Positions 1-64,000 of a stretch of DNA of 64,000 nucleotides are shown piece after piece. Every line of letters starts with the position of its first letter. Within the stretch, counting starts at the first letter, position 1. The position numbers and the translations under genes are program-made. The DNA is taken from positions 1 through 64,000 of IMG/VR virus record IMGVR_UViG_3300028831_000378; one strand, written 5' to 3'. Below the pieces are notes generated by a model. It was given only the letters and a program-made list of their open reading frames with translations. It was not told the origin of the DNA and ran no database searches. This DNA comes from a virus.

Positions 1-1
1 C

Positions 2-382
2 GCGGAGTTCGAGCGTCGCGGCGGCTGGACGCGCTACCTCCAGGTCGTCGCGTCCAACGGCCACGTGCACTCTCCGTACTGCCACACGCTGACGCCGGGG
101 CAGACGTTCGTGCAGCCGGTGTTCGAGCTGAGTGGGCAGGACGGCGCCGGCGTCGTCGTGGCGGCCGGACATACCGCGTGCTCGAAGTGTTTCCCGGACG
201 CGCCGGTGCAGACGGCCGGCGACAAGCGCGCGGCGAACGTCGCGAAGGGCCGGTGCGCCGGGACGGGTGAGCAGGCGGCTGCCATCGCTCGCAGCGGGCG
301 CTACGGCCGGTGCGGCGAGTGCGGCGGAACGTTCGGCGTGAGCACCTCCGGGATCCTGCGGCCGCACAAGGCCGCGAGCTGA
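2..382 (+). CDS. hypothetical Cys-rich protein, 5' end outside window
   Basis: Frame is open from the window edge (AEFERRGGWTRYLQVV...). Contains CSKC and CGEC pairs. Stop overlaps the next ATG (TGATG). Confidence 0.5.
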   Translation, partial: AEFERRGGWTRYLQVVASNGHVHSPYCHTLTPGQTFVQPVFELSGQDGAGVVVAAGHTACSKCFPDAPVQTAGDKRAANVAKGRCAGTGEQAAAIARSGRYGRCGECGGTFGVSTSGILRPHKAAS

Positions 383-543
383 TGCGGCAGCTAGCGCTCG
401 ACGGGCGGGAGGTGCCGATCGTGGCACCTCCCGAGCAGCACGGCAGGCCGGAGCGTCTGTTCGAGCTGAGCGAGGCGCCGGCGGGCAGCTTGTCGCTCGC
501 GCAGGACGAGGACGCGCGCGACGAGTTCGAGGCGGTGGCGTGA
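382..543 (+). CDS. hypothetical protein (53 aa)
   Basis: ATG 382 overlaps the upstream stop. Acidic, protein-like composition. Confidence 0.4.
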   Translation: MRQLALDGREVPIVAPPEQHGRPERLFELSEAPAGSLSLAQDEDARDEFEAVA

Positions 544-568
544 TGGGCGTGTGGACTTGCGCTCGGGT

Positions 569-608
569 GATCACTCCGTTATCGTCGTGCGTACCCGAGT
601 TGAAGGAG
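569..608 (+). promoter_or_regulatory. early-type promoter/operator plus conserved leader, copy 1
   Basis: Dyad GATCAC-tcc-GTTATC at 569-583. -10-like TATCGT at 580-585, then 6 nt, then TACCCGAGT at 592-600. GAAGGAG at 602-608 and ATG at 615. Confidence 0.55.
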
Positions 609-614
609 CACGAG

Positions 615-992
615 ATGCCCGAAGGACCAATGGAGCGGGAGACGCGCGAGGCGCTGGCGGACTATCACGCGCTCGTCGAGTACGACTTGGCGCGCCTGGT
701 GCGCTACGGCGATATGGCGCGGTCGCGCCGGGCGCGCGAGATCAACCGGCGCGGCGACGAACTGCTGCGCGCAGGGGTGCAGATCGACTCGACGGGGCTG
801 TTCCCGCGGGTCGAGCCGGAGGAGTTGGCGGCGGCGTTTGAGCGTGTGCTGCGGCCGCGTTACCGGCGCTGGCACGCGAGCGTGCAGCCGTTCGAGTTCC
901 ACGGGACGACGTATCGTCGCTTCACGAAGCACGCTCGCGGGACTGCCGCGGCGTGGCGCGCGACGGCCGCGAAGTGCGGGGTCGATCTCTGA
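615..992 (+). CDS. hypothetical protein (first gene of early unit 1)
   Basis: First ATG after the conserved leader/RBS. The 540 start in the ORF track would read through the promoter motif. Stop overlaps the next ATG. Confidence 0.65.
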   Translation: MPEGPMERETREALADYHALVEYDLARLVRYGDMARSRRAREINRRGDELLRAGVQIDSTGLFPRVEPEELAAAFERVLRPRYRRWHASVQPFEFHGTTYRRFTKHARGTAAAWRATAAKCGVDL

Positions 993-1609
993 TGGGCGAG
1001 ATCGAACTGCGTGCGGCGCGCGCGATGCCGTTTCTTGACGACGAAGCGGTGTGCGAGCAGGTCGCCGATCACTGTCTCGAACTCTCGACGTTGCACGGGT
1101 GTCTGCCAACGCCGGAGCAGCGGCTCCCGGACGAAGGCGGGTGGATCGTGTTGCGCGAGCAGCCGTACACGGAGATTCCATCGCCCCCGTTCGCGTCGAT
1201 GTGGCGTGCGCGGCCCGTGTTCGCGGCGCGGACCTTCCGGGGCATCCTTGCCGGCGGGCGCCGGCGAACGCTGAAGTGGCCGGAGGAGCGCGCGCGGATC
1301 GTGACGCCGGCGGGCGAGCTGACGCTGCTGATGACGGAGTACGCGGTCGTGCGTGACCTGCGCCCGTATCTGGACGCGGAGGGCGCCGGCGTGACGTTGC
1401 ACGTGATGGGACCGGGCGCGGTGGAGGACGATCTGCGCGAGCGCGTGTTCTACCTTCAGTGCCGTGGTCTGAAGCGCGCTGACGCGTTGACGCTGCTGCT
1501 ACCGGAAGTGACCGATCAGACGTTCGCGTGGCTGTCGATGGACGGAATCTCGGACGTGGAGACGTACGAGGCGGCGCTCGACGCGCACCGGCCGCGGGCG
1601 GTGGCGTGA
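992..1609 (+). CDS. hypothetical protein with weak SufB/SufD-like C-terminal motif
   Basis: TGATG coupling at 990-994. The C-terminal RVFYLQCRGLKRADALTLLL resembles the SufB/SufD FYL.sRGi...A..Ll motif (weak, by eye). Confidence 0.6.
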   Translation: MGEIELRAARAMPFLDDEAVCEQVADHCLELSTLHGCLPTPEQRLPDEGGWIVLREQPYTEIPSPPFASMWRARPVFAARTFRGILAGGRRRTLKWPEERARIVTPAGELTLLMTEYAVVRDLRPYLDAEGAGVTLHVMGPGAVEDDLRERVFYLQCRGLKRADALTLLLPEVTDQTFAWLSMDGISDVETYEAALDAHRPRAVA

Positions 1610-2178
1610 TGGCAAAGCAACTCACGGAGGAAGAGCGCAAGGTGCGCGAGGAGCTGCTGCTCGCGGCGCTGGAGTCGCTGTCGGGCGGCTCGGAGTGGGT
1701 CGACGCTGATCAGGTCGTTCGGCATCTGAACTTCGGGCAGCCGCCGGAGGCGGGGTGGCTGACGGCGATTGGCGCCGGCCGGATGCTGTCGCGGTTCGCG
1801 CGGGAGGGCCGGATCGACGTGCGCGATGAGGGCTACATGAACTACTACCGGAGCCTGGATGTCCGCAGGCCGATCCCGAGCATCGGCGAGGTGCTGGTGC
1901 CGAAGGACACGCCGGCGGGGCCGCCGCATGCTCGCGTTGCATGGGCGATCGCGGTCGACACGCTGCGGACGGTGCTCGGCGTGGAGCGTGACGGGCTCGA
2001 CGTCGCGTTCGGGCAGCGCGGCGAAGGCGAGCGGGTGCTGTCGATGGAGGAGCTGGCCGTGGAGTACGAGCGGCCGGACGGGAAACCGATAGGAGAGGGG
2101 AGCGACGATGCTGTCGCCGAAGGTGTCGGAGATCGCGCGTCTGAGCGCACATCGAACGAACGAGAGGGGCTGGACTGA
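1609..2178 (+). CDS. hypothetical protein (possible winged-helix N-terminus)
   Basis: ATG 1609 overlaps the upstream TGA. Balanced composition. Confidence 0.6.
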   Translation: MAKQLTEEERKVREELLLAALESLSGGSEWVDADQVVRHLNFGQPPEAGWLTAIGAGRMLSRFAREGRIDVRDEGYMNYYRSLDVRRPIPSIGEVLVPKDTPAGPPHARVAWAIAVDTLRTVLGVERDGLDVAFGQRGEGERVLSMEELAVEYERPDGKPIGEGSDDAVAEGVGDRASERTSNEREGLD

Positions 2179-2711
2179 TGGGAATCGAGATGCGCGCGCC
2201 GGGCAATCCGTACCGGGAGGTGGAGGTGCCGAGCGACGAGGCGTTCGGGTCGATGCTGACGAGCGGCCTGCGCGGGGGGATCGGGTCGGGTCCGGGGCTG
2301 CTCGGAGCTGACATCGACCGGATCGCGCGCCACCATCACGAGATGGGTCGCCGCGAAGCGGAGACGGAGGCTGACGAGCGGGTCGAGCGGATGCGCCAGC
2401 AGCTCGCGGCCGCGTACGACGAGGGGTTCGCTGCGGCCCGGACCGAGGCGGCGCGCGGGCTCGCGCGGCACGCGCGCGGCGCGGTGCTCGCCGCGGTGTG
2501 GTTCCCGCTGCTGTCGCTTCGCGACGGGCCGAAGAGCAAGGCGCACGCCGGCATCGACGGGGTGCTGAACGGGCTGCGCGAGGTCACGGAGTTTCTGGAT
2601 GGCGTCGAGCATGGGGAGCCCGACGCGGACGCGGAGGCGCTGATCGCGGACGGGACGATGATCCGGCGGATGGCGTGCCACAGTCCGGATCGACTCCGGA
2701 GGAGGTCGTGA
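2178..2711 (+). CDS. hypothetical protein
   Basis: ATG overlaps the upstream stop. ORF-track frame has protein-like composition. Confidence 0.6.
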   Translation: MGIEMRAPGNPYREVEVPSDEAFGSMLTSGLRGGIGSGPGLLGADIDRIARHHHEMGRREAETEADERVERMRQQLAAAYDEGFAAARTEAARGLARHARGAVLAAVWFPLLSLRDGPKSKAHAGIDGVLNGLREVTEFLDGVEHGEPDADAEALIADGTMIRRMACHSPDRLRRRS

Positions 2712-3412
2712 TGGGCGTTCCGAACGAGGCGCAGTCGGACACGGTGAAGGCGGTCCGCGCGCTGCTGGACGCCGATCGCGCCGGCACGACGCCGCCACAT
2801 TCGACGAGCGCGGGATGGTCCGTCGCTCGAACGGTGCAGGTGATCGCCGCCGACGACGAGCTGGTGTTCGAGGTCATCCGGACGGAGACGGGCGCTCTGG
2901 AGCAGGTCGTGGACGTGCTCGTGGACGGCGGGCTGCGGATCCGCGAGCGCTGCGGCGAGCAGGCGCCGGGAGGCTTTGAGGGTGCGCCGGAGTGGCTGAA
3001 GTCGGGGATGACGTGCGTGCGGTGGGAACATCACGACGGGCCGCATCGCGTCGGGCGTCGCGCGGATGGCCCGTTCTTCGAGTGGCAGGACTTGCACGCG
3101 GCGTCTGACGACGAGTACACGCGGCAGCTCGACGAGCTGATGAAGGCGTACGCGCCGGTGCGGGATCGGTGGCGCAGCTACGTGGCGGCCGCCGCTGAAC
3201 GGCGGGATGCGGCGCCCGAGCATCCGGCGGTGACGTGGGCGGCGGGCGTGCGCGCGAAGATGGAGCGGCTGTCGCACGAGGACGACGCGATGGCGCAGCA
3301 GCCGCAGCGGCAGGACGCGCTGTCGTCGCAGCTTCGCGACGTCGCGGTCGTGGCGACGCGGATGGGTTGCTATGACGCGGCGGATTTCATCTCGCGGAGG
3401 CTGGTGGGCTGA
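2711..3412 (+). CDS. hypothetical protein
   Basis: Internal ATG 2711 of ORF 2498-3412 forms TGATG with the upstream stop. The sequence before it is Arg/Gly-rich out-of-frame-looking junk. Confidence 0.6.
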   Translation: MGVPNEAQSDTVKAVRALLDADRAGTTPPHSTSAGWSVARTVQVIAADDELVFEVIRTETGALEQVVDVLVDGGLRIRERCGEQAPGGFEGAPEWLKSGMTCVRWEHHDGPHRVGRRADGPFFEWQDLHAASDDEYTRQLDELMKAYAPVRDRWRSYVAAAAERRDAAPEHPAVTWAAGVRAKMERLSHEDDAMAQQPQRQDALSSQLRDVAVVATRMGCYDAADFISRRLVG

Positions 3413-3831
3413 TGGCTGCTCCGGATCTCGTGTCGCGGATGGTCGACGCGCGGGACTGTTTGCGTGACGCGTCGGTCACGCACGAGGGCGGCCAGGGCGG
3501 GATGCGTGCTGTCGCCGGCGCGTTGCGGTGGTTGGAGGAGGGCATCGCGGAGGGCGAGGAGTGGCGGGCTCGGGTCGCGGCTGCGCGTGAGCTGGTGGCC
3601 GGCGAGGCGCACGTGTGCACGTGCGCGCAGCCGCATGTCATCGACGCCGCGGGTGTCCCGTGCCCAACGTGCGGAGCGAAGCGCCACGCGGACTGCATGG
3701 AGGGCGGCCGGCGACTGGACGAGGCGCATCCGGCGCGGGCGATGGTTGCGGTGAGGGAGGCGGAGGGCTGCTCGAACGGCTTTGACGATCGCTGTCGGTT
3801 CGAGGCGGCACTGCGCGAGCTGGTGGCGTGA
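3412..3831 (+). CDS. hypothetical Cys/His-containing protein
   Basis: ATG 3412 overlaps the upstream stop. Contains CTC...CPTC...H..C. Confidence 0.6.
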   Translation: MAAPDLVSRMVDARDCLRDASVTHEGGQGGMRAVAGALRWLEEGIAEGEEWRARVAAARELVAGEAHVCTCAQPHVIDAAGVPCPTCGAKRHADCMEGGRRLDEAHPARAMVAVREAEGCSNGFDDRCRFEAALRELVA

Positions 3832-4106
3832 TGGCGGAGCGCGAGGACGTCGAGCGCGCGCTGATGGTCGCGGCTGACGAGGCGAACGAGCGGATCCGGA
3901 CGTGCCACGAGGTCGTCGCGTGTCCGCGGTGTCATGCGCCGATCGGGTCGCGGTGCGCGGCGTTGCAGGGCGCGGGCGGCGGTGGGTACGCGATGCTGGA
4001 GGTGCGCGCGGGGAAGTGGCCGCCGCGAACGACGTACGTGCAGATGGGCCGCGAGCTGAAGCATCCGCATCGGGAGCGCTGGACACTCGTGCAGGCGCCG
4101 CGCTGA
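3828..4106 (+). CDS. zinc-ribbon protein
   Basis: Start is GTG 3828 or ATG 3831, overlapping the upstream TGA. Contains CPRCHAPIGSRC ... HPHRER. Confidence 0.6.
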   Translation: MMAEREDVERALMVAADEANERIRTCHEVVACPRCHAPIGSRCAALQGAGGGGYAMLEVRAGKWPPRTTYVQMGRELKHPHRERWTLVQAPR

Positions 4107-4333
4107 TGCCCGAGATGCCGCTCGCGGAGTTCGAGGCGATGCTCGCGCGGACGTTCGGCGAGGACTGGCGCTCGAAGGCGATCGTCGGGCCGCTCGGCGT
4201 GTTCCCGTTGCGCGATCTGCCGGGCGAGGCCGGGTACGTGTCTGTGCCGGCGCCGGCGTCGAGCGCGTCCGGGCTGTGGCAGACGATGCCGCCGGCGAGG
4301 TGGAACCAACGTGAAGGGCGGAAGGGTCGATGA
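4106..4333 (+). CDS. hypothetical protein
   Basis: TGATG coupling at 4104-4108. Confidence 0.5.
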   Translation: MPEMPLAEFEAMLARTFGEDWRSKAIVGPLGVFPLRDLPGEAGYVSVPAPASSASGLWQTMPPARWNQREGRKGR

Positions 4334-4354
4334 CGCGATCGGAGGTGCAGGGCG

Positions 4355-4489
4355 ATGGTGGTCGGGAATAGGCAGGTGCAGGCGCAGGTGAAGTCGCTGC
4401 GGGAGGTGCTGGCCGATCCGGGGCTGTGGGCGGGGCTCGCGCCGCTTGGCGTGCTGCTGCTGCTGCTGCTGGTGGCGGTCGTCGCGTAG
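4355..4489 (+). CDS. small membrane protein (44 aa)
   Basis: GGAGG at 4341-4345 and ATG at 4355. The hydrophobic tail LAPLGVLLLLLLVAVVA is partly encoded by (CTG)6. Below the ORF-track length cutoff. Confidence 0.45.
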   Translation: MVVGNRQVQAQVKSLREVLADPGLWAGLAPLGVLLLLLLVAVVA

Positions 4490-4491
4490 CG

Positions 4492-4701
4492 ATGCGCGAG
4501 TGCGATGGGTGCGGTGAGCCCGGCGCGACGGAGACGCTGTGGCTCGCCGCACCACTCGGGCTGTGTGCCGTGCACGTGCATCGCAACCGTGAGTGCGCGA
4601 ACGCGGCGCGCGAGGCGCGCGGCGGCGGCCGGTTCGTGCCGGAGCCGAAGTCCAGGGACGACGAGGTGAAGCGGATAGCGCGCGGTACGATCCGGCGGTG
4701 A
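4492..4701 (+). CDS. hypothetical protein (CxxC)
   Basis: Internal ATG of ORF 4426-4701, 3 nt after the previous stop. Starts MRECDGCGEP. Confidence 0.5.
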   Translation: MRECDGCGEPGATETLWLAAPLGLCAVHVHRNRECANAAREARGGGRFVPEPKSRDDEVKRIARGTIRR

Positions 4702-4717
4702 GCGAGCGAGGAGGCCG

Positions 4718-4897
4718 ATGATGGAGTCGACGGGACCGACAGGATTCGATCCGCATCCGGAGGGCGCGGTGGGCGGCGAGGAGATGGAGCCGCTGGGCGT
4801 GGAGGAGGAAGCCAAGCGCGAGGCCGACGCGCTGCGCGAGGAGGACGTGCGGCTGTCCGATCAGCTCGACGATCGCGAGGAGGGCGGGCTGTCCTGA
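4718..4897 (+). CDS. acidic hypothetical protein (59 aa)
   Basis: GAGGAGG RBS followed by ATG 4718. Stop overlaps the next ATG. Below the ORF-track cutoff. Confidence 0.45.
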   Translation: MMESTGPTGFDPHPEGAVGGEEMEPLGVEEEAKREADALREEDVRLSDQLDDREEGGLS

Positions 4898-5154
4898 TGG
4901 GCCTGCCCGCTGACCTGCGCGGCGTCGTGCGCGAGGGCGAGCTGTCGTCACGGTCGCTGGAGGACGCCGCGCTGGACGAGCGCGCGCGGGGACGCCGGCC
5001 GCGGCTGCTCGCGGTCGGCTCGACGGAGCTGGAGGCGCGGGCGCTCGCGATCCTGCGCGACGAGGGGCCGTTGGCGGACCTGCGCGGCGACGCGCCGGCG
5101 GTCGTCGTGGACTGGAGTCTGTCGGCGGGCGAGTGGGAGTTGCGGGAGACGTAG
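4897..5154 (+). CDS. hypothetical protein
   Basis: TGATG coupling. Last gene before a large inverted repeat. Confidence 0.55.
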   Translation: MGLPADLRGVVREGELSSRSLEDAALDERARGRRPRLLAVGSTELEARALAILRDEGPLADLRGDAPAVVVDWSLSAGEWELRET

Positions 5155-5156
5155 CG

Positions 5157-5220
5157 GCGCCGGCGCCGGCGGAGCTGTCATGGCTGAGCTGGCATCGCTA
5201 CCACTCGCCGGCGCCGGCGC
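5157..5220 (+). terminator. large inverted repeat / possible terminator
   Basis: 15-bp perfect arms GCGCCGGCGCCGGCG (5157-5171) and CGCCGGCGCCGGCGC (5206-5220), directly after stop 5152-5154. No T-tract. Confidence 0.4.
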
Positions 5221-5262
5221 ATAGACGCCAGCAGGCCGGATCGTAGGAGTCGGGTCGGCGGA

Positions 5263-5290
5263 GGGATCGCCGCGCAGCCGGGGGTACGAT
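5263..5290 (+). promoter_or_regulatory. late-type promoter, copy 1
   Basis: GGGATCGC at 5263-5270. ATC, then 16 nt, then TACGAT at 5285-5290. In-frame GTG at 5298 lies 7 nt downstream. Confidence 0.55.
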
Positions 5291-6071
5291 GGCGCGCGTG
5301 ACTGTCGTCCGGCTGGGAAACACGGCGCCGATGATGCAGGTGCCCAAGCGCGTCTCCGTGGAGGGCGTGTTGGAGTGGCAGTCGGTCCCGGCGCCGCATC
5401 TGGACGTGTCCGTGACGACGGTCGGGATGCGCGAGGGCTTCGACGACGAAGCGGACGTCGAGCTGGCGCTGTCGACGAACAACGATCGGATGCTCGACAT
5501 GATCGGCCGGCTGCTCGGCGACGAGCATCGCCGCTACGCGATCGGGGTCGCGGAGGTCGAGTCGATCATGGGGACGCACTCGGGCGCCGCGCCGGCGTGG
5601 GTCGCGGTCGACGACGATCCGGAGTTCGAGGCGGCGTTGGCGGAGCACTTCCGTTGCGCTCGTGGCGAGCCGATGGCGCTGCTGACGAACGCGGGCCGCG
5701 ATGCGTTGCACGCGCAGCATCTCTCGACGAGCACGCAGCCGGCGTCGATCAACTACATCGCTCTGTCGGCGAACGCGACGGCTCCGAGCGCGGCGAGCAC
5801 GACGCTGCCGGGCGAGATCACGACGGCTGGCGGCGGGCTGCTGCGCGCGCAGGCGACGTACGCGCACACGGCGGGCACGAACACGAGTACGCTGACGAAG
5901 ACGTTCACGGCGAACGGGTCGGACTCGCTGCCGGTGACGCTCGCGAAGATCGGGGTGCTGAACGCGTCCAGCTCGGGCACGCTCGGCTACGAGACGCTGC
6001 TGAACGCGACGGCGACGCTATCGGCGGTCGGTGACAGCGTGACGATCACGGAAACCGTCACGGCGGGCTAG
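5289..6071 (+). CDS. virion-associated protein with tail-collar-fibre-like C-terminal domain (putative)
   Basis: The C-terminal INYIALSANATAPS...TTLPGE...AKIGVLNASSSGTLGYE pattern resembles tail-collar fibre N-domains (by eye). The true start may be the leaderless GTG at 5298. Confidence 0.55.
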   Translation: MARVTVVRLGNTAPMMQVPKRVSVEGVLEWQSVPAPHLDVSVTTVGMREGFDDEADVELALSTNNDRMLDMIGRLLGDEHRRYAIGVAEVESIMGTHSGAAPAWVAVDDDPEFEAALAEHFRCARGEPMALLTNAGRDALHAQHLSTSTQPASINYIALSANATAPSAASTTLPGEITTAGGGLLRAQATYAHTAGTNTSTLTKTFTANGSDSLPVTLAKIGVLNASSSGTLGYETLLNATATLSAVGDSVTITETVTAG

Positions 6072-6076
6072 TCGTC

Positions 6077-6316
6077 GTGGCGCTGTCGGCGAGCGACGTA
6101 CGGGCGACGTGGCGGGCGCTGCTGGAGTCCGATCCGTCGCTGGGGAACGCGTTCACGAAGACGCAGATGGCGGCCGCGGTGACGGCGACGGATGAGTGGA
6201 TGGAGCGGATGGAGCCGACGTTCACGGCGGCGCTGCCGAAGGAGTTTCAGGCCGCGACGGTCAAGCAGCGCGCGCTGCTGCGAGCGCATGTCGCGATCCG
6301 GCGAGCCGGGATGTAG
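6077..6316 (+). CDS. hypothetical protein
   Basis: GTG 6077 lies 5 nt after the upstream TAG. Protein-like composition. Confidence 0.55.
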   Translation: MALSASDVRATWRALLESDPSLGNAFTKTQMAAAVTATDEWMERMEPTFTAALPKEFQAATVKQRALLRAHVAIRRAGM

Positions 6317-6319
6317 ACA

Positions 6320-6811
6320 GTGGCGTCCGGGAACACGCTCGGGATCCTGCTGCCGTTGGCGGCGGAGGCGCCGGCTACGAACTACGCGACGCTGAACGTT
6401 CGCAATCAGCATCCGATGCTGGAGTTCGATTCGGCGACGCAGGAAACGGCGATCTGGACGAGCGTTATGCCGCAGCACTACGCCGGCGGAAACATCACGG
6501 TCATCACGAAGTGGGCGGCGGTACCGACGACGGGGAATGTTGGGTGGGGCGCGACGTTCGAGCGGGTCGCGGACGCGGGGCAGGACATCGACGCCGATGG
6601 GTTCGCGACGGAGCAGATCGTGACGGCCGCGACGGTCGATGGCACGAGTGGGAACACGAAGACGACGAGCGTCACGTGCACGGCGGGGTCGACGGGCACC
6701 GATAGCGTCGCGGCGGGCGATCTCTTCCGGTTGCGGATCCGGCGTGACGTCGCGACGGACACGGCGGCCGGCGACGCGCAGCTACTCGCGGTCGAGTTGC
6801 GCGAGGCGTAG
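6320..6811 (+). CDS. hypothetical beta-rich (structural-like) protein
   Basis: GTG 6320 lies 3 nt after the upstream TAG. Thr/Ala/Gly-rich, typical of virion appendage proteins. Confidence 0.6.
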   Translation: MASGNTLGILLPLAAEAPATNYATLNVRNQHPMLEFDSATQETAIWTSVMPQHYAGGNITVITKWAAVPTTGNVGWGATFERVADAGQDIDADGFATEQIVTAATVDGTSGNTKTTSVTCTAGSTGTDSVAAGDLFRLRIRRDVATDTAAGDAQLLAVELREA

Positions 6812-6823
6812 GAGCGCAGCGCT

Positions 6824-9121
6824 GTGGCGCTGAGTTTTTCCGCCGGTGGCTCGGGCGATGTCATCGAGGCGGCGTCGGCGCCGGCGATCAGCGGCGCGTT
6901 CACGGTGGCGGCGTGGGCGCGGCCGCTCGCGTCGCTGAATAGCGGGACGATCCTGGGTGTTGGCGCGAACGCGTCGAACAACTACATCGCGCTAGCGATG
7001 CTCGATACGGGCCTGCCGTTCTTCGAGACGTCGCTGCCATCGGTCGATGCGAATGGGCCGGGAACGGCGTCGGCGGGCGTGTGGTGTCACGTCGCTGGGG
7101 TGCAAACGAGCACGACGAACCGTGTGTGCTATCTCGACGCTGTGGCGGGGACGGCGAATACGTCGTCGAGTAACCCGAGCGGGATGGATCGCGTCACGGT
7201 CGGGCAGCTCCGTCTGAATGGGTCGCTGGTGAGCGTCTGGAATGGGGACGCGGCGGAGTGCGCGATCTGGAGCGCGGCGCTTACGGTCGCGGAGTTGGCG
7301 GTGCTCGCGGCGGGGTTCTCGCCGCTGAAGGTGCGGCCGTCCGCGCTGGTGTTCTACGCGCCGCTGCTGGGACGCGCGACGGGGCCGGAGCTGGATCTCG
7401 TCGGCGGCCGGCCGCTGGTGTACGGCTCCGGTTTGGAGCCGTCTGCCTCGGGCACGCACCCACGGGTGCGCGGTCGGGCGCAGGCGGCGGCAGTCGTGCT
7501 CGTGCCGTCGACCACCGTGTCGCTGTCGCGGACGGGCGCGGACACGGTGGCTGTGTCGGATGCCGCGACGCGGGCGCTGGCGGATGCGCGCTCGGGCGCG
7601 GACAGCGTGTCGGCGGTGAGCGATGCGGCGGCTCGTGGGGCGCTCGGGCTCGCGCGCGCCGGCGCGGATTCGCCGGCGCTGTCGGATGCGGCGTTGCGGC
7701 TGTGGACGCCGGCGGGTCGCACGACGGCGGATAGCGCGGCCGCATCGGACGCGGCGACTCGTGCGGTGGCGGCGCCACGTGTGGGCGCGGACGCGGCGAG
7801 CGCGACGGACGCGGCGACGCGTGCGAAGACGGGGCCGCGAGGTGGAGCGGACAGCGCGAGCGTGTCGGACGCTGCGGCCCGTGGAGCGCTCTCTAAGGTC
7901 AGGGATGGCGCAGATGCCGTAGTGGTAGCGGACACGCCGGGGAGGGCTGTGGTGGCTGCGCGCGGCCCGCAGGACACGGTGATTGCGGGGGACGCCGCGG
8001 GCCGGCAGGTGGTGGAGGCGCGCGCGGCCGCGGATTCGGTGTCGTCGTCGGATGCGGCGGTCGGGCTGGTGGGGAAGGTTCGGACGAGCGCGGACAACTC
8101 GGGCGTGTCGGATGCGGCGACACGGGGTGCGGCGGGGCGCGCGCGGTCGAGCGCGGATGCGGTGGTGGTGACGGATGCCGCGGCGCCGCGTGTGACGTTC
8201 GTGCGGCAGGCGCTCGACACGGCGGTCTTCGCGGATGCGGCGACGGGCGCGCTGCTGCTCGCACGATCGGCGGCCGACGCGGCAACGGTCGGCGATGCCG
8301 GCGTGCGTTTGCTCGGCGAGGCGCGGGCGGGCTCGGATAGCGCGGCGGTGACGGATGCGGCGCAGCGCGGGCTGCTTGGGCTCGTGCGGGCGGTGTCGGA
8401 TGCCGCGGGCGTGTCGGACGCCGGCGTGGTGAGCAATCGTGCGCTGGTGCGCGGCGGCGCGGACGCGACGGGGGTGTCGGACGTCGCGCGGCGCACGGCG
8501 GCGATCTCGAAGGCGGCGCAGGACGCGTGGACGCCGGCGGATGCCGCAACGCGGCTGCTGGGCCAGCACGTCGCGGCGGCGGACACGGTGGCCGCGGCGG
8601 ATGCCGCGAACCGGCTGCTCGGCGTCGCGCGAGGTGCGGTTGACGCGAGCGCGTCGACAGACGCGGCGTCGGGCAGCGCCGGCGTGGCGCGCGCGGCCGC
8701 GGACGCGTGGGGCGTGTCGGACTTGCCGGTGGGCGCCGCGGCGTTCGCTCGGATGGCGGCGGACGTCGCGGCGGTCGTCGAGCACGCGAACGTGGGCGTA
8801 GCGCTCGTGCGCAGGGGCAGCGATGCACAGGCCGTCGCCGATGCGGCGTCGCGGGGTGCGATGCCGCGCGCTCGCGCGACGATCGACGTGATCGGGGTGT
8901 CCGACGTCGCGCGCCAGGTCGTGCTGCGGATGCTGTTCGCCGGCGACGTCGTGGTTGTGACGGACTCGGGTGTGGCAGTCGCGTTCGGGGAGGGCGTGCA
9001 GGTCGAGCTGCTGATCGACGTCGAGCGGTCGCTGATCGTGGAGGGGTATGTGGGCGCGTCGATCGGTACTGTCGGCGTGGTTCTACCGTCGACAGACGCC
9101 ACGGGAGAGATCACGGCGTGA
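6824..9121 (+). CDS. LamG/concanavalin-like lectin domain protein with long degenerate tandem repeats
   Basis: N-terminal LamG-like pattern (FTVAAWARP..., VWCHVAGV..., VCYLDAV..., WNGDAAECAIWSAALTVAEL). It is followed by about 25 repeats of about 20 aa. Confidence 0.75.
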   Translation: MALSFSAGGSGDVIEAASAPAISGAFTVAAWARPLASLNSGTILGVGANASNNYIALAMLDTGLPFFETSLPSVDANGPGTASAGVWCHVAGVQTSTTNRVCYLDAVAGTANTSSSNPSGMDRVTVGQLRLNGSLVSVWNGDAAECAIWSAALTVAELAVLAAGFSPLKVRPSALVFYAPLLGRATGPELDLVGGRPLVYGSGLEPSASGTHPRVRGRAQAAAVVLVPSTTVSLSRTGADTVAVSDAATRALADARSGADSVSAVSDAAARGALGLARAGADSPALSDAALRLWTPAGRTTADSAAASDAATRAVAAPRVGADAASATDAATRAKTGPRGGADSASVSDAAARGALSKVRDGADAVVVADTPGRAVVAARGPQDTVIAGDAAGRQVVEARAAADSVSSSDAAVGLVGKVRTSADNSGVSDAATRGAAGRARSSADAVVVTDAAAPRVTFVRQALDTAVFADAATGALLLARSAADAATVGDAGVRLLGEARAGSDSAAVTDAAQRGLLGLVRAVSDAAGVSDAGVVSNRALVRGGADATGVSDVARRTAAISKAAQDAWTPADAATRLLGQHVAAADTVAAADAANRLLGVARGAVDASASTDAASGSAGVARAAADAWGVSDLPVGAAAFARMAADVAAVVEHANVGVALVRRGSDAQAVADAASRGAMPRARATIDVIGVSDVARQVVLRMLFAGDVVVVTDSGVAVAFGEGVQVELLIDVERSLIVEGYVGASIGTVGVVLPSTDATGEITA
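7535..9030 (+). repeat. coding tandem repeats (about 57-66 bp period)
   Basis: Repeated core (G)AD(S/A)xxV(S/T)DAAxRxxxxxR, about 25 times, within CDS 6824-9121. Confidence 0.7.
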
Positions 9122-9426
9122 GCATCCCGAAGTTCATAGAGGGGGAGGGCGTCACGTTGTGGTTGACGTTCCGTGACCCGCGGACGCGTGCGCCGATGGA
9201 TCCGGAGGAGCCCGTGATCGTGCGTGTCGATCCGCCGGTGCAGGGCGCGTCGGTCCCGGCGACGCGGGTGCTGACGGCGGAGCGCGAGGAGTTGGGGCTG
9301 TACCGTGCGGTGACGCCGGCTGATCTGCCGGGCCGGTGGCTGGTGTACGGGATCTCGGGTGGCGCGCCGGCGGCACGTGGGGCGTGGGAGGGCGCATTCG
9401 AGGTACGCGCTTCGAGGATGCGGTGA
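9118..9426 (+). CDS. hypothetical small beta-rich protein
   Basis: GTG 9118 in a GTGA overlap with the upstream stop. Confidence 0.55.
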   Translation: MSIPKFIEGEGVTLWLTFRDPRTRAPMDPEEPVIVRVDPPVQGASVPATRVLTAEREELGLYRAVTPADLPGRWLVYGISGGAPAARGAWEGAFEVRASRMR

Positions 9427-9812
9427 TGCTCGCAACGCTCGATCTTGCGGCGCTGACGACGTTCACGGGTCCGGTTGTGGTGCTGGCCGGCGTCGTGTTT
9501 CTTGCGCTGCGCTACAACCGCGAGGAGACGGGCAAGATCGTTTCGCAGCAGGCAAGCGTGCTCGACGACATGAACTCCGTCTATGAGCGCTTGAAGGACG
9601 CGCTGTCGCGGGCGGAGAAGGAGCGTGATGCGGCGCAGCGGGAACGCGACGAGACGAAGGCGGAGCGCGATGCGTTGCGGAGCGAGGTCGCGGCGTTGCA
9701 TAGCGAAGTGGAAGCTGCGCGGCAGGCAAATGAGCGGCTGGCGGGGCAGGTTGCGCAACTCCGGGTAGAGCTGGCGGAGTACGAGCAGCGACGGCGAGGT
9801 GACAGCGTGTGA
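9426..9812 (+). CDS. membrane-anchored coiled-coil protein
   Basis: TGATG coupling. N-terminal TM segment (LAALTTFTGPVVVLAGVVFLAL), then a charged heptad-like ERDAAQRERDETKAERDALRSEV region. Confidence 0.6.
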   Translation: MLATLDLAALTTFTGPVVVLAGVVFLALRYNREETGKIVSQQASVLDDMNSVYERLKDALSRAEKERDAAQRERDETKAERDALRSEVAALHSEVEAARQANERLAGQVAQLRVELAEYEQRRRGDSV

Positions 9813-10570
9813 GCGAGGAGCAGAATCCGATAGAGGTGGTGGGGAAGACGCTCGACGTCGTGTGTCATCGGCTTGATCGGCAAGCGAGCGTCATTCGCCT
9901 GATTTTGACGCTGGGCGCTGTGACGTTCATGCTCGCGGGCACTTCGATCGTGATCAATGGCTGTCGGGCACAGGATGCGAACTCGACGGCGGAGTCGGCG
10001 GAGAAGCGCAGCTCGTCGAACTCGGTGACGCTGCGGTGTCTCACGGAGTCCAAGACGCGGAGCGCGGCGACGCGATGCCTGAACATTCAGGCGGCGAAGG
10101 AGGGGCGCGCGGGGCGCGCCGGAGCGGCTGGTGCGCAGGGCAAGCGGGGGGTGGCTGGTGTGCAGGGCGCGAAGGGCGACAAGGGCGATCGAGGTGCGAC
10201 GGGTGCGACGGGTGGCCGTGGGCCGCAGGGGTTGCCCGGTGGGCAGGGGCCGAAGGGCGACAAGGGCGACAAGGGCGATCCGGGCGATGACGCGGTGGCG
10301 CAGCAGCGGCCGGTGCGTCCACCTCCGAGTGAGCTACCGCCGCGCCCGGATCGTCCGGACAGGCAGCCGCCGGAGCGCGGGCCGCAGGGCGATCAGGGGC
10401 CGAAGGGCGACAAGGGAGATAAGGGCGACAAGGGAGATAGGGGAGAGCAGGGGCCGGCGGGGGAGGCGCCGATTGACGTCGAGACGGCTTGTCCGAATGG
10501 GCTGCTGGGTGGACTAACGCCGGGCATCGCGACGGACCCGGACGGCGATCGGCACTACACGTGCCCATAG
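9809..10570 (+). CDS. membrane-anchored collagen-like (G-X-Y) repeat protein
   Basis: GTGA overlap at the start. TM segment (LILTLGAVTFMLAGTSIVI). Two G-X-Y blocks (GRAGRAGAAGAQGKRG... and GPQGDQGPKGDKGDKGDKGDRGEQGPAG) flank a Pro-rich linker. Confidence 0.7.
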   Translation: MSEEQNPIEVVGKTLDVVCHRLDRQASVIRLILTLGAVTFMLAGTSIVINGCRAQDANSTAESAEKRSSSNSVTLRCLTESKTRSAATRCLNIQAAKEGRAGRAGAAGAQGKRGVAGVQGAKGDKGDRGATGATGGRGPQGLPGGQGPKGDKGDKGDPGDDAVAQQRPVRPPPSELPPRPDRPDRQPPERGPQGDQGPKGDKGDKGDKGDRGEQGPAGEAPIDVETACPNGLLGGLTPGIATDPDGDRHYTCP

Positions 10571-10590
10571 ATGCGGCCATAGAAGTGTCC

Positions 10591-10617
10591 ACGGAGGCAG
10601 ACTGCTCCGTCTAATCT
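10591..10617 (+). promoter_or_regulatory. terminase promoter (-10 TAATCT) with upstream hairpin
   Basis: ACGGAG/CTCCGT 6-bp hairpin at 10591-10610. TAATCT at 10612-10617 lies 7 nt before GTG 10625 (leaderless geometry). Confidence 0.45.
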
Positions 10618-10624
10618 GGCGGGC

Positions 10625-12532
10625 GTGGCTACTCGGGTACGGCCGCGGCGGGCGCGGCGGGAGGATGGATTCGACTTCGCGGCAGCGGTCGACGGCGAGT
10701 GGCAGCTCGGCGAGGAGGAACGCGCCGTCGAGCGTCGGTCGATGATGGAGTACGCGGAGCTGATGCCCGAGCCCGGCGTGGGCGCGCTGCGGTTCGAGGA
10801 CTTCCCGTTTCAGGTCGGGTGGTATGCCGACGAGGTAGCGGACGCCGAAGAGGTCGTGTTCGCGAAGGGCGCGCAGGTCGGCGCGAGCGGGATGGGGGTG
10901 CGGTGGTGCATCCGGCAGGTCGATCAGTTCGGCGACACGGGCCTGTACGTGATGCCGACAGACGAGGTGGTCGAGAAGTTCGGCGACGAGCGCGTCGAGC
11001 CCGCGATCGAGGAGAGCCCTTATCTCCAGTCGCGGATCCGGCCGAAGTGGGTGCGGAACAAGCATCTGAAGCGCATCGGCCGGGCGTTCCTGCATATGCG
11101 CGGCTCGAACTCGAAGGCCGGCGCGCAGTCCGTCGCGGCTCAGTTTCTCTTTCTCGACGAGCGCGACCTGCTCGATCAGTCGAACCTGCCGATGATCATG
11201 CGGCGCGTGTCGGGCGCCCGGCAGCTCGGGAAGACGCCGAAGGTTCGTCACGCCGGCTATCCGCTGATCCCGAACGACGGGATCGACCTGCTGTGGCAGC
11301 AGTCGGACATGCGCGTGTGGCACGTCGTCTGTGATCGCTGCGGCGACGAGCAGCCGATCACGTGGGAAGAGAACGTGCGGTGGACGACGCCGGGGTTTCA
11401 CGAGGGCGAGCGCGAGGGCCAGGAGCACGGCGACGCGTCGCTGCCGCTGCGGGTGATGCGGCCGGGCTCGGACGCGCACGACGATCGCAAGGCGATCGAC
11501 GCGGTGTGGCGGCAGTGCCGGTCGTGCGAGGCGTCGTTCGAGGACTCCGGGCCGGGCAAGCGCGACGGGGTGCTGCGCAAGGGCCGATGGATCGCGCAGC
11601 GGCCGGGCGCGTCGCTGATCGGCTTTCACGTGTGGCGCGGGATGGTGCCCGTGACGGATCTCGTCGAGATGGTGCGGGCGTCACGGTCGACGAAGGACAT
11701 CGAACGCGAGCTGTTCTCCGCGCTCGATCTCGGGCGCCCGTACGCGTCGGGCGAGTCGTCGCTGACCGATGACGTGCTGATGCGCGCGTGCTCGTTCGGG
11801 ATCAATCGCCTGGATGCGTACTACGGGCCGAACCCGACGACGATGGGTGTCGACGTCGCCGGCGAGCGTGACCTGAACGTGTGGATCGACGAGCAGCTAC
11901 CGGCGGAGATCGAGGGGGTACCGAATCCGCGGCAGGCGCTCTGGATCGGGCGGTGCGCGACGTTCGAGGAGGTCGTGCGGCTGATGGAGCTGTTCCGGGT
12001 GCACGTGTGCGCAATCGACTCGAACCCGGAGCGGCGGATGGCGAAGGCGCTGCGCGCGACGTTCCCGGGCCGTGTGGTGCTCGTCGAGTACGACCATAGG
12101 TGGCTGTCGGAGCCGCTGAAGTTCGAGGCCGATCCGGAGGGGATGCCGCTGAAGGTGCGGGTGAATCGGACGGACGCGATCGACGGGATGATGGATGCGA
12201 TTCGGCAGGTGCGCTCGCGGCCGTTGCGGACGCCGCCGGCCGGCTGGATGGCGCAGATGAAGAGTCTGCACCGGCGCACGATCCTGAACACGAAGGGGTT
12301 GCCGGAGCGCGAGTACGTCACGACGGGCACGGACGGCGACGACTATGGGCACGCGGCGGTGTACGCGCTCGTGGCGACGGAGTTGTGGCGGATGTTCATC
12401 CGGTCGCAGGCGCAACTCGCGCAGGCGCGCGGCCAGCATGTCCCGGACGAGGAGATGGGCTTTCGGCGGGTGCGGCTGTCGGACTATGGTTCGGCGGAGA
12501 GTTGGCGGCCGGGTCTTCGGGGCTACGAATGA
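10625..12532 (+). CDS. terminase large subunit (GpA-like)
   Basis: 635 aa. FPFQVGWYADE..VVFAKGAQVGASG (GpA-type ATPase N-terminus). Internal CDRCGDE...CRSCEAS zinc ribbon. C-terminal nuclease-size domain. Confidence 0.8.
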   Translation: MATRVRPRRARREDGFDFAAAVDGEWQLGEEERAVERRSMMEYAELMPEPGVGALRFEDFPFQVGWYADEVADAEEVVFAKGAQVGASGMGVRWCIRQVDQFGDTGLYVMPTDEVVEKFGDERVEPAIEESPYLQSRIRPKWVRNKHLKRIGRAFLHMRGSNSKAGAQSVAAQFLFLDERDLLDQSNLPMIMRRVSGARQLGKTPKVRHAGYPLIPNDGIDLLWQQSDMRVWHVVCDRCGDEQPITWEENVRWTTPGFHEGEREGQEHGDASLPLRVMRPGSDAHDDRKAIDAVWRQCRSCEASFEDSGPGKRDGVLRKGRWIAQRPGASLIGFHVWRGMVPVTDLVEMVRASRSTKDIERELFSALDLGRPYASGESSLTDDVLMRACSFGINRLDAYYGPNPTTMGVDVAGERDLNVWIDEQLPAEIEGVPNPRQALWIGRCATFEEVVRLMELFRVHVCAIDSNPERRMAKALRATFPGRVVLVEYDHRWLSEPLKFEADPEGMPLKVRVNRTDAIDGMMDAIRQVRSRPLRTPPAGWMAQMKSLHRRTILNTKGLPEREYVTTGTDGDDYGHAAVYALVATELWRMFIRSQAQLAQARGQHVPDEEMGFRRVRLSDYGSAESWRPGLRGYE

Positions 12533-12542
12533 GGAGGGCACG

Positions 12543-12713
12543 GTGAAGCGCTCGAATTGGGCGGAGTGTCCGGCGTGCGGCGAGGAGTGGTGGATGTACG
12601 CCGGGACGGCGCCGATCACGACGAAGGCGGGTAGCAACGGCTGTCGTGTGTGTCGCTCGCGACCGTGGCGGCGGCTGGCGCCGTGGGTGCGTTGGATAGG
12701 CGGCCGAGGATGA
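12543..12713 (+). CDS. small zinc-ribbon protein
   Basis: GAGGAGGG RBS then GTG 12543. Contains CPACGEE...CRVC. Stop in ATGA overlap with the next gene. Confidence 0.45.
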   Translation: MKRSNWAECPACGEEWWMYAGTAPITTKAGSNGCRVCRSRPWRRLAPWVRWIGGRG

Positions 12714-13048
12714 CAGTGCCGCGGAGGCCGGGGCAGCGCGCGACGAGTCGTGATCGAGAGGAGTACGCACGAGCGACGGAGGCCGCGCGCGAAACTCGCG
12801 AGCGTGTCGCCGGCGAGGTCGCGGATACGATTGCGGGACAGGTCCGCGAGCTGCTGATCGAGGGTGACATCATGGGCGGCCGCGCGCTCGTGGCGATGCG
12901 GTTGCGGCAGGTGACGGTCGCGGAGGGCCGAGCCGACGAGCCGGCGATCCGGGCGGCGTGGATGGATGTGTGCGTCGCGGCCGCGGGATGCGTCGCGGCA
13001 CTGGACTACCGGCCGCCTTCGGGGTTGAATGGGGGTCGTGGCGACTGA
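12710..13048 (+). CDS. hypothetical protein
   Basis: ATG 12710 (ATGA overlap). Internal start of ORF 12650-13048. Confidence 0.5.
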   Translation: MTVPRRPGQRATSRDREEYARATEAARETRERVAGEVADTIAGQVRELLIEGDIMGGRALVAMRLRQVTVAEGRADEPAIRAAWMDVCVAAAGCVAALDYRPPSGLNGGRGD

Positions 13049-13250
13049 GGAGGTAGCGGAGCCGGTGGCGTGGGGGAAGCCGCAGGCGGCGAGGTGGGGC
13101 ACGCGCGAGCAGGGCGGCGTCGTCGCGCCGACGCTCGGCGAGCGGTGGGCGTGGCGGGGGTGGTGGCGCGCGGAGCGTGTGGAGGGCGAGGCCGACGAGT
13201 TCGGTGATGCTATGTCGGCGCTGTGGCACTTTCTCGCGCGGGGCGAATGA
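13029..13250 (+). CDS. hypothetical Trp-rich protein
   Basis: ORF-track frame. Overlaps the previous gene by 20 nt. Confidence 0.4.
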   Translation: MGVVATEEVAEPVAWGKPQAARWGTREQGGVVAPTLGERWAWRGWWRAERVEGEADEFGDAMSALWHFLARGE

Positions 13251-13254
13251 CTGC

Positions 13255-13278
13255 CCCGCCGGCGTTCCCGCCGGCGGG
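13255..13278 (+). terminator. stem-loop after stop 13248-13250
   Basis: 10-bp GC stem CCCGCCGGCG/CGCCGGCGGG with a TTCC loop. Weak T tail (cTTgggg). Confidence 0.45.
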
Positions 13279-13317
13279 CTTGGGGATGGTAGGCGAGCGT
13301 CGGGCTCCGTGGATACG

Positions 13318-13569
13318 ATGCCGTTCATGCCCGAGTTCACTGATCGAGATCGCGAGTCGCTGCGGCGACTCGAAGCGAAGTTGGACCTGCTGGCCGCCGC
13401 GATCGGCGGGCCTGCCCTGAAGGCAGGGTGGGACGAGATCGAGCGCCAGGACGGCATCCCGCCGCGCCGGCGTACGTTCCGGCGCGCGCGCTGCGGGTGC
13501 TTCAAGGGATCGCCTCACGAGGAGGGCTGCAAGCGTCACGACGCGGCGGAGATGCGGCGGGTCGCATGA
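13318..13569 (+). CDS. hypothetical protein
   Basis: Starts MPFMPEFTDRDRESL... An alternative leaderless start is ATG 13327, lying 7 nt after TACGAT (13314-13319) and beginning ATGCCCGAGT. Confidence 0.55.
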   Translation: MPFMPEFTDRDRESLRRLEAKLDLLAAAIGGPALKAGWDEIERQDGIPPRRRTFRRARCGCFKGSPHEEGCKRHDAAEMRRVA

Positions 13570-13922
13570 TTCCGTACGACATTCAGGTCGCGGGCGGCGG
13601 CTTTGACGGGGCGCCGGGGATGATGTGGGTCGACGACGGCAAGCATCCGCCGCCGCCGGTGATCTTCGTCGGCGTGTGCGTGAAGGGGATGCACTGCGGC
13701 ACGGCGAAGTGCCAGCGCGGGAGGGTGCACGTGTCGTACTGGACGCCGGACGAGGATGGGATGCCCACGGCCGTCGAGCGCTATCGCAAGCAGGAGGAGT
13801 TCGTCGAGCGTGACGAGCACGAGGAGGACGGGCTGCGCGGCCGTGCGGTGTACGCGATCGGTGGGCTGCTCGATCCGCGAAACTTCGGCGCGAAGGCGAA
13901 GATGCCGATGGTGCCGGCGTAG
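13566..13922 (+). CDS. hypothetical protein
   Basis: ATGA overlap at 13566-13569. Confidence 0.55.
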   Translation: MIPYDIQVAGGGFDGAPGMMWVDDGKHPPPPVIFVGVCVKGMHCGTAKCQRGRVHVSYWTPDEDGMPTAVERYRKQEEFVERDEHEEDGLRGRAVYAIGGLLDPRNFGAKAKMPMVPA

Positions 13923-13935
13923 ATAGGAGGAGCTG

Positions 13936-14310
13936 ATGGGCGCGACGTTCACGGAGCATCAGGTGCGGGCGGGGCTGATGGAGGTCTGCGAGGGCGACGT
14001 GGCGATGGTGAACGACTGCATCGCCGTGATGCGCGACACGCCGGCGGAGCCGGGCGCGCTCGGGTTCACGGACGACGAGCTGAAGGGCGTCGCGCGCGAC
14101 GAGTGGGCGGTGCACGTGGATGATTCGCCGGATCCCGTGGCGTGGGCGAAGGTGCAGGAGTGCGGCGTGTCCGGGCCGGTGCGGCAGGGGCTCGCGGAGC
14201 GCTTGGACGAGGCGTCTGCGAGGTCGGTCGCGGCCGCGCTCGTGAATCGCGGGGTCGACGCGGAGGCACGTCGTCACGACGGGCTGTCGACGCCGGCGAG
14301 GCCGGCGTGA
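13936..14310 (+). CDS. hypothetical protein
   Basis: AGGAGGAG RBS at 13925-13932, then ATG 13936. Confidence 0.6.
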   Translation: MGATFTEHQVRAGLMEVCEGDVAMVNDCIAVMRDTPAEPGALGFTDDELKGVARDEWAVHVDDSPDPVAWAKVQECGVSGPVRQGLAERLDEASARSVAAALVNRGVDAEARRHDGLSTPARPA

Positions 14311-14744
14311 TGGCGAAGCCGGGGCTGAATGGGCAGGAGGAGCGCCGGCGGCTCGCGGCGCTCGCGCGCAACGCGGTCGATCTCGGCGGTCGCGGTGAGC
14401 TGATGGGCGCGGCGGCGGACAAGTTGCGCCGGCAGGCGGAGCAGCAGCTCGGGCTGCGCTGCGGTGGCTGCGGCGGCCGGATCGGCGTTGGCTTCGAGTT
14501 CACGCGGATCGACATCGTGCGTAACGAGGACGGCCGGCCGACAGCGGACGTGCAGCGGCTCTCGGCGTGCAACGGCGCGAACGACTGCGACTTCGCGGCG
14601 AAGGCGCGCGAGGGCGCCGACGCGGTGCGGATGATCGAGAACGTGTGGTGCTCGGGTGAGCCGCCGGTGGGCGCCGACACGCTCGACGCCGCGATCGAGC
14701 AGGCAGAGGCCGCGCTACGCGACTCGCCCGACACGAAGGGCTAG
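14310..14744 (+). CDS. hypothetical protein (CGGCGG motif)
   Basis: TGATG coupling. Internal start of ORF 14142-14744. Confidence 0.55.
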   Translation: MAKPGLNGQEERRRLAALARNAVDLGGRGELMGAAADKLRRQAEQQLGLRCGGCGGRIGVGFEFTRIDIVRNEDGRPTADVQRLSACNGANDCDFAAKAREGADAVRMIENVWCSGEPPVGADTLDAAIEQAEAALRDSPDTKG

Positions 14745-14753
14745 TCGAGCGTC

Positions 14754-14797
14754 GATCATCGGGTTATCCTCTCGGGCTGACCCGAGTTCCGAGGAGG
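14754..14797 (+). promoter_or_regulatory. early-type promoter/operator plus leader, copy 2
   Basis: Dyad GATCAT-cgg-GTTATC at 14754-14768. TATCCT at 14765-14770. CTCGGG at 14771-14776 is inverted relative to gACCCGAGT at 14779-14787. GAGGAGG at 14791-14797 and ATG at 14803. Confidence 0.55.
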
Positions 14798-14802
14798 ATG
14801 TG

Positions 14803-14916
14803 ATGACGAGAAAGACGGTGGTGCTGTTGGTCGTGGTGGGCGCGTTGGCGGGGGACATACCGTTCTTCGTGCGCGCGGCCCGGAACCGACGCGTGCTTTA
14901 CGGTGAGCGCTCGTGA
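14803..14916 (+). CDS. small membrane protein (37 aa)
   Basis: ATG after the motif RBS. Hydrophobic VVLLVVVGALAG. GTGA overlap with the next gene. Confidence 0.5.
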   Translation: MTRKTVVLLVVVGALAGDIPFFVRAARNRRVLYGERS

Positions 14917-15422
14917 CGCTCGATCCGGAGGATGTCCGCGCGCTCGACGAGCGGATCGACGCGAGCGCGCGAGCGGTGCTCGCCGGCGCGCTGCGGATGC
15001 AAGCGACGACGCTGCGCACGCAGGCGGATCTCGCGGTGTCGATGGCGCGCACGCTGGACGCGCAGGCCGACGCGATCGAGGCGGGCCGCGAGCCGCTGCC
15101 GACGAGCCCGGTCCGGATGGTGGTCGTGCCGGAGGAGCCGGAGGAGGACGTCGAGCCCGAGCGGAATCCGCTGCTCGTGATGCCGGTGAAGCTCGGGTCG
15201 TATGGCACGGTCGACGGGGTGTTGCTGCCGCGTGACGGTGACGAGTTCACGCCGGCGATGGTGGAGTTCCTGGGGCTCTTCGACGACAGGCTGCGGATGT
15301 CTCCGTACTTCGTGCAGGCGATCAACGAGGCCGCGGATGAAGTGTGGTGGGCGGGCAGTGACGCGGCGAGGTGGGTGCAGCAGCGCGTGTATGCGCTGAC
15401 AGACGAAGCGAAGGGTGGGTGA
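14913..15422 (+). CDS. hypothetical protein
   Basis: GTG 14913 in a GTGA overlap. ORF-track frame. Confidence 0.6.
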   Translation: MTLDPEDVRALDERIDASARAVLAGALRMQATTLRTQADLAVSMARTLDAQADAIEAGREPLPTSPVRMVVVPEEPEEDVEPERNPLLVMPVKLGSYGTVDGVLLPRDGDEFTPAMVEFLGLFDDRLRMSPYFVQAINEAADEVWWAGSDAARWVQQRVYALTDEAKGG

Positions 15423-15979
15423 GGGTGGTGGCTGACGATGTGGCGCAGCACGTGAAGGACGCGCGTTCGCGTGAGGAGGGGCAGGTGTGGCTGGCGGGCC
15501 AGCGCGACGCGCACGCGAAGCTCGTGCGCGAGGAGTTGCGCCGCGCAACGGATGTGGGTGAGGCGTGTTCGCGGGCGCAGTTGCAGGCGGCGTGCGCGTT
15601 GGGCGCGGGTGATCTGGAGGCGGCGCTCGCATCGCTGCGTGAGGCTGGCGAGATTACGGAGGTCACGCCGGACGTCTTCGAGTTGATCACGGAGGGCGAG
15701 CGCGAGGAACGCGACGCGCTCGACGAGGAGGAGGTGGAGCGCGCTGCGGTGGAGGCCGGCGAGCCGATGACTCTGCCGGGCTCGGAGCGGCCGCCGGCGG
15801 GCGCACACCTCGCGCGGGAGGCGCGCCGGCCGTTCGCGGACCTGCTGGCGTCGCAGGAGACGACGGTGAAGCTGACGAAGGCCATCGCGGACGTGCTCGA
15901 CGAGGGCACGCTCGGCGCGATCGTGAAGGCCGGTGTGGCGGAGGCCGGCGAGCGGCCGTTTCGACTGGAGGTGGTGTAG
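15419..15979 (+). CDS. hypothetical protein (possible wHTH)
   Basis: GTG 15419 in a GTGA overlap. Internal start of ORF 15371-15979. Confidence 0.55.
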   Translation: MRVVADDVAQHVKDARSREEGQVWLAGQRDAHAKLVREELRRATDVGEACSRAQLQAACALGAGDLEAALASLREAGEITEVTPDVFELITEGEREERDALDEEEVERAAVEAGEPMTLPGSERPPAGAHLAREARRPFADLLASQETTVKLTKAIADVLDEGTLGAIVKAGVAEAGERPFRLEVV

Positions 15980-16552
15980 GTGCCGGTGCGTGAGGGGTGG
16001 AAGTTCGAGCAGACGCCGGAGGCGGACACAGACGAAGAGGGCGAGCACGCGTTCGTCGCGATCACGGCGCATACGCAGACGCCAGCGGACGCGTTGGCGT
16101 GGCTGGCCGAGCACGTCGAATCGATCGGATGGTTGCCGGAGGAGGAGACGTTGGCCGTCGATCGCGCGACGTTCGATGGGATCTACTGCAACATCGACGC
16201 AGGGGTCGTGGGGATGCTGCATGACCGGCTGGCGCTGCGGTCGCTGATCGTGTCGGGCCGTGTGCAGGCGTGGTGGCGGTTTGAGGTGTATGGCGCTCGT
16301 GATCTGAAGCCGGATGCGGATTTCAACGCGCGGATGCGGCGCCGCCATGAGGACCACACGGCTGAGCAGAAGCGGCGTGCGATGGAGTGGGGCGCGCCGT
16401 GGTGGTGGCACGCGAGGTTGCGGGTCGCGCGGCGGCTGTCATTGTGGGGCGCAAAGCTCGACCCGAAGGACCGGACGTCGGCGGCGTGGGTGGAAGAAGG
16501 GACGTTCACGGTCGTCGAGAACTTGCGTCGGCCGAAGGGCGAAGAGGACTGA
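15980..16552 (+). CDS. hypothetical protein
   Basis: GTG immediately after TAG 15977-15979. Confidence 0.6.
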   Translation: MPVREGWKFEQTPEADTDEEGEHAFVAITAHTQTPADALAWLAEHVESIGWLPEEETLAVDRATFDGIYCNIDAGVVGMLHDRLALRSLIVSGRVQAWWRFEVYGARDLKPDADFNARMRRRHEDHTAEQKRRAMEWGAPWWWHARLRVARRLSLWGAKLDPKDRTSAAWVEEGTFTVVENLRRPKGEED

Positions 16553-16875
16553 TGGCGCGGGCGACGCGGCAGGTGGGGACGCTTGCGGGGCCGGTGGCCT
16601 ACATCGACAGTGGGTGGACGCCGTGGGAGTGGCGCACGATCGAGGCGGCGATGGCGCGTTGTACGGGCGTCGGGCTTGCCGCGCCCGATCCCGTCGTCGA
16701 TCGTGCACGCGAGTCGCTGGCGCCGTTTGATCGGCCGGCGGTGGAGCGTGCGGTGGCGTCGGCGCTGAAGATGACGATCGACGCGCATGGGCCGATCAGG
16801 CGCGAGAACGTCGGGTCGGCAGCGAAGCGTGTGGTGTCGCTGCTGAAGGAGCAGCGGCGGGCGGGGCGGGGCTGA
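16552..16875 (+). CDS. hypothetical protein
   Basis: TGATG coupling. Confidence 0.55.
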   Translation: MARATRQVGTLAGPVAYIDSGWTPWEWRTIEAAMARCTGVGLAAPDPVVDRARESLAPFDRPAVERAVASALKMTIDAHGPIRRENVGSAAKRVVSLLKEQRRAGRG

Positions 16876-17090
16876 TGCAGGTCTACGTGCGGCTGTCCGT
16901 GATGTCTGATGACGGGCTGCCGATTCTGGGTGCGGAGGAGGGCGAGATGGTGGTGACGACGGGCGACGCGAACGTGAACGCCGATCGTGCGCAGCGCCAG
17001 CTCGACGAGGCGGTCGAGCGGGTGCAGGGGCGGATGCGTCGGCAGTTCCGGGCGTTCCGCGAGACGATCGCTGCGGCGGACGCGAGCTGA
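16875..17090 (+). CDS. hypothetical protein
   Basis: TGATG coupling at both ends. Confidence 0.55.
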   Translation: MQVYVRLSVMSDDGLPILGAEEGEMVVTTGDANVNADRAQRQLDEAVERVQGRMRRQFRAFRETIAAADAS

Positions 17091-17410
17091 TGGCGCAGTG
17101 GACGACGAACCGGCGTCGTGGGACGGCGCCGCGGAACCCGAGCATCATCGCGCACGAGCTGCGGTGGTCGATGTCGACGGGCCGGGCGGTGCGCGTGACG
17201 GACACGACGGGCAGGGTCCGTACGAAGCGTGTCGAGTCGCTGCTGCGCGATCCGATCCGCGAGGCGCGGCTGACGAAGCTGCGCGGTGATGAGGGGCGGC
17301 AGATGAGCACGCTCATCGCGACGTTCGAGGGCGGCGAGGAGCTGGCGGTGGATGGCGTGACGCGGGTGCAGTTGCCGCTCGACGGGACGACGGCGGCGTT
17401 CGGCGAATGA
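17090..17410 (+). CDS. hypothetical protein
   Basis: TGATG coupling. Confidence 0.55.
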   Translation: MAQWTTNRRRGTAPRNPSIIAHELRWSMSTGRAVRVTDTTGRVRTKRVESLLRDPIREARLTKLRGDEGRQMSTLIATFEGGEELAVDGVTRVQLPLDGTTAAFGE

Positions 17411-17574
17411 GCGCGCGTTGGCCGTTCCCGCGGGTGAGCGCATGGCTCGGGCTGGGCCTGTGGGTTGGCGCGGTCGGATGGGAGGTCGGCGACTGGCGCG
17501 TGGTGTTCATCGCGCCGGCGGCGTACGCGCTCGGGCGGATCGACGGGGCGCTGCTCGGGCTCTTCAGGCGATGA
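17407..17574 (+). CDS. small membrane protein (55 aa)
   Basis: ATGA overlaps at both ends. WLGLGLWVGAVGW...VVFIAPAAYAL. Below the ORF-track cutoff. Confidence 0.45.
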   Translation: MSARWPFPRVSAWLGLGLWVGAVGWEVGDWRVVFIAPAAYALGRIDGALLGLFRR

Positions 17575-17795
17575 CGGAACTGGCGCCGCACTACTACGTG
17601 AAGCCGACGCCGGGGGTCGCGAGCGAGGCGCTGCCGCCGACGTCGGCCGGCGAGGTCCGGATCCGGAAGCGGTGGCTGCCGGACGGGTGCGCTCGCGCGG
17701 GATGCGGGCGCCGACCGACCGATCCGATTCATCTGCGGCCGCCGGCAGACGATCCGCTGGAGGGGCTGCTCGCGCCTACAGGGACGAGCGGATGA
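17571..17795 (+). CDS. hypothetical protein
   Basis: ATGA overlap. Internal start of ORF 17418-17795. Confidence 0.5.
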   Translation: MTELAPHYYVKPTPGVASEALPPTSAGEVRIRKRWLPDGCARAGCGRRPTDPIHLRPPADDPLEGLLAPTGTSG

Positions 17796-17929
17796 CGCCG
17801 CTGCTCGCCGCGACGCTTGCGCTGCTGGGCGTGGAGGTCGTCCTGCTGGCGTACACGGAGATCAGCATGAGGCGCACAGCACGCGCGCTCGACGAGGTGG
17901 AGCGTCGGCTTCGCGGGCGCCGGCGATGA
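17792..17929 (+). CDS. small membrane protein (45 aa)
   Basis: ATGA overlaps at both ends. LLAATLALLGVEVVLLAY. Confidence 0.45.
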   Translation: MTPLLAATLALLGVEVVLLAYTEISMRRTARALDEVERRLRGRRR

Positions 17930-18150
17930 TCGAGGTGCAGATACCGGCGAGTGTGGAGCCGGCCGCGCTCGATCAGATCAAGGCCATCGCGAAGGCGCAT
18001 CCGGGCGAGCACGAGTTGCGGATCGTGCTCGTGAGTTCGAGGAGGATCGCCGGCGCGATGGTGCTCGGGCCGGAGTGGCGTTGCGATGGCGGCGCGCTGT
18101 GCGTGGCGCTGCTGGCGGAGTTCGGCGGGGTCCGGTTGCAGACGGGGTGA
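17926..18150 (+). CDS. hypothetical protein
   Basis: ATGA overlap. Its stop lies inside the next promoter dyad. Confidence 0.55.
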   Translation: MIEVQIPASVEPAALDQIKAIAKAHPGEHELRIVLVSSRRIAGAMVLGPEWRCDGGALCVALLAEFGGVRLQTG

Positions 18151-18197
18151 TAACTGCGCTATCGTGCGGCGTCTACCCGAGTTTGCGACATTGGAGG
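18149..18197 (+). promoter_or_regulatory. early-type promoter/operator plus leader, copy 3
   Basis: TTGCAG at 18136-18141 (-35-like, 18-nt spacer). Dyad GATAAC-tgc-GCTATC at 18149-18163. TATCGT at 18160-18165. TACCCGAGT at 18174-18182. GGAGG at 18193-18197 and ATG at 18202. Confidence 0.55.
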
Positions 18198-18201
18198 GGC
18201 C

Positions 18202-18849
18202 ATGCAGAAGAGCGAGATGGCGATCGGCGAGCTTCACGCGGTGGAGTTCCCGGCGGGCGAGGCGCACACGAGCCGCTACAGCGCATCGCCGGTCGTGAAG
18301 GCGACGGTGCTGGCCGTGGGCCTGGAGCGCCGCAGCCGCTACAGCAGTGACAAGGCGCGGAACGATGGCGTGCGGTGCCGGCTGGAGGCACCGATCCGCA
18401 CGATCGAGGGCACGAACGGGTGCCCGGGCGCGTTCATGGCGCGCGAGCCCGGGTTCGAGTTCGAGGTGCAGTCCCGCGACGTGCTGCGGCCGTGGGGCGC
18501 ATTCACGGGCTGCGTGAACGACGACGACGCGATGCAGGCGCAGCGTGAGGCGCGCTACGCGGTGCAGGACGAGCTACGCGCGATCTTTGAGCGGCTGGGC
18601 GCGCCGAAGGTCGAACTGGCGGGCGGGGGTGCGGTGTTCGCTGCCGCGGATCTGCTGCGGTGGCTGAAGCGCATCGACCCGGTGGACGTCGCGGAGCAGG
18701 CGATAGGCCTGTTCATGGAGGAGGTCGCGCGTCACGGTGACGGGCTGACGGGCGGCGTGGAGGCGCTGGCGAAGGGCTCGGCGATCAGCGAGATCACGCA
18801 GGGCGTCGCGGTGACGGACGTCGAGATCGGGGCGGGAGGCGAGGGCTGA
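18202..18849 (+). CDS. hypothetical protein
   Basis: First ATG after leader copy 3. Confidence 0.65.
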   Translation: MQKSEMAIGELHAVEFPAGEAHTSRYSASPVVKATVLAVGLERRSRYSSDKARNDGVRCRLEAPIRTIEGTNGCPGAFMAREPGFEFEVQSRDVLRPWGAFTGCVNDDDAMQAQREARYAVQDELRAIFERLGAPKVELAGGGAVFAAADLLRWLKRIDPVDVAEQAIGLFMEEVARHGDGLTGGVEALAKGSAISEITQGVAVTDVEIGAGGEG

Positions 18850-19526
18850 TGGCGTCGTCGAAGATGGACGCGAAGTTCGCGGTATCGCTGGCGTCGCAGG
18901 ACGCGCTCGTGAAGCGGATGGGCGGCCCGCCGGCGGCATGGGCGGGCCGGTGTCACGAGGCCGCGTTCGCGCTCGTGGCTGAGCTGGAGGAGATGGGCGT
19001 GGAGGGCGCAGCGCTCCGCCGCGGCTACTTCATCGGGCGCACGAAGCCGGGCGCGCTGTTTCACGAGCGGCCGGTGCAGCACTCGTGGGTGGAGTTGGCG
19101 GACGGGCAGGTGTGCGACCCGACGCGGTTCGCGTTCACGCTCGACGAGATGTGGCCGCTGTGGATCGGCCCGGCTGACGAGTACGACGTGGGCGGGATGC
19201 GGTCACAGGGCAGCAGCGGCCCGCCGCCGGACTGCGACGACGCGGAGATCGAGCTGAAGGTGTCGTCGGTCGACTACTTCGCGGGGCTGCTCGGGCTGCC
19301 GGAGGAGTTCTACGGCGAGGGCGACGACGGCGAGGACGGGTGGCTGCTGATCGGTCACGCGCAGGCGCATTGGTTGGCGCATCTGCCGGTCGTGGACGGC
19401 GAGGGTCCGGGCGTGCTGTCGCGGTTCTTCGCACCGGAGCTGTTCGAGGCGATGGAGGCCGCGAAGCTGAAGGTGCTGATCCCGATCGACCGTTGGGACT
19501 ACGTGATGGGAGGTCGGAGGCCATGA
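18849..19526 (+). CDS. transglutaminase-like / papain-fold cysteine protease (putative)
   Basis: Ordered Cys-His-Asp pattern: GRCHEAAFAL ... HSWVELADGQVCDPT. TGATG coupling. Confidence 0.55.
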   Translation: MASSKMDAKFAVSLASQDALVKRMGGPPAAWAGRCHEAAFALVAELEEMGVEGAALRRGYFIGRTKPGALFHERPVQHSWVELADGQVCDPTRFAFTLDEMWPLWIGPADEYDVGGMRSQGSSGPPPDCDDAEIELKVSSVDYFAGLLGLPEEFYGEGDDGEDGWLLIGHAQAHWLAHLPVVDGEGPGVLSRFFAPELFEAMEAAKLKVLIPIDRWDYVMGGRRP

Positions 19527-20068
19527 CGGGCTCGGCGACGTGCGAGAAGGCGGTGTCGTCGACCGGGCGGCCGTGCGCGGTGTGTCCGTGGCGACGCGCC
19601 AATCAGGGGACGCCGCATCCGCACGGCTTCTACACGAAGACGAATCTGCGGCGTCTGTGGACCGGGCTAAAGGCCGGTGAGCGGATGACATGCCATCCGC
19701 GTGATCCACGGATGGCGGAGTTCGAGGGGTACGAGAAGACCGCGGCGTCGCAGGCGACGCCGGAGTGCGCGGGTGCGCTGACGCTCGTGCAGCGCGAGTT
19801 GGCGAAGTTCGGGCACATCGCGAAGACGGTGGAGGCGGAGGGCGCCGATCGAAGCGAGACGCTGCGACGCTACCGGCGGACGTCGCCGGCAGCGATGACG
19901 CGTGAGGGGCTGGCGGAGTACCTGTACGCGATGGCGTTTGCGTCGAATCCGGTGACGGGGCTGCACGCGCCGGCGGTGTCGCTCGGCGATGCGGAGATCG
20001 GCTACGCGCCGCTTGGCGACTTCGATCCGGCGGCGTGGCCGCTCGGGCTGGGCGAGAGGAGGGCGTGA
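19523..20068 (+). CDS. hypothetical Cys-rich protein
   Basis: ATGA overlap. Contains CEK...CAVCPW...MTCHPRD. Confidence 0.55.
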   Translation: MTGSATCEKAVSSTGRPCAVCPWRRANQGTPHPHGFYTKTNLRRLWTGLKAGERMTCHPRDPRMAEFEGYEKTAASQATPECAGALTLVQRELAKFGHIAKTVEAEGADRSETLRRYRRTSPAAMTREGLAEYLYAMAFASNPVTGLHAPAVSLGDAEIGYAPLGDFDPAAWPLGLGERRA

Positions 20069-20607
20069 TGGACTCGACGGTGGCGGCGTTCGCTGATGGC
20101 GGCCCGTGGCGGGAGTCGGGCGAGGATGTGATGGCACGCGCTCGGGCGTACGTCGTGGGGCGGCACGCAGCGGAGCGCCAGAGCGCGGCCGCGGAGGAGG
20201 AGATGGCGCGGCGGAACGGGACGCGCGCGGGCACGCTGCGGGCGCTTGAAGTCGACGACGAGTTCGCCCGGCAGGTGTTCGAGTTCGTGTCCGCACGGCA
20301 TCAGGAGCGCCGCGCGGAGAACGCGCTCGCGGGGCTGCTGGGGTCCGGGAAGGCGGCGGCGCTCTGGAATGCGCCGCCGAAGTCTGGGATAGAGATGCCG
20401 GCGCCATTCGCACCCGTGGAGATCATGCGTTTCCGCGGCGGGTTTGTGACCGATGACGAGCTGCGCGAGATCGCTGATCTGCCCGACGCGCCGATCTCGT
20501 GGACTCCGCCGCCGCTGCCGCATCTGCCGACGTGGTGGCTGGCCGTGCGGCACCCGTGGGCGTCGCTGCGGGGGCGATGGCACGGGTGGAGGGCGCGGCG
20601 GTGGTGA
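20068..20607 (+). CDS. hypothetical protein
   Basis: TGATG coupling. Internal start of ORF 20035-20607. Confidence 0.55.
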   Translation: MDSTVAAFADGGPWRESGEDVMARARAYVVGRHAAERQSAAAEEEMARRNGTRAGTLRALEVDDEFARQVFEFVSARHQERRAENALAGLLGSGKAAALWNAPPKSGIEMPAPFAPVEIMRFRGGFVTDDELREIADLPDAPISWTPPPLPHLPTWWLAVRHPWASLRGRWHGWRARRW

Positions 20608-20906
20608 TCGACCCGACAGCGACGGAGCCGGGCTCGGCGGAGGGCCGCGCGATCGGCTGCATCTGCGATCCGCAACCTGCCGCGCCGGTGATCGGGCTGT
20701 TCTGCCCGCTGTGCGGGTGGCGGTCGCCGGAGGTGCTGGCGCCGGAGGAGTGGCTGATCGTCGCGGCGTGCGGTCTGTGTGGGGCCGATGCGAGCCGGCT
20801 GCGCGAGCGCAAGCGGTGGGACGTCGAGCCGGTCTGCCCTGCGCATGGCATCGCGGCGCTGCACGCGTGGCTGCTGAAGGAGGCGCGTGGTGGGCCGGCG
20901 ATCTAG
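20577..20906 (+). CDS. hypothetical zinc-binding protein
   Basis: Contains CICD...CPLCGW...CGLCG...CPAHG. The start is uncertain and overlaps the previous gene by 31 nt. Confidence 0.45.
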   Translation: MARVEGAAVVIDPTATEPGSAEGRAIGCICDPQPAAPVIGLFCPLCGWRSPEVLAPEEWLIVAACGLCGADASRLRERKRWDVEPVCPAHGIAALHAWLLKEARGGPAI

Positions 20907-21261
20907 AGCTGCCGGCGTCACGAACGCTGCGGTGCGAGCTGCGCGGCGTGCATGGCAGGAGCAGGATGACGAGGCGGCCGCGCTCGCGCAGCGCGTCTAC
21001 AACATCGTGCGCGAGGCCGAGCGTTCCGGCGAGGCCGGCGAGATTCATCCGCTGCTGTGGGCGCCGGTGGTCGTGGCGGCGGAGATGGGTGCGCAGGTGA
21101 TTGTGCGCGCGAACCGGCTGGATCCCAGGGTGGTGGATGACGTCGCGGCGTATCTCGTCGCGGGGCTGCTCGCGGGGGTGCAGGGCTTCGACTTCGAGCA
21201 CTTCGAGGCGTGGCGCAAACAGGCTGATGCAGTTGGACACGACGAAGGGAGTAGGGAATGA
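20887..21261 (+). CDS. hypothetical protein
   Basis: ORF-track frame with a GTG start. Confidence 0.5.
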   Translation: MVGRRSRAAGVTNAAVRAARRAWQEQDDEAAALAQRVYNIVREAERSGEAGEIHPLLWAPVVVAAEMGAQVIVRANRLDPRVVDDVAAYLVAGLLAGVQGFDFEHFEAWRKQADAVGHDEGSRE

Positions 21262-21590
21262 GCACGGCAACGCTGGAGCACGACGGGACGTTCGAGCGGT
21301 CGCTCGCGCAGCGGCTCGACGCGTTGAATCGCGCGAACATCGTGCGGGTGCGTCGAGCGACGCTGAAGAAGGATCTGAAGGCCGGACGGGTGGTCGTGGT
21401 TGACCTGATCGCGGAGCCGCCGGAGTACATCGACACGATGAAGCTGTTTGATCTCGTGCTCGCCACGCCGAAGTACGGGCGTGTGAAGGTGAACAAGATC
21501 CTGACGCAGTGCCGCATCTCTCCGTCGAAGACGGTCGGCGGCTTGTCGGAGCGCCAGCGTGACGAGCTGGTGCGTCTCATCCGTCGCTGA
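21258..21590 (+). CDS. actinobacterial IHF (mIHF/sIHF)-like DNA-binding protein
   Basis: ATGA overlap. LAQRLDALNRANIVRVRRATLKKDLKAGRV...LVLATPKYGRVKVNKILTQCRISPSKTVGGLSERQRDELV matches the mIHF layout by eye. Confidence 0.6.
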   Translation: MSTATLEHDGTFERSLAQRLDALNRANIVRVRRATLKKDLKAGRVVVVDLIAEPPEYIDTMKLFDLVLATPKYGRVKVNKILTQCRISPSKTVGGLSERQRDELVRLIRR

Positions 21591-21625
21591 TCGGCGACGG
21601 CAATCCATAGAGGGAAGAGGTGGGT

Positions 21626-22030
21626 ATGGCTCGTGTGTTGCAGCGGATGAAGCGGCTGCTGACGCTGGTGTCGCTGCTGCTGGCGTTCTTCGGTGTGAAC
21701 GTGGCGAAGAAGCTCCCGACGCCGGCGTCGGTTCTCGGCAGCTTGCCTGGCGCGGTTGCGCCAGCGCCGGCGCCACCTCCGGCGTTGCCGGCTGTCGCTC
21801 CGCCGGCGGTCGTTCCGCCGGCGCCTGCGGCTCCGCCGGCGCAGGCCGGTCCGGTGAAGCACGTCATTTCGTCGTGTGCGACGGGTGATGGCTATGACGC
21901 GGCGGGGCATCGCGTCGGCGTGTACGCGGTGTGCGTGGTCGATGGGATGCAGATGAACATCGGGACGTGGCCGAATCACGATCAGGCGATGGCGGGCATC
22001 CGCGAGTTCCGGCGGGTGCACGGCAAGTAG
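21626..22030 (+). CDS. secreted or membrane-anchored Pro/Ala-rich protein
   Basis: GGAAGAGG RBS then ATG 21626. Signal/TM segment LLTLVSLLLAFFGV, followed by a PAPAPPPALPAVAPP linker. Confidence 0.6.
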   Translation: MARVLQRMKRLLTLVSLLLAFFGVNVAKKLPTPASVLGSLPGAVAPAPAPPPALPAVAPPAVVPPAPAAPPAQAGPVKHVISSCATGDGYDAAGHRVGVYAVCVVDGMQMNIGTWPNHDQAMAGIREFRRVHGK

Positions 22031-22057
22031 CGCGAGCACGTCGTTCTGCCGGGCTGA

Positions 22058-22081
22058 CGGGCCGTCCTTCGGGGCGGCCCG
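22058..22081 (+). terminator. stem-loop terminator
   Basis: GGGCCG-tccttcgggg-CGGCCC after stop 22028-22030, followed by gTTcgcgTTcgggTT. Confidence 0.55.
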
Positions 22082-22095
22082 TTCGCGTTCGGGTT

Positions 22096-22136
22096 GATCA
22101 TCGTGTTATCATGTGTCGTACCCGAGTTGAAGGAGG
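22096..22136 (+). promoter_or_regulatory. early-type promoter/operator plus leader, copy 4
   Basis: Dyad GATCAT-cgt-GTTATC at 22096-22110. TATCAT at 22107-22112, then 6 nt, then TACCCGAGT at 22119-22127. GAAGGAGG at 22129-22136 and ATG at 22142. Confidence 0.6.
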
Positions 22137-22141
22137 CAGGT

Positions 22142-22357
22142 ATGGCGAAGATCAGCGCACGAGGTGACACGGAGCAGGCGCGGTGGCGCGCGAACCGCGA
22201 GTCGGCGAAGGGCGCGCCGTACGAGATCGTGCTGACGGTGCAGGGCCGGCTGCTCTACAAGGCGCAGCGCGGCGAGTCGTTCTCGTTTCGCCGGCGCGGC
22301 GAGACGCTGGGGACTGCTGGCGCGCAGGCCGCGATCTTCAAGCTGGCGCGCGTCTGA
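22142..22357 (+). CDS. hypothetical basic protein (71 aa)
   Basis: First ATG after leader copy 4. Confidence 0.6.
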   Translation: MAKISARGDTEQARWRANRESAKGAPYEIVLTVQGRLLYKAQRGESFSFRRRGETLGTAGAQAAIFKLARV

Positions 22358-22725
22358 TGTGGCCGTACGACGAGATGGATGATCCGACTGCGGAGCAGCG
22401 CGACGACGAGGCCGAGCGCGAGGAGCGCGAGGAGCGCGAGGAGGCGGCCCGCGATCGAGCGGACGAGCACACGCCGGCGCCGTCGCTGATGGGCAACGCG
22501 TGTCCGGTGTTCGGGCTCGTGTGCGACGGTGCGATCGGCGGTAGTGGTCGCTGCTGCCGGCAGTCGACACCGCGTGTGGTGAAGGAGGAGATTCCGCCGG
22601 GCGAGGGCGATCCGGTGATGGAGTTCTACCGGGCGCTGTCGGGCGCGAAGAGCGTGCAGTCGTGGCGCGTGGAGTGGGAGCCGATGTCCGACGACGCGAT
22701 TCGGGGCGGCAATGACCCGTTCTAG
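22357..22725 (+). CDS. hypothetical protein with acidic N-terminus
   Basis: TGATG coupling. Contains EQRDDEAEREEREEREE. Confidence 0.55.
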   Translation: MWPYDEMDDPTAEQRDDEAEREEREEREEAARDRADEHTPAPSLMGNACPVFGLVCDGAIGGSGRCCRQSTPRVVKEEIPPGEGDPVMEFYRALSGAKSVQSWRVEWEPMSDDAIRGGNDPF

Positions 22726-23449
22726 GCGCGTGCGATGGGAGTGCCCGAACGGTGAGCATCCCGCGGTGCTCGGGTCGACGAGGCCGCCGAAGGACGCGAC
22801 GGTGCGCTATTGCCTGCCGTGCTCGGCGGGGTCGTCGCGGCTGGTGGCGCGTGTCGCGCCGGTGCTCGAAGCGCAGCGGGTCGCGCGGAAGACGGCGCGG
22901 GAGGCGCGCGCGGCGTTCGAGCGCGAGCGTGATCGGCAGGCGCGCGCCGCGGCGCTGAGGGTCACGGTGCTCGACTACGGCGACGTGGGCGTGGTGACGC
23001 TCGACGTCGGCGAGTTGCTGGCGCAGGCGTGGCGGTCGAAGACGCTGCGCGACGCGGCGAAGGACTCGGGCTATCGCAACGGGCTCATGCTGCCGCAGGT
23101 GAAGGTGCGCCGCGGCGATCGCGAGCGTGGCCGGGCAGCTCGCGCGGCACGGCCGGGGAGCGGCCGCGAGCGCGACGCGATCTCCGGGCACGCGAAGACG
23201 CATCGCGGCGAGATCGTGCTGACGGTCGCGCCGGGGCTCGGGCGCGAGTGGCTGGAGGCGATCGTGGTGCACGAGGCGGCGCACTGCGCCTGCCCGGACG
23301 AGCATCACGGGCGCACGTGGCGCTCGACGTACATCAGGGCCATGCGCGAGTTGTACGGCGTGCGTGTGCTGAACGCGGGGCAGGCGACGTGGCGTCTCGA
23401 CGAGGAGATCACGCTCGCGCTGCGCGAGATCGGGAGGGCTGAGCCGTGA
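22712..23449 (+). CDS. SprT-like zinc metalloprotease (putative)
   Basis: HExxH motif in IVVHEAAHCACPDEHHG. N-terminal WECPNG...YCLPCS zinc ribbon. Confidence 0.55.
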   Translation: MTRSRRVRWECPNGEHPAVLGSTRPPKDATVRYCLPCSAGSSRLVARVAPVLEAQRVARKTAREARAAFERERDRQARAAALRVTVLDYGDVGVVTLDVGELLAQAWRSKTLRDAAKDSGYRNGLMLPQVKVRRGDRERGRAARAARPGSGRERDAISGHAKTHRGEIVLTVAPGLGREWLEAIVVHEAAHCACPDEHHGRTWRSTYIRAMRELYGVRVLNAGQATWRLDEEITLALREIGRAEP

Positions 23450-23910
23450 GGCTGAAGGTCGGTGTCGACGGGAAGACGATCGCGTTCGAGGTGGATCCGG
23501 CGCAGGGGATCGGCCGCTACAGCGTGGCGCTCGACGGGCGCCCGCTCGGCGAGGTCTACAAGTGGGAGCGCCGGTACAACCTGCGGCGCGTGTACGTGAC
23601 GCGGGGGTGGAAGGCGAGGCCGAAGGACTCTGACGCGCCGGCACTGCCGCACGCGGACGGCTGCTATGACACGCGGGCCGAGGCGATCGTGGCGCTGCAC
23701 GCGGCGACGAAGACGGTGCGCTTCGTCGCTGACGACGAATACGGGGCGTGGCGTGCCGGCGACGAAGCGGTCGATCTCGGGCGCGAGTCGGAGCATCCGG
23801 ACGCGCCGGACATCCGTCTGCTGCGTCGCGTGGCGTGCGGGCAGACGTTCGCGTTGACGGATCCGTTCGGGCGCGGGCTCGTCGAGCCGGTCGTGGCGGT
23901 GGTGTCGTGA
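23446..23910 (+). CDS. hypothetical protein
   Basis: GTGA overlap. Confidence 0.55.
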   Translation: MRLKVGVDGKTIAFEVDPAQGIGRYSVALDGRPLGEVYKWERRYNLRRVYVTRGWKARPKDSDAPALPHADGCYDTRAEAIVALHAATKTVRFVADDEYGAWRAGDEAVDLGRESEHPDAPDIRLLRRVACGQTFALTDPFGRGLVEPVVAVVS

Positions 23911-24086
23911 ACGTCGAGCCGGGCTCGGGCCTGTCGCTTCGCGAGCTGAAGCGCTTCGAGCGTGCGGCGCGTGGGCGGACGGGCCGTAACCGTGGGCGGA
24001 TCCCGGCGCCTGGTGCTCGCATCGCGGAGACGGGGCCGGCGCGCGCGGCACGGTTGCGGAAGCTCGCGCGAGGTGAGGACGCGTGA
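23907..24086 (+). CDS. small basic protein (59 aa)
   Basis: GTGA overlaps at both ends. Arg-rich. Confidence 0.4.
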   Translation: MNVEPGSGLSLRELKRFERAARGRTGRNRGRIPAPGARIAETGPARAARLRKLARGEDA

Positions 24087-24925
24087 CGCCGTGGTGGCAG
24101 GGCCGGATGGTCGGCTTCGATTTGGAGACGACGAGCCCGCTGCCGGAGGAGGCGCGGATCGTGTCGGCGGCGATCGTGCTGTGCGGTGGCGGGAAGCCGA
24201 CGAAGACGCTGACGCTGCTGGCCGATCCCGGTGTCGAGATCCCGGAGGAGGCCGCGGCGGTGCATGGCATCACGACGGAGATCGCGCGGCGTGACGGCCG
24301 GCCGGCTGGGGAGGTCGTGGAGGCGATCCTCGGCGCGCTCGGGCCGCCGCTGCGCGCCGGGCTGCCGCTGGTGGTCTTCAACGCGCGGTATGACCTGACG
24401 GTCGCGCATCGCGAGGCGCGTCGGCACGGACTGGAGCCGCTAGTGATCGGTGATCAGGTCGTCGATCCGCACGTGGCGGACAAGTGGCTGGATCGCTACC
24501 GGAAGAGCTATCCCTACGGCGTGTCGCCGGAGCAGGCCGCGGCGCGAGGGATCATGTCGACGCGGACGCTGGAGGGCATGTGCGTGGTCTACGGCGCGGT
24601 GCTGGACGGTGCGCACGACGCGGCGTTCGATGCGGTCGCGGCCGTCCGGATCGCGTACAGGATGGGCCAGCGCGGGCAGGTCATCCGGCGCGTCCGGAAC
24701 GAGGAGGAGGGCCGCGAGCTGGCGATGCTGCGGCGCGAGTGGGAGACGGTCCGCAACGATCTCGGGCTGCTGCATCTCGCGCAGAAGCGGTGGGCGCTCG
24801 CGGAGCGCGCACGGTTCGCGGAGTACAAGCGTGGCAACGGCGAGTTGGAGGACGCCGATCGGATTGAGGCCGAGCGCGGGTGGCCCGTGCTCGACGTGAT
24901 GGCACACGAGGAGGTAGCAGCGTGA
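24083..24925 (+). CDS. DEDDh 3'-5' exonuclease (DnaQ/epsilon-like)
   Basis: VGFDLETT (Exo I), VVFNARYDLTV (Exo II) and GAHDAAFDAVA (Exo III, H-x4-D). Confidence 0.75.
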   Translation: MTPWWQGRMVGFDLETTSPLPEEARIVSAAIVLCGGGKPTKTLTLLADPGVEIPEEAAAVHGITTEIARRDGRPAGEVVEAILGALGPPLRAGLPLVVFNARYDLTVAHREARRHGLEPLVIGDQVVDPHVADKWLDRYRKSYPYGVSPEQAAARGIMSTRTLEGMCVVYGAVLDGAHDAAFDAVAAVRIAYRMGQRGQVIRRVRNEEEGRELAMLRREWETVRNDLGLLHLAQKRWALAERARFAEYKRGNGELEDADRIEAERGWPVLDVMAHEEVAA

Positions 24926-25001
24926 TTCCAGTGGCGCTGGTGGCAGCGGCCGCAGTGGGCGTGGATGCTCGCGTGGCGGGCCGCGAGTGGAGGTGGCGGT
25001 G

Positions 25002-25313
25002 ATGCTCGATCTGGCGCGAAAGGCCGTGGTCGACGTGGTGGTCGCGTGGGGTTGGTCGGTAGGCGTGATCGCGGATCGCGCGATCGTCGCGGATCGGGAG
25101 AACGGCACAGACAAGGCGCTTTCGGGGCATCTCTTCGGCGAGCTGATAGGTGCGGTCGGCGACGGGCTGCTCCGCGACGACGAGGCTATGTGGCGCGCGA
25201 CGGAAGCGTTCATCGACGCGGGGCCGGACGAGTACGACTCAGAGGAGAGACAAGACCTGCGAGATCGCGTGGAGGCGGCTGTGGCCGCCGCATTCGGGAG
25301 GGAAGATGTCTAG
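25002..25313 (+). CDS. hypothetical acidic protein
   Basis: ATG 25002, an internal start of ORF 24987-25313. Confidence 0.5.
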   Translation: MLDLARKAVVDVVVAWGWSVGVIADRAIVADRENGTDKALSGHLFGELIGAVGDGLLRDDEAMWRATEAFIDAGPDEYDSEERQDLRDRVEAAVAAAFGREDV

Positions 25314-25533
25314 CCCTTCAATCACAGAAACGCATTGGCGGCAGGCTGGTCGTGACTACGGGTGGCCGCTGCGATGCCCGATCCCGGCGGAGCTGTGGGT
25401 GCCGCACGGGCAGGAGGCGCCGGCGGAGTGGCTGGCGCGCTTTCTCGACACATCGGCCGCGGAGGAGCGCCATCGCGTGCTCGTCGCGGCTCGTCGAGCG
25501 CGTAAGCGAGCGAAGGAGATAGGGCGTGTCTAG
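25306..25533 (+). CDS. hypothetical protein
   Basis: GGGAGGGAAG RBS then ATG 25306. Confidence 0.5.
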   Translation: MSSPSITETHWRQAGRDYGWPLRCPIPAELWVPHGQEAPAEWLARFLDTSAAEERHRVLVAARRARKRAKEIGRV

Positions 25534-25897
25534 GGTGAAGCGGTGTGCGTTGGCGGTTGTGGTGCCGGCGGTGGCGTTGACGTCCGGGGCGTCGAGCGCT
25601 GACGCGGCGGAGTTCCGACCGACGTGGGCGAGCTGGTATGGGCCGGGGCTGTGGGGGAACGTGCTGGGCTGCGGCGGCGTGCTGCACACGTGGACGCGTG
25701 GCGTGGCGCACAAGACGCTGGACTGCGGGACGAAGCTGCGGATCTGCGCGTCACGCTGCTCGACGGTGCGAGTCATCGACCGTGGCCCGTTCGTCGTGGG
25801 GCGCGAGTTTGACCTGACGGCGACGACGGCGCGGCAGGTGCGGCTGAAGGTTGGGCCGCGGGGTGCCGGCCGTATTCATGTGCGTCAGATCGGGTAG
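25526..25897 (+). CDS. RlpA-like double-psi beta-barrel (DPBB) lytic transglycosylase with signal peptide
   Basis: Signal peptide CALAVVVPAVALTSGASSADA. Contains ASWYGPGLWGN...VAHKTLDCGTKLRIC...VRVIDRGPFVVGREFDLT. Confidence 0.7.
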   Translation: MSRVKRCALAVVVPAVALTSGASSADAAEFRPTWASWYGPGLWGNVLGCGGVLHTWTRGVAHKTLDCGTKLRICASRCSTVRVIDRGPFVVGREFDLTATTARQVRLKVGPRGAGRIHVRQIG

Positions 25898-26008
25898 GAT
25901 CGGGCGCGTCACAGCACACGAGCGCATCGCGCTCACCTCCCCTGCGAACGGCTCGCGTTGCCTCTCCTCCCCCTACCTCCGGAGGCGGCGCGGGCCGTCC
26001 GCATCTTC

Positions 26009-26036
26009 GGGATCGTGCTGCGGGTGGAGGTACGCT
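26009..26036 (+). promoter_or_regulatory. late-type promoter, copy 2
   Basis: GGGATCGT at 26009-26016. ATC, then 16 nt, then TACGCT at 26031-26036. ATG 26045 lies 8 nt downstream. Confidence 0.55.
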
Positions 26037-26044
26037 TCGCTGCG

Positions 26045-26548
26045 ATGGCAACGCTGACGCGTAGAAAGCCGCTCGCGGTGATGCTTCGGGTCGTGTGCCC
26101 GGCGGCGGTGCCGATCGCGGGCGCGATGCCGGCGAACGCGGGCGTGATCTGCCGCGTGATGGAGCAGGACCGGGATCGCGAGCAGGGCTCGGGCCTGACG
26201 CCGGCGCAGCACGCGATGGCGCGTGACGGCTCTGATGGTGTGCTGCTGACGGCGAAGAGCGATCCGAGCACGATCGAGCGGATGTGCTGCGCGGAGGCGG
26301 ACGTGCCGGTGCTCGATCACTTCGAGAAAGCTGGTGGCCGCGAGAGTTACACCTACTGCCCGGTGTGGCAGGCCGAGAAAGAACGGATCGCGGAGGGCCG
26401 CGAGATGCTGGCCGAGCAGCAGGTGCCGGAGCCCGTGTCGCACTTCGACGAGGGCCGCGGGTTCGGGGCGCAGTCGCGGGACGCGGCCGATCCGTGGGCG
26501 CAGGCGCGCCGCGATCTCGATCTACTGGCGGATGGCAGCTATGGCTGA
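26045..26548 (+). CDS. hypothetical protein (first gene of portal operon)
   Basis: ATG 26045 directly after the late promoter. The upstream part of ORF 25958 spans the promoter. Confidence 0.55.
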   Translation: MATLTRRKPLAVMLRVVCPAAVPIAGAMPANAGVICRVMEQDRDREQGSGLTPAQHAMARDGSDGVLLTAKSDPSTIERMCCAEADVPVLDHFEKAGGRESYTYCPVWQAEKERIAEGREMLAEQQVPEPVSHFDEGRGFGAQSRDAADPWAQARRDLDLLADGSYG

Positions 26549-26795
26549 TGCACGCGACACGATCACGGCCGCGATCACGCAGATCGAGCAGGCCGCTCGC
26601 GCGGCGGGCAAGGCGGCGGCGGAGCGGCCGGCGCTCGGGCGGCGAGCTGGGGCTGTGGTGATGAGGGCGCAGGCGGATTCGTGCGCGGCGTGTGCGACGG
26701 CGTTCGCTTCGGTGTCAGCGGTGTCGGCGGCGCTGAATGCTGCGGCGTCGGGTCTGCGCCAGCGCGCGGACGTGATCGACCCGCCGGGGCCGTAG
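26541..26795 (+). CDS. hypothetical Ala-rich protein
   Basis: ATG 26541 overlaps the upstream gene by 8 nt. Confidence 0.5.
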   Translation: MADARDTITAAITQIEQAARAAGKAAAERPALGRRAGAVVMRAQADSCAACATAFASVSAVSAALNAAASGLRQRADVIDPPGP

Positions 26796-26798
26796 GTC

Positions 26799-28814
26799 GT
26801 GGCGCTGCTCGATCGTCCGCGGTTGCGTGCGCTCGCGGAAGCGGCGGAGGAGCGCATCGGGATCGGGGTGCGAACGACGGCGACGCTTCAGCGCGCCGCG
26901 GTCGTCGAGCAGGAGTTCGTGCAGCTCGCCGGCGAGGCCGAAGACCTGGCGCTGCACCACATGGACTACTTCGGCGGCCGGCCGTCCGAGCTGGGGACGG
27001 AGCGCCGGCGTCGAATCGCGCAGCGGTCGCGGATCGCGCTGAAGTTCGACCCGCTCGCCGGCGCGGAGGCGAATCTGCTGGCGGACTTCGCGTACGGGAA
27101 GGGCATCCCGACGCCAACGGCGCGCGACTCGAAGGTGCAGGCGATAATCGACGAGGCGTGGTCGGACGCGAATAATGAGGAGAAGCTGACGGGCTTTCAG
27201 GCGCAGCGGCGCCTGTCGAACGAGCTGCTGACGTCGGGCGAGCTGTTCCCGACGCTGTATGTCGCCGGCGGGAAGGTACGCGTCGGGCGGCTGGATCCCG
27301 ATCTCGTCGAAGCGGTCGTGCCCGATCCGGAGGATCGCCTGCGGCCGCTGTGGTACGTGTGCCGTGTTCGTCGCTACGAATGGGACTTCGAGAACGACAT
27401 GGCGAAGGTCGAGACGGATGTGCTCGAAGGAGGCCGGCCGAAGCTGCGCTACTGGAAGCACTGGCGCAACTACGACGACGCGGTGAAGGAGCGCGAGCAG
27501 GGGATCGTCGGCGACGACGAGCAAGCGCTGATCACGCCGCCGGCGCACAAGCAAGCCGAAGGCGTCGTCTTTCATCTCGCGATCAATCAGACGGGCGAGG
27601 AGTTGCGCGGCAATCCGCCGTGGGCGCGGTCGCTGCGGTTCTTCGAGGCGATGAACGTGCTGACCGAATCGCACGTCGTGATGGCGCAGGGCGCGTCGTC
27701 GTTCATCGCGAAGCGGGTGCTGAAGGGCACGCCGGGGCAGGTCACGAAGGCCGCGGGCTCGGTGCTGTCGCATCTGTCGGAGCTGGGCGCGAGCGGCCGG
27801 CTGGGCGACGAGCGCCGCACGCCGCAGGGTGACGGGCCGGCAGCGTTCGCTCCGGGGGCGCAGGCGCCGCCGTCGCCGGGGTCGTGGTGGACGGAGAACG
27901 AGTCGATGCGGATGGAGGCGCTGTCGCTGAACTCCGGGGCCGGGCAGATGGCGCAGACGGCGCAGATCGTGCGCGCGCCGATCGCGGCCGCGGCGGGGTT
28001 TGGGCAGCACTATCTCGGCGATGCGGGGAACGCGAACCTCGCGACCGCGAGCACGCTGGAGTTGCCGGCGACGATGCGGATCGAGTCGTGGCAGGAGTAC
28101 GCGCGGCAGATCCTCGTGTGGTTCACCGATCGCGCGATCGAGGCGGCGGTGAAGGCCGGTCGGCTCGGCGGCCTGGACGGGCATCCGGGCGAGGCGCCGA
28201 TCGGCGAGATGCGGTTGCACGAGGCCGAAGACCGGATGGCGATGGAGAAACGCACCGGGCTCGACCTTGGCTATGAGTTCGTGATGCCGTTCCCGGGACG
28301 CCGGCAACTCCCGGAGGTCGCGGCGCTCGTGACGGGGCTCGGGACGTCGTTCGATCCGAACGGCGTGAACATCCCGTTTCGTCGACATCTGCTGCGGTTC
28401 GCGTTCGAGCAGATGGGCATCGCGGACGTCGGGCACGCGGTGGAGGAGTGCATCCCGGAGGACGGGCTGCCGGGCGGCATCGGGCCGCAGTCGCAGCCGG
28501 TCGTCGATCCGGTCACGGGCGATCCGGTGCCGGGCGCGGCGGGTGGCGGCGGCCCGACGCCGAAGCCGACGCCGGGCGGGAAGAAGCCGTCGCCGGACGA
28601 GCCGCGCAACGTGCGTAAGCAGTCGACTCCGCCGGGTGAGCGCACGCAGTCGCGAGAGACGCTGATGGAGGCGTGGATCCCGGAGGACGTACGGGCCGTG
28701 ATGGGCGAGTTCGGCGATGGGACGGAGGCGCTGTTCGCGCACCTCGTCGGGGCGTCGGCGACGGAGGCGGCCGCGGCGCTCGCGGTCGCTGCGGGCGGGA
28801 ACGGCGCGAGCTGA
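26799..28814 (+). CDS. portal protein
   Basis: 671 aa, immediately upstream of the Mu-F/SPP1 gp7-like gene. Size and position are typical. No alternative function recognised. Confidence 0.7.
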   Translation: MALLDRPRLRALAEAAEERIGIGVRTTATLQRAAVVEQEFVQLAGEAEDLALHHMDYFGGRPSELGTERRRRIAQRSRIALKFDPLAGAEANLLADFAYGKGIPTPTARDSKVQAIIDEAWSDANNEEKLTGFQAQRRLSNELLTSGELFPTLYVAGGKVRVGRLDPDLVEAVVPDPEDRLRPLWYVCRVRRYEWDFENDMAKVETDVLEGGRPKLRYWKHWRNYDDAVKEREQGIVGDDEQALITPPAHKQAEGVVFHLAINQTGEELRGNPPWARSLRFFEAMNVLTESHVVMAQGASSFIAKRVLKGTPGQVTKAAGSVLSHLSELGASGRLGDERRTPQGDGPAAFAPGAQAPPSPGSWWTENESMRMEALSLNSGAGQMAQTAQIVRAPIAAAAGFGQHYLGDAGNANLATASTLELPATMRIESWQEYARQILVWFTDRAIEAAVKAGRLGGLDGHPGEAPIGEMRLHEAEDRMAMEKRTGLDLGYEFVMPFPGRRQLPEVAALVTGLGTSFDPNGVNIPFRRHLLRFAFEQMGIADVGHAVEECIPEDGLPGGIGPQSQPVVDPVTGDPVPGAAGGGGPTPKPTPGGKKPSPDEPRNVRKQSTPPGERTQSRETLMEAWIPEDVRAVMGEFGDGTEALFAHLVGASATEAAAALAVAAGGNGAS

Positions 28815-30415
28815 TGGCGACGAGCGCGCCGCCGCGGCAACCGGAGCAGCAGCGGCGCGCCGCGGCGCTCGCGGCCGGCGGTGCGCTTGCGGTGACGGCG
28901 GGCCAGCAGGGGCAGGACGAGCCGCCGGCGCCGGCGCGCGCGACCGCGGCCGCGGTGATCCTCGCGGCGCTCGTGTCGTTCCTGGCGGTGCAGCGCGCTC
29001 GTGCTCGCGCGTGGCTACGCGAGCAGCTTCGGAAGCGGTCGCTGGTGACGCCGGAGGCGGAGATCGAGGGTGTGCTCGACGACGAGGAGCGCCGCGGCGC
29101 GGAGTTCGAGCGGCGCAGCGTCGAGCGGTTCACGCGGGAGCTGACGACGGTGCTCGCGATCCCGGACGCGCGGCAGCGTGAGGCGGCGGTGCGCGGGCTC
29201 GTCGGGCGCGAGCAGCGGTACGCGCGGCAGCGTGACGTCGCGATGGCGGCTCGTGCGTTCGCTGCGATCGACCGGATCGTGCTGCGCACGTCGTCGCCGC
29301 AGGGCGCGTTCTGGAGGCTCGATCCAACGGTCGCGGAGCACACGGCGGGGTGCCTGTTCATGGGCGGCAAGTTCTGGCCGTGGGCGGTGCTCGATCGTGT
29401 GCATCCGCCGCGACACGCGGGCTGTCCGTGCAGGCTGCTCGGGTACGGCGAGGCGGTCGCGGAGGGCCTGATGGCACCGGGGGATGTGCAGGACGTCCGG
29501 AAGGCGGTGCTGCGCGCCGCAGCGGTCGTGATGGAGGGCGCGCTCGTGCTCGACGATCCGGTCGACGCGCTCGGGCTGATCGTGGAGGCGTACGGGTCGA
29601 TCGAGGTCGCGGAGTTGCGCGCCGCGATGCTGACGGCCGGCGTGTCGACGGCGGAGCGCTTCGACGCGGTGATCGAGCGCGCGCACGACATCCCGAACTC
29701 GTTCGGTCGCGGGAAGAAGTTCGGCGTCGGCGGACGGTTCGCGGGGCACTTCCATCCGGGCGCCGGCGGCGGGGATGGCGGCCTGAAGCGCGCCGCGCGC
29801 CGCGCGCTGTCGCTGGTGCAGCATCGCCGCGCCGGCGGGAAGGCGGAGGTGAAGCGCAATCCGGCGTTCCCGAACGCGGCGCCACGCTTCGACGAGCACG
29901 CGCTCGCGCGCTACGAAGCTGAGCAGCACGCGTACGAGTGGGCGTCGATCGCGGCGGATCCGGGGCCGGAGGCCGGCGCTGATGAGGCGTGGCGCAGGGC
30001 GCACGAGCTGGAGGCGAAGAAGGCGAGCAAGGCGCTGGACGTAGCGTTGGGGCCGGATCTCGCGAAGTTCATAGATCGGCAGTGGGGCCAGAAGGCGGGG
30101 GTGCGTCGCCGGCTGCTGGAGGGCGAGATCACGGTGCAGCAGGCCGAAGAGGAGGCGTACGAGGAGTACGCGCGGCTGGAGACAGCGCGGCTGCTGCGCG
30201 AGGTCGATCGCGACCTGGACTATGGGCTAGAGAAAAAGCCGCTGCCGTGCTTTAGCTGCGGGCACTTCAAGGCGCGGCCTTCGGACGTGTGCGGCTACTG
30301 TGGCGACGATCCCGTGCAGCTCGGGACGAAGCGCGAGGACTTCGATCGGGCCTACGGCTATGCCGGTCATAGCGTGCAGGCGCCATACATGGCCGGTGTG
30401 GGGGTGAAGAAGTGA
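28814..30415 (+). CDS. head morphogenesis protein (SPP1 gp7 / Mu F-like) with C-terminal zinc ribbon
   Basis: TVAEHTAGCLFMGGKFWPW...HPPRHAGCPCRL matches the gp7/MuF signature. C-terminal CFSCGH...CGYCG. Confidence 0.75.
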   Translation: MATSAPPRQPEQQRRAAALAAGGALAVTAGQQGQDEPPAPARATAAAVILAALVSFLAVQRARARAWLREQLRKRSLVTPEAEIEGVLDDEERRGAEFERRSVERFTRELTTVLAIPDARQREAAVRGLVGREQRYARQRDVAMAARAFAAIDRIVLRTSSPQGAFWRLDPTVAEHTAGCLFMGGKFWPWAVLDRVHPPRHAGCPCRLLGYGEAVAEGLMAPGDVQDVRKAVLRAAAVVMEGALVLDDPVDALGLIVEAYGSIEVAELRAAMLTAGVSTAERFDAVIERAHDIPNSFGRGKKFGVGGRFAGHFHPGAGGGDGGLKRAARRALSLVQHRRAGGKAEVKRNPAFPNAAPRFDEHALARYEAEQHAYEWASIAADPGPEAGADEAWRRAHELEAKKASKALDVALGPDLAKFIDRQWGQKAGVRRRLLEGEITVQQAEEEAYEEYARLETARLLREVDRDLDYGLEKKPLPCFSCGHFKARPSDVCGYCGDDPVQLGTKREDFDRAYGYAGHSVQAPYMAGVGVKK

Positions 30416-30636
30416 AGGCAGGTGTGCGGATCGTGCCGGAGGGCCGGTTGCGGCTGTCGCGGGCTCCGACGTCGGAGCTGGGCGCGGCGGCGCAGCAGGC
30501 GCAAGCGGAGGCCGGGCTCGACGCGGCGGACTTCGTGATCGTGGCGGTCGAGCCGGGGCTCGGCGACGACGCGTTGGCGAAGGCGGTGCGTGACGCGGCG
30601 GCCGCGCTGAAGCCGGCGAAGGCGAAGGCGAGCTAG
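30412..30636 (+). CDS. hypothetical protein
   Basis: GTGA overlap. Confidence 0.5.
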   Translation: MKAGVRIVPEGRLRLSRAPTSELGAAAQQAQAEAGLDAADFVIVAVEPGLGDDALAKAVRDAAAALKPAKAKAS

Positions 30637-30992
30637 TGGCGCCGGCGCCGACGTACGATCCGCCGCATCAGCAGCTCGGGCGGCTGATGGTGGCGGCGCG
30701 TCGGCGGGGCTTGTCGTTCGAGGAGTTCTGGCGCGAGGCGATGCAGACGGGCTCGCCTACGGTGATGGTCACGACGCCGCATCCGCCGGAGGGCGCGGTG
30801 CAGTGGCCTACCGATCGCGCGGACCGGGTGAACTGGCAGGTGGCGCTCGCGAGCGCGAAGGATGGGTGGCGTCGCGCGTTCGAGCGGCTGGAGCCGACTC
30901 CGGAGGAGCGCGCGCTATCGGTGCTCGGCGAGGCGATGGGCTGGATCACGCCGGCGCAGCGCGCGGCCGGCGTCGAGCGGGCGGTGGCGTAG
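30636..30992 (+). CDS. hypothetical protein
   Basis: GTG overlaps the upstream TAG. Confidence 0.5.
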   Translation: MAPAPTYDPPHQQLGRLMVAARRRGLSFEEFWREAMQTGSPTVMVTTPHPPEGAVQWPTDRADRVNWQVALASAKDGWRRAFERLEPTPEERALSVLGEAMGWITPAQRAAGVERAVA

Positions 30993-31004
30993 GGATCCGG
31001 TCGC

Positions 31005-32531
31005 GTGCGCCGGTACGCTGCGAAGGGCGTGTCGGGTCTGCTCGAATATTGGGAGTCCGGGAACGCGCCGCATGAGGCGCTGGGCCGCGCCGCGCGCCGG
31101 CTGGCGTCTGGTGGCGCGCTGTACTTGGGTGGCGGCGTCGGCGTCGAGCGCCAGCAGACGGCGCAGGGCGCCGCGACGTACCGGCTGACGTCGGCGACGG
31201 GCGCGGCGAAGGGCGAGGAGATGGCCGGCCCGCTGTCGGCGGTGATCCGGGCGTTCGCGATGGCGGGCTCCAGCACGAAGCCGGACACGCCGGGCGGGTC
31301 GACGGCGATCAGCGATCCGGCGGTCGCGGCGCGGCTACGCGAGCTGAACGACGAGGAGGCCGAAGCGAAGCGTGATCTTCAGCGCTACACGACGCGGCTT
31401 GCGCGTCGGCAGCGCCAGCCGCCGCGGGTGTTCTCTCCCGGTGGCGGCGTGTCGACGGTCGACGAGGATGGCTGGGAGGCGCGGCGGATCGAGGAGCTGA
31501 GGGCGGACCTGTCGCGGATCGCTGGCGAGCGGCGGCGGCTGATCTCGACGGGGAAGATAGAGGAGGTCGAGCAGGCGAGGCCGGGCACGAACTTCACGAA
31601 GATCCCGGCGAAGAACGTCGCGAAGCTGCGGCCGATCATCGACCACTACAAGGGCAAGGCGAAGCCGTTCACGGAGTGCGTCGCGGATCAGATCCGGCAT
31701 GGGCTGTCGCCGGATCACGCGCGTCGGCGTTGCGCGGTCGTCAAGGATCTCGGGCAGGGCTCGACGGCGTGGCACGGCAAGGCCGCGAAGAAGGTGTCGG
31801 AGGCGCTGGGGGCGGCGCTCGGGCGGCTTGTGGCCGTGGAGCAGCAGCTCGGGCTCGGGGCGTCTGTGGCGCTCGCGGAGGCGGACGTGGCGCGGCTGGA
31901 TCCGGTCGCGGCCGCGCTCGCGGAGGGCGTGGCGCAGGACTACGCGCTGCTGTCGCTGGCGGGGCATCCGCTCGCGGAGGTGCTGTATCCGGCGGGCGAC
32001 GTCGACACGAAGGAGGAGCCGGTGAGCGAAGGTGAGAGGGGCGAGGGGATCGGGCTGCTGCTGGAGGCGTTCGGGCCGCCGCCGATGGCGAGCGCTCCGC
32101 GCGCGGACGCGCAGGCGAGCGTCGCGGGCTCGAAGAAGAAGAAGTCGACGTCGAGCGGTAGCTCGGGCTCGAAGACGCGCAAGCGCGCACCGAAGGGCCA
32201 GCGGGAGGGGGGGCGGTTCATCAGCTCGGGCAGCTCGGGCGAGGATGTCCGGGCGGTGCAGCGCAAGGTCGGCGCGACGACGGACGGCAAGTTCGGCTCG
32301 AAGACGAAGCAAGCGGTGATGGACTACCAGAAGCGGCACGGGCTGAAGGTCGACGGGATCGTGGGGCGGCAGACGTCGCTGGCGATGCGCGGCCACTACG
32401 CGACGGCGCGCAGGACGCAGCCGGGCGCGATGCACTCCGTCGATCACTCGGCGCTGAAGACGATGCGGCGCGGCTCGAAGGGCCGCAGCGGGAAGACGGG
32501 TCCGCGGATGCGGGGTGGCGTCACGGTGTAG
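31005..32531 (+). CDS. head-module protein with C-terminal peptidoglycan-binding (PG_binding_1-like) domain
   Basis: C-terminal GEDVRAVQRKVGATTDGKFGSKTKQAVMDYQKRHGLKVDGIVGRQT. Start uncertain. Confidence 0.6.
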   Translation: MRRYAAKGVSGLLEYWESGNAPHEALGRAARRLASGGALYLGGGVGVERQQTAQGAATYRLTSATGAAKGEEMAGPLSAVIRAFAMAGSSTKPDTPGGSTAISDPAVAARLRELNDEEAEAKRDLQRYTTRLARRQRQPPRVFSPGGGVSTVDEDGWEARRIEELRADLSRIAGERRRLISTGKIEEVEQARPGTNFTKIPAKNVAKLRPIIDHYKGKAKPFTECVADQIRHGLSPDHARRRCAVVKDLGQGSTAWHGKAAKKVSEALGAALGRLVAVEQQLGLGASVALAEADVARLDPVAAALAEGVAQDYALLSLAGHPLAEVLYPAGDVDTKEEPVSEGERGEGIGLLLEAFGPPPMASAPRADAQASVAGSKKKKSTSSGSSGSKTRKRAPKGQREGGRFISSGSSGEDVRAVQRKVGATTDGKFGSKTKQAVMDYQKRHGLKVDGIVGRQTSLAMRGHYATARRTQPGAMHSVDHSALKTMRRGSKGRSGKTGPRMRGGVTV

Positions 32532-32540
32532 CCGCGCGCC

Positions 32541-32585
32541 GATCACGCTGTTATCGTCCGGGCTCTACCCGAGACGACGAAGGAG
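32541..32585 (+). promoter_or_regulatory. early-type promoter/operator plus leader, copy 5
   Basis: Dyad GATCAC-gct-GTTATC at 32541-32555. TATCGT at 32552-32557. TACCCGAG at 32566-32573. GAAGGAG at 32579-32585 and GTG at 32594. Confidence 0.55.
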
Positions 32586-32593
32586 CGTGTGGC

Positions 32594-33280
32594 GTGCCGG
32601 ACAACGTGACGCACCGGCGAGTGGGGCCGGCCGCGGCGAGCGTGGTGCTGTGGGGACTGTCGATCCCGTGGTTCGCGTGGCCGCTGGTGCTGTGGCTGGC
32701 GGAGGTGGCGTCTCCGTGGCCGGACCACATGGAGGGGCCGCCGCGGCGGCTGCGCCGGCGGCTGATCGCGGCCGCGGAGGCGCACTGGCGCGCGAAGCCG
32801 CTGCTGGTGTTCGAGCCGCTGCTGCGCTACCTCCAGCGGCATCGCTGGTGGACGCACGGGCTGCTGTCGGAGGTGGTGATCGCGGCGCTGATCGGCGGGG
32901 CGCTGATCGGGATGCAGTTCGGGGTCGCGGTGCTGGTGGTACAGATCGCGAGCGCGAACTCGTCGGCGGCGGTGGTGATCCCGGCGGCCGTGCAGAACGT
33001 GGCGGCGTGGATCGGGATCTTCGTCGCGCTCGGGCTCGCGATCGGGATGGCCGCGCACTCGCTGCTGGACACGGGCACGCAGTGGGGCTCGCCGATCGCG
33101 TGGCCGATCTCGGGCAAGCGGATCCGGCTGCTGCCGAAGGGGCTGTGGATCGGTGAGCGCGGCGAGACGTGGCTGTGCCGGCTGGCGCACCCGTTCGTCG
33201 TCGTGATGGCGTTCCTGGCGTTCGCTCCGAGCTGGTGGCTGCCGTACGCGTGGGGGCACGTGGAGGCGCTGCTGCGGTGA
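32594..33280 (+). CDS. YdjM/DUF457-like membrane-bound metal-dependent hydrolase
   Basis: Multi-TM protein. HSLLDTGTQWGSPIAWPISG matches the DUF457 H..lD..T..G...lWP signature by eye. Confidence 0.6.
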   Translation: MPDNVTHRRVGPAAASVVLWGLSIPWFAWPLVLWLAEVASPWPDHMEGPPRRLRRRLIAAAEAHWRAKPLLVFEPLLRYLQRHRWWTHGLLSEVVIAALIGGALIGMQFGVAVLVVQIASANSSAAVVIPAAVQNVAAWIGIFVALGLAIGMAAHSLLDTGTQWGSPIAWPISGKRIRLLPKGLWIGERGETWLCRLAHPFVVVMAFLAFAPSWWLPYAWGHVEALLR

Positions 33281-33789
33281 CGGTGCTGGTGCGTCACGAG
33301 CGCCGTTTCGAGTGGCGGCGCATCCCGAAGACGATGAACTCGAACGCGCTGCGGTCGGGCCGCGTGTTCGCGAAGCTGAAGAAGGAGTGGCAGGGCGAGG
33401 CGATGCGCTTTCTGCACTTCGCCGGCATCCCGCGGCCGGTGTTCGCGAAGCCTGATCCGAAGGGGCCGCCGCTCGGGAAGGTGCACGTCGAAGTCGTCTA
33501 CACGTTCGAGCACTGGCGCGGCCGGGATCTGGACAACTACACGTTTTTCATCTCGAAGGTGATCGGTGACGCGCTCGTGGGGCCGAAGTGGGAGGGCCAG
33601 CCGAAGAAGGGGAAGAAGCGCATCCCGGCGAACCTGGCGATGATCGTGGACGGCGCGCGGTATGTCGGCGGGTGGCTGCACGACGACGGGCCGGACGATT
33701 GGGAGCTGACGGTGCGGTTCGAGCGCGAGCCGCGCGAGGACCGCGTGAAGGTGCTCGTCTGGTGGGAGACGGAGGCCGTGGCCGCGTAG
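33277..33789 (+). CDS. RusA-like endodeoxyribonuclease (divergent, with insertion)
   Basis: GTGA overlap. RGRDLDNYTFFISKVIGDALV ... GWLHDDGPDD aligns with the RusA [28 protein letters not shown] core. Confidence 0.55.
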   Translation: MTVLVRHERRFEWRRIPKTMNSNALRSGRVFAKLKKEWQGEAMRFLHFAGIPRPVFAKPDPKGPPLGKVHVEVVYTFEHWRGRDLDNYTFFISKVIGDALVGPKWEGQPKKGKKRIPANLAMIVDGARYVGGWLHDDGPDDWELTVRFEREPREDRVKVLVWWETEAVAA

Positions 33790-33790
33790 G

Positions 33791-33818
33791 GGTATCGGTT
33801 GCAGTTCGGCCGTAGCCT
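33791..33818 (+). promoter_or_regulatory. late-type promoter, copy 3 (tail operon)
   Basis: GGTATCGG at 33791-33798. ATC, then 16 nt, then TAGCCT at 33813-33818. ATG 33828 lies 9 nt downstream. Confidence 0.55.
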
Positions 33819-33827
33819 TCCCGGCAG

Positions 33828-34091
33828 ATGGCCGACGAGACTCCGACCGCGAAGCCGGACCGGGCCGCGGAGCGCGCTGCGGCGCGCGGTACGCAGTCGA
33901 GCCCGGAGCGTGTGCCCGACGAGGTGCGGTACACGGTCGATGATCTGCGCGAGAACCCGCGGCTACTCGGGCCGGACATCACGGAGCCGGCCATCGCCGG
34001 CGCGCTGTTCGGGTCGGCGAAGAAGACGTGGACGCTCGACGAGGTGCGCGGCCGGCTGAACGAGTTCCTGACGCGGGAGCATGACGTCTGA
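33828..34091 (+). CDS. hypothetical protein (first gene of tail operon)
   Basis: ORF-track frame. TGATG coupling to the sheath gene. Confidence 0.6.
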   Translation: MADETPTAKPDRAAERAAARGTQSSPERVPDEVRYTVDDLRENPRLLGPDITEPAIAGALFGSAKKTWTLDEVRGRLNEFLTREHDV

Positions 34092-35569
34092 TGGTGATGG
34101 TCGCCGCTCCGATCATCCCGCAGACGCGGATCCGGTTCGTCGGCGAGCAGCGCGCGCAGGTGCCGGCGAGCATCGGCGAGACGGTCGCGATCATGCTGAC
34201 GCACGATTGGGGGCCGCTGCACACGGAGCTGGCGAAGCCGGAGGTGCTGGCGGACTACCCGGCGTGGATCAATCGCTACGGCGATGGAGCGACCGCGGGC
34301 CGCACGGCCGTCGCGGGCGCGTTCACGGGGCTCGGGCTTCGCGGCGCCGGTGGCGCCGGTGGCGTGATCCCGATCCGGATGGGCACGAACACGGCGCGCG
34401 CGAGCGTGACGCTGAACAACACGGCGGGCACGCCGGCGCCGGCGATCAAGATCGAAGCGCTGTGGGCGGGCACGCGCGGCAACGATTTCAGCGTGCAGAT
34501 CGACGCCGATCCGAGCGACGCGACCCGCGATCGGTTGCGCCTGAAGTACAAGGGCGCCGTGATCGAGACGTACCTCTACACGAAGACGGACATCGCGTCG
34601 CTGGCGGCCGCGATCACAGCACGCGCGACGGGCAACATCCGGGTAGGAGCATCGCCTACGGTCGTCACGGGAACGTCGCTGGCGCTGACGGCCGGGACGT
34701 CGCTTACGGGCGGCTCGAACGGCGACGCGCTGATCGCCGCGGACTACCTGTCGGCGCTCGACGCACTGGAGTTCCAGCCGTTCTCGCTGCTCTCCGCCGC
34801 GAACCTCACGGACGGCGCCACGCAGGCGTCCATCCTGGCGTGGGTGCAGGCGCAGGAGGCCGCGAACCGGCCGGTGATCTGGACGGTCGGCGGGCTCGCC
34901 GGCGAGACGCTGGACACGGCGATCACGCGCTCGACGAACCTCGCGGATCCGCACGTCGTGAACCTCGGCGTCGGTACCTACCTGGATGACCTGCTGAACG
35001 AAACGCTGTCGACGGCGCAGCTTGCGCCACGGATCGCCGGGGTACTCGCGGCGCGCGGGCAGACGAAGGCGCTGACCGGCGCGGAGTTGGGCGGCCTGCA
35101 CGTCATCGGCACGACGGGCGCGTCGACCGCGGACGCGGAGGCGGCGATCCAGCGCGGCGTGACGGTGCTGATCCGGACGGACTCCGACGAGGCGGATCTG
35201 CGGATCGCGAAGGGCCTGACGACGTTCACGAGCGACGTCGATGCGGCACGGCCACGCAAGATTTTCTCCGAGCCACGGTTCCTGCGGATCATGGACATCT
35301 TCATCCGCACGATGAAGCGCTACGGGGATCGCGAGATCGTCGGCGGCGTGCCGGTCAATCAGGACTCGCGCGACGCGGTGACGGCGGAGGGAAAGCGGCT
35401 GATCGGCGAGCTGCTGCGGCTCGGGCTGATCCTGACGAAGGCGCAGGGCGCCGACGCTGACCCGTTCTTCCGTATGCCGGTCACGACGGACGACACGATG
35501 CCGTTCGAGTTCGGGTGGCAGTTCGCGTACACGGCAAACTTCCTGCTCGGCGAAGGGAGGGTGCGCTGA
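34091..35569 (+). CDS. contractile tail sheath protein (XkdK-like)
   Basis: 492 aa, directly upstream of the tube, chaperone and tape measure genes. Sheath-like size and composition. Confidence 0.8.
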   Translation: MVMVAAPIIPQTRIRFVGEQRAQVPASIGETVAIMLTHDWGPLHTELAKPEVLADYPAWINRYGDGATAGRTAVAGAFTGLGLRGAGGAGGVIPIRMGTNTARASVTLNNTAGTPAPAIKIEALWAGTRGNDFSVQIDADPSDATRDRLRLKYKGAVIETYLYTKTDIASLAAAITARATGNIRVGASPTVVTGTSLALTAGTSLTGGSNGDALIAADYLSALDALEFQPFSLLSAANLTDGATQASILAWVQAQEAANRPVIWTVGGLAGETLDTAITRSTNLADPHVVNLGVGTYLDDLLNETLSTAQLAPRIAGVLAARGQTKALTGAELGGLHVIGTTGASTADAEAAIQRGVTVLIRTDSDEADLRIAKGLTTFTSDVDAARPRKIFSEPRFLRIMDIFIRTMKRYGDREIVGGVPVNQDSRDAVTAEGKRLIGELLRLGLILTKAQGADADPFFRMPVTTDDTMPFEFGWQFAYTANFLLGEGRVR

Positions 35570-36075
35570 TGCCCGGCGTCGGGCCGACCGCGAACCTGCC
35601 GGGCCGCGCGCGCCGCTCGGGCCGCTCGGGCACCGTGTGGGAGAACGCACGGCATCTCGGCGAGGTCATCGCGCTCGAATGGAACGTCAACGTCGAGCAG
35701 ATCCCGGTCGTCATCGCCGGTGCGTGGCGTAACGAGGTCAAGCCGGGCGTGGAGGAGCGCGCGGGCACCTTCCGGGTGCAGGACGTGCACGATCGCTGGG
35801 CGCTGCGCGTGTGGCGGTTCATCCGCGCTCGACGCGACGGCGATCGGTCGGCCGCGGCGTTCCCGGAGTTCAATGTCGTCACGAAGCTCGACGACGTGGG
35901 CGCGCCCGATCAGACGCGCTGGCAGCTCACAGACTGCAACCTCTTCGAGTACAGCGGCGGCCACTCGCAGGACGACGCGATCCTGATCCGCGAGATCCCG
36001 TTCTCCTTCCGCGACGACGATCCGCTGCACGCCTGGGAGTACACGGACGACGGTATCGCTGTCACGGAGGCGTGA
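35569..36075 (+). CDS. tail tube protein (XkdM-like)
   Basis: TGATG coupling to the sheath gene. 168 aa. Conserved position. Confidence 0.7.
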   Translation: MPGVGPTANLPGRARRSGRSGTVWENARHLGEVIALEWNVNVEQIPVVIAGAWRNEVKPGVEERAGTFRVQDVHDRWALRVWRFIRARRDGDRSAAAFPEFNVVTKLDDVGAPDQTRWQLTDCNLFEYSGGHSQDDAILIREIPFSFRDDDPLHAWEYTDDGIAVTEA

Positions 36076-36284
36076 TGGCGGACGGCCATCGGCTGCTGCG
36101 GTACTTCCGGTTTGAGCATCTGCCGCCGGAGTTGCGCGCGATCAGCGAGCCGTTCGCGAACCTCGCGGTGCAGATGGTCGAACGGCTCGCCGGCGGCGAT
36201 CCCGCGGAGCTGACGACGGGGCTGCGGAAGCTGCTGGAGGCGAAGGACTGCATGGTGCGCGCCGCTCTCCCGCCGGAGGAGTAG
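36075..36284 (+). CDS. hypothetical protein (69 aa)
   Basis: TGATG coupling. Contains RYFRFEHLPPELRAISEPFANLA...LRKLLEAKDCMVRA. Confidence 0.5.
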   Translation: MADGHRLLRYFRFEHLPPELRAISEPFANLAVQMVERLAGGDPAELTTGLRKLLEAKDCMVRAALPPEE

Positions 36285-36287
36285 CCG

Positions 36288-36635
36288 GTGATCATCGACT
36301 ACGAAGCGGCGTGGCACGAGCTGGCCGCGTTCATCGCGTCGAAGACGCAGCACGGCCGCGAGGCCACGCTCGTCGAGATGACCCGCCTGGCGCAGGAGCA
36401 CCGGGTGCCGGCGGGCGAGCTGTCGCGGATGCTGCGGCTCTACAGCATCGAAGTCGAGCGCACGCGCACGACTTCGCAATCAGACGGGGACGAGGCGGCC
36501 AACTTCGCCGGCGGACCGGGTTCGCCGGCGGATGACGTTCTCCCCCGCCACCATGATCGAGGAGGTCACGATGGGCGGAATGGCAGCAGTGCCCGCGACG
36601 GACGCGGCGAGGGTCGGCGACGCGTCGCCGCGTGA
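36288..36635 (+). CDS. hypothetical protein
   Basis: GTG 36288. The C-terminal third looks low-complexity and overlaps the next gene. Confidence 0.4.
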   Translation: MIIDYEAAWHELAAFIASKTQHGREATLVEMTRLAQEHRVPAGELSRMLRLYSIEVERTRTTSQSDGDEAANFAGGPGSPADDVLPRHHDRGGHDGRNGSSARDGRGEGRRRVAA

Positions 36636-37197
36636 AGCGGATCCGGACCTGAAGGGTGAGCTGGCCGCGGAGGCGTACGCTCGCGATCACGAGGGCCTGA
36701 CGGCCGAGAACGAGCGCGACGCACTGGATTACGTGCTCGCGCCGAAGGCGCCGCGGCTGTACGAGGTGCCGGTGCAGTTCGACACGGAGGACGGGCTGAA
36801 GTCGCTGACGTTCGTGATCCGCGGTGTCGACGGGCGCAAGCTCGACGCGATCGAGATGGAGTCTGTGTCGGACACGACGGGCCGCATTGATCAGGTCACG
36901 GCCGATCTGCGGATCGTCGCGGAGTTGGGATGCGTGCAGCTCGAAGCGGGCGGCCGCGCCGTGAAGCTGACGTCGCCGGAGTTCCGGACGGTGCGGCGCC
37001 CGAAGCCGGGTGGCGCGGAGGACGAGTTCGAGACGTTCGAGCACGCGTCGCCGGTCGAAGCGCTCGAAGCGCGCTTCAAGACGCAGTTGGGGCTGGTGTC
37101 CGGCGTCGCGCGTCGCGTGCGGATGATCTCGGGCTATGACCCGGAGCGCGTCGGCTCGGCGCGCCGGCGGCTGGTGGTGGCGTCGGGAAACTCCTGA
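36571..37197 (+). CDS. tail assembly chaperone (G-like / XkdN-like)
   Basis: GAGGAGG RBS then ATG 36571. Located between the tube and tape measure genes. Ends just after the slippery heptamer. Confidence 0.7.
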   Translation: MGGMAAVPATDAARVGDASPREADPDLKGELAAEAYARDHEGLTAENERDALDYVLAPKAPRLYEVPVQFDTEDGLKSLTFVIRGVDGRKLDAIEMESVSDTTGRIDQVTADLRIVAELGCVQLEAGGRAVKLTSPEFRTVRRPKPGGAEDEFETFEHASPVEALEARFKTQLGLVSGVARRVRMISGYDPERVGSARRRLVVASGNS

Positions 37198-37418
37198 AGG
37201 CGAACGGGGCGGCATGGGAGCTGTATGCACACTGGCGGTTCGGCGGCGGGGATCCCGTGACGCTGTGGCGCGAGTCGCGGCGGCGCCCGGTGCCGGCCGA
37301 TGGCGAGCCGTGGCCGTCGCGTGCGGAGGCGTTCCTGAGCGCTTGTGCGCTGCACGCGGCGGGCCACGAGCGGATGCTCGCCGACATTGCCGACGCGTTC
37401 GCCGGCGATAAGGGGTAG
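36571..37418 (+). CDS. tail assembly chaperone, -1 frameshift extended form (GT-like)
   Basis: A -1 shift at G_GGA_AAC (37185-37191) opens a 77-codon frame (GKLLKANGAAWELYAHWRFGG...AFAGDKG). It ends at TAG 37416-37418, 2 nt before the tape measure GTG. Confidence 0.65.
37185..37191 (+). other. programmed -1 ribosomal frameshift slippery heptamer GGGAAAC
   Basis: X_XXY_YYZ pattern in the zero frame (TCG GGA AAC TCC TGA), 4 nt before the zero-frame stop. Confidence 0.65.
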
Positions 37419-37420
37419 CG

Positions 37421-40400
37421 GTGGCTGAGGGCACCGTTCGCGGCGCGTTCGACCTGGACGTCTCGCAGCCGATTCGTGGGCTGCGGGAGTACCGGCGGGA
37501 GGCGGCGCGCGCGGACACGCAGACGGCGCAGCTCGGCGGGACGATCGACCGGGTGTTCGGGCCGTCGACTGTGGCGCAGTTCCGGGCGGCGCGTGAGGAG
37601 ATGGGCGGGCTCGCGGAGACGTCGCGGACTACGCGGATGACGGTCCGCGACGAGTGGAAGGGGATGCGCCGCGAGATTCAGCGCGAGGCGGCGTCGATCG
37701 TGTCGACGATCGCGACCGTGCGTGACCGGATGCGCGCGCTCGGGCGCGAGACGATGAAGCCGCACATCGACGTCACGGGGATCGCGGCCGCGCTCGCGCA
37801 GGTCGAGCTGCTGACGGCACGACTTGAAGCGCTCGGCGCGATGCGGCCAACGGCGCGCGTCGGGATCGGTGGCGGGATCTCGCGAGCGGCAGCGGGCGCC
37901 GCGGCCGCCGGTGGAGGCGGAGGCCGTGCCGGCGGATCAGGGATCGTGAACCTCGGCGGGATCGGGTTCGCTGGCATCCGCGGGAGGTCGCTGCTGGCGG
38001 CCGGCGGGCTCGCTCTCCCGGCGATTCAGGCGGTCGGCGGTGCCGGTGGTGCGCTGCTCGGGTCGGCGGGCTCCGCCGCGCTCGGAGCGGGCGCTACGGG
38101 CCTTGGCGGGCTCGCGCCGCTGGTGGCCGGCATCGGCGCGGTGATGTCCGTCGCGAAGCCGGCGAACGCGGCGCTGAAGGACGTGTGGAAGGCGCAGGAC
38201 GACTACTCGAAGGCGGTGCGCGAGCATGGCAAGTGGTCGAAGGAGGCGACGGAGGCGCAGCGCGAGCTGACGCGGATGCAGCGGGTCGCGGGGCCGGGCT
38301 CGGGCTACGCGGCGGGGCAGGCGCGCGGGTTCGGTCGTGACTGGCGGCGGATGTCGGCGCCGGCGCGCCAGCAGTATTTCGGGCTGCTCGGCGACGTCGC
38401 GCAGGTCGGTCGGCGTGTGGCGCCGAACCTCGCGCGTAACGCGCTGACGGCGACGACAGCGGTGCGCCAGCAGGGAGCGCGGCAGGCGCGTTTCCTGGCG
38501 GGCGATCGGATGCAGGACGATCTCGGGTTCTTCACGCGGACGTTCGCGCGAGAGTTGCCGACTGCTGAGCGGACGTTGGAGAACGTCGAGCGGACGATGG
38601 TCAACATCGCTCGGGCGTCAACTCCGTTCTTCCATGAGGCGAACGTGTGGGCGCGCGAGCAGACGGCGGGGTGGCGCTCGTCGACTACGAACATCGAAGA
38701 GACGCGCCGGAAGATGGAGCCGCTGGTGGACTCGGCGAAGCGGTGGGCGCATCTGACGGGCACGACGTTCGACCTGATGCGTGACATTGGGCGGATGGGC
38801 CGTCCGTCTGGTGACTCGCTCGTCGGGTCGCTGGACGCGACGTTCACGCGGTGGGATACGTGGATCGAGTCGCATCCGCAGGAGACAGCGAACTTCTTCC
38901 GCGACACGGCGAACTCGACGCGGGAGATGGCGTCCGGGCTCGCTGGCGCGGTGCACTACATGAATCAGCTCGCGACGGCGCTGCGGCCGCTGCTGGATCG
39001 GTTCTCGCAGCTTGTGTCGCTGGCGTCGTCGCTGGGGCTGATCGGGACGCCGGGTGCTGCCGCGGCGATCTTCGGGGCGGTGCGTGGCGCGCGTGGCGCC
39101 GGCGCGGCGGCGAGCGGTGGTGGTGCGGGCCTGGTGGCGGGCGTGGGTGCTGGTGCGGCTATCGCGGGGGCTCGTGCCGGCGGCGTGCCGCGTGCGGGCG
39201 CTGGCGCAACGCGCGCGGGGACGCTGTTGTACGGGTCGGGGTTCCGGTCGGGCGCGCCGGTGTCGCAGCTCGGGTCACGCATGAGCCGCGGCCCGCTCGG
39301 GCGCGGAGCCGGCCGTGCGATGGGTGCGGCACGGGGTGCCGGGCGCGCGTTCGCGCCGATCGCGCTCGGGCTCGGCGCGCTGGACTTCGCGTCTACGCCG
39401 GGCACGTTCACGCAGCGCGCGCAGCAGGCGCTCTCGTCGGCGACGCTCGGGCTGATCCCGGAGGCGTTGACGGGTGCCGGGCAGGCGGCGGCGGGTGTCG
39501 ACGAGGCGCGGAGATCCGCGGCGGGCATGGGCTCGGCGAGATCCGCGGCGGACCTGCGGAGGCAGATCGCGGAGCTGTCGCGACGTCGAGCGGGAGTGGT
39601 GGCGCGCACGAGGCCGTCCTCAGACACGGGGCTGCTGGGCGGCCGCGGTGCGCTGGGACTTTTCGATCCGGGGCACGGCGGCGACAAAGGGCCGACTGCG
39701 GAGGAGCAGCGAAAGAACGTGGCGAAGGCCGCGGAGTATGCGCGGGTGATCAAGGCGCTACGCGAGCAGGAGGACGCGCTGAATCGCTCGCGGCAGCGGT
39801 CGCTGGCGGACCTGTCGGCGCGTCGCGGCGCCGCGTACGGCGCGCGGCTCGGGAGCGCCTATCAGGTCTACCGGAAGGCGGGCCTGGGCCGGCAGGAGGC
39901 GGCGGGCCGCGTCGTGTCGCAGGTGCAGCATCGCCTCGCGGGAACGACGCAGCCGGAGGGCGTGGAGGCGCTGGGCGAGTCGTCGCTGTCGTGGGCGCGC
40001 GCGATGGCGAAGGGTCATCCGGAGATGAAGAAGACGGTCGACGAGTTGACGCGCTCGATCACGGCGCGTTTCAAGAAGCTCGGGCACGACGTGCAGATCG
40101 TGAACGGCGACATCCTGCGCGGCACGAGGTCGGAGTGGCGCGGGATCGCGGCCGCGATGACGACGGCGACGGAGCAGGCGCGGCAGAAGACGCGTTCGGA
40201 CTTCACGGCGATTCAGCGGCAAGCGATCGGGTCGCTGGTGGCGATGGGCATGTCGCAGTCGCAGGCGCGCTCGACGGTGCAAGGGCTAGAGGCCGGGAGT
40301 CGGCAGGCGCAGGACACGGTGAAGGCGTACAGCTCGGGCAACGCGCCGAAGACGCTGAAGGGGTCCGGGCTCGTCGGCGGCGGCGCGCCGAACGCGCGTG

Positions 40401-41704
40401 GCGGCATGATCGGCGGGAGCGGCCTGATGGATACGGTCCCGACGCCGGATGGTGGGACGGCGGCACCGGGGGAGACGTGGATCGCGAATCGGCACACGAT
40501 GGCGAAGCTCGGACTGGCGACGCGAGCGATGTACGGGCTGACGGCGCAGCAGATGATCCGCGGCGAGACGCGTCGGCACTCCGCGCCGGCGTACGCGCGT
40601 GGCGGGCTCGCCGGCGGCATCGGGTCGCTCGGGCGGATCCTGATCGGGCAGTTCCCGGGCCTGTCGGTCACGAGCACGACGGGCGGGAAGCACGCGGCGG
40701 GCTCGTACCACTACCGGGGCATGGCGGAGGACATCGCGGGGCCGCCGGCGACGATGAACGCGGCGGCGCGATGGGTGGCCGTGAACTACGGCAAGTCGCT
40801 CGCGGAGGGCATCCATAACCCGGGCCTGAGCGTGAAGGACGGCAAGACGGTCCCCTCGTCGTTTTGGGGCGCGCAGACGTGGCGCGGGCACGCCGATCAC
40901 ATCCATCTCGCGGTCATCGGCGCCGCGCTCGCGGCGGGCGGGCTCGCCGGCGGCGGCAGGGCCGGCGGCCTGGCGGGCGGGCAGATCAGGGTGCGCGGGC
41001 TCGGGCAGCGCCAGCCGGGCGTGCCGGGCGTGATCCGTGGCCGCGCCGGCGACGTGTACGCGGCGGGGTTGCAGCGGCAGGTGAACGCGGCGCTCGGCGG
41101 TGGTGGCACGACGGCCGGGGCGATGGGCGGCTCGATCGCGCAGATGGTCGCGGCGGCCGGCCTGCCCGCAGTGTTCAATGCGATCATCCGGGCGGAGTCC
41201 GGAGGCAACCCGAACGCGCGGAACGCGTCGGGCGCGAGCGGCCTGACGCAGATAATGATGCCGCTGCATCAGGGGCTCGTCGCACGGTACGGCGGCAACG
41301 TGTTCGACCCGATGACGAACCTGCGCGTCGCAAAGCACCTCTACGACGAGTCGGGTCTGTCTCCGTGGACGGCTTCGCGGGGCGTGTGGGGCAAGTCGCT
41401 CGGGCGTGCTCGCGGCGGCCGGATGAAGTGGGCGGGCGCGTTCGATCGCGGCGGGTCGTTCACGACGGACGGGCCGACAGCGTTCGTCGCCGGCGAAGGG
41501 CCACGCAACCGGCGCGAGCGCGTGACGGTCACGCCGGCGGGCTCGAACACGGGTGGCGCGCAGGTGCACGTGACGTTCGCGCCTGGCTCGATCGTGATCC
41601 ATGCCGGGAAGGGCGGGGTCGACGCGAAGTCGATCGGTGAGCAGGTCGCCGGCGAGATCCTGGCGGCGCTACGCAACGGCGCGACGTCGGCGGTGATCGG
41701 CTGA
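37421..41704 (+). CDS. tape measure protein with C-terminal muralytic domains
   Basis: 1427 aa, Ala/Gly-rich helical. GGKHAAGSYHYRGMAEDI is a peptidase M15/Hedgehog-like motif. IIRAESGGNPNARNASGASGLTQIM is an SLT lytic transglycosylase motif. Confidence 0.85.
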   Translation: MAEGTVRGAFDLDVSQPIRGLREYRREAARADTQTAQLGGTIDRVFGPSTVAQFRAAREEMGGLAETSRTTRMTVRDEWKGMRREIQREAASIVSTIATVRDRMRALGRETMKPHIDVTGIAAALAQVELLTARLEALGAMRPTARVGIGGGISRAAAGAAAAGGGGGRAGGSGIVNLGGIGFAGIRGRSLLAAGGLALPAIQAVGGAGGALLGSAGSAALGAGATGLGGLAPLVAGIGAVMSVAKPANAALKDVWKAQDDYSKAVREHGKWSKEATEAQRELTRMQRVAGPGSGYAAGQARGFGRDWRRMSAPARQQYFGLLGDVAQVGRRVAPNLARNALTATTAVRQQGARQARFLAGDRMQDDLGFFTRTFARELPTAERTLENVERTMVNIARASTPFFHEANVWAREQTAGWRSSTTNIEETRRKMEPLVDSAKRWAHLTGTTFDLMRDIGRMGRPSGDSLVGSLDATFTRWDTWIESHPQETANFFRDTANSTREMASGLAGAVHYMNQLATALRPLLDRFSQLVSLASSLGLIGTPGAAAAIFGAVRGARGAGAAASGGGAGLVAGVGAGAAIAGARAGGVPRAGAGATRAGTLLYGSGFRSGAPVSQLGSRMSRGPLGRGAGRAMGAARGAGRAFAPIALGLGALDFASTPGTFTQRAQQALSSATLGLIPEALTGAGQAAAGVDEARRSAAGMGSARSAADLRRQIAELSRRRAGVVARTRPSSDTGLLGGRGALGLFDPGHGGDKGPTAEEQRKNVAKAAEYARVIKALREQEDALNRSRQRSLADLSARRGAAYGARLGSAYQVYRKAGLGRQEAAGRVVSQVQHRLAGTTQPEGVEALGESSLSWARAMAKGHPEMKKTVDELTRSITARFKKLGHDVQIVNGDILRGTRSEWRGIAAAMTTATEQARQKTRSDFTAIQRQAIGSLVAMGMSQSQARSTVQGLEAGSRQAQDTVKAYSSGNAPKTLKGSGLVGGGAPNARGGMIGGSGLMDTVPTPDGGTAAPGETWIANRHTMAKLGLATRAMYGLTAQQMIRGETRRHSAPAYARGGLAGGIGSLGRILIGQFPGLSVTSTTGGKHAAGSYHYRGMAEDIAGPPATMNAAARWVAVNYGKSLAEGIHNPGLSVKDGKTVPSSFWGAQTWRGHADHIHLAVIGAALAAGGLAGGGRAGGLAGGQIRVRGLGQRQPGVPGVIRGRAGDVYAAGLQRQVNAALGGGGTTAGAMGGSIAQMVAAAGLPAVFNAIIRAESGGNPNARNASGASGLTQIMMPLHQGLVARYGGNVFDPMTNLRVAKHLYDESGLSPWTASRGVWGKSLGRARGGRMKWAGAFDRGGSFTTDGPTAFVAGEGPRNRRERVTVTPAGSNTGGAQVHVTFAPGSIVIHAGKGGVDAKSIGEQVAGEILAALRNGATSAVIG

Positions 41705-42462
41705 TGGCGGACAGGGGCGAGGGGCTGCGCGTGCGGTTCGCGAAGATCCCGGGGGAGACGCCGGCGGCGGTGCTGAGCCAGCCGCTCTACCTGCCGGCCG
41801 TGCTGGAGGGCTTCGGGTGGACGGAGGAGTTCTCGCACTCGGAGTACGACACGATCAGGGCGGGGCAGTTCTCGCAGCCGGCGATGGGGCCGGTGACGGC
41901 GCGGCGTCTGCGCGTCGTCGATGACATGGAAGCGCTGACGATGACGTGGGATCCGGCGTGGCTGGTGGAGGAGGGCGTCGATCCTGACGACGTGCACGAC
42001 GAGCTGTTCGCGGCTGGCCGGTCACGCAAGCCTGTCGAGCTGCTGGCGTCGCTGAAGCTGAACGAGGTGCCGCTGCTGCGAATGGCGATCACGATCCGGT
42101 CGATCGGGTTGCAGCTTCGCCGCGGGCAGCCGGACACGCTGTACTACTCGCTGAAGTTCTCGGAGTGGCGGAACGCGGAGGTTGATCGCAAGGGCACGGG
42201 CTCGGCGCGGCAGGGGTCCACTTCGTCGGGCGGGTCGCTGCCGGCGACGCATAACCTCACGGCGAGCGACACGCTGCATTCGCTGGCGTTGCGCTACTAC
42301 AAGTCGGCTCGGGCGTGGCCGACGATCGCGGAGGCGAACTCGATCACGGGCGTCGGGCAGTCGACGCCGCTGGTGGAGATGGCGCGCTTCAAGGTGGGCT
42401 CGAAGATCAAGATCCCGGCGGACGCGTTCGTGGCGGGAACGGGGACGGCAGCTCGTGGCTAG
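41704..42462 (+). CDS. LysM-domain tail protein (XkdP-like)
   Basis: C-terminal HNLTASDTLHSLALRYYKSARAWPTIAEANSI...KIKIP is a LysM domain. Confidence 0.75.
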   Translation: MADRGEGLRVRFAKIPGETPAAVLSQPLYLPAVLEGFGWTEEFSHSEYDTIRAGQFSQPAMGPVTARRLRVVDDMEALTMTWDPAWLVEEGVDPDDVHDELFAAGRSRKPVELLASLKLNEVPLLRMAITIRSIGLQLRRGQPDTLYYSLKFSEWRNAEVDRKGTGSARQGSTSSGGSLPATHNLTASDTLHSLALRYYKSARAWPTIAEANSITGVGQSTPLVEMARFKVGSKIKIPADAFVAGTGTAARG

Positions 42463-43690
42463 CACGACGCGGCGAGCGCGGAAGGACAGGACGGGCCGCG
42501 ATCAGCGCGCGCGGTCGGCGACGGCGCGGGCGCGGCGCCCGAACCTCGTGAAGCTCTACGGCCGGCAGCTCCCGCCGGTCACGCCGGGCGAGTTCGAGTT
42601 CGAGCTGACGCTGCTGCGGGGCCGCGGGATCTCGTCGCTGGCGCTCGACGACGCGGTGACGTCGTTCGGGTGGAATGACTCGGAGACGATGATGTCCGGC
42701 GACGTGACGCTGCGCCGACCGGATCCGTCGACAGCGAAGGATCTGCCGATCGGGCGCGGCCACAAGATCCGGTGTCGCGTGAAGTGGGCGGGCCGCTGGT
42801 ATGAGCTGTGGACGATGCGTTGCGACGCGCCGACGATCACGGTCGAGACGGGCGAGATCGTGGTGGCGCTGAAGGACGATATGGCGCTCGTGCGGATGGG
42901 TGCGCAGCGGATGCTGTACCGGCGCTCGAAGCGCCGGCCGCATGGCTACTTCGGGCACGAGATGCTGCGCGCGGAGGCGCGTAAGCAGGGGATCCGGCTG
43001 GGCGCCATCGCGAAGTGCACGAAGCGGATCGCGAAGGTCGACGTCCGCGGGTCGTTTCTGGATCTCGCGGTGAAGGTCTACGGGATCGAGCACTCGCGGA
43101 CGGGCCGGAAGTTCGTGCTGCGGATGCGCGACGGGAAGTTCGAGGTGGTGCCGTACAAGCGCAATCAGACGATCTACGTGCTGGCCGCACAGATCCGGTC
43201 GGCGGTGATCGAGCAAACGCCGAAGGTCGAGATCCCGGCGACGGTGCTGAAGGGTCGCGGTCGGGTGGGGAAGGGCACGAAGGCGACGACGGTGCGCTAC
43301 ACGGCGCAGAATCGGTCAATGGTCGCGCGGTTCGGGCACGTCGAGCGGACCCGCAACTACGGGCACGTCGACTCGGCGGGTGATCTTCGCGGGCGGGTGC
43401 AGCGCGACCTGGCGAAGCAATACAAGGTCGATCGCGTGGTCACGGTGGAGCATCAGGGCATACCGTTCATCCGTCGCGGCGACGGCGCGCAGGCCGTGCT
43501 CGCGTCGGAGGGGATCGAGGGTGAGGACTCGTTCGTCTACTGCACCGGCGCGCGCCATCAGGTGCAGGGCGCGACGTACACGGCGACGTACACGTTCACG
43601 TTCGACGATCCGTTCGAGAAAGACCGCGAGGCGCGCGAGAAAGCGGCGCGCGCGAAGGCGCGTCGAGCGCACGCGAAGAGGGATGGCTGA
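42455..43690 (+). CDS. baseplate hub / late control D-like protein (XkdQ-like)
   Basis: Position follows the LysM protein. The start is GTG 42455 or GTG 42548 (uncertain). Confidence 0.6.
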   Translation: MASTTRRARKDRTGRDQRARSATARARRPNLVKLYGRQLPPVTPGEFEFELTLLRGRGISSLALDDAVTSFGWNDSETMMSGDVTLRRPDPSTAKDLPIGRGHKIRCRVKWAGRWYELWTMRCDAPTITVETGEIVVALKDDMALVRMGAQRMLYRRSKRRPHGYFGHEMLRAEARKQGIRLGAIAKCTKRIAKVDVRGSFLDLAVKVYGIEHSRTGRKFVLRMRDGKFEVVPYKRNQTIYVLAAQIRSAVIEQTPKVEIPATVLKGRGRVGKGTKATTVRYTAQNRSMVARFGHVERTRNYGHVDSAGDLRGRVQRDLAKQYKVDRVVTVEHQGIPFIRRGDGAQAVLASEGIEGEDSFVYCTGARHQVQGATYTATYTFTFDDPFEKDREAREKAARAKARRAHAKRDG

Positions 43691-44040
43691 TGGCGGTCCG
43701 CTATGACCCGTACGAGACGCGGGCCGAGCGCGCGTTCCCGAAGGCGCAGGAGCTACTGGCCGGCGTGCCGTTGCGGTCGCTGGGACTGATGACGGTCGGG
43801 TGGCACGACACGCAGACGCATCCGAAGGCGGGGTCGTTCGCGGTCGTCGCTGACGGGGCGGGCCTGGATGACCTGATCGGTGAGGTGCTGCGGTTCTCGC
43901 GTGGTGAACGGGAGGTCTTCGCGCTGGTGTTCGCGGCGCGGGCGGTCCCGACGTCGCTGTCGCTCGCGCGCCGCGCGTTCATCGGGATAGCGTTGCCGGC
44001 GCTGGAGACGATCGAGCTGACGGTGGAGGTGATCTCGTGA
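43690..44040 (+). CDS. baseplate-module hypothetical protein
   Basis: TGATG coupling. Lies within the baseplate block. Confidence 0.55.
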   Translation: MAVRYDPYETRAERAFPKAQELLAGVPLRSLGLMTVGWHDTQTHPKAGSFAVVADGAGLDDLIGEVLRFSRGEREVFALVFAARAVPTSLSLARRAFIGIALPALETIELTVEVIS

Positions 44041-44315
44041 CGGTGTACGACGAGCTGGCGGAAGCCATCCGCGACATCGCTCGCGGTGAGGCGCGCACGG
44101 TGTCTCCGCCCGTCGAGCGGTGGAAGGTGACGATTGCCGATCCGCTGACGATCGAGCGTGTCGGCGGCGATGGCGATCTCGTGCTCGAAGAGGGTGATCC
44201 TGATGTCGAGATCGACCGGGCGGTGCTCGACGAGCGGCCGGCGGTCGGCGATCTCGTACGTGTCCATCACGACGGCGAGGACTGGATCGTGGCGGGGGTG
44301 ATCTCGCATGGCTGA
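44037..44315 (+). CDS. XkdR/DUF2577-like baseplate protein
   Basis: GTGA overlap. 92 aa ending GDLVRVHHDGEDWIVAGVI. Confidence 0.55.
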   Translation: MTVYDELAEAIRDIARGEARTVSPPVERWKVTIADPLTIERVGGDGDLVLEEGDPDVEIDRAVLDERPAVGDLVRVHHDGEDWIVAGVISHG

Positions 44316-44841
44316 CGAGATCGAGCTGCTGCCGGCGGAGGATGACGTCGCTCCGAGCGCGGAGGAGGAGCTGAACGCGGCGGTGGCGTCCGCGCTCGTC
44401 GACCCGGAGGCGCCGGTCGCGGTCGCGGCGGAGACGGCGGATCCCACGGGGTACTCGTGGGCGTTTGACTTCGAGGCGGGCCGGTTCATCAGGCAGGGCG
44501 GCTCGCCGGCGCGCGTGACGGGCTTCGAGCCGCTGAAGCAACGCGTGATGATGGCCCTGAACTCGGCGCGGTATGCACACACGGTCTTCAGCAGGTCGTT
44601 CGGGGTGAGCCGGCCGGCGCTCGGGATCGGTGACGCCGGGGTCGACGCGCAGATCGCGGCGGACGACTGGCGGGTGCAGATCCGCGAGGCGCTGCTCGTC
44701 GATGACGAGATCGCGGACGTCGCTGTGCGCGTGGCGTATGACCCGCTGGAGGGCGCGCTGTCGCTGACGTCGTTCGTGATCACGACGAACGAGGACGTCG
44801 AGCTGCCATTCGATGACATCCGGATCACGGTGGAGGACTAG
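44308..44841 (+). CDS. XkdS/DUF2634-like (gp25/W-like) baseplate wedge protein
   Basis: YSWAFDFEAGRF...LKQRVMMALNSARYAHTVFSRSFG pattern. Confidence 0.6.
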   Translation: MADEIELLPAEDDVAPSAEEELNAAVASALVDPEAPVAVAAETADPTGYSWAFDFEAGRFIRQGGSPARVTGFEPLKQRVMMALNSARYAHTVFSRSFGVSRPALGIGDAGVDAQIAADDWRVQIREALLVDDEIADVAVRVAYDPLEGALSLTSFVITTNEDVELPFDDIRITVED

Positions 44842-46368
44842 ATGGCCGATGACGCTCTGAACTTCCTGCCGCTGTATCCCGGGGATGACGAGGAGACGAT
44901 CCTCACGCGCGCCATCGCGGCCGCGAACGAAGGGCTCGATCCGGCTGTCGACGTGGACGTGTGGGTGGACACGCGGGAGGGCGGGCATTGGCGAACGTGC
45001 GTGATGCCGATGGTCCGCGAGTTCGCGCGGTTCTATGACTCGCTCGGGACTGAAGTGGTGATGGCGGGGTTCCCGGTGTGGGCGTGGGGACCGTATCTCG
45101 ACGATCACGCGGAGGTGCAGGACATCGTTCGCCTCGCGGCGACGCCGGCGGATGGCGTGGCGGTGTTCGCGGGGCCAGCGGCGACGGTGATCGCGGCGGG
45201 GACGACGGTGGGTGTCGCGCCGGTGAACCCGGACGACGAGGTGCCGGAGTTTGAGGTGCTGGTGGGCGGCACGATCCCGGCCGCGGCGTCGGCGCCGGCG
45301 AGCCCGAGTGCGACGGGCTCGACGGGCGGCGGGACGCTGGCGGCCAGCTCTGACTACGCGTACAGGGTCACGGCGATCGACGCTGCCGGCGAGACGCTGC
45401 CGGGCACGGAGCAGGTCGGGACGGTCCCGGGCGGCGGGCCGGGGAAGATCACGGTGGCGTGGTCTGCGGTCGCGACGGCGACGGGCTACCGGATCTATCG
45501 AGCGGACTCCGCGGGTGGCACGTACGGGCGCCTGGTGGAGGTCACGGGCGCCACGAGCTATGTCGACACGGGCGCTGCGACGCCGAACACGGGGCTCGGG
45601 TTGCCGGGCGGCAACACGACGGGCGGGAAGAAGGCGCTGGCGATCCGTGCGACGGAGGCCGGTGTCGCCGGCAAGGTCGCGGCGAACGCGATCACGGAGT
45701 TCTCGTCTCCGCCGCCGGCGGGGACGACGGTCACGAATCCGGCGGCGACGACGGGTGGCACGGAGGCCGAGACGGACGAGGCGTTGCGCGAGCGCGTGCT
45801 CGGCGCTTTCCAGGGGCAGGGCGCCGGTAACAAGCGCGACTATCAGCGCTGGGGCCGCGATTGGGCGGGCGTGGGCCGCGTGACGGTGATCCCGCTGTGG
45901 AATGGTCCGGGGACGGTGAAGCTGATCATCACGACGGCGGAGGGCGATCCGGTGTCGGCGGCGACGGTCGCGGGCCTTCAGGCCGATCTCGATCCGGTGC
46001 CCGGCGCCGCGGAGGGCCGCGCGCCGGTCGGCGCGATCGTGACGGTCACGACGGCCACGACACGCTCGATCGAGATCGAGGCGACGGTGGAGCTGGAGCC
46101 CGGCTACTCGCTGGACGGGTTTGGTGGCGCGGTCGCGTTGCGGCAGGACATCGTGTCGGCGCTGCGTGACTACGTGGAGCGCGTGGAGGCTGGCGGCGAG
46201 ATCGTGGTGTCGCAGCTCGTCGGGCGGATCGTCGGCGTCGTCGGCGTGCATGACGCGACGGTCGACGAGCTGGAGGGCGTCGGGCCGGCCGTGAACGTGA
46301 CGATCTCGTCGGATCCGGCGCAGGTGCCGGTGCTCGCCGATCCGGTGCTGACGGAGGGCGTGCTGTAG
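44842..46368 (+). CDS. baseplate J-like protein (XkdT-like) with FN3-like insertion
   Basis: 508 aa in the conserved position. Insertion YAYRVTAIDAAGETLPG...ITVAWSAVATATGYRIYRADSAGGTY. Confidence 0.7.
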   Translation: MADDALNFLPLYPGDDEETILTRAIAAANEGLDPAVDVDVWVDTREGGHWRTCVMPMVREFARFYDSLGTEVVMAGFPVWAWGPYLDDHAEVQDIVRLAATPADGVAVFAGPAATVIAAGTTVGVAPVNPDDEVPEFEVLVGGTIPAAASAPASPSATGSTGGGTLAASSDYAYRVTAIDAAGETLPGTEQVGTVPGGGPGKITVAWSAVATATGYRIYRADSAGGTYGRLVEVTGATSYVDTGAATPNTGLGLPGGNTTGGKKALAIRATEAGVAGKVAANAITEFSSPPPAGTTVTNPAATTGGTEAETDEALRERVLGAFQGQGAGNKRDYQRWGRDWAGVGRVTVIPLWNGPGTVKLIITTAEGDPVSAATVAGLQADLDPVPGAAEGRAPVGAIVTVTTATTRSIEIEATVELEPGYSLDGFGGAVALRQDIVSALRDYVERVEAGGEIVVSQLVGRIVGVVGVHDATVDELEGVGPAVNVTISSDPAQVPVLADPVLTEGVL

Positions 46369-46920
46369 ATGGACGAGCGTGTCCTGACGGAGCGCGGCGA
46401 GGTGTGGCGGTCGTGGCTGCCGGTCGTGCTGCGCGACTCGCCTGATCATCTCGCGGTGATCCATGCGTGCGCTGTGGAGATGGATCGGCTGGAGGCTGCG
46501 ATCGACGAGGTGCGCCGGCAGTTCTTCCCGCAGCACGCCGATGTGCTGCTGAAGGTGTGGGAGTTCATGCTGCGCATCACGGTCGAGCCGGAGGGCGTGA
46601 CGATCGACGAGCGCCGCGAGATCGTGCTCGCGACGTTGCGGCGGATGCGCTCGACGCCGGAGGGCCGCGATTGGGTGGACAACGTGACGGCGCTCGTCGG
46701 GCCGGGCTGGATCTATGAGGAGCACAATCCCGCGGATCCGGGCTCGCCGCCGGCGAACACGATTCAGATCACGCTGCCGTTCCCGCCGGACTCGGCGTCG
46801 TACACGCGGGCGGAGTCGCTGATTCAGGACATCACGCCGGCGCATCTCGACGTTGTGCTGACGTACACGGATGGATTCCTGCTGGACGAGTCGCAGCTCG
46901 ATCAGGAGCTATTGCAGTAG
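46369..46920 (+). CDS. XkdU/DUF2313-like (gpI-like) tail protein
   Basis: ATG immediately after TAG. 183 aa. RQFFPQHADVLLKVWEFMLRI pattern. Confidence 0.6.
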   Translation: MDERVLTERGEVWRSWLPVVLRDSPDHLAVIHACAVEMDRLEAAIDEVRRQFFPQHADVLLKVWEFMLRITVEPEGVTIDERREIVLATLRRMRSTPEGRDWVDNVTALVGPGWIYEEHNPADPGSPPANTIQITLPFPPDSASYTRAESLIQDITPAHLDVVLTYTDGFLLDESQLDQELLQ

Positions 46921-46946
46921 GCTCCCGGTCAACGGGGACGGGCTAA

Positions 46947-46982
46947 GAGCGGCCCGCAGCGCTTCGAGCGGGCGGGCCGCTC
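46947..46982 (+). terminator. stem-loop terminator
   Basis: 11-bp perfect stem GAGCGGCCCGC / GCGGGCCGCTC with a 14-nt loop, followed by ccGTGTGTG. Confidence 0.5.
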
Positions 46983-46991
46983 CCGTGTGTG

Positions 46992-47019
46992 GGTATCGGC
47001 GCGCGGGCGGACCTAGACT
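46992..47019 (+). promoter_or_regulatory. late-type promoter, copy 4 (fibre/lysis operon)
   Basis: GGTATCGG at 46992-46999. ATC, then 16 nt, then TAGACT at 47014-47019. GTG 47026 lies 6 nt downstream. Confidence 0.55.
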
Positions 47020-47025
47020 CGTCGC

Positions 47026-48525
47026 GTGCTTCAGCAGGAGCCTTTCTCGCGCGACGAGGTGCTGCCGAGCTGGTTTATGAACCGGCTACAGGACCGGATT
47101 GCGCCGCTGACGCAGTTCCGTCTCGATCTGTCGTCTGCGACGACGGTGCGCGCCAACGCCGGCGCGAACGACGAGGCGATGGTGCTGAACGTCGCGGGGA
47201 ACTGGCGGAAGGCGGAGTCGGCGGTGACGCGCGCGCATCCGGGAGGCTCGGCGGGGACGTATCTGGTTTTCGTTACGGCGAAGGCGCAGTCGATCAGTAG
47301 CTCGCCGCTGCCGAACACCGATAACACGGACTACACGTTCGCGTTGGCGATCGTGGCGAACGGGTCGACGCCGACGATCGTGGCGGGCACGGTCGACATC
47401 TACCGGCGCGTGGGGCGCCTGACGTGGGATGGCTCGGCGATCACGGCGCTTGTGCAGGAGGTCGGGTCGGTCGTCGGCGCGCAACTCGACGATGCGGCGA
47501 TCGTGTCCGGTGGTGTCACGGCGACGCGGCAGGCGGGCGGGGGATTCCTGCTCGAAGTGGCGTCGGGCGCAGTCACGGCCGCGAAGGTAGCGGCGTCGCT
47601 GAAGCCTTCGGGCTCGGCGGCGGCCGGCGACGAGGCGCTGCGCGCGCTCGGGACGTCGAGCAGCACGGCGGCCGCGGGGAACGATGCGCGGTTCCCGGCT
47701 GGCGCGGACATCGTGGCCGGCGACATCGCGGCGTCGCTGAAGCCGTCCGGGACAGCGGCCGCGGCCGACGAGGCGTTGCGTGCGCTGGGGACGGCGGCCG
47801 GGACGGCGGCGGCCGGGAACGATTCGCGGCTGAGCGATGCGCGCGCGCCATCGGGAGCTGCCGGCGGCGAACTGCTGGGCACCTATCCGAACCCGACGCT
47901 CGGCGGCGCCATCGCGTCCGGGCGGGTGCTGACGTGGAACGGCGACACGGCGCTGAGCCGGGTGGCGGCCGGTCGCTTCGGGATGCCGGGGCTCGACTTG
48001 ACGGGCTCGCTGGGCGTGCCGGTCGTGACGGCATTCCCTGGCTCTCCGTACACCGGGCAGGTCGTGCATTTCCAGACGGCAGCTATGGCGACAGCAAAGC
48101 TGCTTTGGGTGTTCCGCTACTCGGGCTCTGACTGGATCTTTGAGGGTGGCTGTGAGTGGTTCGCGGAGGACATGACGACGCGTACGATCTTCACGACGTC
48201 GTATGCGGCGATCTCCGGGGGGCCGACGATCACCGTGCCGCATGCCGGCGACTTTCTCGTGCGCGCGGAGGGCCGGCAGATCACGTTTGGGGCGTCGCCG
48301 GCGTACAACTTCATGTCGCCTGGCTACTCGGGCCTGACGCTCTCGGACACGGACACCTCGCTGGTGATGGACAACGGCAACGGGCAGCAGGCGACGGTGA
48401 CGCGACGTTTTACGGGCGTCCCGGTAAGCACGGTCATAGGTGTATGGGGTCGCATCGGCGGCGCGGGCGGGCAGGGCTCTTACTCGCAGATGCGGCTGAT
48501 GGTGAAGCCGATCCGCGCGACGTAG
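47026..48525 (+). CDS. tail fibre protein
   Basis: 499 aa after the baseplate genes. Internal duplication ASLKPSG(S/T)AAA(G/A)DEALRALGT...TAAAGND(A/S)R. Confidence 0.7.
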   Translation: MLQQEPFSRDEVLPSWFMNRLQDRIAPLTQFRLDLSSATTVRANAGANDEAMVLNVAGNWRKAESAVTRAHPGGSAGTYLVFVTAKAQSISSSPLPNTDNTDYTFALAIVANGSTPTIVAGTVDIYRRVGRLTWDGSAITALVQEVGSVVGAQLDDAAIVSGGVTATRQAGGGFLLEVASGAVTAAKVAASLKPSGSAAAGDEALRALGTSSSTAAAGNDARFPAGADIVAGDIAASLKPSGTAAAADEALRALGTAAGTAAAGNDSRLSDARAPSGAAGGELLGTYPNPTLGGAIASGRVLTWNGDTALSRVAAGRFGMPGLDLTGSLGVPVVTAFPGSPYTGQVVHFQTAAMATAKLLWVFRYSGSDWIFEGGCEWFAEDMTTRTIFTTSYAAISGGPTITVPHAGDFLVRAEGRQITFGASPAYNFMSPGYSGLTLSDTDTSLVMDNGNGQQATVTRRFTGVPVSTVIGVWGRIGGAGGQGSYSQMRLMVKPIRAT

Positions 48526-48549
48526 GTAGCCTTCGAGGGTGTCGATGAA

Positions 48550-49344
48550 ATGCGAGGAGGCGATGGCGTGGATCTAAGGGTGCTGCATCGCGGGGGGCGT
48601 AGCGAGGCGGCGCGCAGGGTGCAGGTCGCGGTGAACCGCCGGCTGCATTACTGCGGGCTCGATTCGCTGGCGGTCAAGACGGACGGGGTGGTGGGGCCGG
48701 CGACGCTGCTGGCGGTGCGGAAGGCGGCGTGGTCGCTCGGCGCGATGAAGAGCACGCTGGACAAGATCGTCTCGCAGGGCGAGGTGCCGATCGGCGTGCA
48801 GCGCATGATCCTGAGCCCGGGGAAGCGCACGGATCGGCAGAAGTCGCTCGGGAAGCGCCGGGTAGCGGCGATGCGCGCGATGCGCAAGCGGCGTGTTCGC
48901 GACGCCGGGTCGGAGTCGGCGAAGCGCCGTGCGATCTGCTCGCGCGCCAAGCAGGCGGCCGCGAACTACCGTCGCGAGCCGGCGGCCTATCACTACCTGG
49001 CGGGCGGCACGGCGAACACGGTCTATCTGCGCCCGACGCCGCGGCATTGGCGCTCGGACTGCTCGCAGTTCGCGGCGGCGGTCTACAAGGACGCCGGCCT
49101 GCCATCGCCCGGGGACGTCTCGTACGAGTGGGTGAACACGTGGGCGATCGACCGTAAGGGTCGCGTGACGAAGCATCCGAAGCCGGGTGATCTCGGGCTC
49201 TACGGGCCGAAGGGCAACCCGCATCACGTGGAGGTCTACATCGGCGAGCCGGGCTGCATGTTCATCGGGCATGGCTCGCCGCCGATCGACAGCGTGACGC
49301 CGGGCCTGCCGAGCTATTACGTCACGTTCGACTTTCTGGACTGA
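48550..49344 (+). CDS. endolysin: PG-binding domain plus NlpC/P60 peptidase
   Basis: N-terminal RRVQVAVNRRLHYCGLDSLAVKTDGVVGPATLLAVRKA. C-terminal RSDCSQFAAAVYKDAGL...GDLGLYG...HHVEVYIG (Cys/His). An alternative start is GTG 48568. Confidence 0.75.
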   Translation: MRGGDGVDLRVLHRGGRSEAARRVQVAVNRRLHYCGLDSLAVKTDGVVGPATLLAVRKAAWSLGAMKSTLDKIVSQGEVPIGVQRMILSPGKRTDRQKSLGKRRVAAMRAMRKRRVRDAGSESAKRRAICSRAKQAAANYRREPAAYHYLAGGTANTVYLRPTPRHWRSDCSQFAAAVYKDAGLPSPGDVSYEWVNTWAIDRKGRVTKHPKPGDLGLYGPKGNPHHVEVYIGEPGCMFIGHGSPPIDSVTPGLPSYYVTFDFLD

Positions 49345-49356
49345 GAGGAGTTGGCG

Positions 49357-49578
49357 ATGGGAGACGAGTCGTTCGATCCCGCTGGGGCGCCGGAGGGCTT
49401 CACGCTCGCGGCGGAGGCGGCAAGGCAGGACGAGGCCGCGGCGTCGGGCATCACGGAGCGCGACGCGGTGGAGGAGCCCGACGACGACGCGTTGGATCCC
49501 GCCGACGAGTCCGGTGACGCGGACGACGACGAGGAGGTCGACGACGAGGACGACGACGCGCCGGTGGAGGACGTCTAG
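49357..49578 (+). CDS. highly acidic small protein (73 aa)
   Basis: GAGGAG RBS then ATG 49357. C-terminal DPADESGDADDDEEVDDEDDDAPVEDV. Confidence 0.55.
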   Translation: MGDESFDPAGAPEGFTLAAEAARQDEAAASGITERDAVEEPDDDALDPADESGDADDDEEVDDEDDDAPVEDV

Positions 49579-49839
49579 ATGGGCGTGCTGCGCGGCGATC
49601 GTCCGGATCTGACGCCGGCGCAGCTCGCCGGCGCCGTGCCGGTGCTCGCGAACCTCGCGAACGCGTTCGGGGTCTTCCATCTGAGCGTGCAGCAGACCGA
49701 CTCGCTTCAGCAGACGATCCTCTACGCATCGACGCTCGTCGTCGCGGACGCGGCGGTGCGCTTCGCCCGCAACGCGAAGGACGCGAAGGTGGAGGCGGCG
49801 GGGCTCGCTGTCGCTGCTCGGGTGCCACCGGCGACGTAG
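49579..49839 (+). CDS. hypothetical protein, possible holin or membrane-associated lysis protein
   Basis: ATG directly after TAG. Hydrophobic stretches AGAVPVLANLANAFGVF and ILYASTLVVADAAV. Assigned mainly by position in the lysis cassette. Confidence 0.45.
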   Translation: MGVLRGDRPDLTPAQLAGAVPVLANLANAFGVFHLSVQQTDSLQQTILYASTLVVADAAVRFARNAKDAKVEAAGLAVAARVPPAT

Positions 49840-49871
49840 TTTTCGGGGCGCGGAGGGGGTATCATCGCCCG

Positions 49872-49971
49872 TACGGCCGAGCGATTGCCTCTTCGTGCGA
49901 CTCGGGTAAAGTGGCCGGAGCCACCGCGAAGCCGCACACAAGGGCCGTCCCTCGGGGCGGCCTTTGTTGTT
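49872..49971 (+). ncRNA. candidate ~100-nt small RNA carrying the anti-leader box ACTCGGGTA
   Basis: TATCAT at 49860-49865, then 6 nt, then TAC(GG)CCGAG at 49872-49881. Three stem-loops: TAC..CCGAG/CTCGGGTA (49872-49908), GTGGC-cgga-GCCAC (49911-49924), and the terminator. No RBS or credible ORF. Confidence 0.4.
49941..49971 (+). terminator. intrinsic terminator
   Basis: aGGGCCG-tccctcgggg-CGGCCtt stem followed by TTTGTTGTT. Confidence 0.65.
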
Positions 49972-50027
49972 CCCGGCCGATCAGCGCGTTATCTTCCCGG
50001 GGGTCCGACGTACCCGAGTCGAAGGAG
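49967..50027 (+). promoter_or_regulatory. early-type promoter/operator plus leader, copy 6
   Basis: TTGTTC at 49967-49972 (17-nt spacer). Dyad GATCAG-cgc-GTTATC at 49979-49993. TATCTT at 49990-49995. TACCCGAGT at 50011-50019. GAAGGAG at 50021-50027 and ATG at 50028. Confidence 0.55.
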
Positions 50028-51377
50028 ATGGCGCTGATGGCTGGAGAGCTTGTCGTAATCCCGGAGGAGGAGCGAAACCTGCGGGGCCTGGAGTTGGCGG
50101 AGGTTCATTTCCCGCCGGAGCGGCGCGCGCAGGTCGCGCAGTTTCTCGACATCCCGCCGGAGTCGCCGGCGCTACTGCCCTATCTGGCGCTCTGCGCGTC
50201 GCTGAACCTCTCGCCGGTCTTCGGGCACGTGTGGCTGATCCCGAAGAAGATCAAGCCGGTCGCGGCGAAGGACGGCGAGCCGGCGCAACCGGCGCGCGTC
50301 GTCTACAAGCCGGCGATAGGGCGCGACGGGCTGCTGCACAAGGCCCGCGAGACGAAGGGCAAGCGCGGCGGCTACAAGGGCATGACGTACGACGTCGTGT
50401 GCGAGCACGACACGTTCGAGGTCGAGCGCTCGATCGACCCGAACAAGCCGCCGATGGTGATCCATCGGTACGCGTCGAAGCCGACGATCTTCAAGGCCGG
50501 GGAGGCGCCCGATCGCTACCGGGGCCGGATCATCGGGGCGTGGGCGTGCTGCTACATCGACGGGGAGCCGCCGCACTTCTACTACGCGAATCTGCGCGAG
50601 CACTCGCGGCTGCGGCAGGTGTGGGACTACAACCCGAACGAGCGCCAGCGCAAGCCGCTGTTTTATGACGCTGCGGGGAAGGCGACGTGGGCGGAGTTCG
50701 ACGGCAAGGGCATCCGCCACAAGCCGATGCAGGAGTTCGAGGGCGCGTGGGACTACACGTCCACGATGGTCCTGAAGGCCGCGCAGTCCTACGTGCTGCG
50801 CATCGGGCTCGGGATCACCGGCGTCGTGCCGGTCGACGAGCTGCGCGACCCGCGCGAGTGGCAGGGGCTCGACGAGCCGCAGCATGGCGCGCTGGCCGAC
50901 GAGCCGCCGACGTTCGACGCTCGCGAGTTCACGGACGATCCCGCGCTACAGACGCGCCTGGCCGATGCGGTCGGCGTTGCGAACGAGTTGGATCCGTTCG
51001 CGTGGGCGGCCGCGAAGTGCCAGATGGTGATGGCGAACCGCACGGACGGCGAGCTGGTGGGCATCGTCGAGCAGATCGAGAGCGAGAACGAGCTGCGCCA
51101 GCAGCGCGCGGATGCCGCGAAGGCCGAGCCCGTCATCGAATCCGATGCCGTGGAGGAGCCCGAGCCGCGTCGCGCGGACGATCCCGCCGCGGAGACGGAG
51201 GTGCGTGCCGAAGTCGATCAGGAGCATGTCGATGTGCTCCGCGCGCGGCTGGCCGATCTCCGTGGCCGGCGGATGGCCGCGACGGAGGAGCAGCAGGGCG
51301 AGATCGTCGCGGAGTTGGATCAGATCGAGGCTGAGTTGCGTGGGCTGCTCGGGCTCGAACCTGGCGCTGACGTCTAG
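50028..51377 (+). CDS. recT: RecT-like single-strand annealing protein
   Basis: ATG after leader copy 6. PALLPYLALCASLNLSPVFGHVWLIP...YKPAIGRDGLLHKA is the RecT core. Acidic C-terminal tail. Confidence 0.7.
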   Translation: MALMAGELVVIPEEERNLRGLELAEVHFPPERRAQVAQFLDIPPESPALLPYLALCASLNLSPVFGHVWLIPKKIKPVAAKDGEPAQPARVVYKPAIGRDGLLHKARETKGKRGGYKGMTYDVVCEHDTFEVERSIDPNKPPMVIHRYASKPTIFKAGEAPDRYRGRIIGAWACCYIDGEPPHFYYANLREHSRLRQVWDYNPNERQRKPLFYDAAGKATWAEFDGKGIRHKPMQEFEGAWDYTSTMVLKAAQSYVLRIGLGITGVVPVDELRDPREWQGLDEPQHGALADEPPTFDAREFTDDPALQTRLADAVGVANELDPFAWAAAKCQMVMANRTDGELVGIVEQIESENELRQQRADAAKAEPVIESDAVEEPEPRRADDPAAETEVRAEVDQEHVDVLRARLADLRGRRMAATEEQQGEIVAELDQIEAELRGLLGLEPGADV

Positions 51378-51386
51378 TCTCGCGCC

Positions 51387-52733
51387 GTGACCGTTCGAGT
51401 GGTGCCGCGGGAGCCGATCCCGCTGGAGGATGTCGCGCGCCTGTTTCCGCGGGTGCGCCAATCGCTGCTGTCGACGTTCGATGACTGCGCGCTGTCGTCG
51501 TACTTCGAGCTGAAGTTCGCGGCGGGGTGGAGCACGCATCCGCAGGCGCGCGGGATCATCTTCCATCGCTTCGCGGCGGCGGTGATGCGCGAGCTACAGG
51601 CGACGCAGAAACGCACTATCCCGGTGCAGCTCGCGGAGCAGATCCTCGTCGAGCAGTGCCGGCAGCACGACGTCGAGCCGCGAGACATCGTTCGGGTGCC
51701 GTTGCGGCAGATGGCCGAGTTGCGGATGGCGGCCCGGAAGTTCGCGAAGGACAATGAGTTCTCGTGGGAGAAGATCGTCGCGGTCGAGCGGCGGTTGACG
51801 GCGCCGATCGCCTACCCGAAGCCGGGCGGTGGGTTCGTGATCCGCGAGCTGTCGGGGCAGATCGACACGCTGCTGTGGGATGCGCCGGACGGCGCGATCG
51901 TGATCGACTGGAAGGACACGTGGGCGCTGCCGCCGGAGCCGAAGGAACGCGACCCGGGCGACTACGTGGGCGAGGATGACGAGTTGCGCGGCATCAGCTA
52001 CCACGGCTACTTTCAGCAGCGGTTCTACGGGTGGCTGGTGATGAAGAACTACAGCAACGTGAACCGCGTGACGCTGCGCGAGTTCTACGGCCGTAAGACG
52101 AAGGTTCGCAAGGCGACGTTGACGCGCGACCGGATGCCGGAGGTGGAGGAGGAGTTGTCGATCCTGATCGAGGCGTTCGATCGAGCTGTCGCGGCCGGCG
52201 CGCCGGCATGGCCGATCGGGTGGTTCGACGCGTTCGATCCGGACACGGGTGAGGTGCTGATCGACGAGGAGACGGGGCAGCCGCAGCGCGTGCTCGACAT
52301 TGAGCGGCTGGGCGTGTGGAAACCGCAGCCGGGTAAGCACTGCGGGTTCTGCGCGGCGTCGCGGTTCTGCCCGGTCGACGAAGACACGCGGATCGAGGCT
52401 GGTGGCGCGATCACGTCGTGGGAGGCCGCGAAGCGCGCGACGGCGGAGCTACAGGTCGTCGAGCGGGTGCGGCAGGTTCTCCTGAGCGCGCTGAAGGGCT
52501 TCGTCGAGACGCAGGGCAGGCCGATCCCGGTGAAGTCGTCGAAGGGCCGCCGGATGCTCGGGTGGTACCAGACGAAGCGGGGCCGGCGGTTCGGGCTCTA
52601 CACGCCGGACGCGTCGGATCGTGGTGGGCATCCCGATCTCGATCGCCAGCTCGAAGAGGCGATGCGGGAGGCGACAGAGCGCGCGCTCGCGGCGAAGCCG
52701 AAGCGGCGGCACCGGAAGGCCGGGAAGGTCTAG
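51387..52733 (+). CDS. PD-(D/E)XK (RecB/Cas4-like) exonuclease
   Basis: GQIDTLLWDAPDGAIVIDWKDTW (D...D/E-x-K). C-terminal Cys cluster KHCGFCAASRFCPV. Confidence 0.65.
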   Translation: MTVRVVPREPIPLEDVARLFPRVRQSLLSTFDDCALSSYFELKFAAGWSTHPQARGIIFHRFAAAVMRELQATQKRTIPVQLAEQILVEQCRQHDVEPRDIVRVPLRQMAELRMAARKFAKDNEFSWEKIVAVERRLTAPIAYPKPGGGFVIRELSGQIDTLLWDAPDGAIVIDWKDTWALPPEPKERDPGDYVGEDDELRGISYHGYFQQRFYGWLVMKNYSNVNRVTLREFYGRKTKVRKATLTRDRMPEVEEELSILIEAFDRAVAAGAPAWPIGWFDAFDPDTGEVLIDEETGQPQRVLDIERLGVWKPQPGKHCGFCAASRFCPVDEDTRIEAGGAITSWEAAKRATAELQVVERVRQVLLSALKGFVETQGRPIPVKSSKGRRMLGWYQTKRGRRFGLYTPDASDRGGHPDLDRQLEEAMREATERALAAKPKRRHRKAGKV

Positions 52734-52933
52734 TGGGCGACGTCGTGGTGATGATGGCGGCGGTCGTGGGCGCCGGCGCGCTGATGGTGTTCGTGTTCGC
52801 GGCGCCGGTACTCGGGTGGCTGCTGGTGGGGTGGGCAGTGGTGCTGTCGTGCGCTGCCGGCGCGGTGCTCGTGCGCCGCGAGATCAGGTCGATGCAGGGC
52901 AACGGAGAGGGAGGGCTGAAGGGTGGGCTATGA
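52733..52933 (+). CDS. small two-TM membrane protein (66 aa)
   Basis: GTG overlaps the upstream TAG. VVMMAAVVGAGALMVFVFAAPVLGWLLVGWAVVLSCAAGAVLV. Confidence 0.5.
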   Translation: MGDVVVMMAAVVGAGALMVFVFAAPVLGWLLVGWAVVLSCAAGAVLVRREIRSMQGNGEGGLKGGL

Positions 52934-53111
52934 CCGAAGTGATCCGGCGACGTGGCGGCCGCCGGTGAATCCGAAGCTGACGTGGCGTGCGAAACATCTG
53001 TGGCGGCGGCTGTGGGCGATCGAGGTCGTCCGGGAGGACGGGTCGGCGGTAACGGTCGCGTGGCGGCTGAGCGAGGCCGCCGCGAACCGCTTCGTCGAGC
53101 GCCGGCGATGA
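52923..53111 (+). CDS. hypothetical protein
   Basis: ORF-track frame with a GTG start. Confidence 0.45.
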   Translation: MGYDRSDPATWRPPVNPKLTWRAKHLWRRLWAIEVVREDGSAVTVAWRLSEAAANRFVERRR

Positions 53112-53713
53112 AACAGACGGCACTGAAGAGGAGCGCTCCACTGGAGCGCCGGACGGAGTTGCGCGCGGACCCGGAGACGACGCGCGAATGGGTGCAGCGC
53201 GCTCGCGAGGCCGGCCTGTCGACGGATCCGATCAAGCTGGAGGAGTTCATCCGCCGGGGCCGGAAACGGATGGGTAGCCGGGCGAAACGGCGCGTCGCGT
53301 TCGCGACACGAGCGGCGGGCGAAGGTCCGCTATCTCCGGAGGAATGGCGGCGGCAGGTCGCGCTGGCGACGGACCTGCGCTGTATCGTCACGGGAACCCG
53401 AGCCGCTGATGTCTTCGACCCTGCCTTCGACGCGCATCACCCTTTGCCGAAGTCTGAGCTTCGAGCGAGAGGTCTGCACGCGTTCGTCTATGACGCGCGC
53501 AATGGCGTGTTCGTCGCGGAGCAGGTGCACGTTGCGCATGAGTACGGCGCCGGCGACGAGGACAGAATCCCGCGCGATCGGTTGCCGGCGCGGGTGTGGG
53601 AGTTCGCCGCGGAGATGGACGAGCTGGGGCGAGGGAAGTGGGCGACCGCGATGGTCGAACGGAAGCATCCGGCGGCGGGACGCAGCCGCAGCAGTCGAGT
53701 ACGGAGGGTCTGA
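53108..53713 (+). CDS. HNH-like nuclease (putative)
   Basis: ATGA overlap. CIVTG...FDAHHPLPKSELR...NGVFVAEQVHVAHE (H-N-H order). Basic N-terminus MKQTALKRSAPLERR. Confidence 0.5.
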   Translation: MKQTALKRSAPLERRTELRADPETTREWVQRAREAGLSTDPIKLEEFIRRGRKRMGSRAKRRVAFATRAAGEGPLSPEEWRRQVALATDLRCIVTGTRAADVFDPAFDAHHPLPKSELRARGLHAFVYDARNGVFVAEQVHVAHEYGAGDEDRIPRDRLPARVWEFAAEMDELGRGKWATAMVERKHPAAGRSRSSRVRRV

Positions 53714-53714
53714 A

Positions 53715-54266
53715 GTGCCTACAGATACGGAGACGGGAATCACGCCGGTCGCGGCGGACGGCGAGCCGAACGCGGCGTCGCTTGACGCCAAGCGCGCGGC
53801 GAAGAGCAACGGCGGTGGCGGGTCGATGGCCGATCGCGCCGCGGCGGAGGAGCAGCGCCGTCTCGACGAGGAGGACGGGAAGCTGCCGGTCGGCGACGCC
53901 GGCGCCGGCGAGGGCGAGGAGGACGACGGGCAGACGTTCGTGTGGGAGCAGGGCCGGAAGGTCACGCTCTCGACGCTGATCGCGCGTGGCGTCCCGATCG
54001 AGCATCACTTCGTGTTCGGCGGGAAGCGCTCGAAGGGCTCGGGCGGCCTGATGGGCTTCGACGCGAAGCCGCTGATGATCGTCCGCGGCAAGCCGAGCAC
54101 GGTGAAGATCGTCCCGACGTACAAGGACGACGAGACGGTCGAGAAGGTCGCGATCGAGAACCACGTGGCTGCGGTGATCGTGCAGCCGGCCGACTCGGAC
54201 GAGGGGCTGGCGATGATCAGCCACATTCTCGACGAGCGCGGCTACTCGCGTGCCGGCAAGGGCTGA
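53715..54266 (+). CDS. hypothetical protein
   Basis: GGAGGG RBS at 53703-53708, then GTG 53715. Confidence 0.55.
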   Translation: MPTDTETGITPVAADGEPNAASLDAKRAAKSNGGGGSMADRAAAEEQRRLDEEDGKLPVGDAGAGEGEEDDGQTFVWEQGRKVTLSTLIARGVPIEHHFVFGGKRSKGSGGLMGFDAKPLMIVRGKPSTVKIVPTYKDDETVEKVAIENHVAAVIVQPADSDEGLAMISHILDERGYSRAGKG

Positions 54267-54433
54267 TGCGCGACTCGGAGCGTCTGCGGCGGTTCGCTGA
54301 GCAGATGCGCGGGCGGGCCGTCACGATCCGGTCGACGGACGATCCGGATCCGGAGGCGACGGCGCGGCAGCTCGACGAGATCCGCGAGGACGTCGAGCGG
54401 TTGCGCGACGAGCGGGCGGCGCAGGCGCGTTAG
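54266..54433 (+). CDS. small helical protein (55 aa)
   Basis: TGATG coupling. Confidence 0.45.
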   Translation: MRDSERLRRFAEQMRGRAVTIRSTDDPDPEATARQLDEIREDVERLRDERAAQAR

Positions 54434-54446
54434 CCCGAGAACGACG

Positions 54447-54473
54447 ACGGGCCGGCTGTGTGGGCCGGCCCGT
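54447..54473 (+). terminator. stem-loop terminator
   Basis: 9-bp perfect stem ACGGGCCGG / CCGGCCCGT with a 9-nt loop, 14 nt after the stop. Confidence 0.5.
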
Positions 54474-54517
54474 CTGACGGTTCGCAGTCCCCCACGACGA
54501 AGAAGGGAAGTAGCCCG

Positions 54518-55441
54518 GTGAACGATAGGACGTCCCGCGGACGGGACGCAAAGGTGGTCGTAAGGAGCGCGCGCAGTGTGCCCGTAGCGGTGGTAGATCG
54601 AGGTGATCTCGCGCGGCTACACGAGGTCTTCGACGGCCGGAAGCTGGCGGTTGCGCGCTCGATCTACCTCGCGCTGCACGAGCGCGACGCGGACTCCGAT
54701 CGGGAGTTCACGCGCGGCGAGTTGGCGAACGACGCCGGCGTCTCGAAGAAGACGCTGGACGAGTACGTGCCGGTGTTCGAGGAGGCCGAACTGCTGCACG
54801 TCGAGCGTCGGCGCGAAGGCGACGTGAATCTGCCGAACGTGTGGACGCTGATCAGCGCTCGTCCGGGGGGGTGGGTACGGAGCGTGCCCCCTGGGCACGG
54901 GGACCACCCGGTACATCCTTCCACAGACGAAGCTAGGACTGACGTGGTGGTGGAAGACGGCACCGGGGCGTCCGCGTGCCTACCCGGGCTGTCGAGCGCG
55001 AGCGACCTGGAGCGGTGGCTCGCGTCGGCGACGGGCGAGGGCGCCGCCGGCGATCTCGTGAAGGACGGTTACGAGCTGCTGCGCCGGAAGACGAAGGTGG
55101 ACGGGCGGCTGGTGACGCGCGAGGAGATGGCGATCGTGATCGACGTGATCGCGGAGTTCAATGCGCAGTCGGGCTCGGGCTTCGGGGTCGGCGCGCACGT
55201 GAAGCCGATCGTCGGGCGGATCCGCGAGCGCGCGTCGATGCCGGCCGATCAGCACGTGCGGCTGGTGCAGTCGGCGTGGCGGATCAAGTGGTGGGAGAGG
55301 TCGGGTCGGGGGAGACGTCCGACGCCGGCTGTGATCTACGGGAATGCGGGCGTGTTCGAGCAGGTCATTCAGGATGCGGTAGACGAGCGGGCGGGGCGTG
55401 CTGCGCAGGCGCCGGCGAAGCGATTCACGAGGGAGGACTGA
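54518..55441 (+). CDS. replication initiator/organiser: wHTH plus conserved phage C-terminal domain (DnaD-like)
   Basis: FTRGELANDAGVSKKTLDEYVPVFEEAELLHV is the wHTH. C-terminal VIDVIAEFNAQSG...IVGRIRE...VRLVQSAWRIKWWE...PTPAVIYG resembles the TIGR02220-type domain. The start (GTG 54518) is uncertain. Confidence 0.6.
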   Translation: MNDRTSRGRDAKVVVRSARSVPVAVVDRGDLARLHEVFDGRKLAVARSIYLALHERDADSDREFTRGELANDAGVSKKTLDEYVPVFEEAELLHVERRREGDVNLPNVWTLISARPGGWVRSVPPGHGDHPVHPSTDEARTDVVVEDGTGASACLPGLSSASDLERWLASATGEGAAGDLVKDGYELLRRKTKVDGRLVTREEMAIVIDVIAEFNAQSGSGFGVGAHVKPIVGRIRERASMPADQHVRLVQSAWRIKWWERSGRGRRPTPAVIYGNAGVFEQVIQDAVDERAGRAAQAPAKRFTRED

Positions 55442-55671
55442 TGGACGACGATGTGGTGGAAGGGCTGCGGCTGGAGTTGGCGCAGGCGGAGGACGTGCTC
55501 GCGGAGGCCGCGGGCGCGATGGAGGCGCTGCCGGTGCGGTGGCGTCGTCGGCTGACGCGCAAGGGTCTGAGCGCGGCGCGGCTGCGCCGTGCGGCGACGG
55601 ATGCGCATTGGGCGCTGATGGGCTCGACGAGCCCGCCGCCGCCGGCGGCGTCGATGGAGCTGGAGGGCTGA
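55441..55671 (+). CDS. hypothetical protein
   Basis: TGATG coupling at both ends. Confidence 0.5.
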   Translation: MDDDVVEGLRLELAQAEDVLAEAAGAMEALPVRWRRRLTRKGLSAARLRRAATDAHWALMGSTSPPPPAASMELEG

Positions 55672-56516
55672 TGGACGACACGGCGTTGGGTCGGCCGCCG
55701 CGCCACGAGCGCCCGGCGACACGGAGCGCTCCGCGGACGACGCCGGCGTTCGAGGTCGACGGCGAGTCGCGGCGCGAGTGCGGCTCGTGTGGTGCGGAGG
55801 TGGTGCTCCGGATCGACGGGAAGCTGCCGCCGTTCATCCGCGAGATCGCGGTGCGTCGGCTGCACGGCGACGCGCCGGTGCTGTGCGACGAGTGCACTGC
55901 ACTGAGTGACGCGCGCGCGCGCGCGGAGGAGGAGGCCGAGCGCCGCGAGCTGATGCTGTCCGAGCGCCGGCGCCGCTCGGGCATCCCGCCGAAGTGGGCG
56001 GAGCAGACGTTCGAGGTGCTGGAGGACGACACGCCGCGCGTGCGCGCGCTGATGCGCGCCCGGGAGTGGGCGGCCGGTGACGTTGACGGGCTCGTGCTGT
56101 GGGGGGCGGTCGGTCGCGGGAAGACCGCGATAGCTGCGGCTGCCGCGAACGCGCGGATGGAGAGGTCCGGGGTGCGGTGGCTGTCCGTCGCGTCGCTGCT
56201 GATGGATCTGTCGCACTCGTTCGGCTCGCCGGAGCACGCGCGCGCGCTGCGGGCGCTGGAGGCTGCCGGCAGTGAGTCTGCGCTCGTGCTGGACGATCTG
56301 GACAAGGGCAAGCCGAACGAGCATCAGACGCAACCGCTGTACGTGGCGGTGAACGGCTGGATCGAGGCGAAGCTGCCGCTGCTGGTGACGCTGAACCGGG
56401 ATCTCGACGAGCTGGAGCGGTGGCTGCCGGAGTCGTTCGGCGAGGCGATCTCGTCGCGGCTGGCGGGATACTGCAAGGTGCAGCAGGTGGGCGGCGTCGA
56501 TCGGAGGCTGACGTGA
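55671..56516 (+). CDS. DnaC/IstB-like AAA+ helicase loader with N-terminal zinc ribbon
   Basis: Walker A GAVGRGKT and Walker B LVLDDLD. N-terminal CGSCG...CDEC. Confidence 0.75.
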   Translation: MDDTALGRPPRHERPATRSAPRTTPAFEVDGESRRECGSCGAEVVLRIDGKLPPFIREIAVRRLHGDAPVLCDECTALSDARARAEEEAERRELMLSERRRRSGIPPKWAEQTFEVLEDDTPRVRALMRAREWAAGDVDGLVLWGAVGRGKTAIAAAAANARMERSGVRWLSVASLLMDLSHSFGSPEHARALRALEAAGSESALVLDDLDKGKPNEHQTQPLYVAVNGWIEAKLPLLVTLNRDLDELERWLPESFGEAISSRLAGYCKVQQVGGVDRRLT

Positions 56517-57466
56517 ACACGGGGATCGAGCGAGACGACGGGCAGCTAGGGCTCGTCGCCGGCGAGAACCCGGACGACGTGGTGAGGCGCGCTCGACGAG
56601 AGTTCGCGCCGATCAGGGCGTTCTGCCTGTTCTCGGGCGGCAGCGACAGCGCGGCGCTCGCGGTGCGGTGCCGTGACCACTACGACGAGCTGGCGTTCGT
56701 CGACACGGGGACGGCCGTGCCCGGCGTAGTGGAGTACATCCGCGAGTTCGCGGCCTGGAGCGGAAAGCCGCTACGCGAGCTGCGCGAGTACGAGGACGAT
56801 CCGTTTCAAGCGTTCCGCGATCTCGTGCTCGGGCTCGGCGAGGAGGAACGTCCATGCGCCGCGTGCGGGGGGAAGAAGCTCCCGGGCTGCGAGGTATGCG
56901 GCGGGACGGGCTTTGCGCCGCCGCTCGGGTTCCCGGGGCCGGGCCAGCACGGCAGGGCGTATAACCGGCTGAAGGAGCGCCAACTCGAACGGCTACTCCG
57001 CGAGACGAAGTGCGGTGCGCCGCGATCGGCGAAGGTGCTCTACCTGACGGGGGTGCGGCGTGCTGAGAGCCGCAGACGCGCGACGCGCGCGGCGATTACG
57101 CGGAAGCGCGGGACGGTGTACGCGAACCCGCTGATCGACTGGAGCAACGCGCAGACGCGGCTGTATCTCGCTCGCTCGGGCGCGCCGCGGTCAGACGTCG
57201 CGGCGCTGCTACATCGCTCGGGAGAGTGCAACTGCGGCGCGTTCGCGTCGGCGGCGACGGAGCGCGCGATGATGAAGTCGCTGTGGCCGGCGTGGTGGGG
57301 ACGAATCGAGGCGCTGGAGGCTGAGGCGGAAGCGCGCGGGATCCGCTGGTGCCGGTGGGGCGGATATGACCGCGAGGGCAACCGCGCGACGACGGTGGTG
57401 CGTGAAGTGGCTGGCGAGCTATGCCAGTCGTGTGAGCTACGGCTATTTGCGGAGGTGGCAGCGTGA
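56513..57466 (+). CDS. PP-loop / PAPS-reductase-family protein with inserted DnaJ-type zinc finger
   Basis: GTGA overlap. PP-loop FSGGSDS. Insertion CAACGGKK...CEVCGGTG (CxxCxGxG-like). C-terminal GECNCG. Confidence 0.65.
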   Translation: MNTGIERDDGQLGLVAGENPDDVVRRARREFAPIRAFCLFSGGSDSAALAVRCRDHYDELAFVDTGTAVPGVVEYIREFAAWSGKPLRELREYEDDPFQAFRDLVLGLGEEERPCAACGGKKLPGCEVCGGTGFAPPLGFPGPGQHGRAYNRLKERQLERLLRETKCGAPRSAKVLYLTGVRRAESRRRATRAAITRKRGTVYANPLIDWSNAQTRLYLARSGAPRSDVAALLHRSGECNCGAFASAATERAMMKSLWPAWWGRIEALEAEAEARGIRWCRWGGYDREGNRATTVVREVAGELCQSCELRLFAEVAA

Positions 57467-57666
57467 GGACGTTCGATGCTGGTGCGGTGGAGCGAGTCGT
57501 GACGCTGATGGCGTGCGAGGCGGCGGCGGCGGGACACCGGCCGAGCGCGCAGGAGATGGCCGCGTGGCGCAACGTCGTCGAAGCGCTGGGCGATCCGATC
57601 CAGACGGTGACGATCAGCGTCGGCATCCCGCCGGCGCTGATTCCTGGGCGCGGTGGGTACCGATGA
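57463..57666 (+). CDS. hypothetical protein (67 aa)
   Basis: GTGA overlap upstream and ATGA overlap downstream. Confidence 0.45.
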   Translation: MRTFDAGAVERVVTLMACEAAAAGHRPSAQEMAAWRNVVEALGDPIQTVTISVGIPPALIPGRGGYR

Positions 57667-58352
57667 GCACCGATCCGTTCTACGCCGGCCTGGAGGAGTC
57701 CGAGGAGACGCCGGGGCCGGAGCAGCCGCTCGTCGAGATGCTGCCGGTGGAGGTGTGGCCGCCGCCGCACGCCGTGCTGGTGTGCGAGTTCGTGGTGATC
57801 GGCGAGCCGAAGCCGGCGGGCTCGAAGACGAGCGGCGTCGCGACGCGGATGGTCAACGGCAAGCGCGTCCCGATCATCGGGCCGAGCGGGATGCCGAAGA
57901 CGTTCACGAAAGACAGCTCGGGCGCGAAGGGCAAGTCGTGGCGAAACGACGTCGCGGAGGCCGGCCTGCGGCTGCGACCGTTCGACGAGCCGTTGGACTG
58001 CCGGCTGGCGGCGGAGTTCGTGTTCGTGACGCCGCACGCGCCGGCGGACTACTCCAAGCGCGACGGCCGGCTACGCGACTCCGTGCGTGTCGCGCCGCAC
58101 GTGCGCCCGGACGCCGTGAAGCTCGCGCGAGCTGTGGAGGACGCGCTGACGTCCGTGCTGTGGCACGACGACGCGAGGATCACGGAGGAGCGCATCCGGA
58201 AGGTGCACGTCCCGAAGGACAAGGGGCCGCAGCGCTGCGAGATCCGGCTGTGGCGTCTGCCGACGACGTGGGGCGAGCAGCGTGCGGCGCTGCTCCCGCG
58301 GTACGCGGCGGACGAGGCGGAGGCCGACGCGCCGCAGGGCGCGCTGCTGTAG
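57663..58352 (+). CDS. rusA: RusA-family Holliday junction resolvase
   Basis: VIGEPKPAGSK ... RPDAVKLARAVEDALTSVLWHDDARI is the RusA catalytic core. Confidence 0.7.
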   Translation: MSTDPFYAGLEESEETPGPEQPLVEMLPVEVWPPPHAVLVCEFVVIGEPKPAGSKTSGVATRMVNGKRVPIIGPSGMPKTFTKDSSGAKGKSWRNDVAEAGLRLRPFDEPLDCRLAAEFVFVTPHAPADYSKRDGRLRDSVRVAPHVRPDAVKLARAVEDALTSVLWHDDARITEERIRKVHVPKDKGPQRCEIRLWRLPTTWGEQRAALLPRYAADEAEADAPQGALL

Positions 58353-58354
58353 CC

Positions 58355-59896
58355 CTACGCGGCGGCCTGCTGCGGCGCCGCGTACTCCTCCGCCAGCGCC
58401 GCGATCTCGTCGTCTGAGACGTACACAGCTCGGACGGCGACGATCCCGCGTTTCTTGTCGTTCCACGCGAACCCGCGGCCCGGCTGATCGCGCAGGATCC
58501 GGTCGCACCGGATGCCGCTCGCCGCGGCGCCCTGCCAGAACATCATGTCCGTGTACTGCGCGGACAGCAGCCGCAGCGCGATCCGGTCCGGGATCTCGTC
58601 GCGCATGTCGACGACTTCCTTCCGCGGATTCTGGAGCGCGCCTAGCAGCGTGATCCCGACAGCGCGGCCCTTGTTCACGAGGAGCGTCGTCGCCATCTTG
58701 CACTCGTCGGCGATGTCCTTCGCGGCCTTCGCCTTCGACTCCGGGACCATGATCGACGCGAACTCGTCGATCATCAGCAGGATCAGCGGCTCGTCGATCG
58801 TGGGGACGTGCTGGCGCGTGGACTCCTTGTACTTCTGAGTGCGCGCGTTCATCTCCGTCACGAGGTCGGCGAGCATGTCGCGCATGTCCTTCGGCGTGCT
58901 GTCGCAGTAGCGCGTGTAGAGCGGGAAGCCGCGATACAGCTCCATCCCGCCCTTCGGGTCGATCGCCCATACCTGCACGAGGCCGTCGCGGATCGCGGGC
59001 GCCAGTCCCTTCAGGACCGACCACAGGATCGAGCCCTTCCCCGATCCGGTGAGGCCGGCGACGAGGATGTGCGAGCCGTGCAGCTTCAGCGTCCAGCGTT
59101 CGCCCTGCTCGGTCCGACCGACCGGGATGGCGCCGAAGTCAACGTCTGCGGTCGACTCCGGTACGGGGATCGCGGGTAGCGACTCGCTGAGGACGTCCTT
59201 TGTCGCGAACTCCATCACGATCTGGCCGGGGATGCGCTGGCCGCCGGCGTGCTTTCCCCACGCGAGCCGGCGCCGGCCCACGCTGTCGAGGATCCACATG
59301 AGCCGCAGCAGGCGGCCGGGGTCGCTGTAGCGCGGGTAGACGCGGCAGGACTGAGCGCCGAAGGCTTCAGCGAACGCGTCGACCCGGCGTTCGTACATCT
59401 CGACGGTGTGCGCCGCGAGCATCTTGACCTGCAACGTGTGACCGAACGGGCCGACGATCACCTTCCGAATCTTCGGCACCTTGTCGCGCCGGTGCTCCAA
59501 GGGAACGGTGAGCATGTTCTCCTGCATCTCTTCGTGCCACTTACGGGCGTAGACGCGCCGGGCGACCCACCACGGCCGTAGCCACGAACCGATCCAGCGT
59601 TCCCACGAGCCCCACCGTGCGATCCATTGCGCCCATCGCCGGCGCGGCCGGCGGAAGAAGCCGGAGCACCACGCGAACGTCCACCACGCGGAGACGAAGA
59701 CCACGACGTCGATCCCGAGCCCGATCGCAGTGCGCGGTCCGAAGAGCACGACGAGCGCGCCGGCGAGCACGATCGCGAGGGCGCGCTGCGGGAACCACCA
59801 CGCGTAGAGCACGACGAGCACGATCGTCTGCACGAGCCAGATGACGGGAACGACGATCCAGTCGCCGATACTCACGAGCGTCCCCTCCGAAGCCAC
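58355..59896 (-). CDS. FtsK/SpoIIIE-family (TraB-like) DNA translocase ATPase with N-terminal TM segments
   Basis: Walker A GLTGSGKGS and Walker B LLMIDEF. Three to four N-terminal TM helices. GTG start. Converges on rusA with only a 2-nt gap. Confidence 0.8.
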   Translation of the reverse strand: MASEGTLVSIGDWIVVPVIWLVQTIVLVVLYAWWFPQRALAIVLAGALVVLFGPRTAIGLGIDVVVFVSAWWTFAWCSGFFRRPRRRWAQWIARWGSWERWIGSWLRPWWVARRVYARKWHEEMQENMLTVPLEHRRDKVPKIRKVIVGPFGHTLQVKMLAAHTVEMYERRVDAFAEAFGAQSCRVYPRYSDPGRLLRLMWILDSVGRRRLAWGKHAGGQRIPGQIVMEFATKDVLSESLPAIPVPESTADVDFGAIPVGRTEQGERWTLKLHGSHILVAGLTGSGKGSILWSVLKGLAPAIRDGLVQVWAIDPKGGMELYRGFPLYTRYCDSTPKDMRDMLADLVTEMNARTQKYKESTRQHVPTIDEPLILLMIDEFASIMVPESKAKAAKDIADECKMATTLLVNKGRAVGITLLGALQNPRKEVVDMRDEIPDRIALRLLSAQYTDMMFWQGAAASGIRCDRILRDQPGRGFAWNDKKRGIVAVRAVYVSDDEIAALAEEYAAPQQAAA

Positions 59897-60306
59897 GCAC
59901 GGTAGGTCGGGCCGATCTTCGCGCCGTAGGACGCGAGTTCGCGCTCAGCGTGGTTAGCGCGGTCGGCGGCCCACTTGGCGCCGTCCGCAGCGATCTTCGC
60001 CGCGTCGGCGGCGTGCTCGGCGGCGTTGGCGTAGCGCTGCGCGTCGCGGGTGGCTTCGCGTCGCTCGTCGGCGTAGGAGTACGGATCGACGACGGCGGCG
60101 CTGTCGCACTTGTGCGCGGCCTGACGCGCGTGAGCCGCCGCCTGATCGGCTTCAGCTACGCATCGTGCGACGTCGCCTTCGAGATCAGCATCGACGGAGA
60201 CGGTGGACGTGATCGAGCGTGCGCGGGCCGCTTCACGGTCGGCGCGTTGCACTGCCGCTCGGGCACGGCGACGCGCTTCGACTCGTTCCTGCGACCCGCG
60301 CGCCAT
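59872..60306 (-). CDS. hypothetical helical Ala-rich protein
   Basis: ORF-track frame. Its 3' end overlaps the FtsK-like start by 25 nt. Confidence 0.55.
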   Translation of the reverse strand: MARGSQERVEARRRARAAVQRADREAARARSITSTVSVDADLEGDVARCVAEADQAAAHARQAAHKCDSAAVVDPYSYADERREATRDAQRYANAAEHAADAAKIAADGAKWAADRANHAERELASYGAKIGPTYRAWLRRGRS

Positions 60307-60309
60307 TCG

Positions 60310-60831
60310 TCAAGGCGCAGCGACGAGCCGGTAGCGCTGGCCGTTGCAGTAGGGGCGGAGCTGTCCGCCCATGCTTGCGCCCTGCGCGCCGTTCGGGCGA
60401 GCGGGGACGTACCGGATGTCCGCCGCGTTGGTCGAGCGGCCCTCCGCGGGCGGGTACTCGTCGCGCGCCTTCCCGGGCCGCGTCTTCGTGACGCCGGCGA
60501 GCCGAAACGCGGCCTGTCGGCGCTGGTCTTCGCCGGTGTCGTTCTTCACGAGCACGACGGGCCAGCGCTTGCCGTCATCGACGATCGTCTTCCCGTCGCT
60601 GAGCGTGTTGCGGCCGTGGCGAGCATCGACGATGTGACGCCAGTTGTCCGGGTACTTCGACACGGACACACGAATCGGTATGACGCGATCGGGTTCGCAT
60701 CGTGAGTAGCCCTCCGCGTGAGCGGCCGCCATCTTCGCACGGGGACTCTCGAACTGCGCCCAATACCACGAGTAGGCGAACGAGCCGGCGAAGAAGAGGA
60801 CGACGAGGCGCGCGCGCAGAGAGAGCCCCAT
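60310..60831 (-). CDS. NucA/NucB-like DNase with N-terminal membrane anchor or signal
   Basis: GGGAGGG RBS then ATG 60831. TM segment LRARLVVLFFAGSFAYSWYW. ARDEYPPAEGRS...IRYVPARPNGAQGASMG matches the DNase_NucA_NucB DEYPfA...N..qG core by eye. Confidence 0.6.
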   Translation of the reverse strand: MGLSLRARLVVLFFAGSFAYSWYWAQFESPRAKMAAAHAEGYSRCEPDRVIPIRVSVSKYPDNWRHIVDARHGRNTLSDGKTIVDDGKRWPVVLVKNDTGEDQRRQAAFRLAGVTKTRPGKARDEYPPAEGRSTNAADIRYVPARPNGAQGASMGGQLRPYCNGQRYRLVAAP

Positions 60832-61241
60832 CAGCGCGACCCTCCCGGCGACGAGCGCTGCGGACGGTCCTGCCGGCCGTCGAGATGCGGACCCACGTTG
60901 AACTCCGAGCCACGCTGCCACGGAGGCGTCGTCTGCGGCGAAGGCGCCCGTCCCGCGAACGCGAGAAACCAGATGGTCACGACGACGGTAGCCGCGATCG
61001 AGATGTAGAACGCGACGAGAGCGGGCCAGCTCCGACGCCGCTCAGCAGGGGGAGCCGAAGGCACCTGCTGCTCGTAGTAGCCCGGAGGCGGCTCGTGACG
61101 AACGACCACCTCGTGAATCACACGCTCAGAGGGCGCCACAGAGCCACTGGAGCGCCTGGGAGCAACCGGGCGGGCCACCACGTCGCCTTCGACGATCTCA
61201 CCGTGGAGAACGGGCCTGCGCTGCGGCAGCCGAGACTTCAC
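60831..61241 (-). CDS. membrane protein (single TM)
   Basis: GTG start. WPALVAFYISIAATVVVTIWFLAF. TGATG coupling to the nuclease gene. Confidence 0.55.
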   Translation of the reverse strand: MKSRLPQRRPVLHGEIVEGDVVARPVAPRRSSGSVAPSERVIHEVVVRHEPPPGYYEQQVPSAPPAERRRSWPALVAFYISIAATVVVTIWFLAFAGRAPSPQTTPPWQRGSEFNVGPHLDGRQDRPQRSSPGGSR

Positions 61242-61350
61242 GATGACCCGCCGATCTGAGAGGTGCTGCGGGGCCAGCGTCCGCCGCGGCGGCTAGGCGG
61301 GCGAAGCCCTGAGCCTAGCCGAGGCCGCCGTTCGGCGTGACGCGTCGGGT

Positions 61351-61471
61351 GGTTTGTGGGGGTTTGGGACTCGGGCATGGTTCCTCCGGTGTTGGTGGTT
61401 TGGAGGTTACGGGGTGGGGACGTCGTGTTGCCGGCGCGTGGGGTCGCGTCGGTCGGTTTGTGCGGGGTTTG
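61351..61471. repeat. GGTTTG iteron-like repeats in a non-coding region
   Basis: GGTTTG at 61351, 61361, 61397, 61455 and 61466. Two pairs are spaced 10-11 bp apart. The region is G/T-rich, unlike the flanking DNA. Confidence 0.5.
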
Positions 61472-61585
61472 TGTGCCCGGGTAGGGTGGGCTGTGGACGG
61501 GGAGCCGCTGTGGCGCTAGCACGCAGAGGGGGCGGCCACGGCGGGACGCGGCGAGCCTGCTAGGGGGCGGCGAACGCGTGTTCGG

Positions 61586-61930
61586 CTAGCGGAGGAGGTG
61601 GGGGAGTTCGGGGACGATGTGGGCGAGGAGGAGGACGGCTGTGATGCCGAGGGTGAGGGCGAGGAGGGGTTCGAGGGTGGCTTGGAGGGGTGTGGCGCGG
61701 CGGTAGCGGCGGCTGAAGGGGTGGCGGCGTTTCGCGGGTCGGCGTTTCGCGGGTGCCTTGGGCTTTGGCTTCGCGGCGGGTTTCGGGGCTGGCCGCGGCG
61801 CCGGCGTCACGACGATGGTTGGCGGCGGGTCGGGTGTGTCGCCGGTGAGGACGAGGATGGTCGTCTCGGGCTCGCCGAAGATGTCGGCGGCGGTGGGGGT
61901 GGCGGGTGGCTGTGGTGGGCGGCGGCGCAT
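61586..61930 (-). CDS. Pro/Lys-rich protein with C-terminal TM anchor
   Basis: TAATG coupling with the upstream gene. C-terminal LLALTLGITAVLLLAHIV. Confidence 0.5.
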   Translation of the reverse strand: MRRRPPQPPATPTAADIFGEPETTILVLTGDTPDPPPTIVVTPAPRPAPKPAAKPKPKAPAKRRPAKRRHPFSRRYRRATPLQATLEPLLALTLGITAVLLLAHIVPELPHLLR

Positions 61931-62196
61931 TAGAGGAGGGTGGGGCGGTTGCAGTGGGTGTGGTTGGCGGCGAACATCGCGGGGATGTCGGCGGCGAAGA
62001 CGGTGGTGTGGCGGCCGCGGCGTTCGGTGGTGCCGCAGCCGTGGCAGGTGAGTTGCCAGCCGTAGCGGTAGCCGTCTGTGCGGGTGATGAGTGCGGCGGT
62101 GACGGTGGGGCTGCCGGGGACGGGGCGGGGGGTGCCGATGGTGTGGCGGCCGAGGAGGGTGTTTTCGATTGCGTGGTCGGGGGTCGGCATGATCAT
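61930..62196 (-). CDS. hypothetical protein (88 aa)
   Basis: Only the C-terminal part of ORF 61930-62805 looks protein-like (MIMPTPDHAIENTLLGRH...CHGCG...). GGAG lies upstream of ATG 62190/62196. Confidence 0.45.
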   Translation of the reverse strand: MIMPTPDHAIENTLLGRHTIGTPRPVPGSPTVTAALITRTDGYRYGWQLTCHGCGTTERRGRHTTVFAADIPAMFAANHTHCNRPTLL

Positions 62197-62483
62197 CGGC
62201 TCCGGAGTGCCCATGCGGTGAGGGCGAGGCCGGTGGGGGTGCGGACGGTGCCGGTCGGCTGATCTTCGATGTCGAGGTAGCCGGGGATGCCTACGGCGGT
62301 GAGGTTGGCGATGATGGTGGGGCGGGTGCGGAGGTCGGGTCGTCCGGGGCGGTAGTCGGCGGCGTGGGCGGCGCGGCGTGCGGCGGCTTGTGCGGTGCGG
62401 TGGGCGTGGCGCCAGTAGCGGCGTTGGCGGCGGAGGGTGTCGCCGGTGGTGGTGGGGCGTGGGGCGAAGAGGTTGCGGAGCAT
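62193..62483 (-). CDS. hypothetical protein (96 aa)
   Basis: ORF-track frame. Stop overlaps the next start. Confidence 0.45.
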   Translation of the reverse strand: MLRNLFAPRPTTTGDTLRRQRRYWRHAHRTAQAAARRAAHAADYRPGRPDLRTRPTIIANLTAVGIPGYLDIEDQPTGTVRTPTGLALTAWALRSR

Positions 62484-62498
62484 GGTCGCGGGGTCCGG

Positions 62499-62912
62499 TT
62501 AGCTGCGCTGGTGGGCGCCGGGGTTTGCCACGGGGTCTTCGTCGTACAGGGCGACGAGGCCGGAGCCGGCGAGGTCGGCGCGCCAGTAGCCGTTTGGCAG
62601 CAGCTCGACGCGGCGTGCGGTGGTGGGGCGGCCGCGGTAGCGGACTGTGCAGTGGGTGTAGGTGGTGGGCGCTGGCGTGTCGTCGAGCTGGAGGCGCATG
62701 TCGAGCTGGTAGAGCTGCTGTGCGAGGAGGTCGCGAAGTTGTGTCTGCGCCTGGGCGAACTGCTCGTCGGTCATGCGGTAGCCGTTGGCGTGCGCGACGC
62801 GGCACAGCAGGGACTCGGCGGCGTCGTCGGCGAGGCTGGCGGAGTTGGCGTCGCGTTGGGCGACGGGAATCGAGAGCGGCATGGTGATCTCCGTGATGGG
62901 TGACTCGGGCAT
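62499..62912 (-). CDS. hypothetical protein, first gene of reverse cassette (leaderless start candidate)
   Basis: ATG 62912 lies 6 nt after a minus-strand TATCAT (62919-62924) and begins ATGCCCGAGT. An alternative is ATG 62882, preceded by GGAG. Confidence 0.55.
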   Translation of the reverse strand: MPESPITEITMPLSIPVAQRDANSASLADDAAESLLCRVAHANGYRMTDEQFAQAQTQLRDLLAQQLYQLDMRLQLDDTPAPTTYTHCTVRYRGRPTTARRVELLPNGYWRADLAGSGLVALYDEDPVANPGAHQRS

Positions 62913-62918
62913 AGCCCT

Positions 62919-62937
62919 ATGATAACGGAGTTATCGC
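62919..62937. promoter_or_regulatory. divergent control region with perfect palindrome GATAAC-gga-GTTATC
   Basis: Palindrome at 62921-62935. Minus-strand -10 TATCAT at 62919-62924 and plus-strand TATCGC at 62932-37. Confidence 0.55.
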
Positions 62938-63038
62938 TGCGTAGCAAGGGTTTCGAGGTGGATTCGGGGACGGTTTCGGGTGCTTTGGGGGTCGCGGTTA
63001 GCCTGTCGATGGACCCTGATTTGAGGAGGCGAAGGTGT

Positions 63039-63386
63039 ATGGCTGATCCCGTTGTGCCGCCTGCCCGTCCGGTGTTGCCGGAGCGTCCGGCGGCGAAGGT
63101 GCCGGAGTTGCCGTGGGCGACGCGGAAGGCGCTCGCTGGGCAGTGGCCGGAGTTGGAGGAGACGGTGAGCGCGGGTATCGCGTGGGCTCCGGCGGAAGCG
63201 GAGTGGCAGGCGTTGCGCGCGGTGGCGTGGGTGCAGGCGAAGGCCGACGCGGTGTTCGAGGTCGCGCCGGCGAAGATCGCGGAGGGTCGGGCGTGGCTGG
63301 ATCAGCGGCTCGGCGCGGCGTGGGTGGGCGTGAAGGCGTGGGTGCGGAAGTACCTGGGCCTGAAGGCGGAGAAGCCGGCGAAGTAG
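63039..63386 (+). CDS. hypothetical protein
   Basis: GAGGAGG RBS then ATG 63039. The upstream part of ORF 62919 spans the operator. Confidence 0.55.
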   Translation: MADPVVPPARPVLPERPAAKVPELPWATRKALAGQWPELEETVSAGIAWAPAEAEWQALRAVAWVQAKADAVFEVAPAKIAEGRAWLDQRLGAAWVGVKAWVRKYLGLKAEKPAK

Positions 63387-63410
63387 TTCGCGGCCGGGAC
63401 GTTCGAGCGG

Positions 63411-63438
63411 GGTATCGGCTGCGGGCGGGCCGTACCCT
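63411..63438 (+). promoter_or_regulatory. late-type promoter, copy 5 (head operon)
   Basis: GGTATCGG at 63411-63418. ATC, then 16 nt, then TACCCT at 63433-63438. GTG 63446 lies 7 nt downstream. Confidence 0.55.
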
Positions 63439-63445
63439 CTCGGGC

Positions 63446-64000
63446 GTGGACGGCGACGAGAACGCGGCGCTGACGTTCGACGAGATCCGGCTGTTCGGGC
63501 CGGTCGTGGAGTCGGTCGTGTGGACTCCGGCGTTCATCGCGGAGCGCCGCGCGCCGATCGCGGTGCAGGCGGGCCGGCCGAAGCTGGGGCCGGTCTTCAA
63601 CTCGGAGGGCGTCGGGAAGGCCGTGATGATCCGGCCGTGCGTGTCGCGGGGGAAGCGGATTCGGGGGCTGCCGCCGATCTACACGCCGAAGATGCTGGAG
63701 GCGAACGCGGGCGTGTTCGCGGGCTGGCCGATGTATCTCGATCACGTGCCGGCGCAGCTCGCGGAGACGGCGGCGAAGCGAGGGCGTTCGGTGAAGGAGT
63801 TGGGCGGGCAGGTCTTGACGCCGTATTGGGATCGCGACTTCACGCAGGAGGGCGACGCGGACTTCGGGTATCAGCAGGGCGGCGCGCTCGCGGAGATTTG
63901 GGCGACGCCGTTTCTGCGGAGCCTCGTCGGCGAGAACCCGAACCTGCTGCACACGAGCATCGCGGCGTGGCCGACGTCGGGTAAGCCGGGGACGGCGCCG
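63446..64000 (+). CDS. head-module protein, possibly prohead protease/scaffold (3' end outside window)
   Basis: Frame is open from GTG 63446 to the window edge, so it is absent from the ORF track. WPMYLDHVP...RSVKELGGQVL resembles Mu gpI-type protease/scaffold N-termini (weak). Confidence 0.5.
   Translation, partial: MDGDENAALTFDEIRLFGPVVESVVWTPAFIAERRAPIAVQAGRPKLGPVFNSEGVGKAVMIRPCVSRGKRIRGLPPIYTPKMLEANAGVFAGWPMYLDHVPAQLAETAAKRGRSVKELGGQVLTPYWDRDFTQEGDADFGYQQGGALAEIWATPFLRSLVGENPNLLHTSIAAWPTSGKPGTAP

Follow-up and report, generated by a model that had tools for sequence, protein, structure and literature searches.

In Cluster K mycobacteriophages, many gene starts are directly preceded by a short asymmetric motif of constant orientation, the start-associated sequence (SAS/ESAS; Pope et al. 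2011, PMC3203893; Adephagia 2024, PMC11373665). The SAS is often accompanied by an upstream inverted repeat that holds a putative promoter, is conserved across diverged relatives and, in Cluster K1 genomes, has one inverted copy each away from gene starts (PMC3203893, PMC11373665). The stoperators of Cluster A mycobacteriophages, i.e., the sites of L5 gp71-type repressors, are 13-bp asymmetric sequences that are bound by a monomer, act on elongation in an orientation-dependent manner and are mostly not promoters (PMC9283540, PMC6550527). Control by RNA is described for phage P4, where, as summarised in PMC4825925, the CI RNA is processed from the transcript it controls, seqA and seqC flank the RNA within one operon, and control acts by premature termination.

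Here, we analysed a 64-kb window (the whole stretch of viral DNA under study), which belongs to a contractile-tailed phage. A sequence-only reading had reported a composite promoter-type module that recurs along this DNA, which we confirm (Table 1). The best explanation, to which we assign a probability of roughly 0.55, is that the module would be the standard cassette by which this phage family starts transcription and translation, and would carry two separable control elements, i.e., the whole genome would be under a two-layer control by a protein at a palindromic operator and by an antisense RNA directed at a leader box.

With regard to Cluster K, the leader boxes of the window likewise share one orientation (all on the sense strand), and the single intergenic inverted copy (49900-49908) lies in a hairpin loop. 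Our analysis also places the inverted SAS of Cluster K1 in a hairpin loop, the hairpin being intergenic and conserved, and the conceptual analogy to SAS/ESAS drawn in the sequence-only reading is apt. In contrast, the SAS consensus GGGATAGGAGCCC (at most 2 mismatches) occurs at chance level in the window (1 vs. 1.13 expected) and not at a gene start. The SAS, 3-7 bp from the start codon, has the Shine-Dalgarno sequence within it, while the box stands by itself and is followed after 1-14 nt by a distinct GGAGG-type ribosome binding site (RBS). The SAS is furthermore confined to the non-structural arm, whereas the modules also head terminase, portal/head and tail operons, and the ESAS repeats of 17 bp with a 4-14 bp spacer differ from the 6-bp half-sites with a 3-bp spacer that overlap the -10 here.

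As in Cluster A, one site is repeated genome-wide in intergenic gaps of early and late regions, which would permit genome-wide silencing: 7 copies fall in the 64 kb of the window and 9, orthologous in position, in 51 kb of the relative IMGVR_UViG_3300044899_000017 (REL), all in short intergenic gaps. Unlike a stoperator, the site is a palindrome embedded in the -10 at operon starts. The stoperator consensus GGTGGMTGTCAAG is at chance level in the window (2 vs. 2.2 expected), where a gp71-like repressor was not found either. Phage antisense RNA control is also represented by the c4 RNA of P1, and the RNA predicted for the window resembles the P4 and P1 cases in being a small phage RNA complementary to repeated targets in phage transcripts. 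Unlike in P4, every operon of the genome (at least 6-9) would be targeted at its 5' leader, and the predicted RNA has its own -10 and terminator; neither a sequence nor an Rfam relationship links it to the P4/P1 RNAs. The Streptomyces phage phiC31, for which the repressor gene is known, carries 17-bp inverted repeats that are intergenic and confined to the early region. It is an actinophage with a palindromic operator in many intergenic regions beside similar promoters, a likeness of layout that serves as a lead only.

The dyad GATMAN-N3-GYTATC (GATMRNNNNGYTATC) matches seven times in the window compared to 0.06 expected from its dinucleotide shuffles, each time in a short intergenic gap. Six of the seven are followed by TATCNT, the box (T/G)ACCCGAG(T/A), a Shine-Dalgarno sequence and a start codon. 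All copies fit GATnAn-N3-GnTATC, i.e., an inverted repeat with fixed spacer, and the perfect 6-3-6 palindrome GATAACTCTGTTATC is found in most dyad copies of the relatives. The half-site GTTATC occurs on the plus strand only within modules (6/6) and three times on the minus strand, twice in palindromic copies.

Table 1. Predicted module copies and associated features of the window (coordinates in nt).
Feature	Span	Strand	Elements	Context
c1	557-617	+	-35-like TTGCGC 557-562; dyad 569-583; -10 TATCGT 580-585; box TACCCGAGT 592-600; RBS 602-608; ATG 615	head of operon reaching through large terminase gene
c2	14754-14805	+	dyad 14754-14768; -10 TATCCT 14765-14770; box GACCCGAGT 14779-14787; RBS 14791-14797; ATG 14803	first ORF small, membrane-type; ortholog of module REL 44616
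c3	18136-18204	+	-35-like TTGCAG; dyad GATAACtgcGCTATC 18149-18163; -10 TATCGT 18160-18165; box 18174-18182; RBS 18193-18197; ATG 18202	ortholog of module REL 47192
c4	22096-22144	+	dyad 22096-22110; -10 TATCAT 22107-22112; box 22119-22127; RBS 22129-22135; ATG 22142	terminator-type hairpin upstream (~22059-22080); operon leads to portal and head genes
c5	32541-32596	+	dyad 32541-32555; -10 TATCGT 32552-32557; box TACCCGAGA 32566-32574; RBS 32579-32585; GTG 32594	head of YdjM-like hydrolase, sheath, tape-measure, baseplate (tail) operon
c6	49979-50039	+	weaker dyad GATCAGcgcGTTATC 49979-49993; -10 TATCTT 49990-49995; box 50011-50019; RBS 50021-50027; ATG 50037 (50028 less likely)	head of RecT, exonuclease, DnaC-like, RusA operon
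c7	62947-62903	-	-35 TTGCTA 62947-62942; perfect palindrome GATAACtccGTTATC 62935-62921; -10 TATCAT 62924-62919; 6 nt, then leaderless ATG 62912; box-like CCCGAGT 62909-62903 directly after ATG	
Anti-box RNA unit	49860-49971	+	-10-like TATCAT 49860-49865, dyad absent; anti-box ACTCGGGTA 49900-49908 at apex of 5' hairpin; terminator hairpin and T-run 49940-49971	
Candidate dyad-binding protein	3828-4106	+	92 aa, PF24623 'putative DNA-binding phage zinc finger'	
Possible degenerate eighth module	53371-53411	+	GACCTGCGCTGTATCGT-cacggga-ACCCGAGC-cgctg-ATG 53409	
Second leftward ORF start GGAGGAAccATGCCCGAGT	61387-61369	-	ATG 61378; box core overlaps start codon	

At least 13 uncultured relatives carry the module at orthologous sites, with no more than 36-65% identity between the flanking proteins; beside REL, it is found in the phages designated L145, L206-L214, L217 and L220, and our tally covers 33 modules in 11 phages. 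The host of this high-GC uncultured phage is probably actinobacterial, as suggested by an FtsK-like gene whose closest matches are actinomycete TraB-type genes and by a gene with an H2TH_5 domain, which we take to resemble an actinobacterial IHF-type nucleoid protein.

Two statements on the distribution of the modules have to be revised. They had been assigned to early/middle transcription units, but the portal/head operon begins with c4, the tail operon with c5, and the c1 operon holds the large terminase gene. The module is pan-genomic rather than class-specific. Furthermore, only two modules (c4, c6) and not three directly follow a terminator-type hairpin. For the RecT gene, ATG 50037 is a more likely start than the ATG 50028 proposed before.

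Taken alone, the box shows a modest enrichment only, with 15 sites of up to 1 mismatch in the window vs. 6.6 expected; the overrepresentation noted previously is strong for its association with the dyad. The core ACCCGAG occurs only nine times on the plus strand, six of which sit 7-16 nt past a module -10 (rough chance estimate ~2e-17). The four exact sense copies of TACCCGAGT (592, 18174, 22119, 50011) and the one-mismatch variants at 14779 and 32566 were recovered at their reported positions. Two exact copies exist on the minus strand (10631, 49900), of which the one at 10631 lies inside the TerL N-terminus and was discarded as a coding coincidence. As had been proposed, the box is located at or just after the transcript start expected from the sequence and upstream of the RBS. 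The spacing is variable: the box lies 7-10 nt from the -10 in the window (16 nt in c6) and 6-10 nt in the relatives. In L145, boxes also follow dyad-less TTAGGAT promoters. Given both the variable spacing and these dyad-less promoters, the box is a leader element separable from the operator and outside the core promoter.

In the seventh copy, the start codon of a gene predicted to be leaderless falls within the box-like ATGCCCGAGT. The predicted promoter is leaderless and on the minus strand, and was found independently by a consensus scan (TTGCTA-17-TATCAT, ATG 7 nt past the -10).

In all copies the dyad overlaps a TANNNT hexamer that is predicted as -10 from its distance to the RBS or leaderless ATG, while a -35 is not conserved among modules. 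This agrees with the repressor-type operator geometry suggested earlier. In a promoter with a -10 only, the dyad would reach from about -23 to -9, such that it is best read as an operator of the dimeric repressor type; the left half-site has no promoter role, and the symmetry of the palindrome thus implies a dimeric binder. RecT-operon dyads score 8-11/12, and those after RusA mostly 11-12/12. In bacterial promoters, a site centred near -16 over the -10 hexamer is a classical position for occlusion and not for activation. This weighs against the dyad being the site of an activator or of a sigma-appropriating factor of phage or host, or an exploited site of a host global regulator, and so does the absence of the module, searched as a composite, from 185,579 species-representative genomes. 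We consider such a role unlikely, while some observations would fit it. We found no integrase and no CI/Cro-type helix-turn-helix (HTH) gene in the window or in the complete non-structural region of REL, so that a lysogeny-type repressor is not evident; the phage may then be lytic, for which a genome-wide repressor is less expected. The unconserved -35 leaves room for a factor-dependent promoter, and the RecT operon with its weakest dyad could be a factor-independent early operon that encodes the factor; a zinc-finger gene sits within it in three relatives.

That zinc-finger gene, of family PF24623, is our candidate for the protein that would bind the dyad as a repressor-type operator. The window's protein is 54-60% identical to its counterparts in three relatives and the gene is detectable in only 4 of the phages (partial DNA); its structure model is mediocre and gave no fold match. 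Domain and homology analysis of the window's proteins yielded no HTH, CI or Cro-type gene. The regulators put forward earlier are not supported: for the product of 62499-62912, blastp gave no homologue in the best relative, nor does it show a DNA-binding domain, and those of 63039-63386, 1609-2178 and 15419-15979 likewise show no DNA-binding domain and no blastp match in that relative at E<1e-5.

The inverted box at 49900 belongs to a conserved intergenic unit that is new here and absent from the sequence-only reading. A unit of promoter, hairpin and terminator was found in all phages for which the region is covered (11/11): by sequence evidence, the anti-box is preceded in each, at 23-36 nt, by the conserved hexamer GG(G)TAnnnT, and a T-run with its terminator hairpin comes downstream. 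The anti-box is placed in the apical loop of every individual predicted RNA fold, and the hairpin arms vary in sequence between lineages with pairing kept in these folds. For 7/9 phages the 5' hairpin has z-scores of -2.1 to -4.3, while for the window's own hairpin no gain in folding over shuffles is seen (z = +0.4). The terminator stem shows compensatory pairs (7/12). With a covariance model made from three sequences, just one more member was recovered, and no Rfam match was obtained for the whole window at the gathering threshold or for 49800-50040 at E<=1. Since no terminator separates the unit from the last late gene (stop 49839), the RNA may also come as a late-transcript 3' UTR.

Loop and box vary together. 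ACUC/GAGU is the loop/box pair in the window and L206 and GCUC/GAGC in the others, CUCGGGAUA is paired with UAUCCCGAG only in L208, and CUCGGGGU with ACCCCGAG only in L214; the latter two genomes carry these one-base insertion variants of the box beside standard boxes. The anti-box can form 7-10 contiguous Watson-Crick pairs with nearly every box of its phage (6-7 in L209, a partial exception with loop ACUCGGGAAAG and boxes ending in C, C and T). Assigning each loop to the boxes of its own phage does as well as the best of 20,000 permutations, a value that 0.045% of them attain, with about three independent lineage events as the base of this covariation. Respective duplex energies are partly circular, since leaders were chosen for carrying the box. 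As the loop thus changes with the boxes from lineage to lineage, the most likely role of the box is that of a target site for an antisense RNA encoded by the phage.

The covariation itself would also arise from one DNA-binding protein that recognises the box in either orientation. Box and inverted copy would then be DNA sites of a second sequence-specific protein, e.g., a roadblock or activator just past the start, with the hairpin being incidental or part of a late-operon terminator. A protein reading TACCCGAG both ways would yield the lineage-wide changes, and the box adjoins the start site, where roadblock repressors act. However, the inverted copy occupies the transcribed strand in every case, past the conserved -10 and ahead of a terminator, and invariably forms the tip of a long hairpin, the arms of which vary by lineage yet pair. 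In addition, the insertion variants of L208 and L214 beside standard boxes are easy for bulged RNA pairing but awkward for one protein site, and the distance from box to -10 ranges from 6 to 16 nt, such that we regard this alternative as distinctly improbable. That the box alone acts as a leader element (5'-end stability, translational enhancer, promoter escape) without a trans-acting RNA, the inverted copy being an unrelated 3'-end feature of the late operon, fits its position at the 5' end near the RBS and the G-rich runs just upstream that can pair with it in several leaders, but is very improbable as it leaves unexplained why precisely one intergenic inverted copy is conserved in 11/11 phages, in a loop, and tracks the lineage variants of the box.

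The case for two-layer control builds on enriched motifs and their placement, on conservation, on predicted RNA folds and on the covariation of loop and box; the control would work as follows. The promoter would be of housekeeping-sigma type and dominated by its -10 (TATCNT, sometimes with TG one base upstream), with a weak or absent -35 as in Actinomycetota, and embedded in a 15-bp palindrome of consensus GATAAC-N3-GTTATC. A dimeric protein bound there would occlude the -10 and, as this applies to every module, would repress all operons at once; the operator of the RecT operon is the most degenerate, which suggests a graded strength of repression. We infer that transcripts begin at or just before the box (U/G)ACCCGAG(U/C). 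A phage small RNA of ~100 nt would be produced between the lysis genes and the RecT operon from a promoter that lacks the operator, or as late-transcript 3' UTR, would present the complementary CUCGGGUA in its apical hairpin loop and pair with the box of every phage mRNA. As for the sign of its effect, pairing would most probably stop ribosome loading or set off decay. More tentatively, this may be a case of a trans-acting phage small RNA with a genome-wide regulon atop one palindromic operator, with the same logic of an inverted copy in a loop in Cluster K. If so, it would provide a mechanism for the start-associated sequences of Cluster K, the function of which has been unknown since 2011.

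Two further sites resemble parts of the module, i.e., a second leftward ORF start and a possible eighth module (Table 1). The latter has a poor dyad and no clear RBS and also occurs in the close relative L206, there within a called gene.

The dyad pattern of the promoter-operator module matches exactly the seven sites proposed by the sequence-only reading (copies c1 to c7), compared to 0.06 expected matches. All seven dyads are located in short intergenic gaps, and GTTATC is nearly confined to them. When the six plus-strand copies are aligned on their -10 element, the dyad reads GATMAN-N3-GYTATC, i.e., its right half is at the same time the start of TATCNT, and a weak -35-like TTGNNN is found 17-18 nt upstream in 4/6 copies. 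The -10 is followed after 7-10 nt (16 in c6) by the leader box, which is (T/G)ACCCGAG(T/A) in these six copies, and then after another 2-11 nt by a GGAGG-type RBS and the start codon. ACCCGAG occurs nine times on the plus strand of the window, six of them inside modules, and we roughly estimate the chance of such a placement at ~2e-17. The sense boxes listed earlier were all recovered, while two further exact copies on the minus strand (10631 and 49900) had been missed.

Copy c7 on the minus strand reads TTGCTA-17-TATCAT-AGGGCT-ATGCCCGAGT, and its promoter was also recovered independently by a generic promoter scan. Since the ATG of gene 62499-62912 follows 7 nt after the c7 -10, this gene is probably leaderless, with its ATG taking the position of the box. 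Two leftward genes (62912 and 61378) carry the box core across their start codon, and both begin ATGCCCGAGT. Terminator-type hairpins precede only c4 and c6 and not three modules as had been stated, and the start of RecT behind c6 is more likely 50037 than the ATG at 50028. What may be an eighth, degenerate module is found at 53371-53411 (+); it reads GACCTGCGCTGTATCGT..ACCCGAGC..ATG and lacks a clear RBS. Since the ORF called from 53409 resembles low-complexity mistranslation in its N-terminal part, the true start of this gene is uncertain.

The module had been described as an early promoter, which is too narrow. That is, c1 heads the operon containing the terminase gene, c4 the one leading to portal and head, c5 that of the tail genes and c6 RecT/replication, while c7 is placed in the divergent region adjoining a plasmid-like leftward cluster. 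With modules before terminase, head, tail and replication genes, the module is thus pan-genomic.

Relatives were obtained by pattern scans and RecT-guided retrieval. They comprise IMGVR_UViG_3300044899_000017 (REL; circular, ~77.65 kb, of which 51 kb were stitched for comparison), IMGVR_UViG_3300015089_000001 (L145), nine Logan/JGI contigs (L206-L214) and the metagenome contigs L217 and L220, most of them compared as ~20-kb pieces. A first scan with a loose pattern gave mostly chance matches among viral contigs, and the metagenome scan added only the latter two relatives, the window's source contig not being among its matches. The module was found in every relative obtained (n=33 modules counted in 11 phages), most of the 33 with the perfect palindrome GATAAC-N3-GTTATC. 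For c2, c3, c4 and c7, REL carries modules at orthologous positions although the flanking proteins are just 36-65% identical, i.e., the DNA motif is more constrained than its neighbours. A search of 185,579 species-representative genomes for the composite module gave 11 matches, all by chance, so the composite does not correspond to any recognisable regulon motif of a host. We conclude that the module is the universal operon start of this phage family.

Assuming a transcription start ~7 nt downstream of TATCNT, the palindrome would cover ~-23 to -9. Its left half-site has no promoter function and is nevertheless mirror-symmetric, which implies a dimeric binder, and a dyad covering the -10 would show the classical geometry of occlusion. 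We thus regard it as a putative operator. The dyad of the RecT operon is the most degenerate one in almost every phage (8-11/12 matches; absent in L214), while the dyad behind RusA is perfect or nearly perfect; such a grading suggests that operons may differ in their sensitivity to the binder.

To find this binder, about 150 proteins of the window and REL were screened with Pfam and PHROGs. Neither the window nor the complete non-structural region of REL yielded a CI/Cro/XRE-type HTH repressor, S24 peptidase or integrase. The product of 62499-62912, which had been named as a candidate regulator, has 137 aa, no Pfam domain and no homologue in REL or the viral contigs; its probably leaderless gene lies next to the perfect palindrome of c7. 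The only DNA-binding signature recurring among the phages is that of a small PF24623 zinc-finger protein, encoded at 3828-4106 in the window and 3' of the exonuclease in the RecT operon of REL, L207 and L210, with 54-60% identity and an invariant Cys/His pattern. Given a mediocre AF2 model (pLDDT 70.6, pTM 0.37) without any PDB match at E<1 (Foldseek), this protein stays a candidate dyad binder only. The dyad might also be the site of an activator or a host factor instead of a repressor. A promoter for a phage RNA polymerase was rejected, since no RNAP gene was found and a palindrome is unexpected for one. In the window, two adjacent paralogous PF24623 genes (3412-3831 and 3828-4106, +) are hidden in the GC3-based gene call by a spurious 481-aa antisense ORF (3370-4815). 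A protein 100% identical to the 3828-4106 product (P0043) is listed for an 86,185-bp JGI contig, of which the window is probably a 64-kb section. Look-ups of exact protein matches gave no record for P0043 and none for the sheath.

The box is separable from the dyad, because its distances to the -10 and the RBS vary and because L145 has promoters without dyad. The latter were seen on the reverse strand of L145 at ~5120-5200 and ~5500-5570, where TTAGGAG or TTAGGAT is followed by ACCCGAG and an RBS. The only intergenic inverted box of the window, the anti-box ACTCGGGTA at 49900-49908, is located between the last late gene (stop 49839) and c6 within a putative RNA unit at 49860-49971, whose elements are listed in the table. 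The inverted copy at 10631 was discarded as a functional site; its bases code for Ala-Thr-Arg, which is conserved at the N-terminus of TerL, and at this place REL has the sense form.

The anti-box RNA unit is present in 11/11 phages whose corresponding region was examined; in L208 it is shifted upstream by two genes and was recovered by a covariance model, for which it was the only new significant match given a three-sequence, i.e., too narrow, seed. The arms of the 5' hairpin are strongly diverged between lineages, and CGGG(U/A)A is found in the apical loop of each fold. Hairpin z-scores range from -2.1 to -4.3 in 7/9 cases, with -1.4 for L209 and +0.4 for the window's own copy. Compensatory changes are observed in 7/12 pairs of the terminator stem, which is also the only stem recovered by MAFFT and RNAalifold on all ten RNAs. 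Pairing of an upstream CGGGT with the box as a universal hairpin was dismissed, as it occurs in some copies only. Rfam and tRNA searches gave no match for the unit, and the idea that a tRNA or another known RNA is located at 49.9 kb was rejected on these grounds.

Loop and box sequences were compared within each phage. In the window and L206, the loop ACUCGGGUA goes with boxes UACCCGAGU, while most other phages combine the loop GCUCGGGUA with boxes mostly ending in ...GAGC. Only L208 shows the loop CUCGGGAUA, with boxes UAUCCCGA(G/A) in 2/4 cases, and only L214 the loop CUCGGGGU, with one box being ACCCCGAG; L209 is a partial exception (loop ACUCGGGAAAG, boxes ending C, C, T). The own-phage assignment of loops to boxes has the maximum score of 20,000 permutations, reached by 0.045% of them, in a test that is uncorrected for phylogeny and whose signal is carried by about three events. 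From these sequence comparisons, a predicted phage-encoded antisense RNA most likely targets the box. It would derive from a promoter of its own, from the 3' end of the late transcript, or from both, and its pairing would lower translation or stability, a negative effect suggested by the analogy with RBS-proximal antisense RNAs.

Among other known systems, the antisense RNA c4 of P1 controls a single operon and phiC31 has conserved inverted repeats. The P4 CI RNA is similar in concept, being a phage antisense RNA whose targets are repeated, yet it acts within one operon via premature termination (PMC4825925). Cluster A stoperators are likewise repeated genome-wide. They are, however, asymmetric, bound by a monomer and active on elongation (PMC9283540), and the window lacks their consensus. 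Given shared traits but differing features, the system is not a member of any named family. The likeness in concept to the start-associated sequences (SAS/ESAS) of Cluster K mycobacteriophages holds, i.e., they are the closest architectural analogue, while they differ in all defining features of sequence and position. Putative promoters are part of the ESASs, and the role of the SAS is not known (PMC11373665; for the system see PMC3203893).

Cluster K phage Anaya has a single inverted SAS (record 59,870-59,882) in a 385-nt gene-free gap. It is located 3' of an invariant TAGACT, where a strong hairpin presents it in a 10-nt apical loop (CCUCCUAUCC). Conservation of this region extends to 178 Mycobacterium phage records, in which it is mostly unannotated. 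The structure common to six diverged members has 49 pairs, of which 10 are compensatory, together with a C/U-rich loop. The hairpin has no match in Rfam, and the SAS-phage literature compared does not mention an RNA in this gap. The hairpin may represent a hitherto undescribed small RNA directed against the SAS, which by analogy suggests that Cluster K could follow the same control logic as anti-box and box.

If correct, one operator and one antisense RNA would control all operons (recombination/replication, head, tail). To our knowledge, such a compact two-layer design has not been described for tailed phages. It yields concrete, cheap and testable predictions for an entirely uncultured phage family, and the engineering of actinobacterial phages would gain a useful part in a short, portable leader box and its matching RNA. 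The Cluster K parallel is directly testable in the tractable Mycobacterium smegmatis system with Anaya or Adephagia; SAS function has been open for 15 years, and Cluster K phages serve both in therapy and as genetic tools.

Coordinates of annotated genes and predicted RNA elements (window positions unless another record is named)
Feature	Position	Strand	Basis or context
Laminin_G_3 (concanavalin-like lectin) protein, 765 aa	6824-9121	+	upstream of terminase gene, away from tail genes
Collagen-triple-helix-repeat protein	9809-10570	+	upstream of terminase gene, away from tail genes
Large terminase, lambda-gpA-type	10625-12532		family searches
110-aa protein, S13-like H2TH domain (PF22525)	21258-21590	+	just upstream of c4
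Portal	26799-28814		family searches
Lysin-like peptidoglycan-binding protein	31005-32531		family searches
YdjM-like hydrolase (PF04307, membrane), first gene of tail operon	32594-33280	+	family searches
Tail sheath	34091-35569		family searches
Tape-measure protein	37421-41704		family searches
Baseplate J	44842-46368		family searches
-10-like TATCAT, without dyad	49860-49865	+	anti-box RNA unit
Long imperfect hairpin, anti-box at apex	around 49900-49908		anti-box RNA unit
Terminator hairpin and T-run	49940-49971		anti-box RNA unit
Recombination/replication block: RecT, PD-(D/E)XK nuclease, DnaC/IstB-like loader, PAPS-reductase-like protein, RusA	50.0-58.4 kb		family searches
Anaya inverted-SAS region	L238 48683-49067 = JF704106 record ~59,680-60,066		alignment A8

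The window has a G+C content of 70% and a strongly positive GC skew, and its plus strand carries nearly all genes. Sheath, tape-measure and baseplate J together with the other genes from family searches identify a contractile-tailed phage. No cultured relative is available to lend annotation, since two window segments had no megablast match among 50,697 phage records, the tail sheath had none in phage records, and the best protein identity of TerL among the 50,697 records is 23.5%. The host is probably an actinobacterium, given the TraB-type affinity of an FtsK/SpoIIIE-like gene, the H2TH-domain gene, the -10-only promoters and one leaderless gene. The former (58355-59896, -) is nearest to TraB-type genes of Nonomuraea, Micromonospora, Mycobacterium, Streptosporangium, Gordonia and Nocardia. 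The H2TH protein is 64% identical to its REL counterpart (L174:274-600), and we take its domain to be the fold of actinobacterial IHF-type nucleoid proteins.

The position of the YdjM-like gene directly behind the operator-bearing promoter c5 is curious; the YdjM family is LexA-regulated in E. coli. The leftward cluster 58355-62912 (-) resembles an acquired block of plasmid or AICE type. It consists of small ORFs and the FtsK/SpoIIIE protein of TraB type, whose nearest relatives are actinomycete plasmid genes, and it has no counterpart in REL, where a module is found directly 3' of RusA. Among the relatives REL, L207, L208 and L214, genes for Ku, a HerA-like ATPase, SSB, Dam and Cpn10 are found.

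Follow-up and report, generated by a model that had tools for sequence, protein, structure and literature searches.

In mycobacteria, leaderless promoters tend to show little conservation at −35 or to lack a −35 box altogether. The MotA box of the middle promoters of phage T4 is a 9-bp element centred near −30, and many of the middle and late transcripts of Thermus phage P23-45 are reportedly leaderless. In mycobacteria, a 5′-terminal ATG or GTG is both necessary and sufficient for leaderless translation (PMC4633059). Phages are able to redirect the RNA polymerase of their host to genes of a later class, as at the T4 middle promoters, where AsiA and MotA act, and in P23-45, which relies on the host polymerase throughout, modified by gp39 and gp76, and whose later gene classes have a promoter architecture of their own that does not depend on the normal −35 contact (PMC7403470). 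Promoters of the SigB/SigF family in Streptomyces and Bacillus read GTTT-N12-14-GGGTAT, and at SigB-type promoters the GGG before TA is almost invariant (PMC8346170). Here, we analyzed a promoter-like motif that recurs in a family of uncultured high-GC soil phages and compared it with these systems.

The DNA under study (the window) is a stretch of 64,000 nucleotides with a GC content of 71%, forming part of the roughly 78 kb genome of a contractile-tailed phage. Its family is widespread, has genomes of roughly 75–78 kb, and has metagenomes as its only source so far. GenBank phages gave neither a DNA match nor a portal-protein match to the window, and terminase identity to any isolate was 24% or less. 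Exact-peptide searches of IMG/VR with single window proteins returned no useful match, with no exact record for the sheath protein, and a search of a genome collection returned a single phage-sized MAG contig that carried no prophage or host context. The window contained no tRNA and no Rfam family, and the repeats at 59.9–63.1 kb held none that was informative. The host probably belongs to the Actinomycetota, the group in which the original prediction had framed the motif, and this framing is backed by a phage-encoded mIHF/sIHF homologue.

Scanning the window with GGKATCG-N15-TANNNT resulted in five matches, all on the plus strand, where 0.05 are expected by chance, and none of 100 shuffles reached five. 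These are the five copies that had been predicted, each at exactly its predicted coordinate. Relaxing the seventh base (GGKATC) added a sixth perfect site at 30992–31019, so the window holds six copies and not five. One-mismatch versions of the motif occurred at chance level, and a seventh site of this kind at 9045 was dismissed as chance. In all five originally noted copies 16 nucleotides lie between ATC and TAnnnT, as claimed, which corresponds to 15 nucleotides after GGKATCG; the N13 in the heading of that prediction was a miscount. We refer to these sites as class A and list them in Table 1 together with the transcription units that they appear to head. The search patterns were built from the sites themselves and not by blind motif discovery, which the strand and spacing controls described below offset.

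Table 1. Predicted promoters, terminator-like hairpins and inferred transcription units in the window.
Feature	Position	Strand	Details
Class A promoter W1 (predicted)	5263..5290	+	GGGATC 5263-5268; -10 box TACGAT 5285-5290; GTG start 5298
Inferred unit 1	5298..13250	+	fibre-like genes (LamG-domain protein and collagen-like fibre), terminase large subunit, three small genes (gene calls, Pfam, PHROGs)
Terminase promoter, -10-only leaderless type (predicted)	10612..10617	+	TAATCT, 7 nt, GTG 10625
GC-rich terminator-like hairpin closing unit 1	13255..13278	+	-22.6 kcal/mol, intergenic
Class A promoter W2 (predicted)	26009..26036	+	GGGATC; -10 box TACGCT 26031-26036; ATG start 26045
Inferred unit 2	26045..32531	+	167-aa protein, portal, 533-aa protein, small genes
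Class A promoter, sixth site (predicted)	30992..31019	+	GGGATCC; -10 box TACGCT 31014-31019; GTG start 31029
Class A promoter W3 (predicted)	33791..33818	+	GGTATC; -10 box TAGCCT 33813-33818; ATG start 33828
Inferred unit 3, tail module	33828..46920	+	YqzN-like protein, sheath 34091-35569, tube, tape measure 37421-41704, baseplate J 44842-46368
Terminator-like hairpin between units 3 and 4	46938..46986	+	46921-46995 folds at -43 kcal/mol
Class A promoter W4 (predicted)	46992..47019	+	GGTATC; -10 box TAGACT 47014-47019; GTG start 47026
Inferred unit 4	47026..49839	+	fibre-like protein, NlpC/P60 protein, two small proteins; hairpin 49938-49967 after
Class A promoter W5 (predicted)	63411..63438	+	GGTATC; -10 box TACCCT 63433-63438; GTG start 63446
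Start of unit 5, head module	63446..64000	+	homologue of 475-498-aa gene preceding capsid gene in relatives; runs off window

The start codons of the five noted sites follow the TAnnnT hexamer after 7, 8, 9, 6 and 7 nucleotides, within the 6–9 nucleotides originally given. The further claim that each is the first in-frame start and lacks a Shine-Dalgarno sequence held strictly only for W3 and W4, whose −10 hexamers supply the in-frame stop codon with their own TAG. It did not hold for W1, where an ATG at 5289, within the −10 box, is also in frame, nor for W2, where in-frame starts also occur further upstream and a GGAGG ends 14 nucleotides before the ATG; given this GGAGG, read-through translation at W2 is possible. 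Shine-Dalgarno duplex energies are confounded by the G-rich promoter spacers and by rough start calls. With this promoter-like geometry, the mRNA start would fall at the ATG or GTG or within about 3 nucleotides of it, and where 7–9 nucleotides separate the −10 box from the start codon some transcripts would carry leaders of 1–3 nucleotides.

A search for the consensus in related genomes, which had been proposed with the original prediction, found the motif at orthologous positions in about 20 genomes. Over 787 kb of family loci, the strict pattern matched 56 distinct coding-strand sites and nothing on the opposite strand; over 694 kb from more distant relatives of equal GC, the corresponding figures were two and one. 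As a test not conditioned on the −10 box, we started from the upstream hexamer alone, which occurs 1082 times on the coding strand of related genomes. In 62 of these cases TA followed at a spacer of 16 nucleotides, whereas each of the other spacers, and the opposite strand, gave about 12. This fivefold enrichment was seen at no other spacer, and 56 of the 62 also had the final T. Across the family sites, TAnnnT shows practically no variation at its T, A and final T, the spacer keeps strictly to 16 nucleotides, and G's are conserved within it near −21 and −17/−16. An ATG or GTG begins 6–9 nucleotides past TAnnnT at 50 of 54 family sites, and the start codons at these 54 comprise 34 ATG, 20 GTG and no TTG. 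Two motif scans of IMG/VR returned family contigs only, apart from single chance matches in unrelated contigs, none of which had multiple copies. These results provide good support for reading the repeated motif, as its sequence suggests, as a class of promoters with leaderless starts.

Conservation extends to the individual sites. A site like W1 occurs in L093 (8903) and L094 (6390), after a homologue of the gene at 4897–5154 and upstream of the terminase gene. The W2 ortholog in L172 (9428) also reads GGGATC and precedes a gene sharing the MATL N-terminus, and the orthologs of the 30992 site (L001-998 and L172-15129) have a near-identical upstream flank (ggcggYggcgtaGGGATC). W3 is kept in 13 aligned orthologous regions, in which the invariant positions are G and T in the hexamer and T, A and T in the −10 box. 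Orthologs of W4 lie about 550 nucleotides past the baseplate-J gene in L053, L074, L078, L073, L081 and L080, and those of W5 lie ahead of the homologous 475–498-aa gene in L001, L011, L026, L051 and L188. In addition, an internal class A copy within a head-module gene of five genomes opens an in-frame nested ORF, whose shared stop codon was checked in four of the five.

Sequences conserved ahead of genes could in principle mark module boundaries or recombination points, or act as a translation signal, and stand before genes by chance. The head module, together with its leading site, does occupy a different genomic place in the window and L005 than in L001, L008, L172 and L173, and L005 carries an extra copy of the motif after a homing-endonuclease insertion, as might be seen if the motif were not a promoter. 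However, conservation falls precisely on the T, A and final T that define a −10 box and on a second box at a fixed, −35-like distance, while the bases between and around them drift among sites. Moreover, the strand, the spacing to the start codon and the exclusive use of ATG and GTG fit transcription and leaderless translation rather than recombination, and we consider a role other than that of a promoter very improbable.

As in the leaderless promoters of Actinomycetota, class A sites combine a TAnnnT box with a start 6–9 nucleotides further on. This start is ATG or GTG only, in line with experiments in mycobacteria (PMC4633059). They differ from those of mycobacteria in having a six-base upstream box at a rigid 16 nucleotides that is near-invariant within a genome and is confined to one functional gene class. 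The upstream box reads GGKATC in the window and GGTTTS in its sister clade, and no TTGACA-like hexamer lies 16–18 nucleotides above the −10 box; a consensus scan found no canonical promoter at class A sites, in agreement with the earlier statement that GG(T/G)ATC is not the canonical TTGACA. Scans for E. coli-type promoters and terminators performed at chance level in this 71% GC DNA, and hairpins were located with a purpose-made scan in place of the E. coli-type terminator scan. Directly upstream of the class A sites it placed terminator-like hairpins, or stop codons were found there. The T4 middle promoters differ from class A in that the class A box lies at the normal −35 distance with a different sequence, T4 middle mRNAs carry leaders that the predicted class A mRNAs lack, and homologues of MotA and AsiA were not found among the window ORFs. 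The later promoters of P23-45 have an extended −10 (TGn) and no upstream box, the opposite of class A on both counts: class A sites have their conserved upstream hexamer, mostly show C or G at the three positions that precede TAnnnT, and lack the extended −10 TG.

The genes behind these sites indicate what the promoters serve. Class A sites head structural modules, as predicted. W2 precedes the 167-aa protein, then an 84-aa protein and the portal; the portal/head-morphogenesis label originally given to this operon is documented only in part. The unit appears to be reinforced by the 30992 promoter, which would drive a 500-aa PG-binding protein. Between 5298 and 13255 there is no class A site, class B site (see below) or strong hairpin, and the W1 unit probably continues past the terminase and three small genes to the hairpin at 13255. 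A two-gene cassette with a class B promoter (32594–33789) lies between the W2 and W3 units. The claim that the units cover all virion genes and nothing else needs to be amended accordingly. The terminase gene appears to have its own, different promoter, as had been proposed: its start, (M/V)ATR, is conserved in the window, L093 and L094, each time with a TAnnnT 7–8 nucleotides before it and without the hexamer.

A second promoter class, class B, lies ahead of non-structural genes, among them RecT, an exonuclease gene and small non-structural genes. Its seven sites (0.01 expected) consist of a palindromic operator, an extended −10-like G-n-TATCnT box and a leader with a GGAG Shine-Dalgarno sequence. 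About half of them have TTGnnn at −35 with a spacing of 17–18 nucleotides, and none has GGKATC. This second class bears on an alternative explanation of class A, namely that its sites are ordinary and possibly constitutive promoters read by the host primary sigma factor alone, GGTWTC being what a little-studied host lineage prefers at −35, with no phage factor and no temporal switch. The class A −10 box does belong to the primary-sigma type, the window ORFs yielded neither a phage sigma factor nor an activator, and two leadered, apparently early promoters in the distant relative L182 read GGTAAC or GGTAAG, also at 16-nucleotide spacing, so that a GGTnnC box could be a host-determined −35 variant. 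On the other hand, the class B promoters of the same genome do without GGKATC, and multiple copies of the motif are absent from unrelated IMG/VR phage contigs.

The hexamer also varies by lineage. It is GGTATC or GGGATC in one clade and GGTTTC, GGTTTG or GGTTAC in the other, and all class A sites of a genome carry the variant of its lineage. Primary sigma factors vary very little in region 4.2, and the hexamer's fourth position (A or T) changes in concert between the phage clades, which argues for a fast-evolving common reader and against the primary sigma factor acting alone. We regard the latter as fairly unlikely.

Another possible reader is an alternative sigma factor of the host, for example a SigB/SigF-like (group 3) or ECF factor, exploited for the structural genes. 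The hexamer of the sister clade (clade II), (G)GTTTC/G, resembles the GTTT −35 box of SigB-family promoters at a compatible distance, with 12 nucleotides from GTTTCN to the three bases before TA, inside the 12–14 nucleotide range (PMC8346170). A few sites, such as W1 and L001-998, read GGGTAC at the place of the SigB −10 box, and roughly every second site has C and G ahead of TA, which is ECF-like. Yet class A has no conserved GGG, as the three positions before TA are G in no more than 17, 10 and 29 of the 56 sites; its invariant final T is of the primary type and not of the SigB or ECF type; and the hexamer of the window, GGKATC, is neither GTTT nor GGAAC. The features of ECF promoters, AAC in the −35 box and a −10 box beginning with CGT, do not describe these sites: the window hexamers lack AAC, and the C and G before TA are found in 30 and 29 of 56 sites. 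We also considered the GGGTAT in GGGTATCGG as a SigB-type −10 box and rejected it, as three of the six sites read GGGATC and W3–W5, which contain GGGTAT, have no GTTT upstream. Overall, we judge recognition by an alternative host sigma factor to be unlikely.

We consider it reasonably likely that class A promoters drive the operons for virion structure, packaging and lysis and that their hexamer is read, most probably, by a factor specified by the phage. The conserved T, A and final T of the TAnnnT box are the hallmark of region 2 in a sigma factor of the primary type, and the unusual upstream box points to a dedicated transcription factor. RNA polymerase would start at the ATG or GTG codon or at most about 3 nucleotides before it, and the mRNA would be translated without a Shine-Dalgarno sequence, in the manner of mycobacteria. 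The hexamer, at about −34 to −29, would stand in for the normal −35 box and would be contacted by something other than the standard region 4 of sigma-A. The most likely reader would be a phage-specified factor expressed from class B promoters, which could be a sigma factor of divergent sequence or else an activator retargeting region 4. If the reader is made from class B, the class A genes would be "late"; the functions of the genes are what suggests this timing.

We searched the window, which holds all but about 14 kb of the genome, for such a factor among its ORFs, with small ORFs concatenated. Pfam returned no match to Sigma70_r2, r4 or related families and none to WhiB-like or activator families in any window ORF, PHROGs returned no transcription match, and MotA/AsiA-like families were not found in any of them. 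Sigma factor systems encoded by phages include SPO1 gp28, SPO1 gp33/34 and T4 gp55, and divergent phage sigma factors can escape searches of this type. The only DNA-binding hints came from a zinc-finger protein (3828–4106) and the mIHF-like protein (21258–21590), neither of which is tied to the motif. BLAST of the early regions of clade II against the window showed almost no non-structural genes in common, and the literature held nothing specific on this motif or on a matching actinophage late promoter. More tentatively, this family of actinophages may encode a divergent sigma factor, or a protein that retargets region 4, which reads GGKATC at −34 to −29 and switches the host RNA polymerase to leaderless structural operons; the 28-bp cassette could also yield a nested scaffold protein in the head-module gene and let modules move or be re-promoted after insertions.

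The motif offers a way to divide the genes of this family into two transcription classes from sequence only, without culture, and to fix the true start codons of operon-leading genes. It also predicts a factor that redirects the actinobacterial RNA polymerase, and the concerted difference in the hexamer between clades provides a handle for finding this factor by covariation in full genomes. The compact 45-bp element is a possible portable promoter for high-GC Actinomycetota. If our reading of class A is true, leaderless expression can carry the most highly expressed genes of a phage.

The original prediction described five late promoters in the window, here called class A, each with a GGKATC-type hexamer, a 16-nt spacer, a TAnnnT -10 box and an ATG or GTG close downstream. 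All five sites (W1-W5) were found exactly where they had been placed, each with ATC, 16 nt and TAnnnT, and their start codons follow the -10 box as closely as claimed (see table). The 13-nt gap that had been given was a miscount, as the true gap is 15 nt after GGKATCG and 16 nt after ATC. In the 64-kb window, GGKATCG-N15-TANNNT has five matches (5/5 on the + strand) compared with 0.05 expected from dinucleotide-preserving shuffles, and one-mismatch matches occur at chance level. Five was also an undercount, since a sixth perfect site emerges once the seventh base is dropped.

Features of the window, and internal class A promoters of related loci
Feature	Position	Strand	Remark
Class A site W1	5263	+	start codon 7 nt after -10 box
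Class A site W2	26009	+	8 nt
Class A site W3	33791	+	9 nt
Class A site W4	46992	+	6 nt
Class A site W5	63411	+	7 nt
Sixth class A site	30992-31019	+	GGGATCC...TACGCT, then GTG 31029; precedes PG-binding protein
Class B sites	569-583, 14754-14768, 18149-18163, 22096-22110, 32541-32555, 49979-49993, 62921-62935		
GC-rich hairpins	13255, 22056, 46938-46986, 49938, 54446		delimit units
GpA-type terminase	10625-12532	+	Pfam/PHROGs-type annotation
Portal	26799-28814	+	
Class B cassette	32594-33280, 33277-33789		YdjM-like gene and 170-aa gene; between W2 and W3 units
Tail sheath	34091-35569	+	tube gene also encoded
Tape measure	37421-41704	+	
Baseplate J	44842-46368	+	
FtsK/SpoIIIE-like gene	58355-59896	minus	sole clear minus-strand gene
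Fibre proteins	window		collagen-like and LamG-domain
NlpC/P60 protein, PG-binding protein	window		
RecT, PD-(D/E)XK exonuclease, DnaC-like loader, RusA	window		
Further internal head-gene promoters	L011 1071, L026 2223, L051 2608, L008 3768, L188 869		related loci

For comparison, loci containing homologues of sheath, baseplate J, terminase or portal were retrieved from related metagenomic genomes (numbered loci, L). As predicted, the consensus recurs at homologous positions, for W1-like, W2, W3, W4, W5 and 30992 sites. W3 could be aligned across 13 genomes, always ahead of the YqzN-like/sheath operon. Outside the coding part, no column of this alignment is invariant except G and T in the hexamer and T, A and T in the -10 box, and the flank upstream cannot be aligned. 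Six more loci, representing five or more contigs, have a W4 orthologue about 550 nt past baseplate J; the one in L053 shares TAGACT with W4. W5 orthologues stand ahead of the homologue of the gene starting at 63446 (L001, L011, L026, L051, L188), and the W2 orthologue of L172 ahead of portal and the homologue of 26045-26548. L093 and L094 carry a W1-like site downstream of the 4897-5154 homologue and upstream of the terminase gene, and the 30992 site has orthologues in L001 and L172. All 56 distinct matches to GG[TG][AT]T[CG]-N16-TAnnnT across 787 kb of family loci lie on the coding strand, while in distant relatives of equal GC content (694 kb, mostly 100-130-kb contigs) the strict pattern is found 2 versus 1 times by strand. 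When the spacer was analyzed for 1082 coding-strand hexamers without conditioning on the -10 box, TA occurred at spacer 16 in 62 cases, versus about 12 at any other spacer, and 56 of these 62 had the final T of TAnnnT. The spacing is therefore rigid, and T, A and the final T are effectively invariant. Conservation is also seen at about -21 (G), at -17/-16 (GG) and at -8 (C), as well as for a G placed two bases 5′ of the hexamer.

The start codon lies 6-9 nt past the -10 box at 50 of the 54 distinct sites that have an ORF downstream, and 34 ATG, 20 GTG and no TTG starts are used at these sites, although TTG was allowed. This usage matches the leaderless rule of mycobacteria, where experiments found a 5′-end ATG or GTG to be necessary and sufficient for leaderless translation and TTG to be ineffective (PMC4633059). 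That the first in-frame start is used, with no Shine-Dalgarno sequence, holds for W3 and W4, where no earlier start is possible because the TAG of the -10 hexamer is an in-frame stop; it fails for W1, which has an ATG inside the -10 box, and for W2, which has in-frame starts upstream and GGAGG 14 nt before the ATG. Orthologue N-termini begin at the proposed codons (MADET, MAET and MANET for W3, MATL for W2). With a spacing of 7-9 nt, part of the transcripts may carry 1-3-nt leaders. Overall, sequence comparison gives good support for reading class A sites as promoters of the leaderless type, and late expression of their genes can reasonably be inferred.

Class A contrasts with a second motif, class B, giving two promoter architectures in one genome. 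Class B has the form GATCAN-N3-GTTATCnT, 8-17 nt, TACCCGAGT, a GGAG Shine-Dalgarno sequence and a start codon, and is intergenic. GATMA-N4-GYTATC occurs at seven sites in the window versus 0.01 expected; the site at 62921-62935 is the palindrome alone, without TACCCGAGT. In L172, L173 and L005 the palindrome is perfect (GATAAC-N3-GTTATC). It resembles an operator whose right half overlaps a G-n-TATCnT -10 box, and roughly one in two sites has TTGnnn at 17-18 nt. Class B has the appearance of a leadered primary-sigma promoter, and the genes behind it are non-structural (RecT, the exonuclease gene and small uncharacterized genes). Class A stands before genes for fibres, packaging, portal, PG binding, tail, fibre/lysis and head. 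Changing one base would turn the right half-site GTTATC into the class A hexamer GGTATC.

The W1 unit probably extends through the terminase gene up to the hairpin at 13255, and the 30992 promoter reinforces the W2 unit. With this map, and with a class B cassette separating the W2 and W3 units, it was too strong to say that class A units cover all virion genes and nothing else. The terminase gene does have a different promoter, as proposed: a TAnnnT box without the class A hexamer, 7-8 nt before the conserved (M/V)ATR start, is found in the window (10612-10625) and kept in L093 (~9985-10003) and L094 (~9984-10003). It is a putative third, -10-only promoter type, leaderless in character.

Most relatives carry the head module (scaffold-like gene, capsid, connectors) in the interval from the PG-binding gene to the sheath operon. 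When the window (32541-33789, 63411-64000) was compared with L001, L008, L172 and L173, this slot was found to hold a class B cassette in the window, as in L005, its closest long relative, with the head module located elsewhere behind a class A promoter of its own. Modules bounded by promoters seem to have been relocated. The tube gene of L005 is followed by an inserted LAGLIDADG homing-endonuclease gene (4681-5180), and an extra class A promoter stands directly behind this insertion, as if restoring expression of the downstream tail genes. Another class A promoter is internal, some 780 nt into the 475-498-aa head-module gene (L001 4157-4184); the window equivalent is expected near 64.2 kb, just past its end. 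Checked in L001, L011, L026 and L051, the promoter opens a nested ORF of 228-256 aa in the same frame, ending at the same stop codon in all four. The arrangement resembles the nested scaffold of lambda C/Nu3, but here the product is predicted to come from an internal leaderless promoter.

Nothing resembling the window was found among GenBank phages, its terminase is at most 24% identical to that of any isolate, and its relatives come from metagenomes only. Several related contigs measure 75-78 kb, so the window probably represents some four fifths of a genome. Its DNA has 71% GC and a strongly positive GC skew, with almost all genes on the + strand. The roughly 3 kb past the FtsK/SpoIIIE-like gene (within 58355-63400) are G-rich, poor in coding signal and without convincing repeats; they may serve regulation or contain an origin. 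Two findings suggest an actinobacterial host: the phage encodes, at 21258-21590, a homologue of mIHF from mycobacteria and sIHF from Streptomyces (PDB 6TOB, E = 3e-11; also 4ITQ; Pfam H2TH_5), and terminase homologues occur in MAGs labelled Conexibacter and Solirubrobacteraceae, MAG binning being weak evidence. The mIHF-type protein, without a match in GenBank phages, is about 60% identical in relatives of clade I, the lineage of the window; in L094 and L173 its conservation exceeds that of the terminase. A 9.7-kb Conexibacter sp. MAG contig (L187, JAOPZG010000254.1, 71.7% GC) encodes a terminase 60% identical to that of the window, a tyrosine integrase and a serine recombinase, and contains GGTATCG... 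and GATAAGCGAGTTATC motifs. It may represent a temperate relative and hints at Solirubrobacterales as host.

What reads the hexamer? As originally noted, it is unlike the canonical TTGACA; class A sites also have no TG extension and no ECF-type AAC, and they lack the conserved GGG of SigB-type promoters (PMC8346170). The hexamer variant is common to all sites of one genome and follows lineage, with GGTATC or GGGATC in clade I and GGTTTC, GGTTTG or GGTTAC in its sister clade II. Between the window and a 77.8-kb relative, the choice of GGTATC or GGGATC agrees at W2, W3, W4, W5 and 30992; at W1 the window has GGGATC and L093 GGTATC. That four to seven sites per genome change in concert implies a single reader, evolving faster than established knowledge would lead one to expect of primary-sigma region 4.2. 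A host-determined -35 variant of the GGTnnC type is nevertheless a live rival, as GGTAAC is found at the same spacing in leadered and apparently early promoters of one distant relative. Two IMG/VR motif scans returned family contigs only, besides single matches, taken as chance, in unrelated, mostly low-GC contigs. Together with the concerted change, this makes a phage-specified factor the favoured and reasonable candidate for the reader of the hexamer, with T4 AsiA/MotA as the nearest working analogy. Searches of the window, beyond which about 14 kb of the genome lie, detected no family of sigma, WhiB-like or activator type. The class B operon just upstream of W1 ends with genes for two small zinc-finger or zinc-ribbon proteins (3828-4106 and 4492-4701), one of which matches Pfam Phage_zn_bind_8; by position they are candidate late-gene regulators, and nothing ties either to the motif. 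Class-specific phage promoters are already known, and class A is a variant of these. Its main interest is that the motif points to a candidate polymerase-redirecting factor in an uncultured actinophage family.

Follow-up and report, generated by a model that had tools for sequence, protein, structure and literature searches.

A conserved candidate antisense RNA between the lysis genes and the RecT operon of an uncultured high-GC phage

The stretch of DNA analysed here, referred to as the window, comprises the first 64,000 nucleotides of IMG/VR virus record IMGVR_UViG_3300028831_000378. It is a phage-like genome of 70.8% GC with nearly all of its genes on the + strand, and its host is probably a high-GC actinobacterium. 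Upstream of the locus under study (Table 1) lie tail and baseplate genes and then an NlpC/P60 peptidase (48550-49344), together with genes for an acidic 73-aa protein and an 86-aa protein with hydrophobic stretches. In related phages an amidase, a lysozyme or a peptidase occupies the position equivalent to the upstream lysis gene, and we therefore place the element at the end of the late block, after the lysis cassette. Downstream, a RecT-family annealing protein opens an operon that continues with a PD-(D/E)XK exonuclease and, further along, a DnaC-like loader and RusA. The ATG at 50037 is the conserved RecT start, neither 49911 nor 50028 being conserved as a start, in agreement with the original prediction, which had rejected 49911. 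No tRNA genes were found in the window, and neither an integrase nor a repressor was seen among the approximately 45 window proteins scanned. Searches of INPHARED (phage GenBank records) in near and distant modes returned no relative of the region; the phage is uncultured.

Table 1. Features of the candidate small-RNA locus and its surroundings (window coordinates).
Feature	Position	Strand	Remarks
Small-RNA gene overall (candidate)	49857-49971	+	-10-like motif, hairpin and terminator; between lysis genes and RecT
Weak -35-like T-rich patch TAGTTT	49837-49842	+	17 nt 5' of the -10; overlaps the upstream stop codon
GGG + TATCAT, putative sigma-A-type -10	49857-49865	+	TANNNT kept in relatives
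Predicted small RNA, ~100 nt	49872-49971	+	predicted 5' end +/-2 nt; 3' end in the U-tract
Anti-Shine-Dalgarno CCUCUUC	49888-49894	+	5' of, and partly inside, stem P2; CCUC at 49888-49891
Upper hairpin	49891-49931	+	P2, P3 and apical loop, from MFE folds
P2	CUUCGUG 49891-49897 with CGCGAAG 49925-49931	+	MFE fold
P3	ACU 49900-49902 with AGU 49910-49912	+	MFE fold
Apical loop CGGGUAA	49903-49909	+	MFE fold
Anti-box CGACUCGGGUA	49898-49908	+	complement of leader 50011-50021; co-varies with the leader across phages
Lineage-specific small hairpin GUGGC-cgga-GCCAC	49911-49924	+	-7.4 kcal/mol, z = -1.98; overlaps the 3' strand of P3
Intrinsic terminator	49938-49971	+	13-bp GC-rich stem (49938-49967), loop CUCG, tail UUUGUUGUU
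RecT operon promoter/operator GATCA-N5-TTATCTT	49979-49995	+	-10 TATCTT at 49990-49995
Proposed target: leader box UACCCGAGUCG and SD AAGGAG of the RecT mRNA	50011-50027	+
RecT-family annealing protein	50037-51377	+	Pfam RecT 3.4e-07; PHROGs; first gene of the operon
PD-(D/E)XK exonuclease	51387-52733	+	Pfam PDDEXK_1 1.1e-12; PHROGs; next after RecT
Further box-bearing leaders, possible extra targets	592-600, 14779-14787, 18174-18182, 22119-22127, 32566-32574	+

The element ends in an intrinsic terminator, a GC-rich hairpin followed by TTTGTTGTT, which had been recognised in the original prediction. It folds at -25.2 kcal/mol (z = -6.26), a value matched by none of 200 shuffles, and an alignment of relatives shows compensatory changes in 9 of its 12 consensus pairs. 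A stable GC-rich hairpin, a U-rich tract directly after it and a position at the end of a transcription unit are all present, as expected of an intrinsic terminator; a simple terminator scan of the window did not report 49938-49971, because the U-tract is interrupted by a G. The absence of a ribosome-binding site (RBS) and of a credible ORF, likewise predicted, was borne out: the ORFs that overlap the element do so merely mechanically, no Shine-Dalgarno (SD) sequence precedes any of them, and no reading frame is conserved, since the spacing between the complementary cores (96-579 nt) differs among relatives by non-multiples of three. Rfam cmscan of the window at gathering thresholds gave no hits, and at E<=10 the region 49800-50060 gave only four sub-threshold chance hits to unrelated families.

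Starting from RecT homologues, 12 contigs were gathered, which together with one IMG/VR contig make up a set of 13 closer relatives whose RecT proteins are 52-91% identical to that of the window; about 60 further homologues lay outside this set. The unit is present in all 13 closer relatives recovered and in three distant ones whose upstream sequence could be read (L017, L019 and L021; RecT 31-34% identical), lying before RecT or before whichever gene comes first beyond the terminator, and its order is fixed: TANNNT, long 5' hairpin, GC-rich terminator, promoter of the next operon, leader box and SD. Metagenome contigs scanned for relatives yielded three distant loci only, and the genome contigs scanned yielded none. 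In the closer relatives the hairpin contains CCUC or a variant pyrimidine tract and, 2-9 nt further on, RCUCGGGUAA; the three distant relatives keep this layout, although their box is another one. Between the lysis-gene stop codon and the -10 there are 15-27 nt in relatives, and about 150-190 nt in L011 and L012. An HNH-like ORF of about 500 bp stands between the terminator and the RecT promoter in L014, and in L011 the unit follows an amidase and precedes two small genes, away from RecT; since genes may thus come to stand between the unit and RecT, the two need not be closely linked in cis. The element of the window is 98% identical to those of L003 and L004, whereas the flanking coding DNA is 74-91% identical (upstream gene 74-82%, RecT DNA about 91%).

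The original prediction had read TATCAT at 49860-49865, six nucleotides and then TACGGCCGAG at 49872-49881 as the geometry of an early promoter. These motifs and positions are correct and the -10 is indeed shared, but the GATCA-N5-T operator half, present at all six leader promoters of the window, is missing from the putative small-RNA promoter, and the degenerate "box" after the -10 is not conserved. With no operator in this putative promoter, synthesis of the RNA would not depend on the early-promoter regulator. TANNNT is found in 14 of 14 closer sequences, with the T, the A and the last T invariant and the middle three bases variable (TATCAT, TAGCAT, TACGAT, TAGGAT, TAGACT, TAACAT), and the distant relatives L021, L019 and L017 have TAGACT, TATGCT and TATACT; a G-rich stretch lies directly 5' of the hexamer, as G(G)TANNNT. 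Such a pattern of conservation is typical of the sigma-A -10 in actinobacterial promoters, and we infer from the invariant T/A/T around a variable middle that a sigma-A -10 is probably under selection here. The hexamers 17 nt 5' of the -10 read TAGTTT, GGCTTc, GGTTTc, GGTCAc or GGACAg in all 14 sequences, and the TAGTTT patch of the window might serve as the -35 of the small RNA; a sigma-70 consensus scan reported no promoter at the element, where the -35 is poor. The distance from the -10 to the base of the hairpin is a steady 7-10 nt in 14/14, that from the -10 to the anti-box is 27-42 nt, and in close relatives the substitutions are concentrated between the -10 and the predicted +1 and cease at +1; together these features point to a unit that may be transcribed on its own. 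Transcripts of the late/lysis operon end with this same segment.

The RecT leader is one of a family, as had been predicted. Four exact copies of its box, TACCCGAGT, are found on the + strand (592, 18174, 22119 and 50011), and two further copies differ from it at one base (14779 and 32566); all six sites share the arrangement GATCA/GATAA-N5-YTATCNT, 6-15 nt, (T)ACCCGAG(T), SD and start codon. A 17-bp motif of the GATCA-N5-TTATCTT type stands ahead of all six box leaders of the window and of nine leaders in the relatives, which carry the same leader family; in L010 this motif is a perfect palindrome, GATAG-N5-CTATC, which suggests an operator overlapping the -10. The anti-box is found in exactly one + strand copy per locus, always framed by the -10, the hairpin and the terminator, and inspection of the other terminator-promoter junction of the window (22030-22127) revealed no anti-element.

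Two other candidates were considered and set aside. A second exact copy of ACTCGGGTA at 10631 forms codons 3-5 of the terminase (GTG GCT ACT CGG GTA) and falls outside the system, the L023 homologue reading ACC CGA GCG. A minus-strand gene behind the inverted leader was also set aside: such a gene would have no promoter, and the distance to the nearest possible start codon is inconsistent, or a start codon is lacking altogether (window, L001, L010, L014).

The complementarity on which the original prediction rested is exact. ACTCGGGTA at 49900-49908 is the reverse complement of the leader box, and with its flanks CGACTCGGGTA (49898-49908) is complementary to 11 consecutive nucleotides of the RecT leader (50011-50021); an exact complement of 11 nt between the 100-nt element and the 35-nt leader arose in 0.03% of 20,000 dinucleotide shuffles (P = 0.0003). 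Beyond a short bulge the complementarity carries on into the SD. A pyrimidine tract complementary to the GGAG/GAGG of the downstream SD, here termed the anti-SD, lies immediately 5' of the upper stem in 14/14 sequences; it is CCUC in most, CCUU in L015, CUCCUUC in L012 and UCUC in L016, and its presence (49888-49891 in the window) points to translational repression. The original prediction had not noticed the anti-SD. When the anti region was scanned against the window, the leaders at 18174 and 22119 were among its 8 best duplex partners (~10,600 sliding segments), but this sliding duplex-energy scan is unspecific at 71% GC, several non-leader sites scoring like leaders. In cofolding, 8 of the 10 phages gave the heteroduplex of box and anti-box, the gain lying between -3.6 and -20.9 kcal/mol, while in L013 and L006 the fold of the small RNA itself was preferred.

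Minimum free energy (MFE) folding from the predicted +1 to the U-tract gave a long 5' hairpin followed by the terminator in 14/14 sequences, and in every one CGGGUA(A) sits at the apex of the 5' hairpin with all or most of its bases unpaired. In 12 of them this motif is the apical loop itself, closed by RCU/AGY; the exceptions are L006, where the motif's first GG takes part in pairing, and L011, which has a single isolated pair in the loop. The folds of the three distant relatives place part of the anti-box in an internal loop. The P2 sequences differ while their pairing is kept (UCGUG/CACGA, UCGUGC/GCGCGA, UCGA/UCGA, CGUAAGG/CCUUACG), P3 is made of A-U, G-U or G-C pairs across phages, the anti-SD occupies an internal loop 5' of P2, and the outer stem P1 is variable. 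The original prediction had the anti-leader sequestered in a first stem (49872-49908), and this part of it must be abandoned: that stem (-9.6 kcal/mol, z = +0.22) is absent from the MFE fold of the whole RNA, L013, L001 and other relatives lack its 5' arm CCGAG, and the conserved fold displays the anti-box in the apical loop instead. The predicted second stem, GTGGC-cgga-GCCAC, is real but lineage-specific, being found in the window, L003, L004 and L005 only and lacking in L013.

Folding energies say little about the 5' domain. In the window it is no stabler than shuffles (z about 0), and the z-scores are significant for L006, L010 and L001 only, a measure that is uninformative in this GC range. 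Co-variation of the stems among relatives, proposed as a check, was obtained for the terminator but not for the internal stems: MAFFT and RNAalifold on the full element recovered the terminator alone, and P1-P3 gave no column-wise signal because the helix register slides between lineages. In a covariance seed built for the upper hairpin the 3' halves could not be aligned and the register of P2 shifted by 1-2 nt between lineages, and for these reasons the internal stems rest on per-sequence folds.

The anti-box and the leader change together from phage to phage (TACCCGAGTCG, ACCCGAGCCGCA, CCCGAGCTTGA, TATCCCGA and CACCACCCGA; Table 2). The longest match of the anti region averages 9.5 nt with its own leader against 7.9 nt with the leaders of other phages (permutation p<5e-5), and the duplex energy is -30.1 against -26.6 kcal/mol (p = 0.00075). 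In an ungapped alignment of 16 phages, anchored by our own choice on the invariant CGGG/CCCG, both sides changed in 13 of 18 intermolecular pairs (9.3+/-1.2 in shuffles, with 0/500 reaching 13) and 29 cells were compensatory, where shuffles gave 17.2 (0/500) and sliding the partner by 1-3 columns gave 10-16; as the sequences are related and the alignment is so anchored, these shuffle counts support pairing but cannot be read as probabilities. The distant lineages have a box of their own (CACCACCCGA; GUCACCC), and their anti-box changes along with it, and in L011 the anti-box fits the variant box UAUCCCGA of the gene directly downstream, RecT lying two genes on. Complementarity to the target is upheld by compensatory evolution, which is what is expected of the gene of a base-pairing small RNA (sRNA). 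Conservation, co-variation and an own -10-like TANNNT thus lend strong comparative support to the predicted non-coding RNA of ~100 nt and its putative pairing with the leader box.

Table 2. Reverse complement of the anti region, rc(anti), beside the leader of the same phage.
Phage	rc(anti)	Leader	Remarks
Window	UACCCGAGUCG-cac-GAAGAGG	UACCCGAGUCG-AAGGAG
L001	ACCCGAGCCGCAcGAGGA	ACCCGAGCCGCAgGAGGA	17/18 positions match
L016	CCCGAGCUUGA	CCCGAGCUUGA
L009	GUUUACCCGAG	GUUUACCCGAG
L011	UAUCCCGAgCC..GAGGAUC	UAUCCCGAaCC-GAGGAGGAUC
L021	CACCACCCGAA	CACCACCCGAA
L017	GUCACCC...CGGAAGGAAG	GUCACCC...CGGAGGAAG

Taking these observations together, the feature is real and conserved, and it is most likely RNA-based. 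Since its exposed bases match, and change together with, the 5' end and RBS of the next operon, a small antisense RNA is the most likely explanation, and we lean towards the view that the element encodes a base-pairing sRNA that represses translation of the box-bearing leaders. The conservation, architecture, complementarity and co-variation described above would fit the following model, in which the transcript ends, the action in trans and the sign of regulation are predicted. Host RNA polymerase would start ~7 nt after the sigma-A-type -10 TATCAT and stop at the intrinsic terminator, and the long 5' hairpin would leave CGGGUAA free in the apical loop and CCUC free in an internal loop beneath it. 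The pairing partners of these two patches would be the leader box at the 5' terminus (UACCCGAG...) and the SD of the mRNA for RecT, exonuclease and replication functions, which would begin ~40 nt downstream of the terminator; the other five box-bearing leaders are probably paired too, through the shared box and SD. The first contact would be made between the loop and the 5' end, from where pairing would spread to the SD and block 30S binding, with repression, possibly then cleavage of the duplex, as the expected outcome. In this way the RNA could set a threshold for translation or enforce a late shut-off. A wider version of this proposal, which we put forward only tentatively and consider doubtful, is that one sRNA acts as a genome-wide translational governor that reads a "leader code", 5'-terminal box plus SD, of all the operator-controlled operons; the code would have co-evolved across phages whose RecT proteins are ~31% identical, and the same logic would account for the orphan start-associated sequence (SAS) in reverse orientation of the Cluster K mycobacteriophages discussed below, a puzzle that dates from 2011.

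An alternative that we judge unlikely is sequestration of the RBS in cis, in which the anti-leader pairs over ~110 nt with the RecT leader and SD in read-through transcripts only, coming from the late/lysis operon or from the TATCAT promoter, and RecT is translated only from mRNAs that start at its own promoter. The RecT promoter does lie between the two complementary arms in the window and in all relatives, the SD is covered by the complementarity, the arms are usually 74-138 nt apart, and the co-variation fits pairing in cis and in trans equally well. However, a very strong terminator (z = -6.3 in the window) separates the arms in all phages and would leave little read-through to silence, so that abundant read-through is unlikely. 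Moreover, the distance between the arms grows to 209 nt in L011 and 579 nt in L014, where genes are inserted, the same box is present in five other leaders far from the element, and a local hairpin displaying its loop and a conserved -10 would be superfluous for a purely cis role.

It is quite improbable that the anti-box acts as DNA, as an inverted operator copy for a phage DNA-binding protein that possibly loops DNA around the terminator and promoter. Such a site would account for the presence of the box at six or more promoters beside a palindromic operator-like motif, for CGGGT directly 5' of GATCA at three window promoters, and for the base after GAG, which within each genome is the same in leaders and anti-box (T in the group of the window, C elsewhere). 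But the complementarity runs through phage-specific spacers (TCG, CCGCA, CTTGA) and the adjacent SD, none of which a protein operator needs; the spacing from box to -10 varies between 6 and 15 nt; the extra inverted copies of CGGGT are not conserved in relatives; and the anti-copy is single at each locus and always set within the same frame of -10, hairpin and terminator. The original prediction had itself offered protein binding to the inverted CCGAG/CTCGG pair as an alternative, and the 5' half of that pair is not conserved.

We attach very little probability to a positive or protective role, in which pairing would stabilise or activate the leaders or, with the RNA as a sponge, titrate them. 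The duplex would form at the extreme 5' end of the mRNA, where it could hinder 5'-end-dependent RNases such as RNase J and RNase E, but the conserved anti-SD would occlude the RBS, and no inhibitory leader structure that needs opening was seen. Finally, a compound terminator with a chance match to the leader, also raised originally, is hardly credible and already contradicted by the comparative data: alignment folding recovered only the terminator and the window's 5' domain is not unusually stable, yet such a reading leaves unexplained the improbable match in the window alone (P = 0.0003), an anti-box and anti-SD conserved and co-varying across 16 phages, and the lack of any such element at the other terminator-promoter junction of the window (22060-22127).

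Phage regulatory RNAs in high-GC hosts are almost unknown, and a 2025 review of phage sRNAs makes no mention of mycobacteriophage or Streptomyces phages (PMC12197685). The element would be a new RNA family with unusually clear evidence of RNA-target co-evolution, and of distinctive design, with an RNA gene at the boundary of late and early operons and, as target, a leader motif repeated genome-wide. If true, this would be a simple means to threshold or shut off a whole operon class at the level of translation. On the comparative evidence, the element seems best read as an antisense sRNA family new to Rfam, on a theme known from phage antisense repressors such as P1 c4 and P22 sar.

The c4 RNA is released by processing from the transcript that also carries its target. 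Encoded in immI of P1 and P7, it is a short phage RNA just upstream of a non-overlapping target, and its loop-exposed sequences pair around the RBS of the target mRNA and block translation (PMC12197685). The element described here is also short, upstream of and non-overlapping with its proposed target, and presents anti-RBS sequences in loops, but there is no homology in sequence or structure (no Rfam hit to it even at E<=10). In addition, a terminator and a separate promoter stand between RNA and target, which argues against co-transcription, unlike c4; the target motif is the 5'-terminal box of several operons, and the host is high-GC and probably actinobacterial. Sar of P22 and OOP of lambda, two small phage RNAs each transcribed from a promoter of its own to its own terminator, pair with a phage mRNA and lower the expression of a regulatory or early gene (PMC12197685). 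Our element resembles them in being small, with a putative promoter and terminator of its own and predicted pairing to phage mRNA; however, sar and OOP are overlapping antisense RNAs of the opposite strand, whereas the element lies on the same strand as its target, as an inverted copy kept by selection. RBS sequestration of the T4 gene e/soc type works in another way: in gene e, the RBS is buried in the read-through transcripts made early, and the late ones begin within the hairpin. The window likewise has an upstream segment complementary to the SD and a promoter (49979-49995) between the arms (49888-49908 and 50011-50027), but in it a strong terminator also separates the two arms, the upstream one of which is equipped with a -10 and with a hairpin that presents a loop.

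The Cluster K mycobacteriophages offer another parallel. There, SAS, a conserved motif that includes or abuts the SD, precedes many non-structural genes, and ESAS, an inverted-repeat promoter element, is often found ahead of it; the function of SAS is still unknown (PMC3203893, PMC11373665). Adephagia carries 16 SAS, all on one strand, and one copy in inverted orientation. We located this copy within the 430-bp gap between gp92 and gp93, where it forms the GGCCUCCUAUCCC loop of a hairpin with a perfect 9-bp stem; a conserved TAGACT lies about 100 nt 5' of the hairpin. This anti-SAS intergenic region is conserved, mostly unannotated and common to 179 Cluster K phages, and its hairpin stem co-varies; Amgine and Unicorn have a degenerate anti-SAS and Keshuvirus has none, although Amgine retains SAS. 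A repeated SD-linked leader motif with one inverted copy in a hairpin loop is shared with the window. In contrast, the Adephagia hairpin has no U-tract terminator, and the 13-bp SAS motif GGGATAGGAGCCC is absent from the window, where its single hit, on the minus strand, has two mismatches (1.13 expected by chance). The resemblance is a parallel, not homology, and a lead, not a result. It suggests a testable hypothesis for SAS and ESAS in phages that can be cultivated and for which, as with Adephagia and ZoeJ, RNA-seq data have been published.

Every box-bearing promoter of the window, the box being the leader motif found at the 5' end of six of its predicted mRNAs, carries a 17-bp motif, GAT(C/A)(A/G)-N5-(T/C)TATCNT, that overlaps the -10 element. 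In relatives the motif comes close to perfect palindromy and reaches it, as GATAG-N5-CTATC, in L010, a contig with a RecT homologue and the same candidate small RNA element. This motif looks like an operator for a dimeric phage regulator governing at least six operons. No integrase or repressor was recognised when about 45 window proteins were scanned.

At three of the six window promoters, a partial box in inverted orientation, (C/T)(T/G)CGGG(G)T, adjoins GATCA on its 5' side; it was absent at the nine relatives' promoters that were examined.

Positions of the features in the window
Feature	Window position	Strand	Remark
17-bp motif copies	569-585, 14754-14770, 18149-18165, 22096-22112, 32541-32557, 49979-49995		at box promoters
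Inverted partial box	560-568, 18141-18148, 22087-22095		directly 5' of GATCA
73-aa extremely acidic protein	49357-49578		D/E run at C-terminus
Minus-strand genes	58355-59875, 60310-60831, 62499-62882	-	sole minus-strand block in window

Two terminator hairpins of the window, at 22060-22085 and 49944-49966, have near-identical sequences (gggccgtccttcggggcggccc and gggccgtccctcggggcggcc), and each has a box promoter of its own immediately downstream; only the hairpin at 49944-49966 is preceded by the anti-leader hairpin. In L014, another relative's contig with the element, an ORF of ~500 bp with HNH-like motifs (about 1075-1560) separates the terminator of the element from the promoter of RecT, and looks like a homing-endonuclease-type insertion where the two units meet.

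An exact copy of the anti-box, the reverse complement of the box, also occurs at the start of the terminase gene (10625-10640, GTG GCT ACT CGG GTA, containing ACTCGGGTA). This copy is coding sequence and probably a coincidence. The homologous codons of L023, an IMG/VR relative (about 2861-2876), read ATG GCT ACC CGA GCG and resemble the box; this synonymous flip from anti-box to box is odd.

As for other genes, the acidic protein, which is without a family match, is flanked by an NlpC/P60 peptidase and an 86-aa putative holin-like protein, and the minus-strand block includes an FtsK/SpoIIIE-like ATPase.

In the Cluster K mycobacteriophage Adephagia (JF704105), where a start-associated sequence (SAS) is repeated before genes, the sole reverse-oriented SAS (within 30560-30720 of the analysed stretch L024, equal to 58559-58719 of the record) sits in the 26-nt loop of a hairpin, GTCGACCAG...CTGGTCGAC. 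The hairpin region is a conserved intergenic region common to 179 Cluster K phages in our alignment, and upstream of the hairpin lie an invariant TAGACT and two further conserved hairpins. The Adephagia structure may be an anti-SAS RNA; alternatively, gp93 may have it as a structured 5' UTR.
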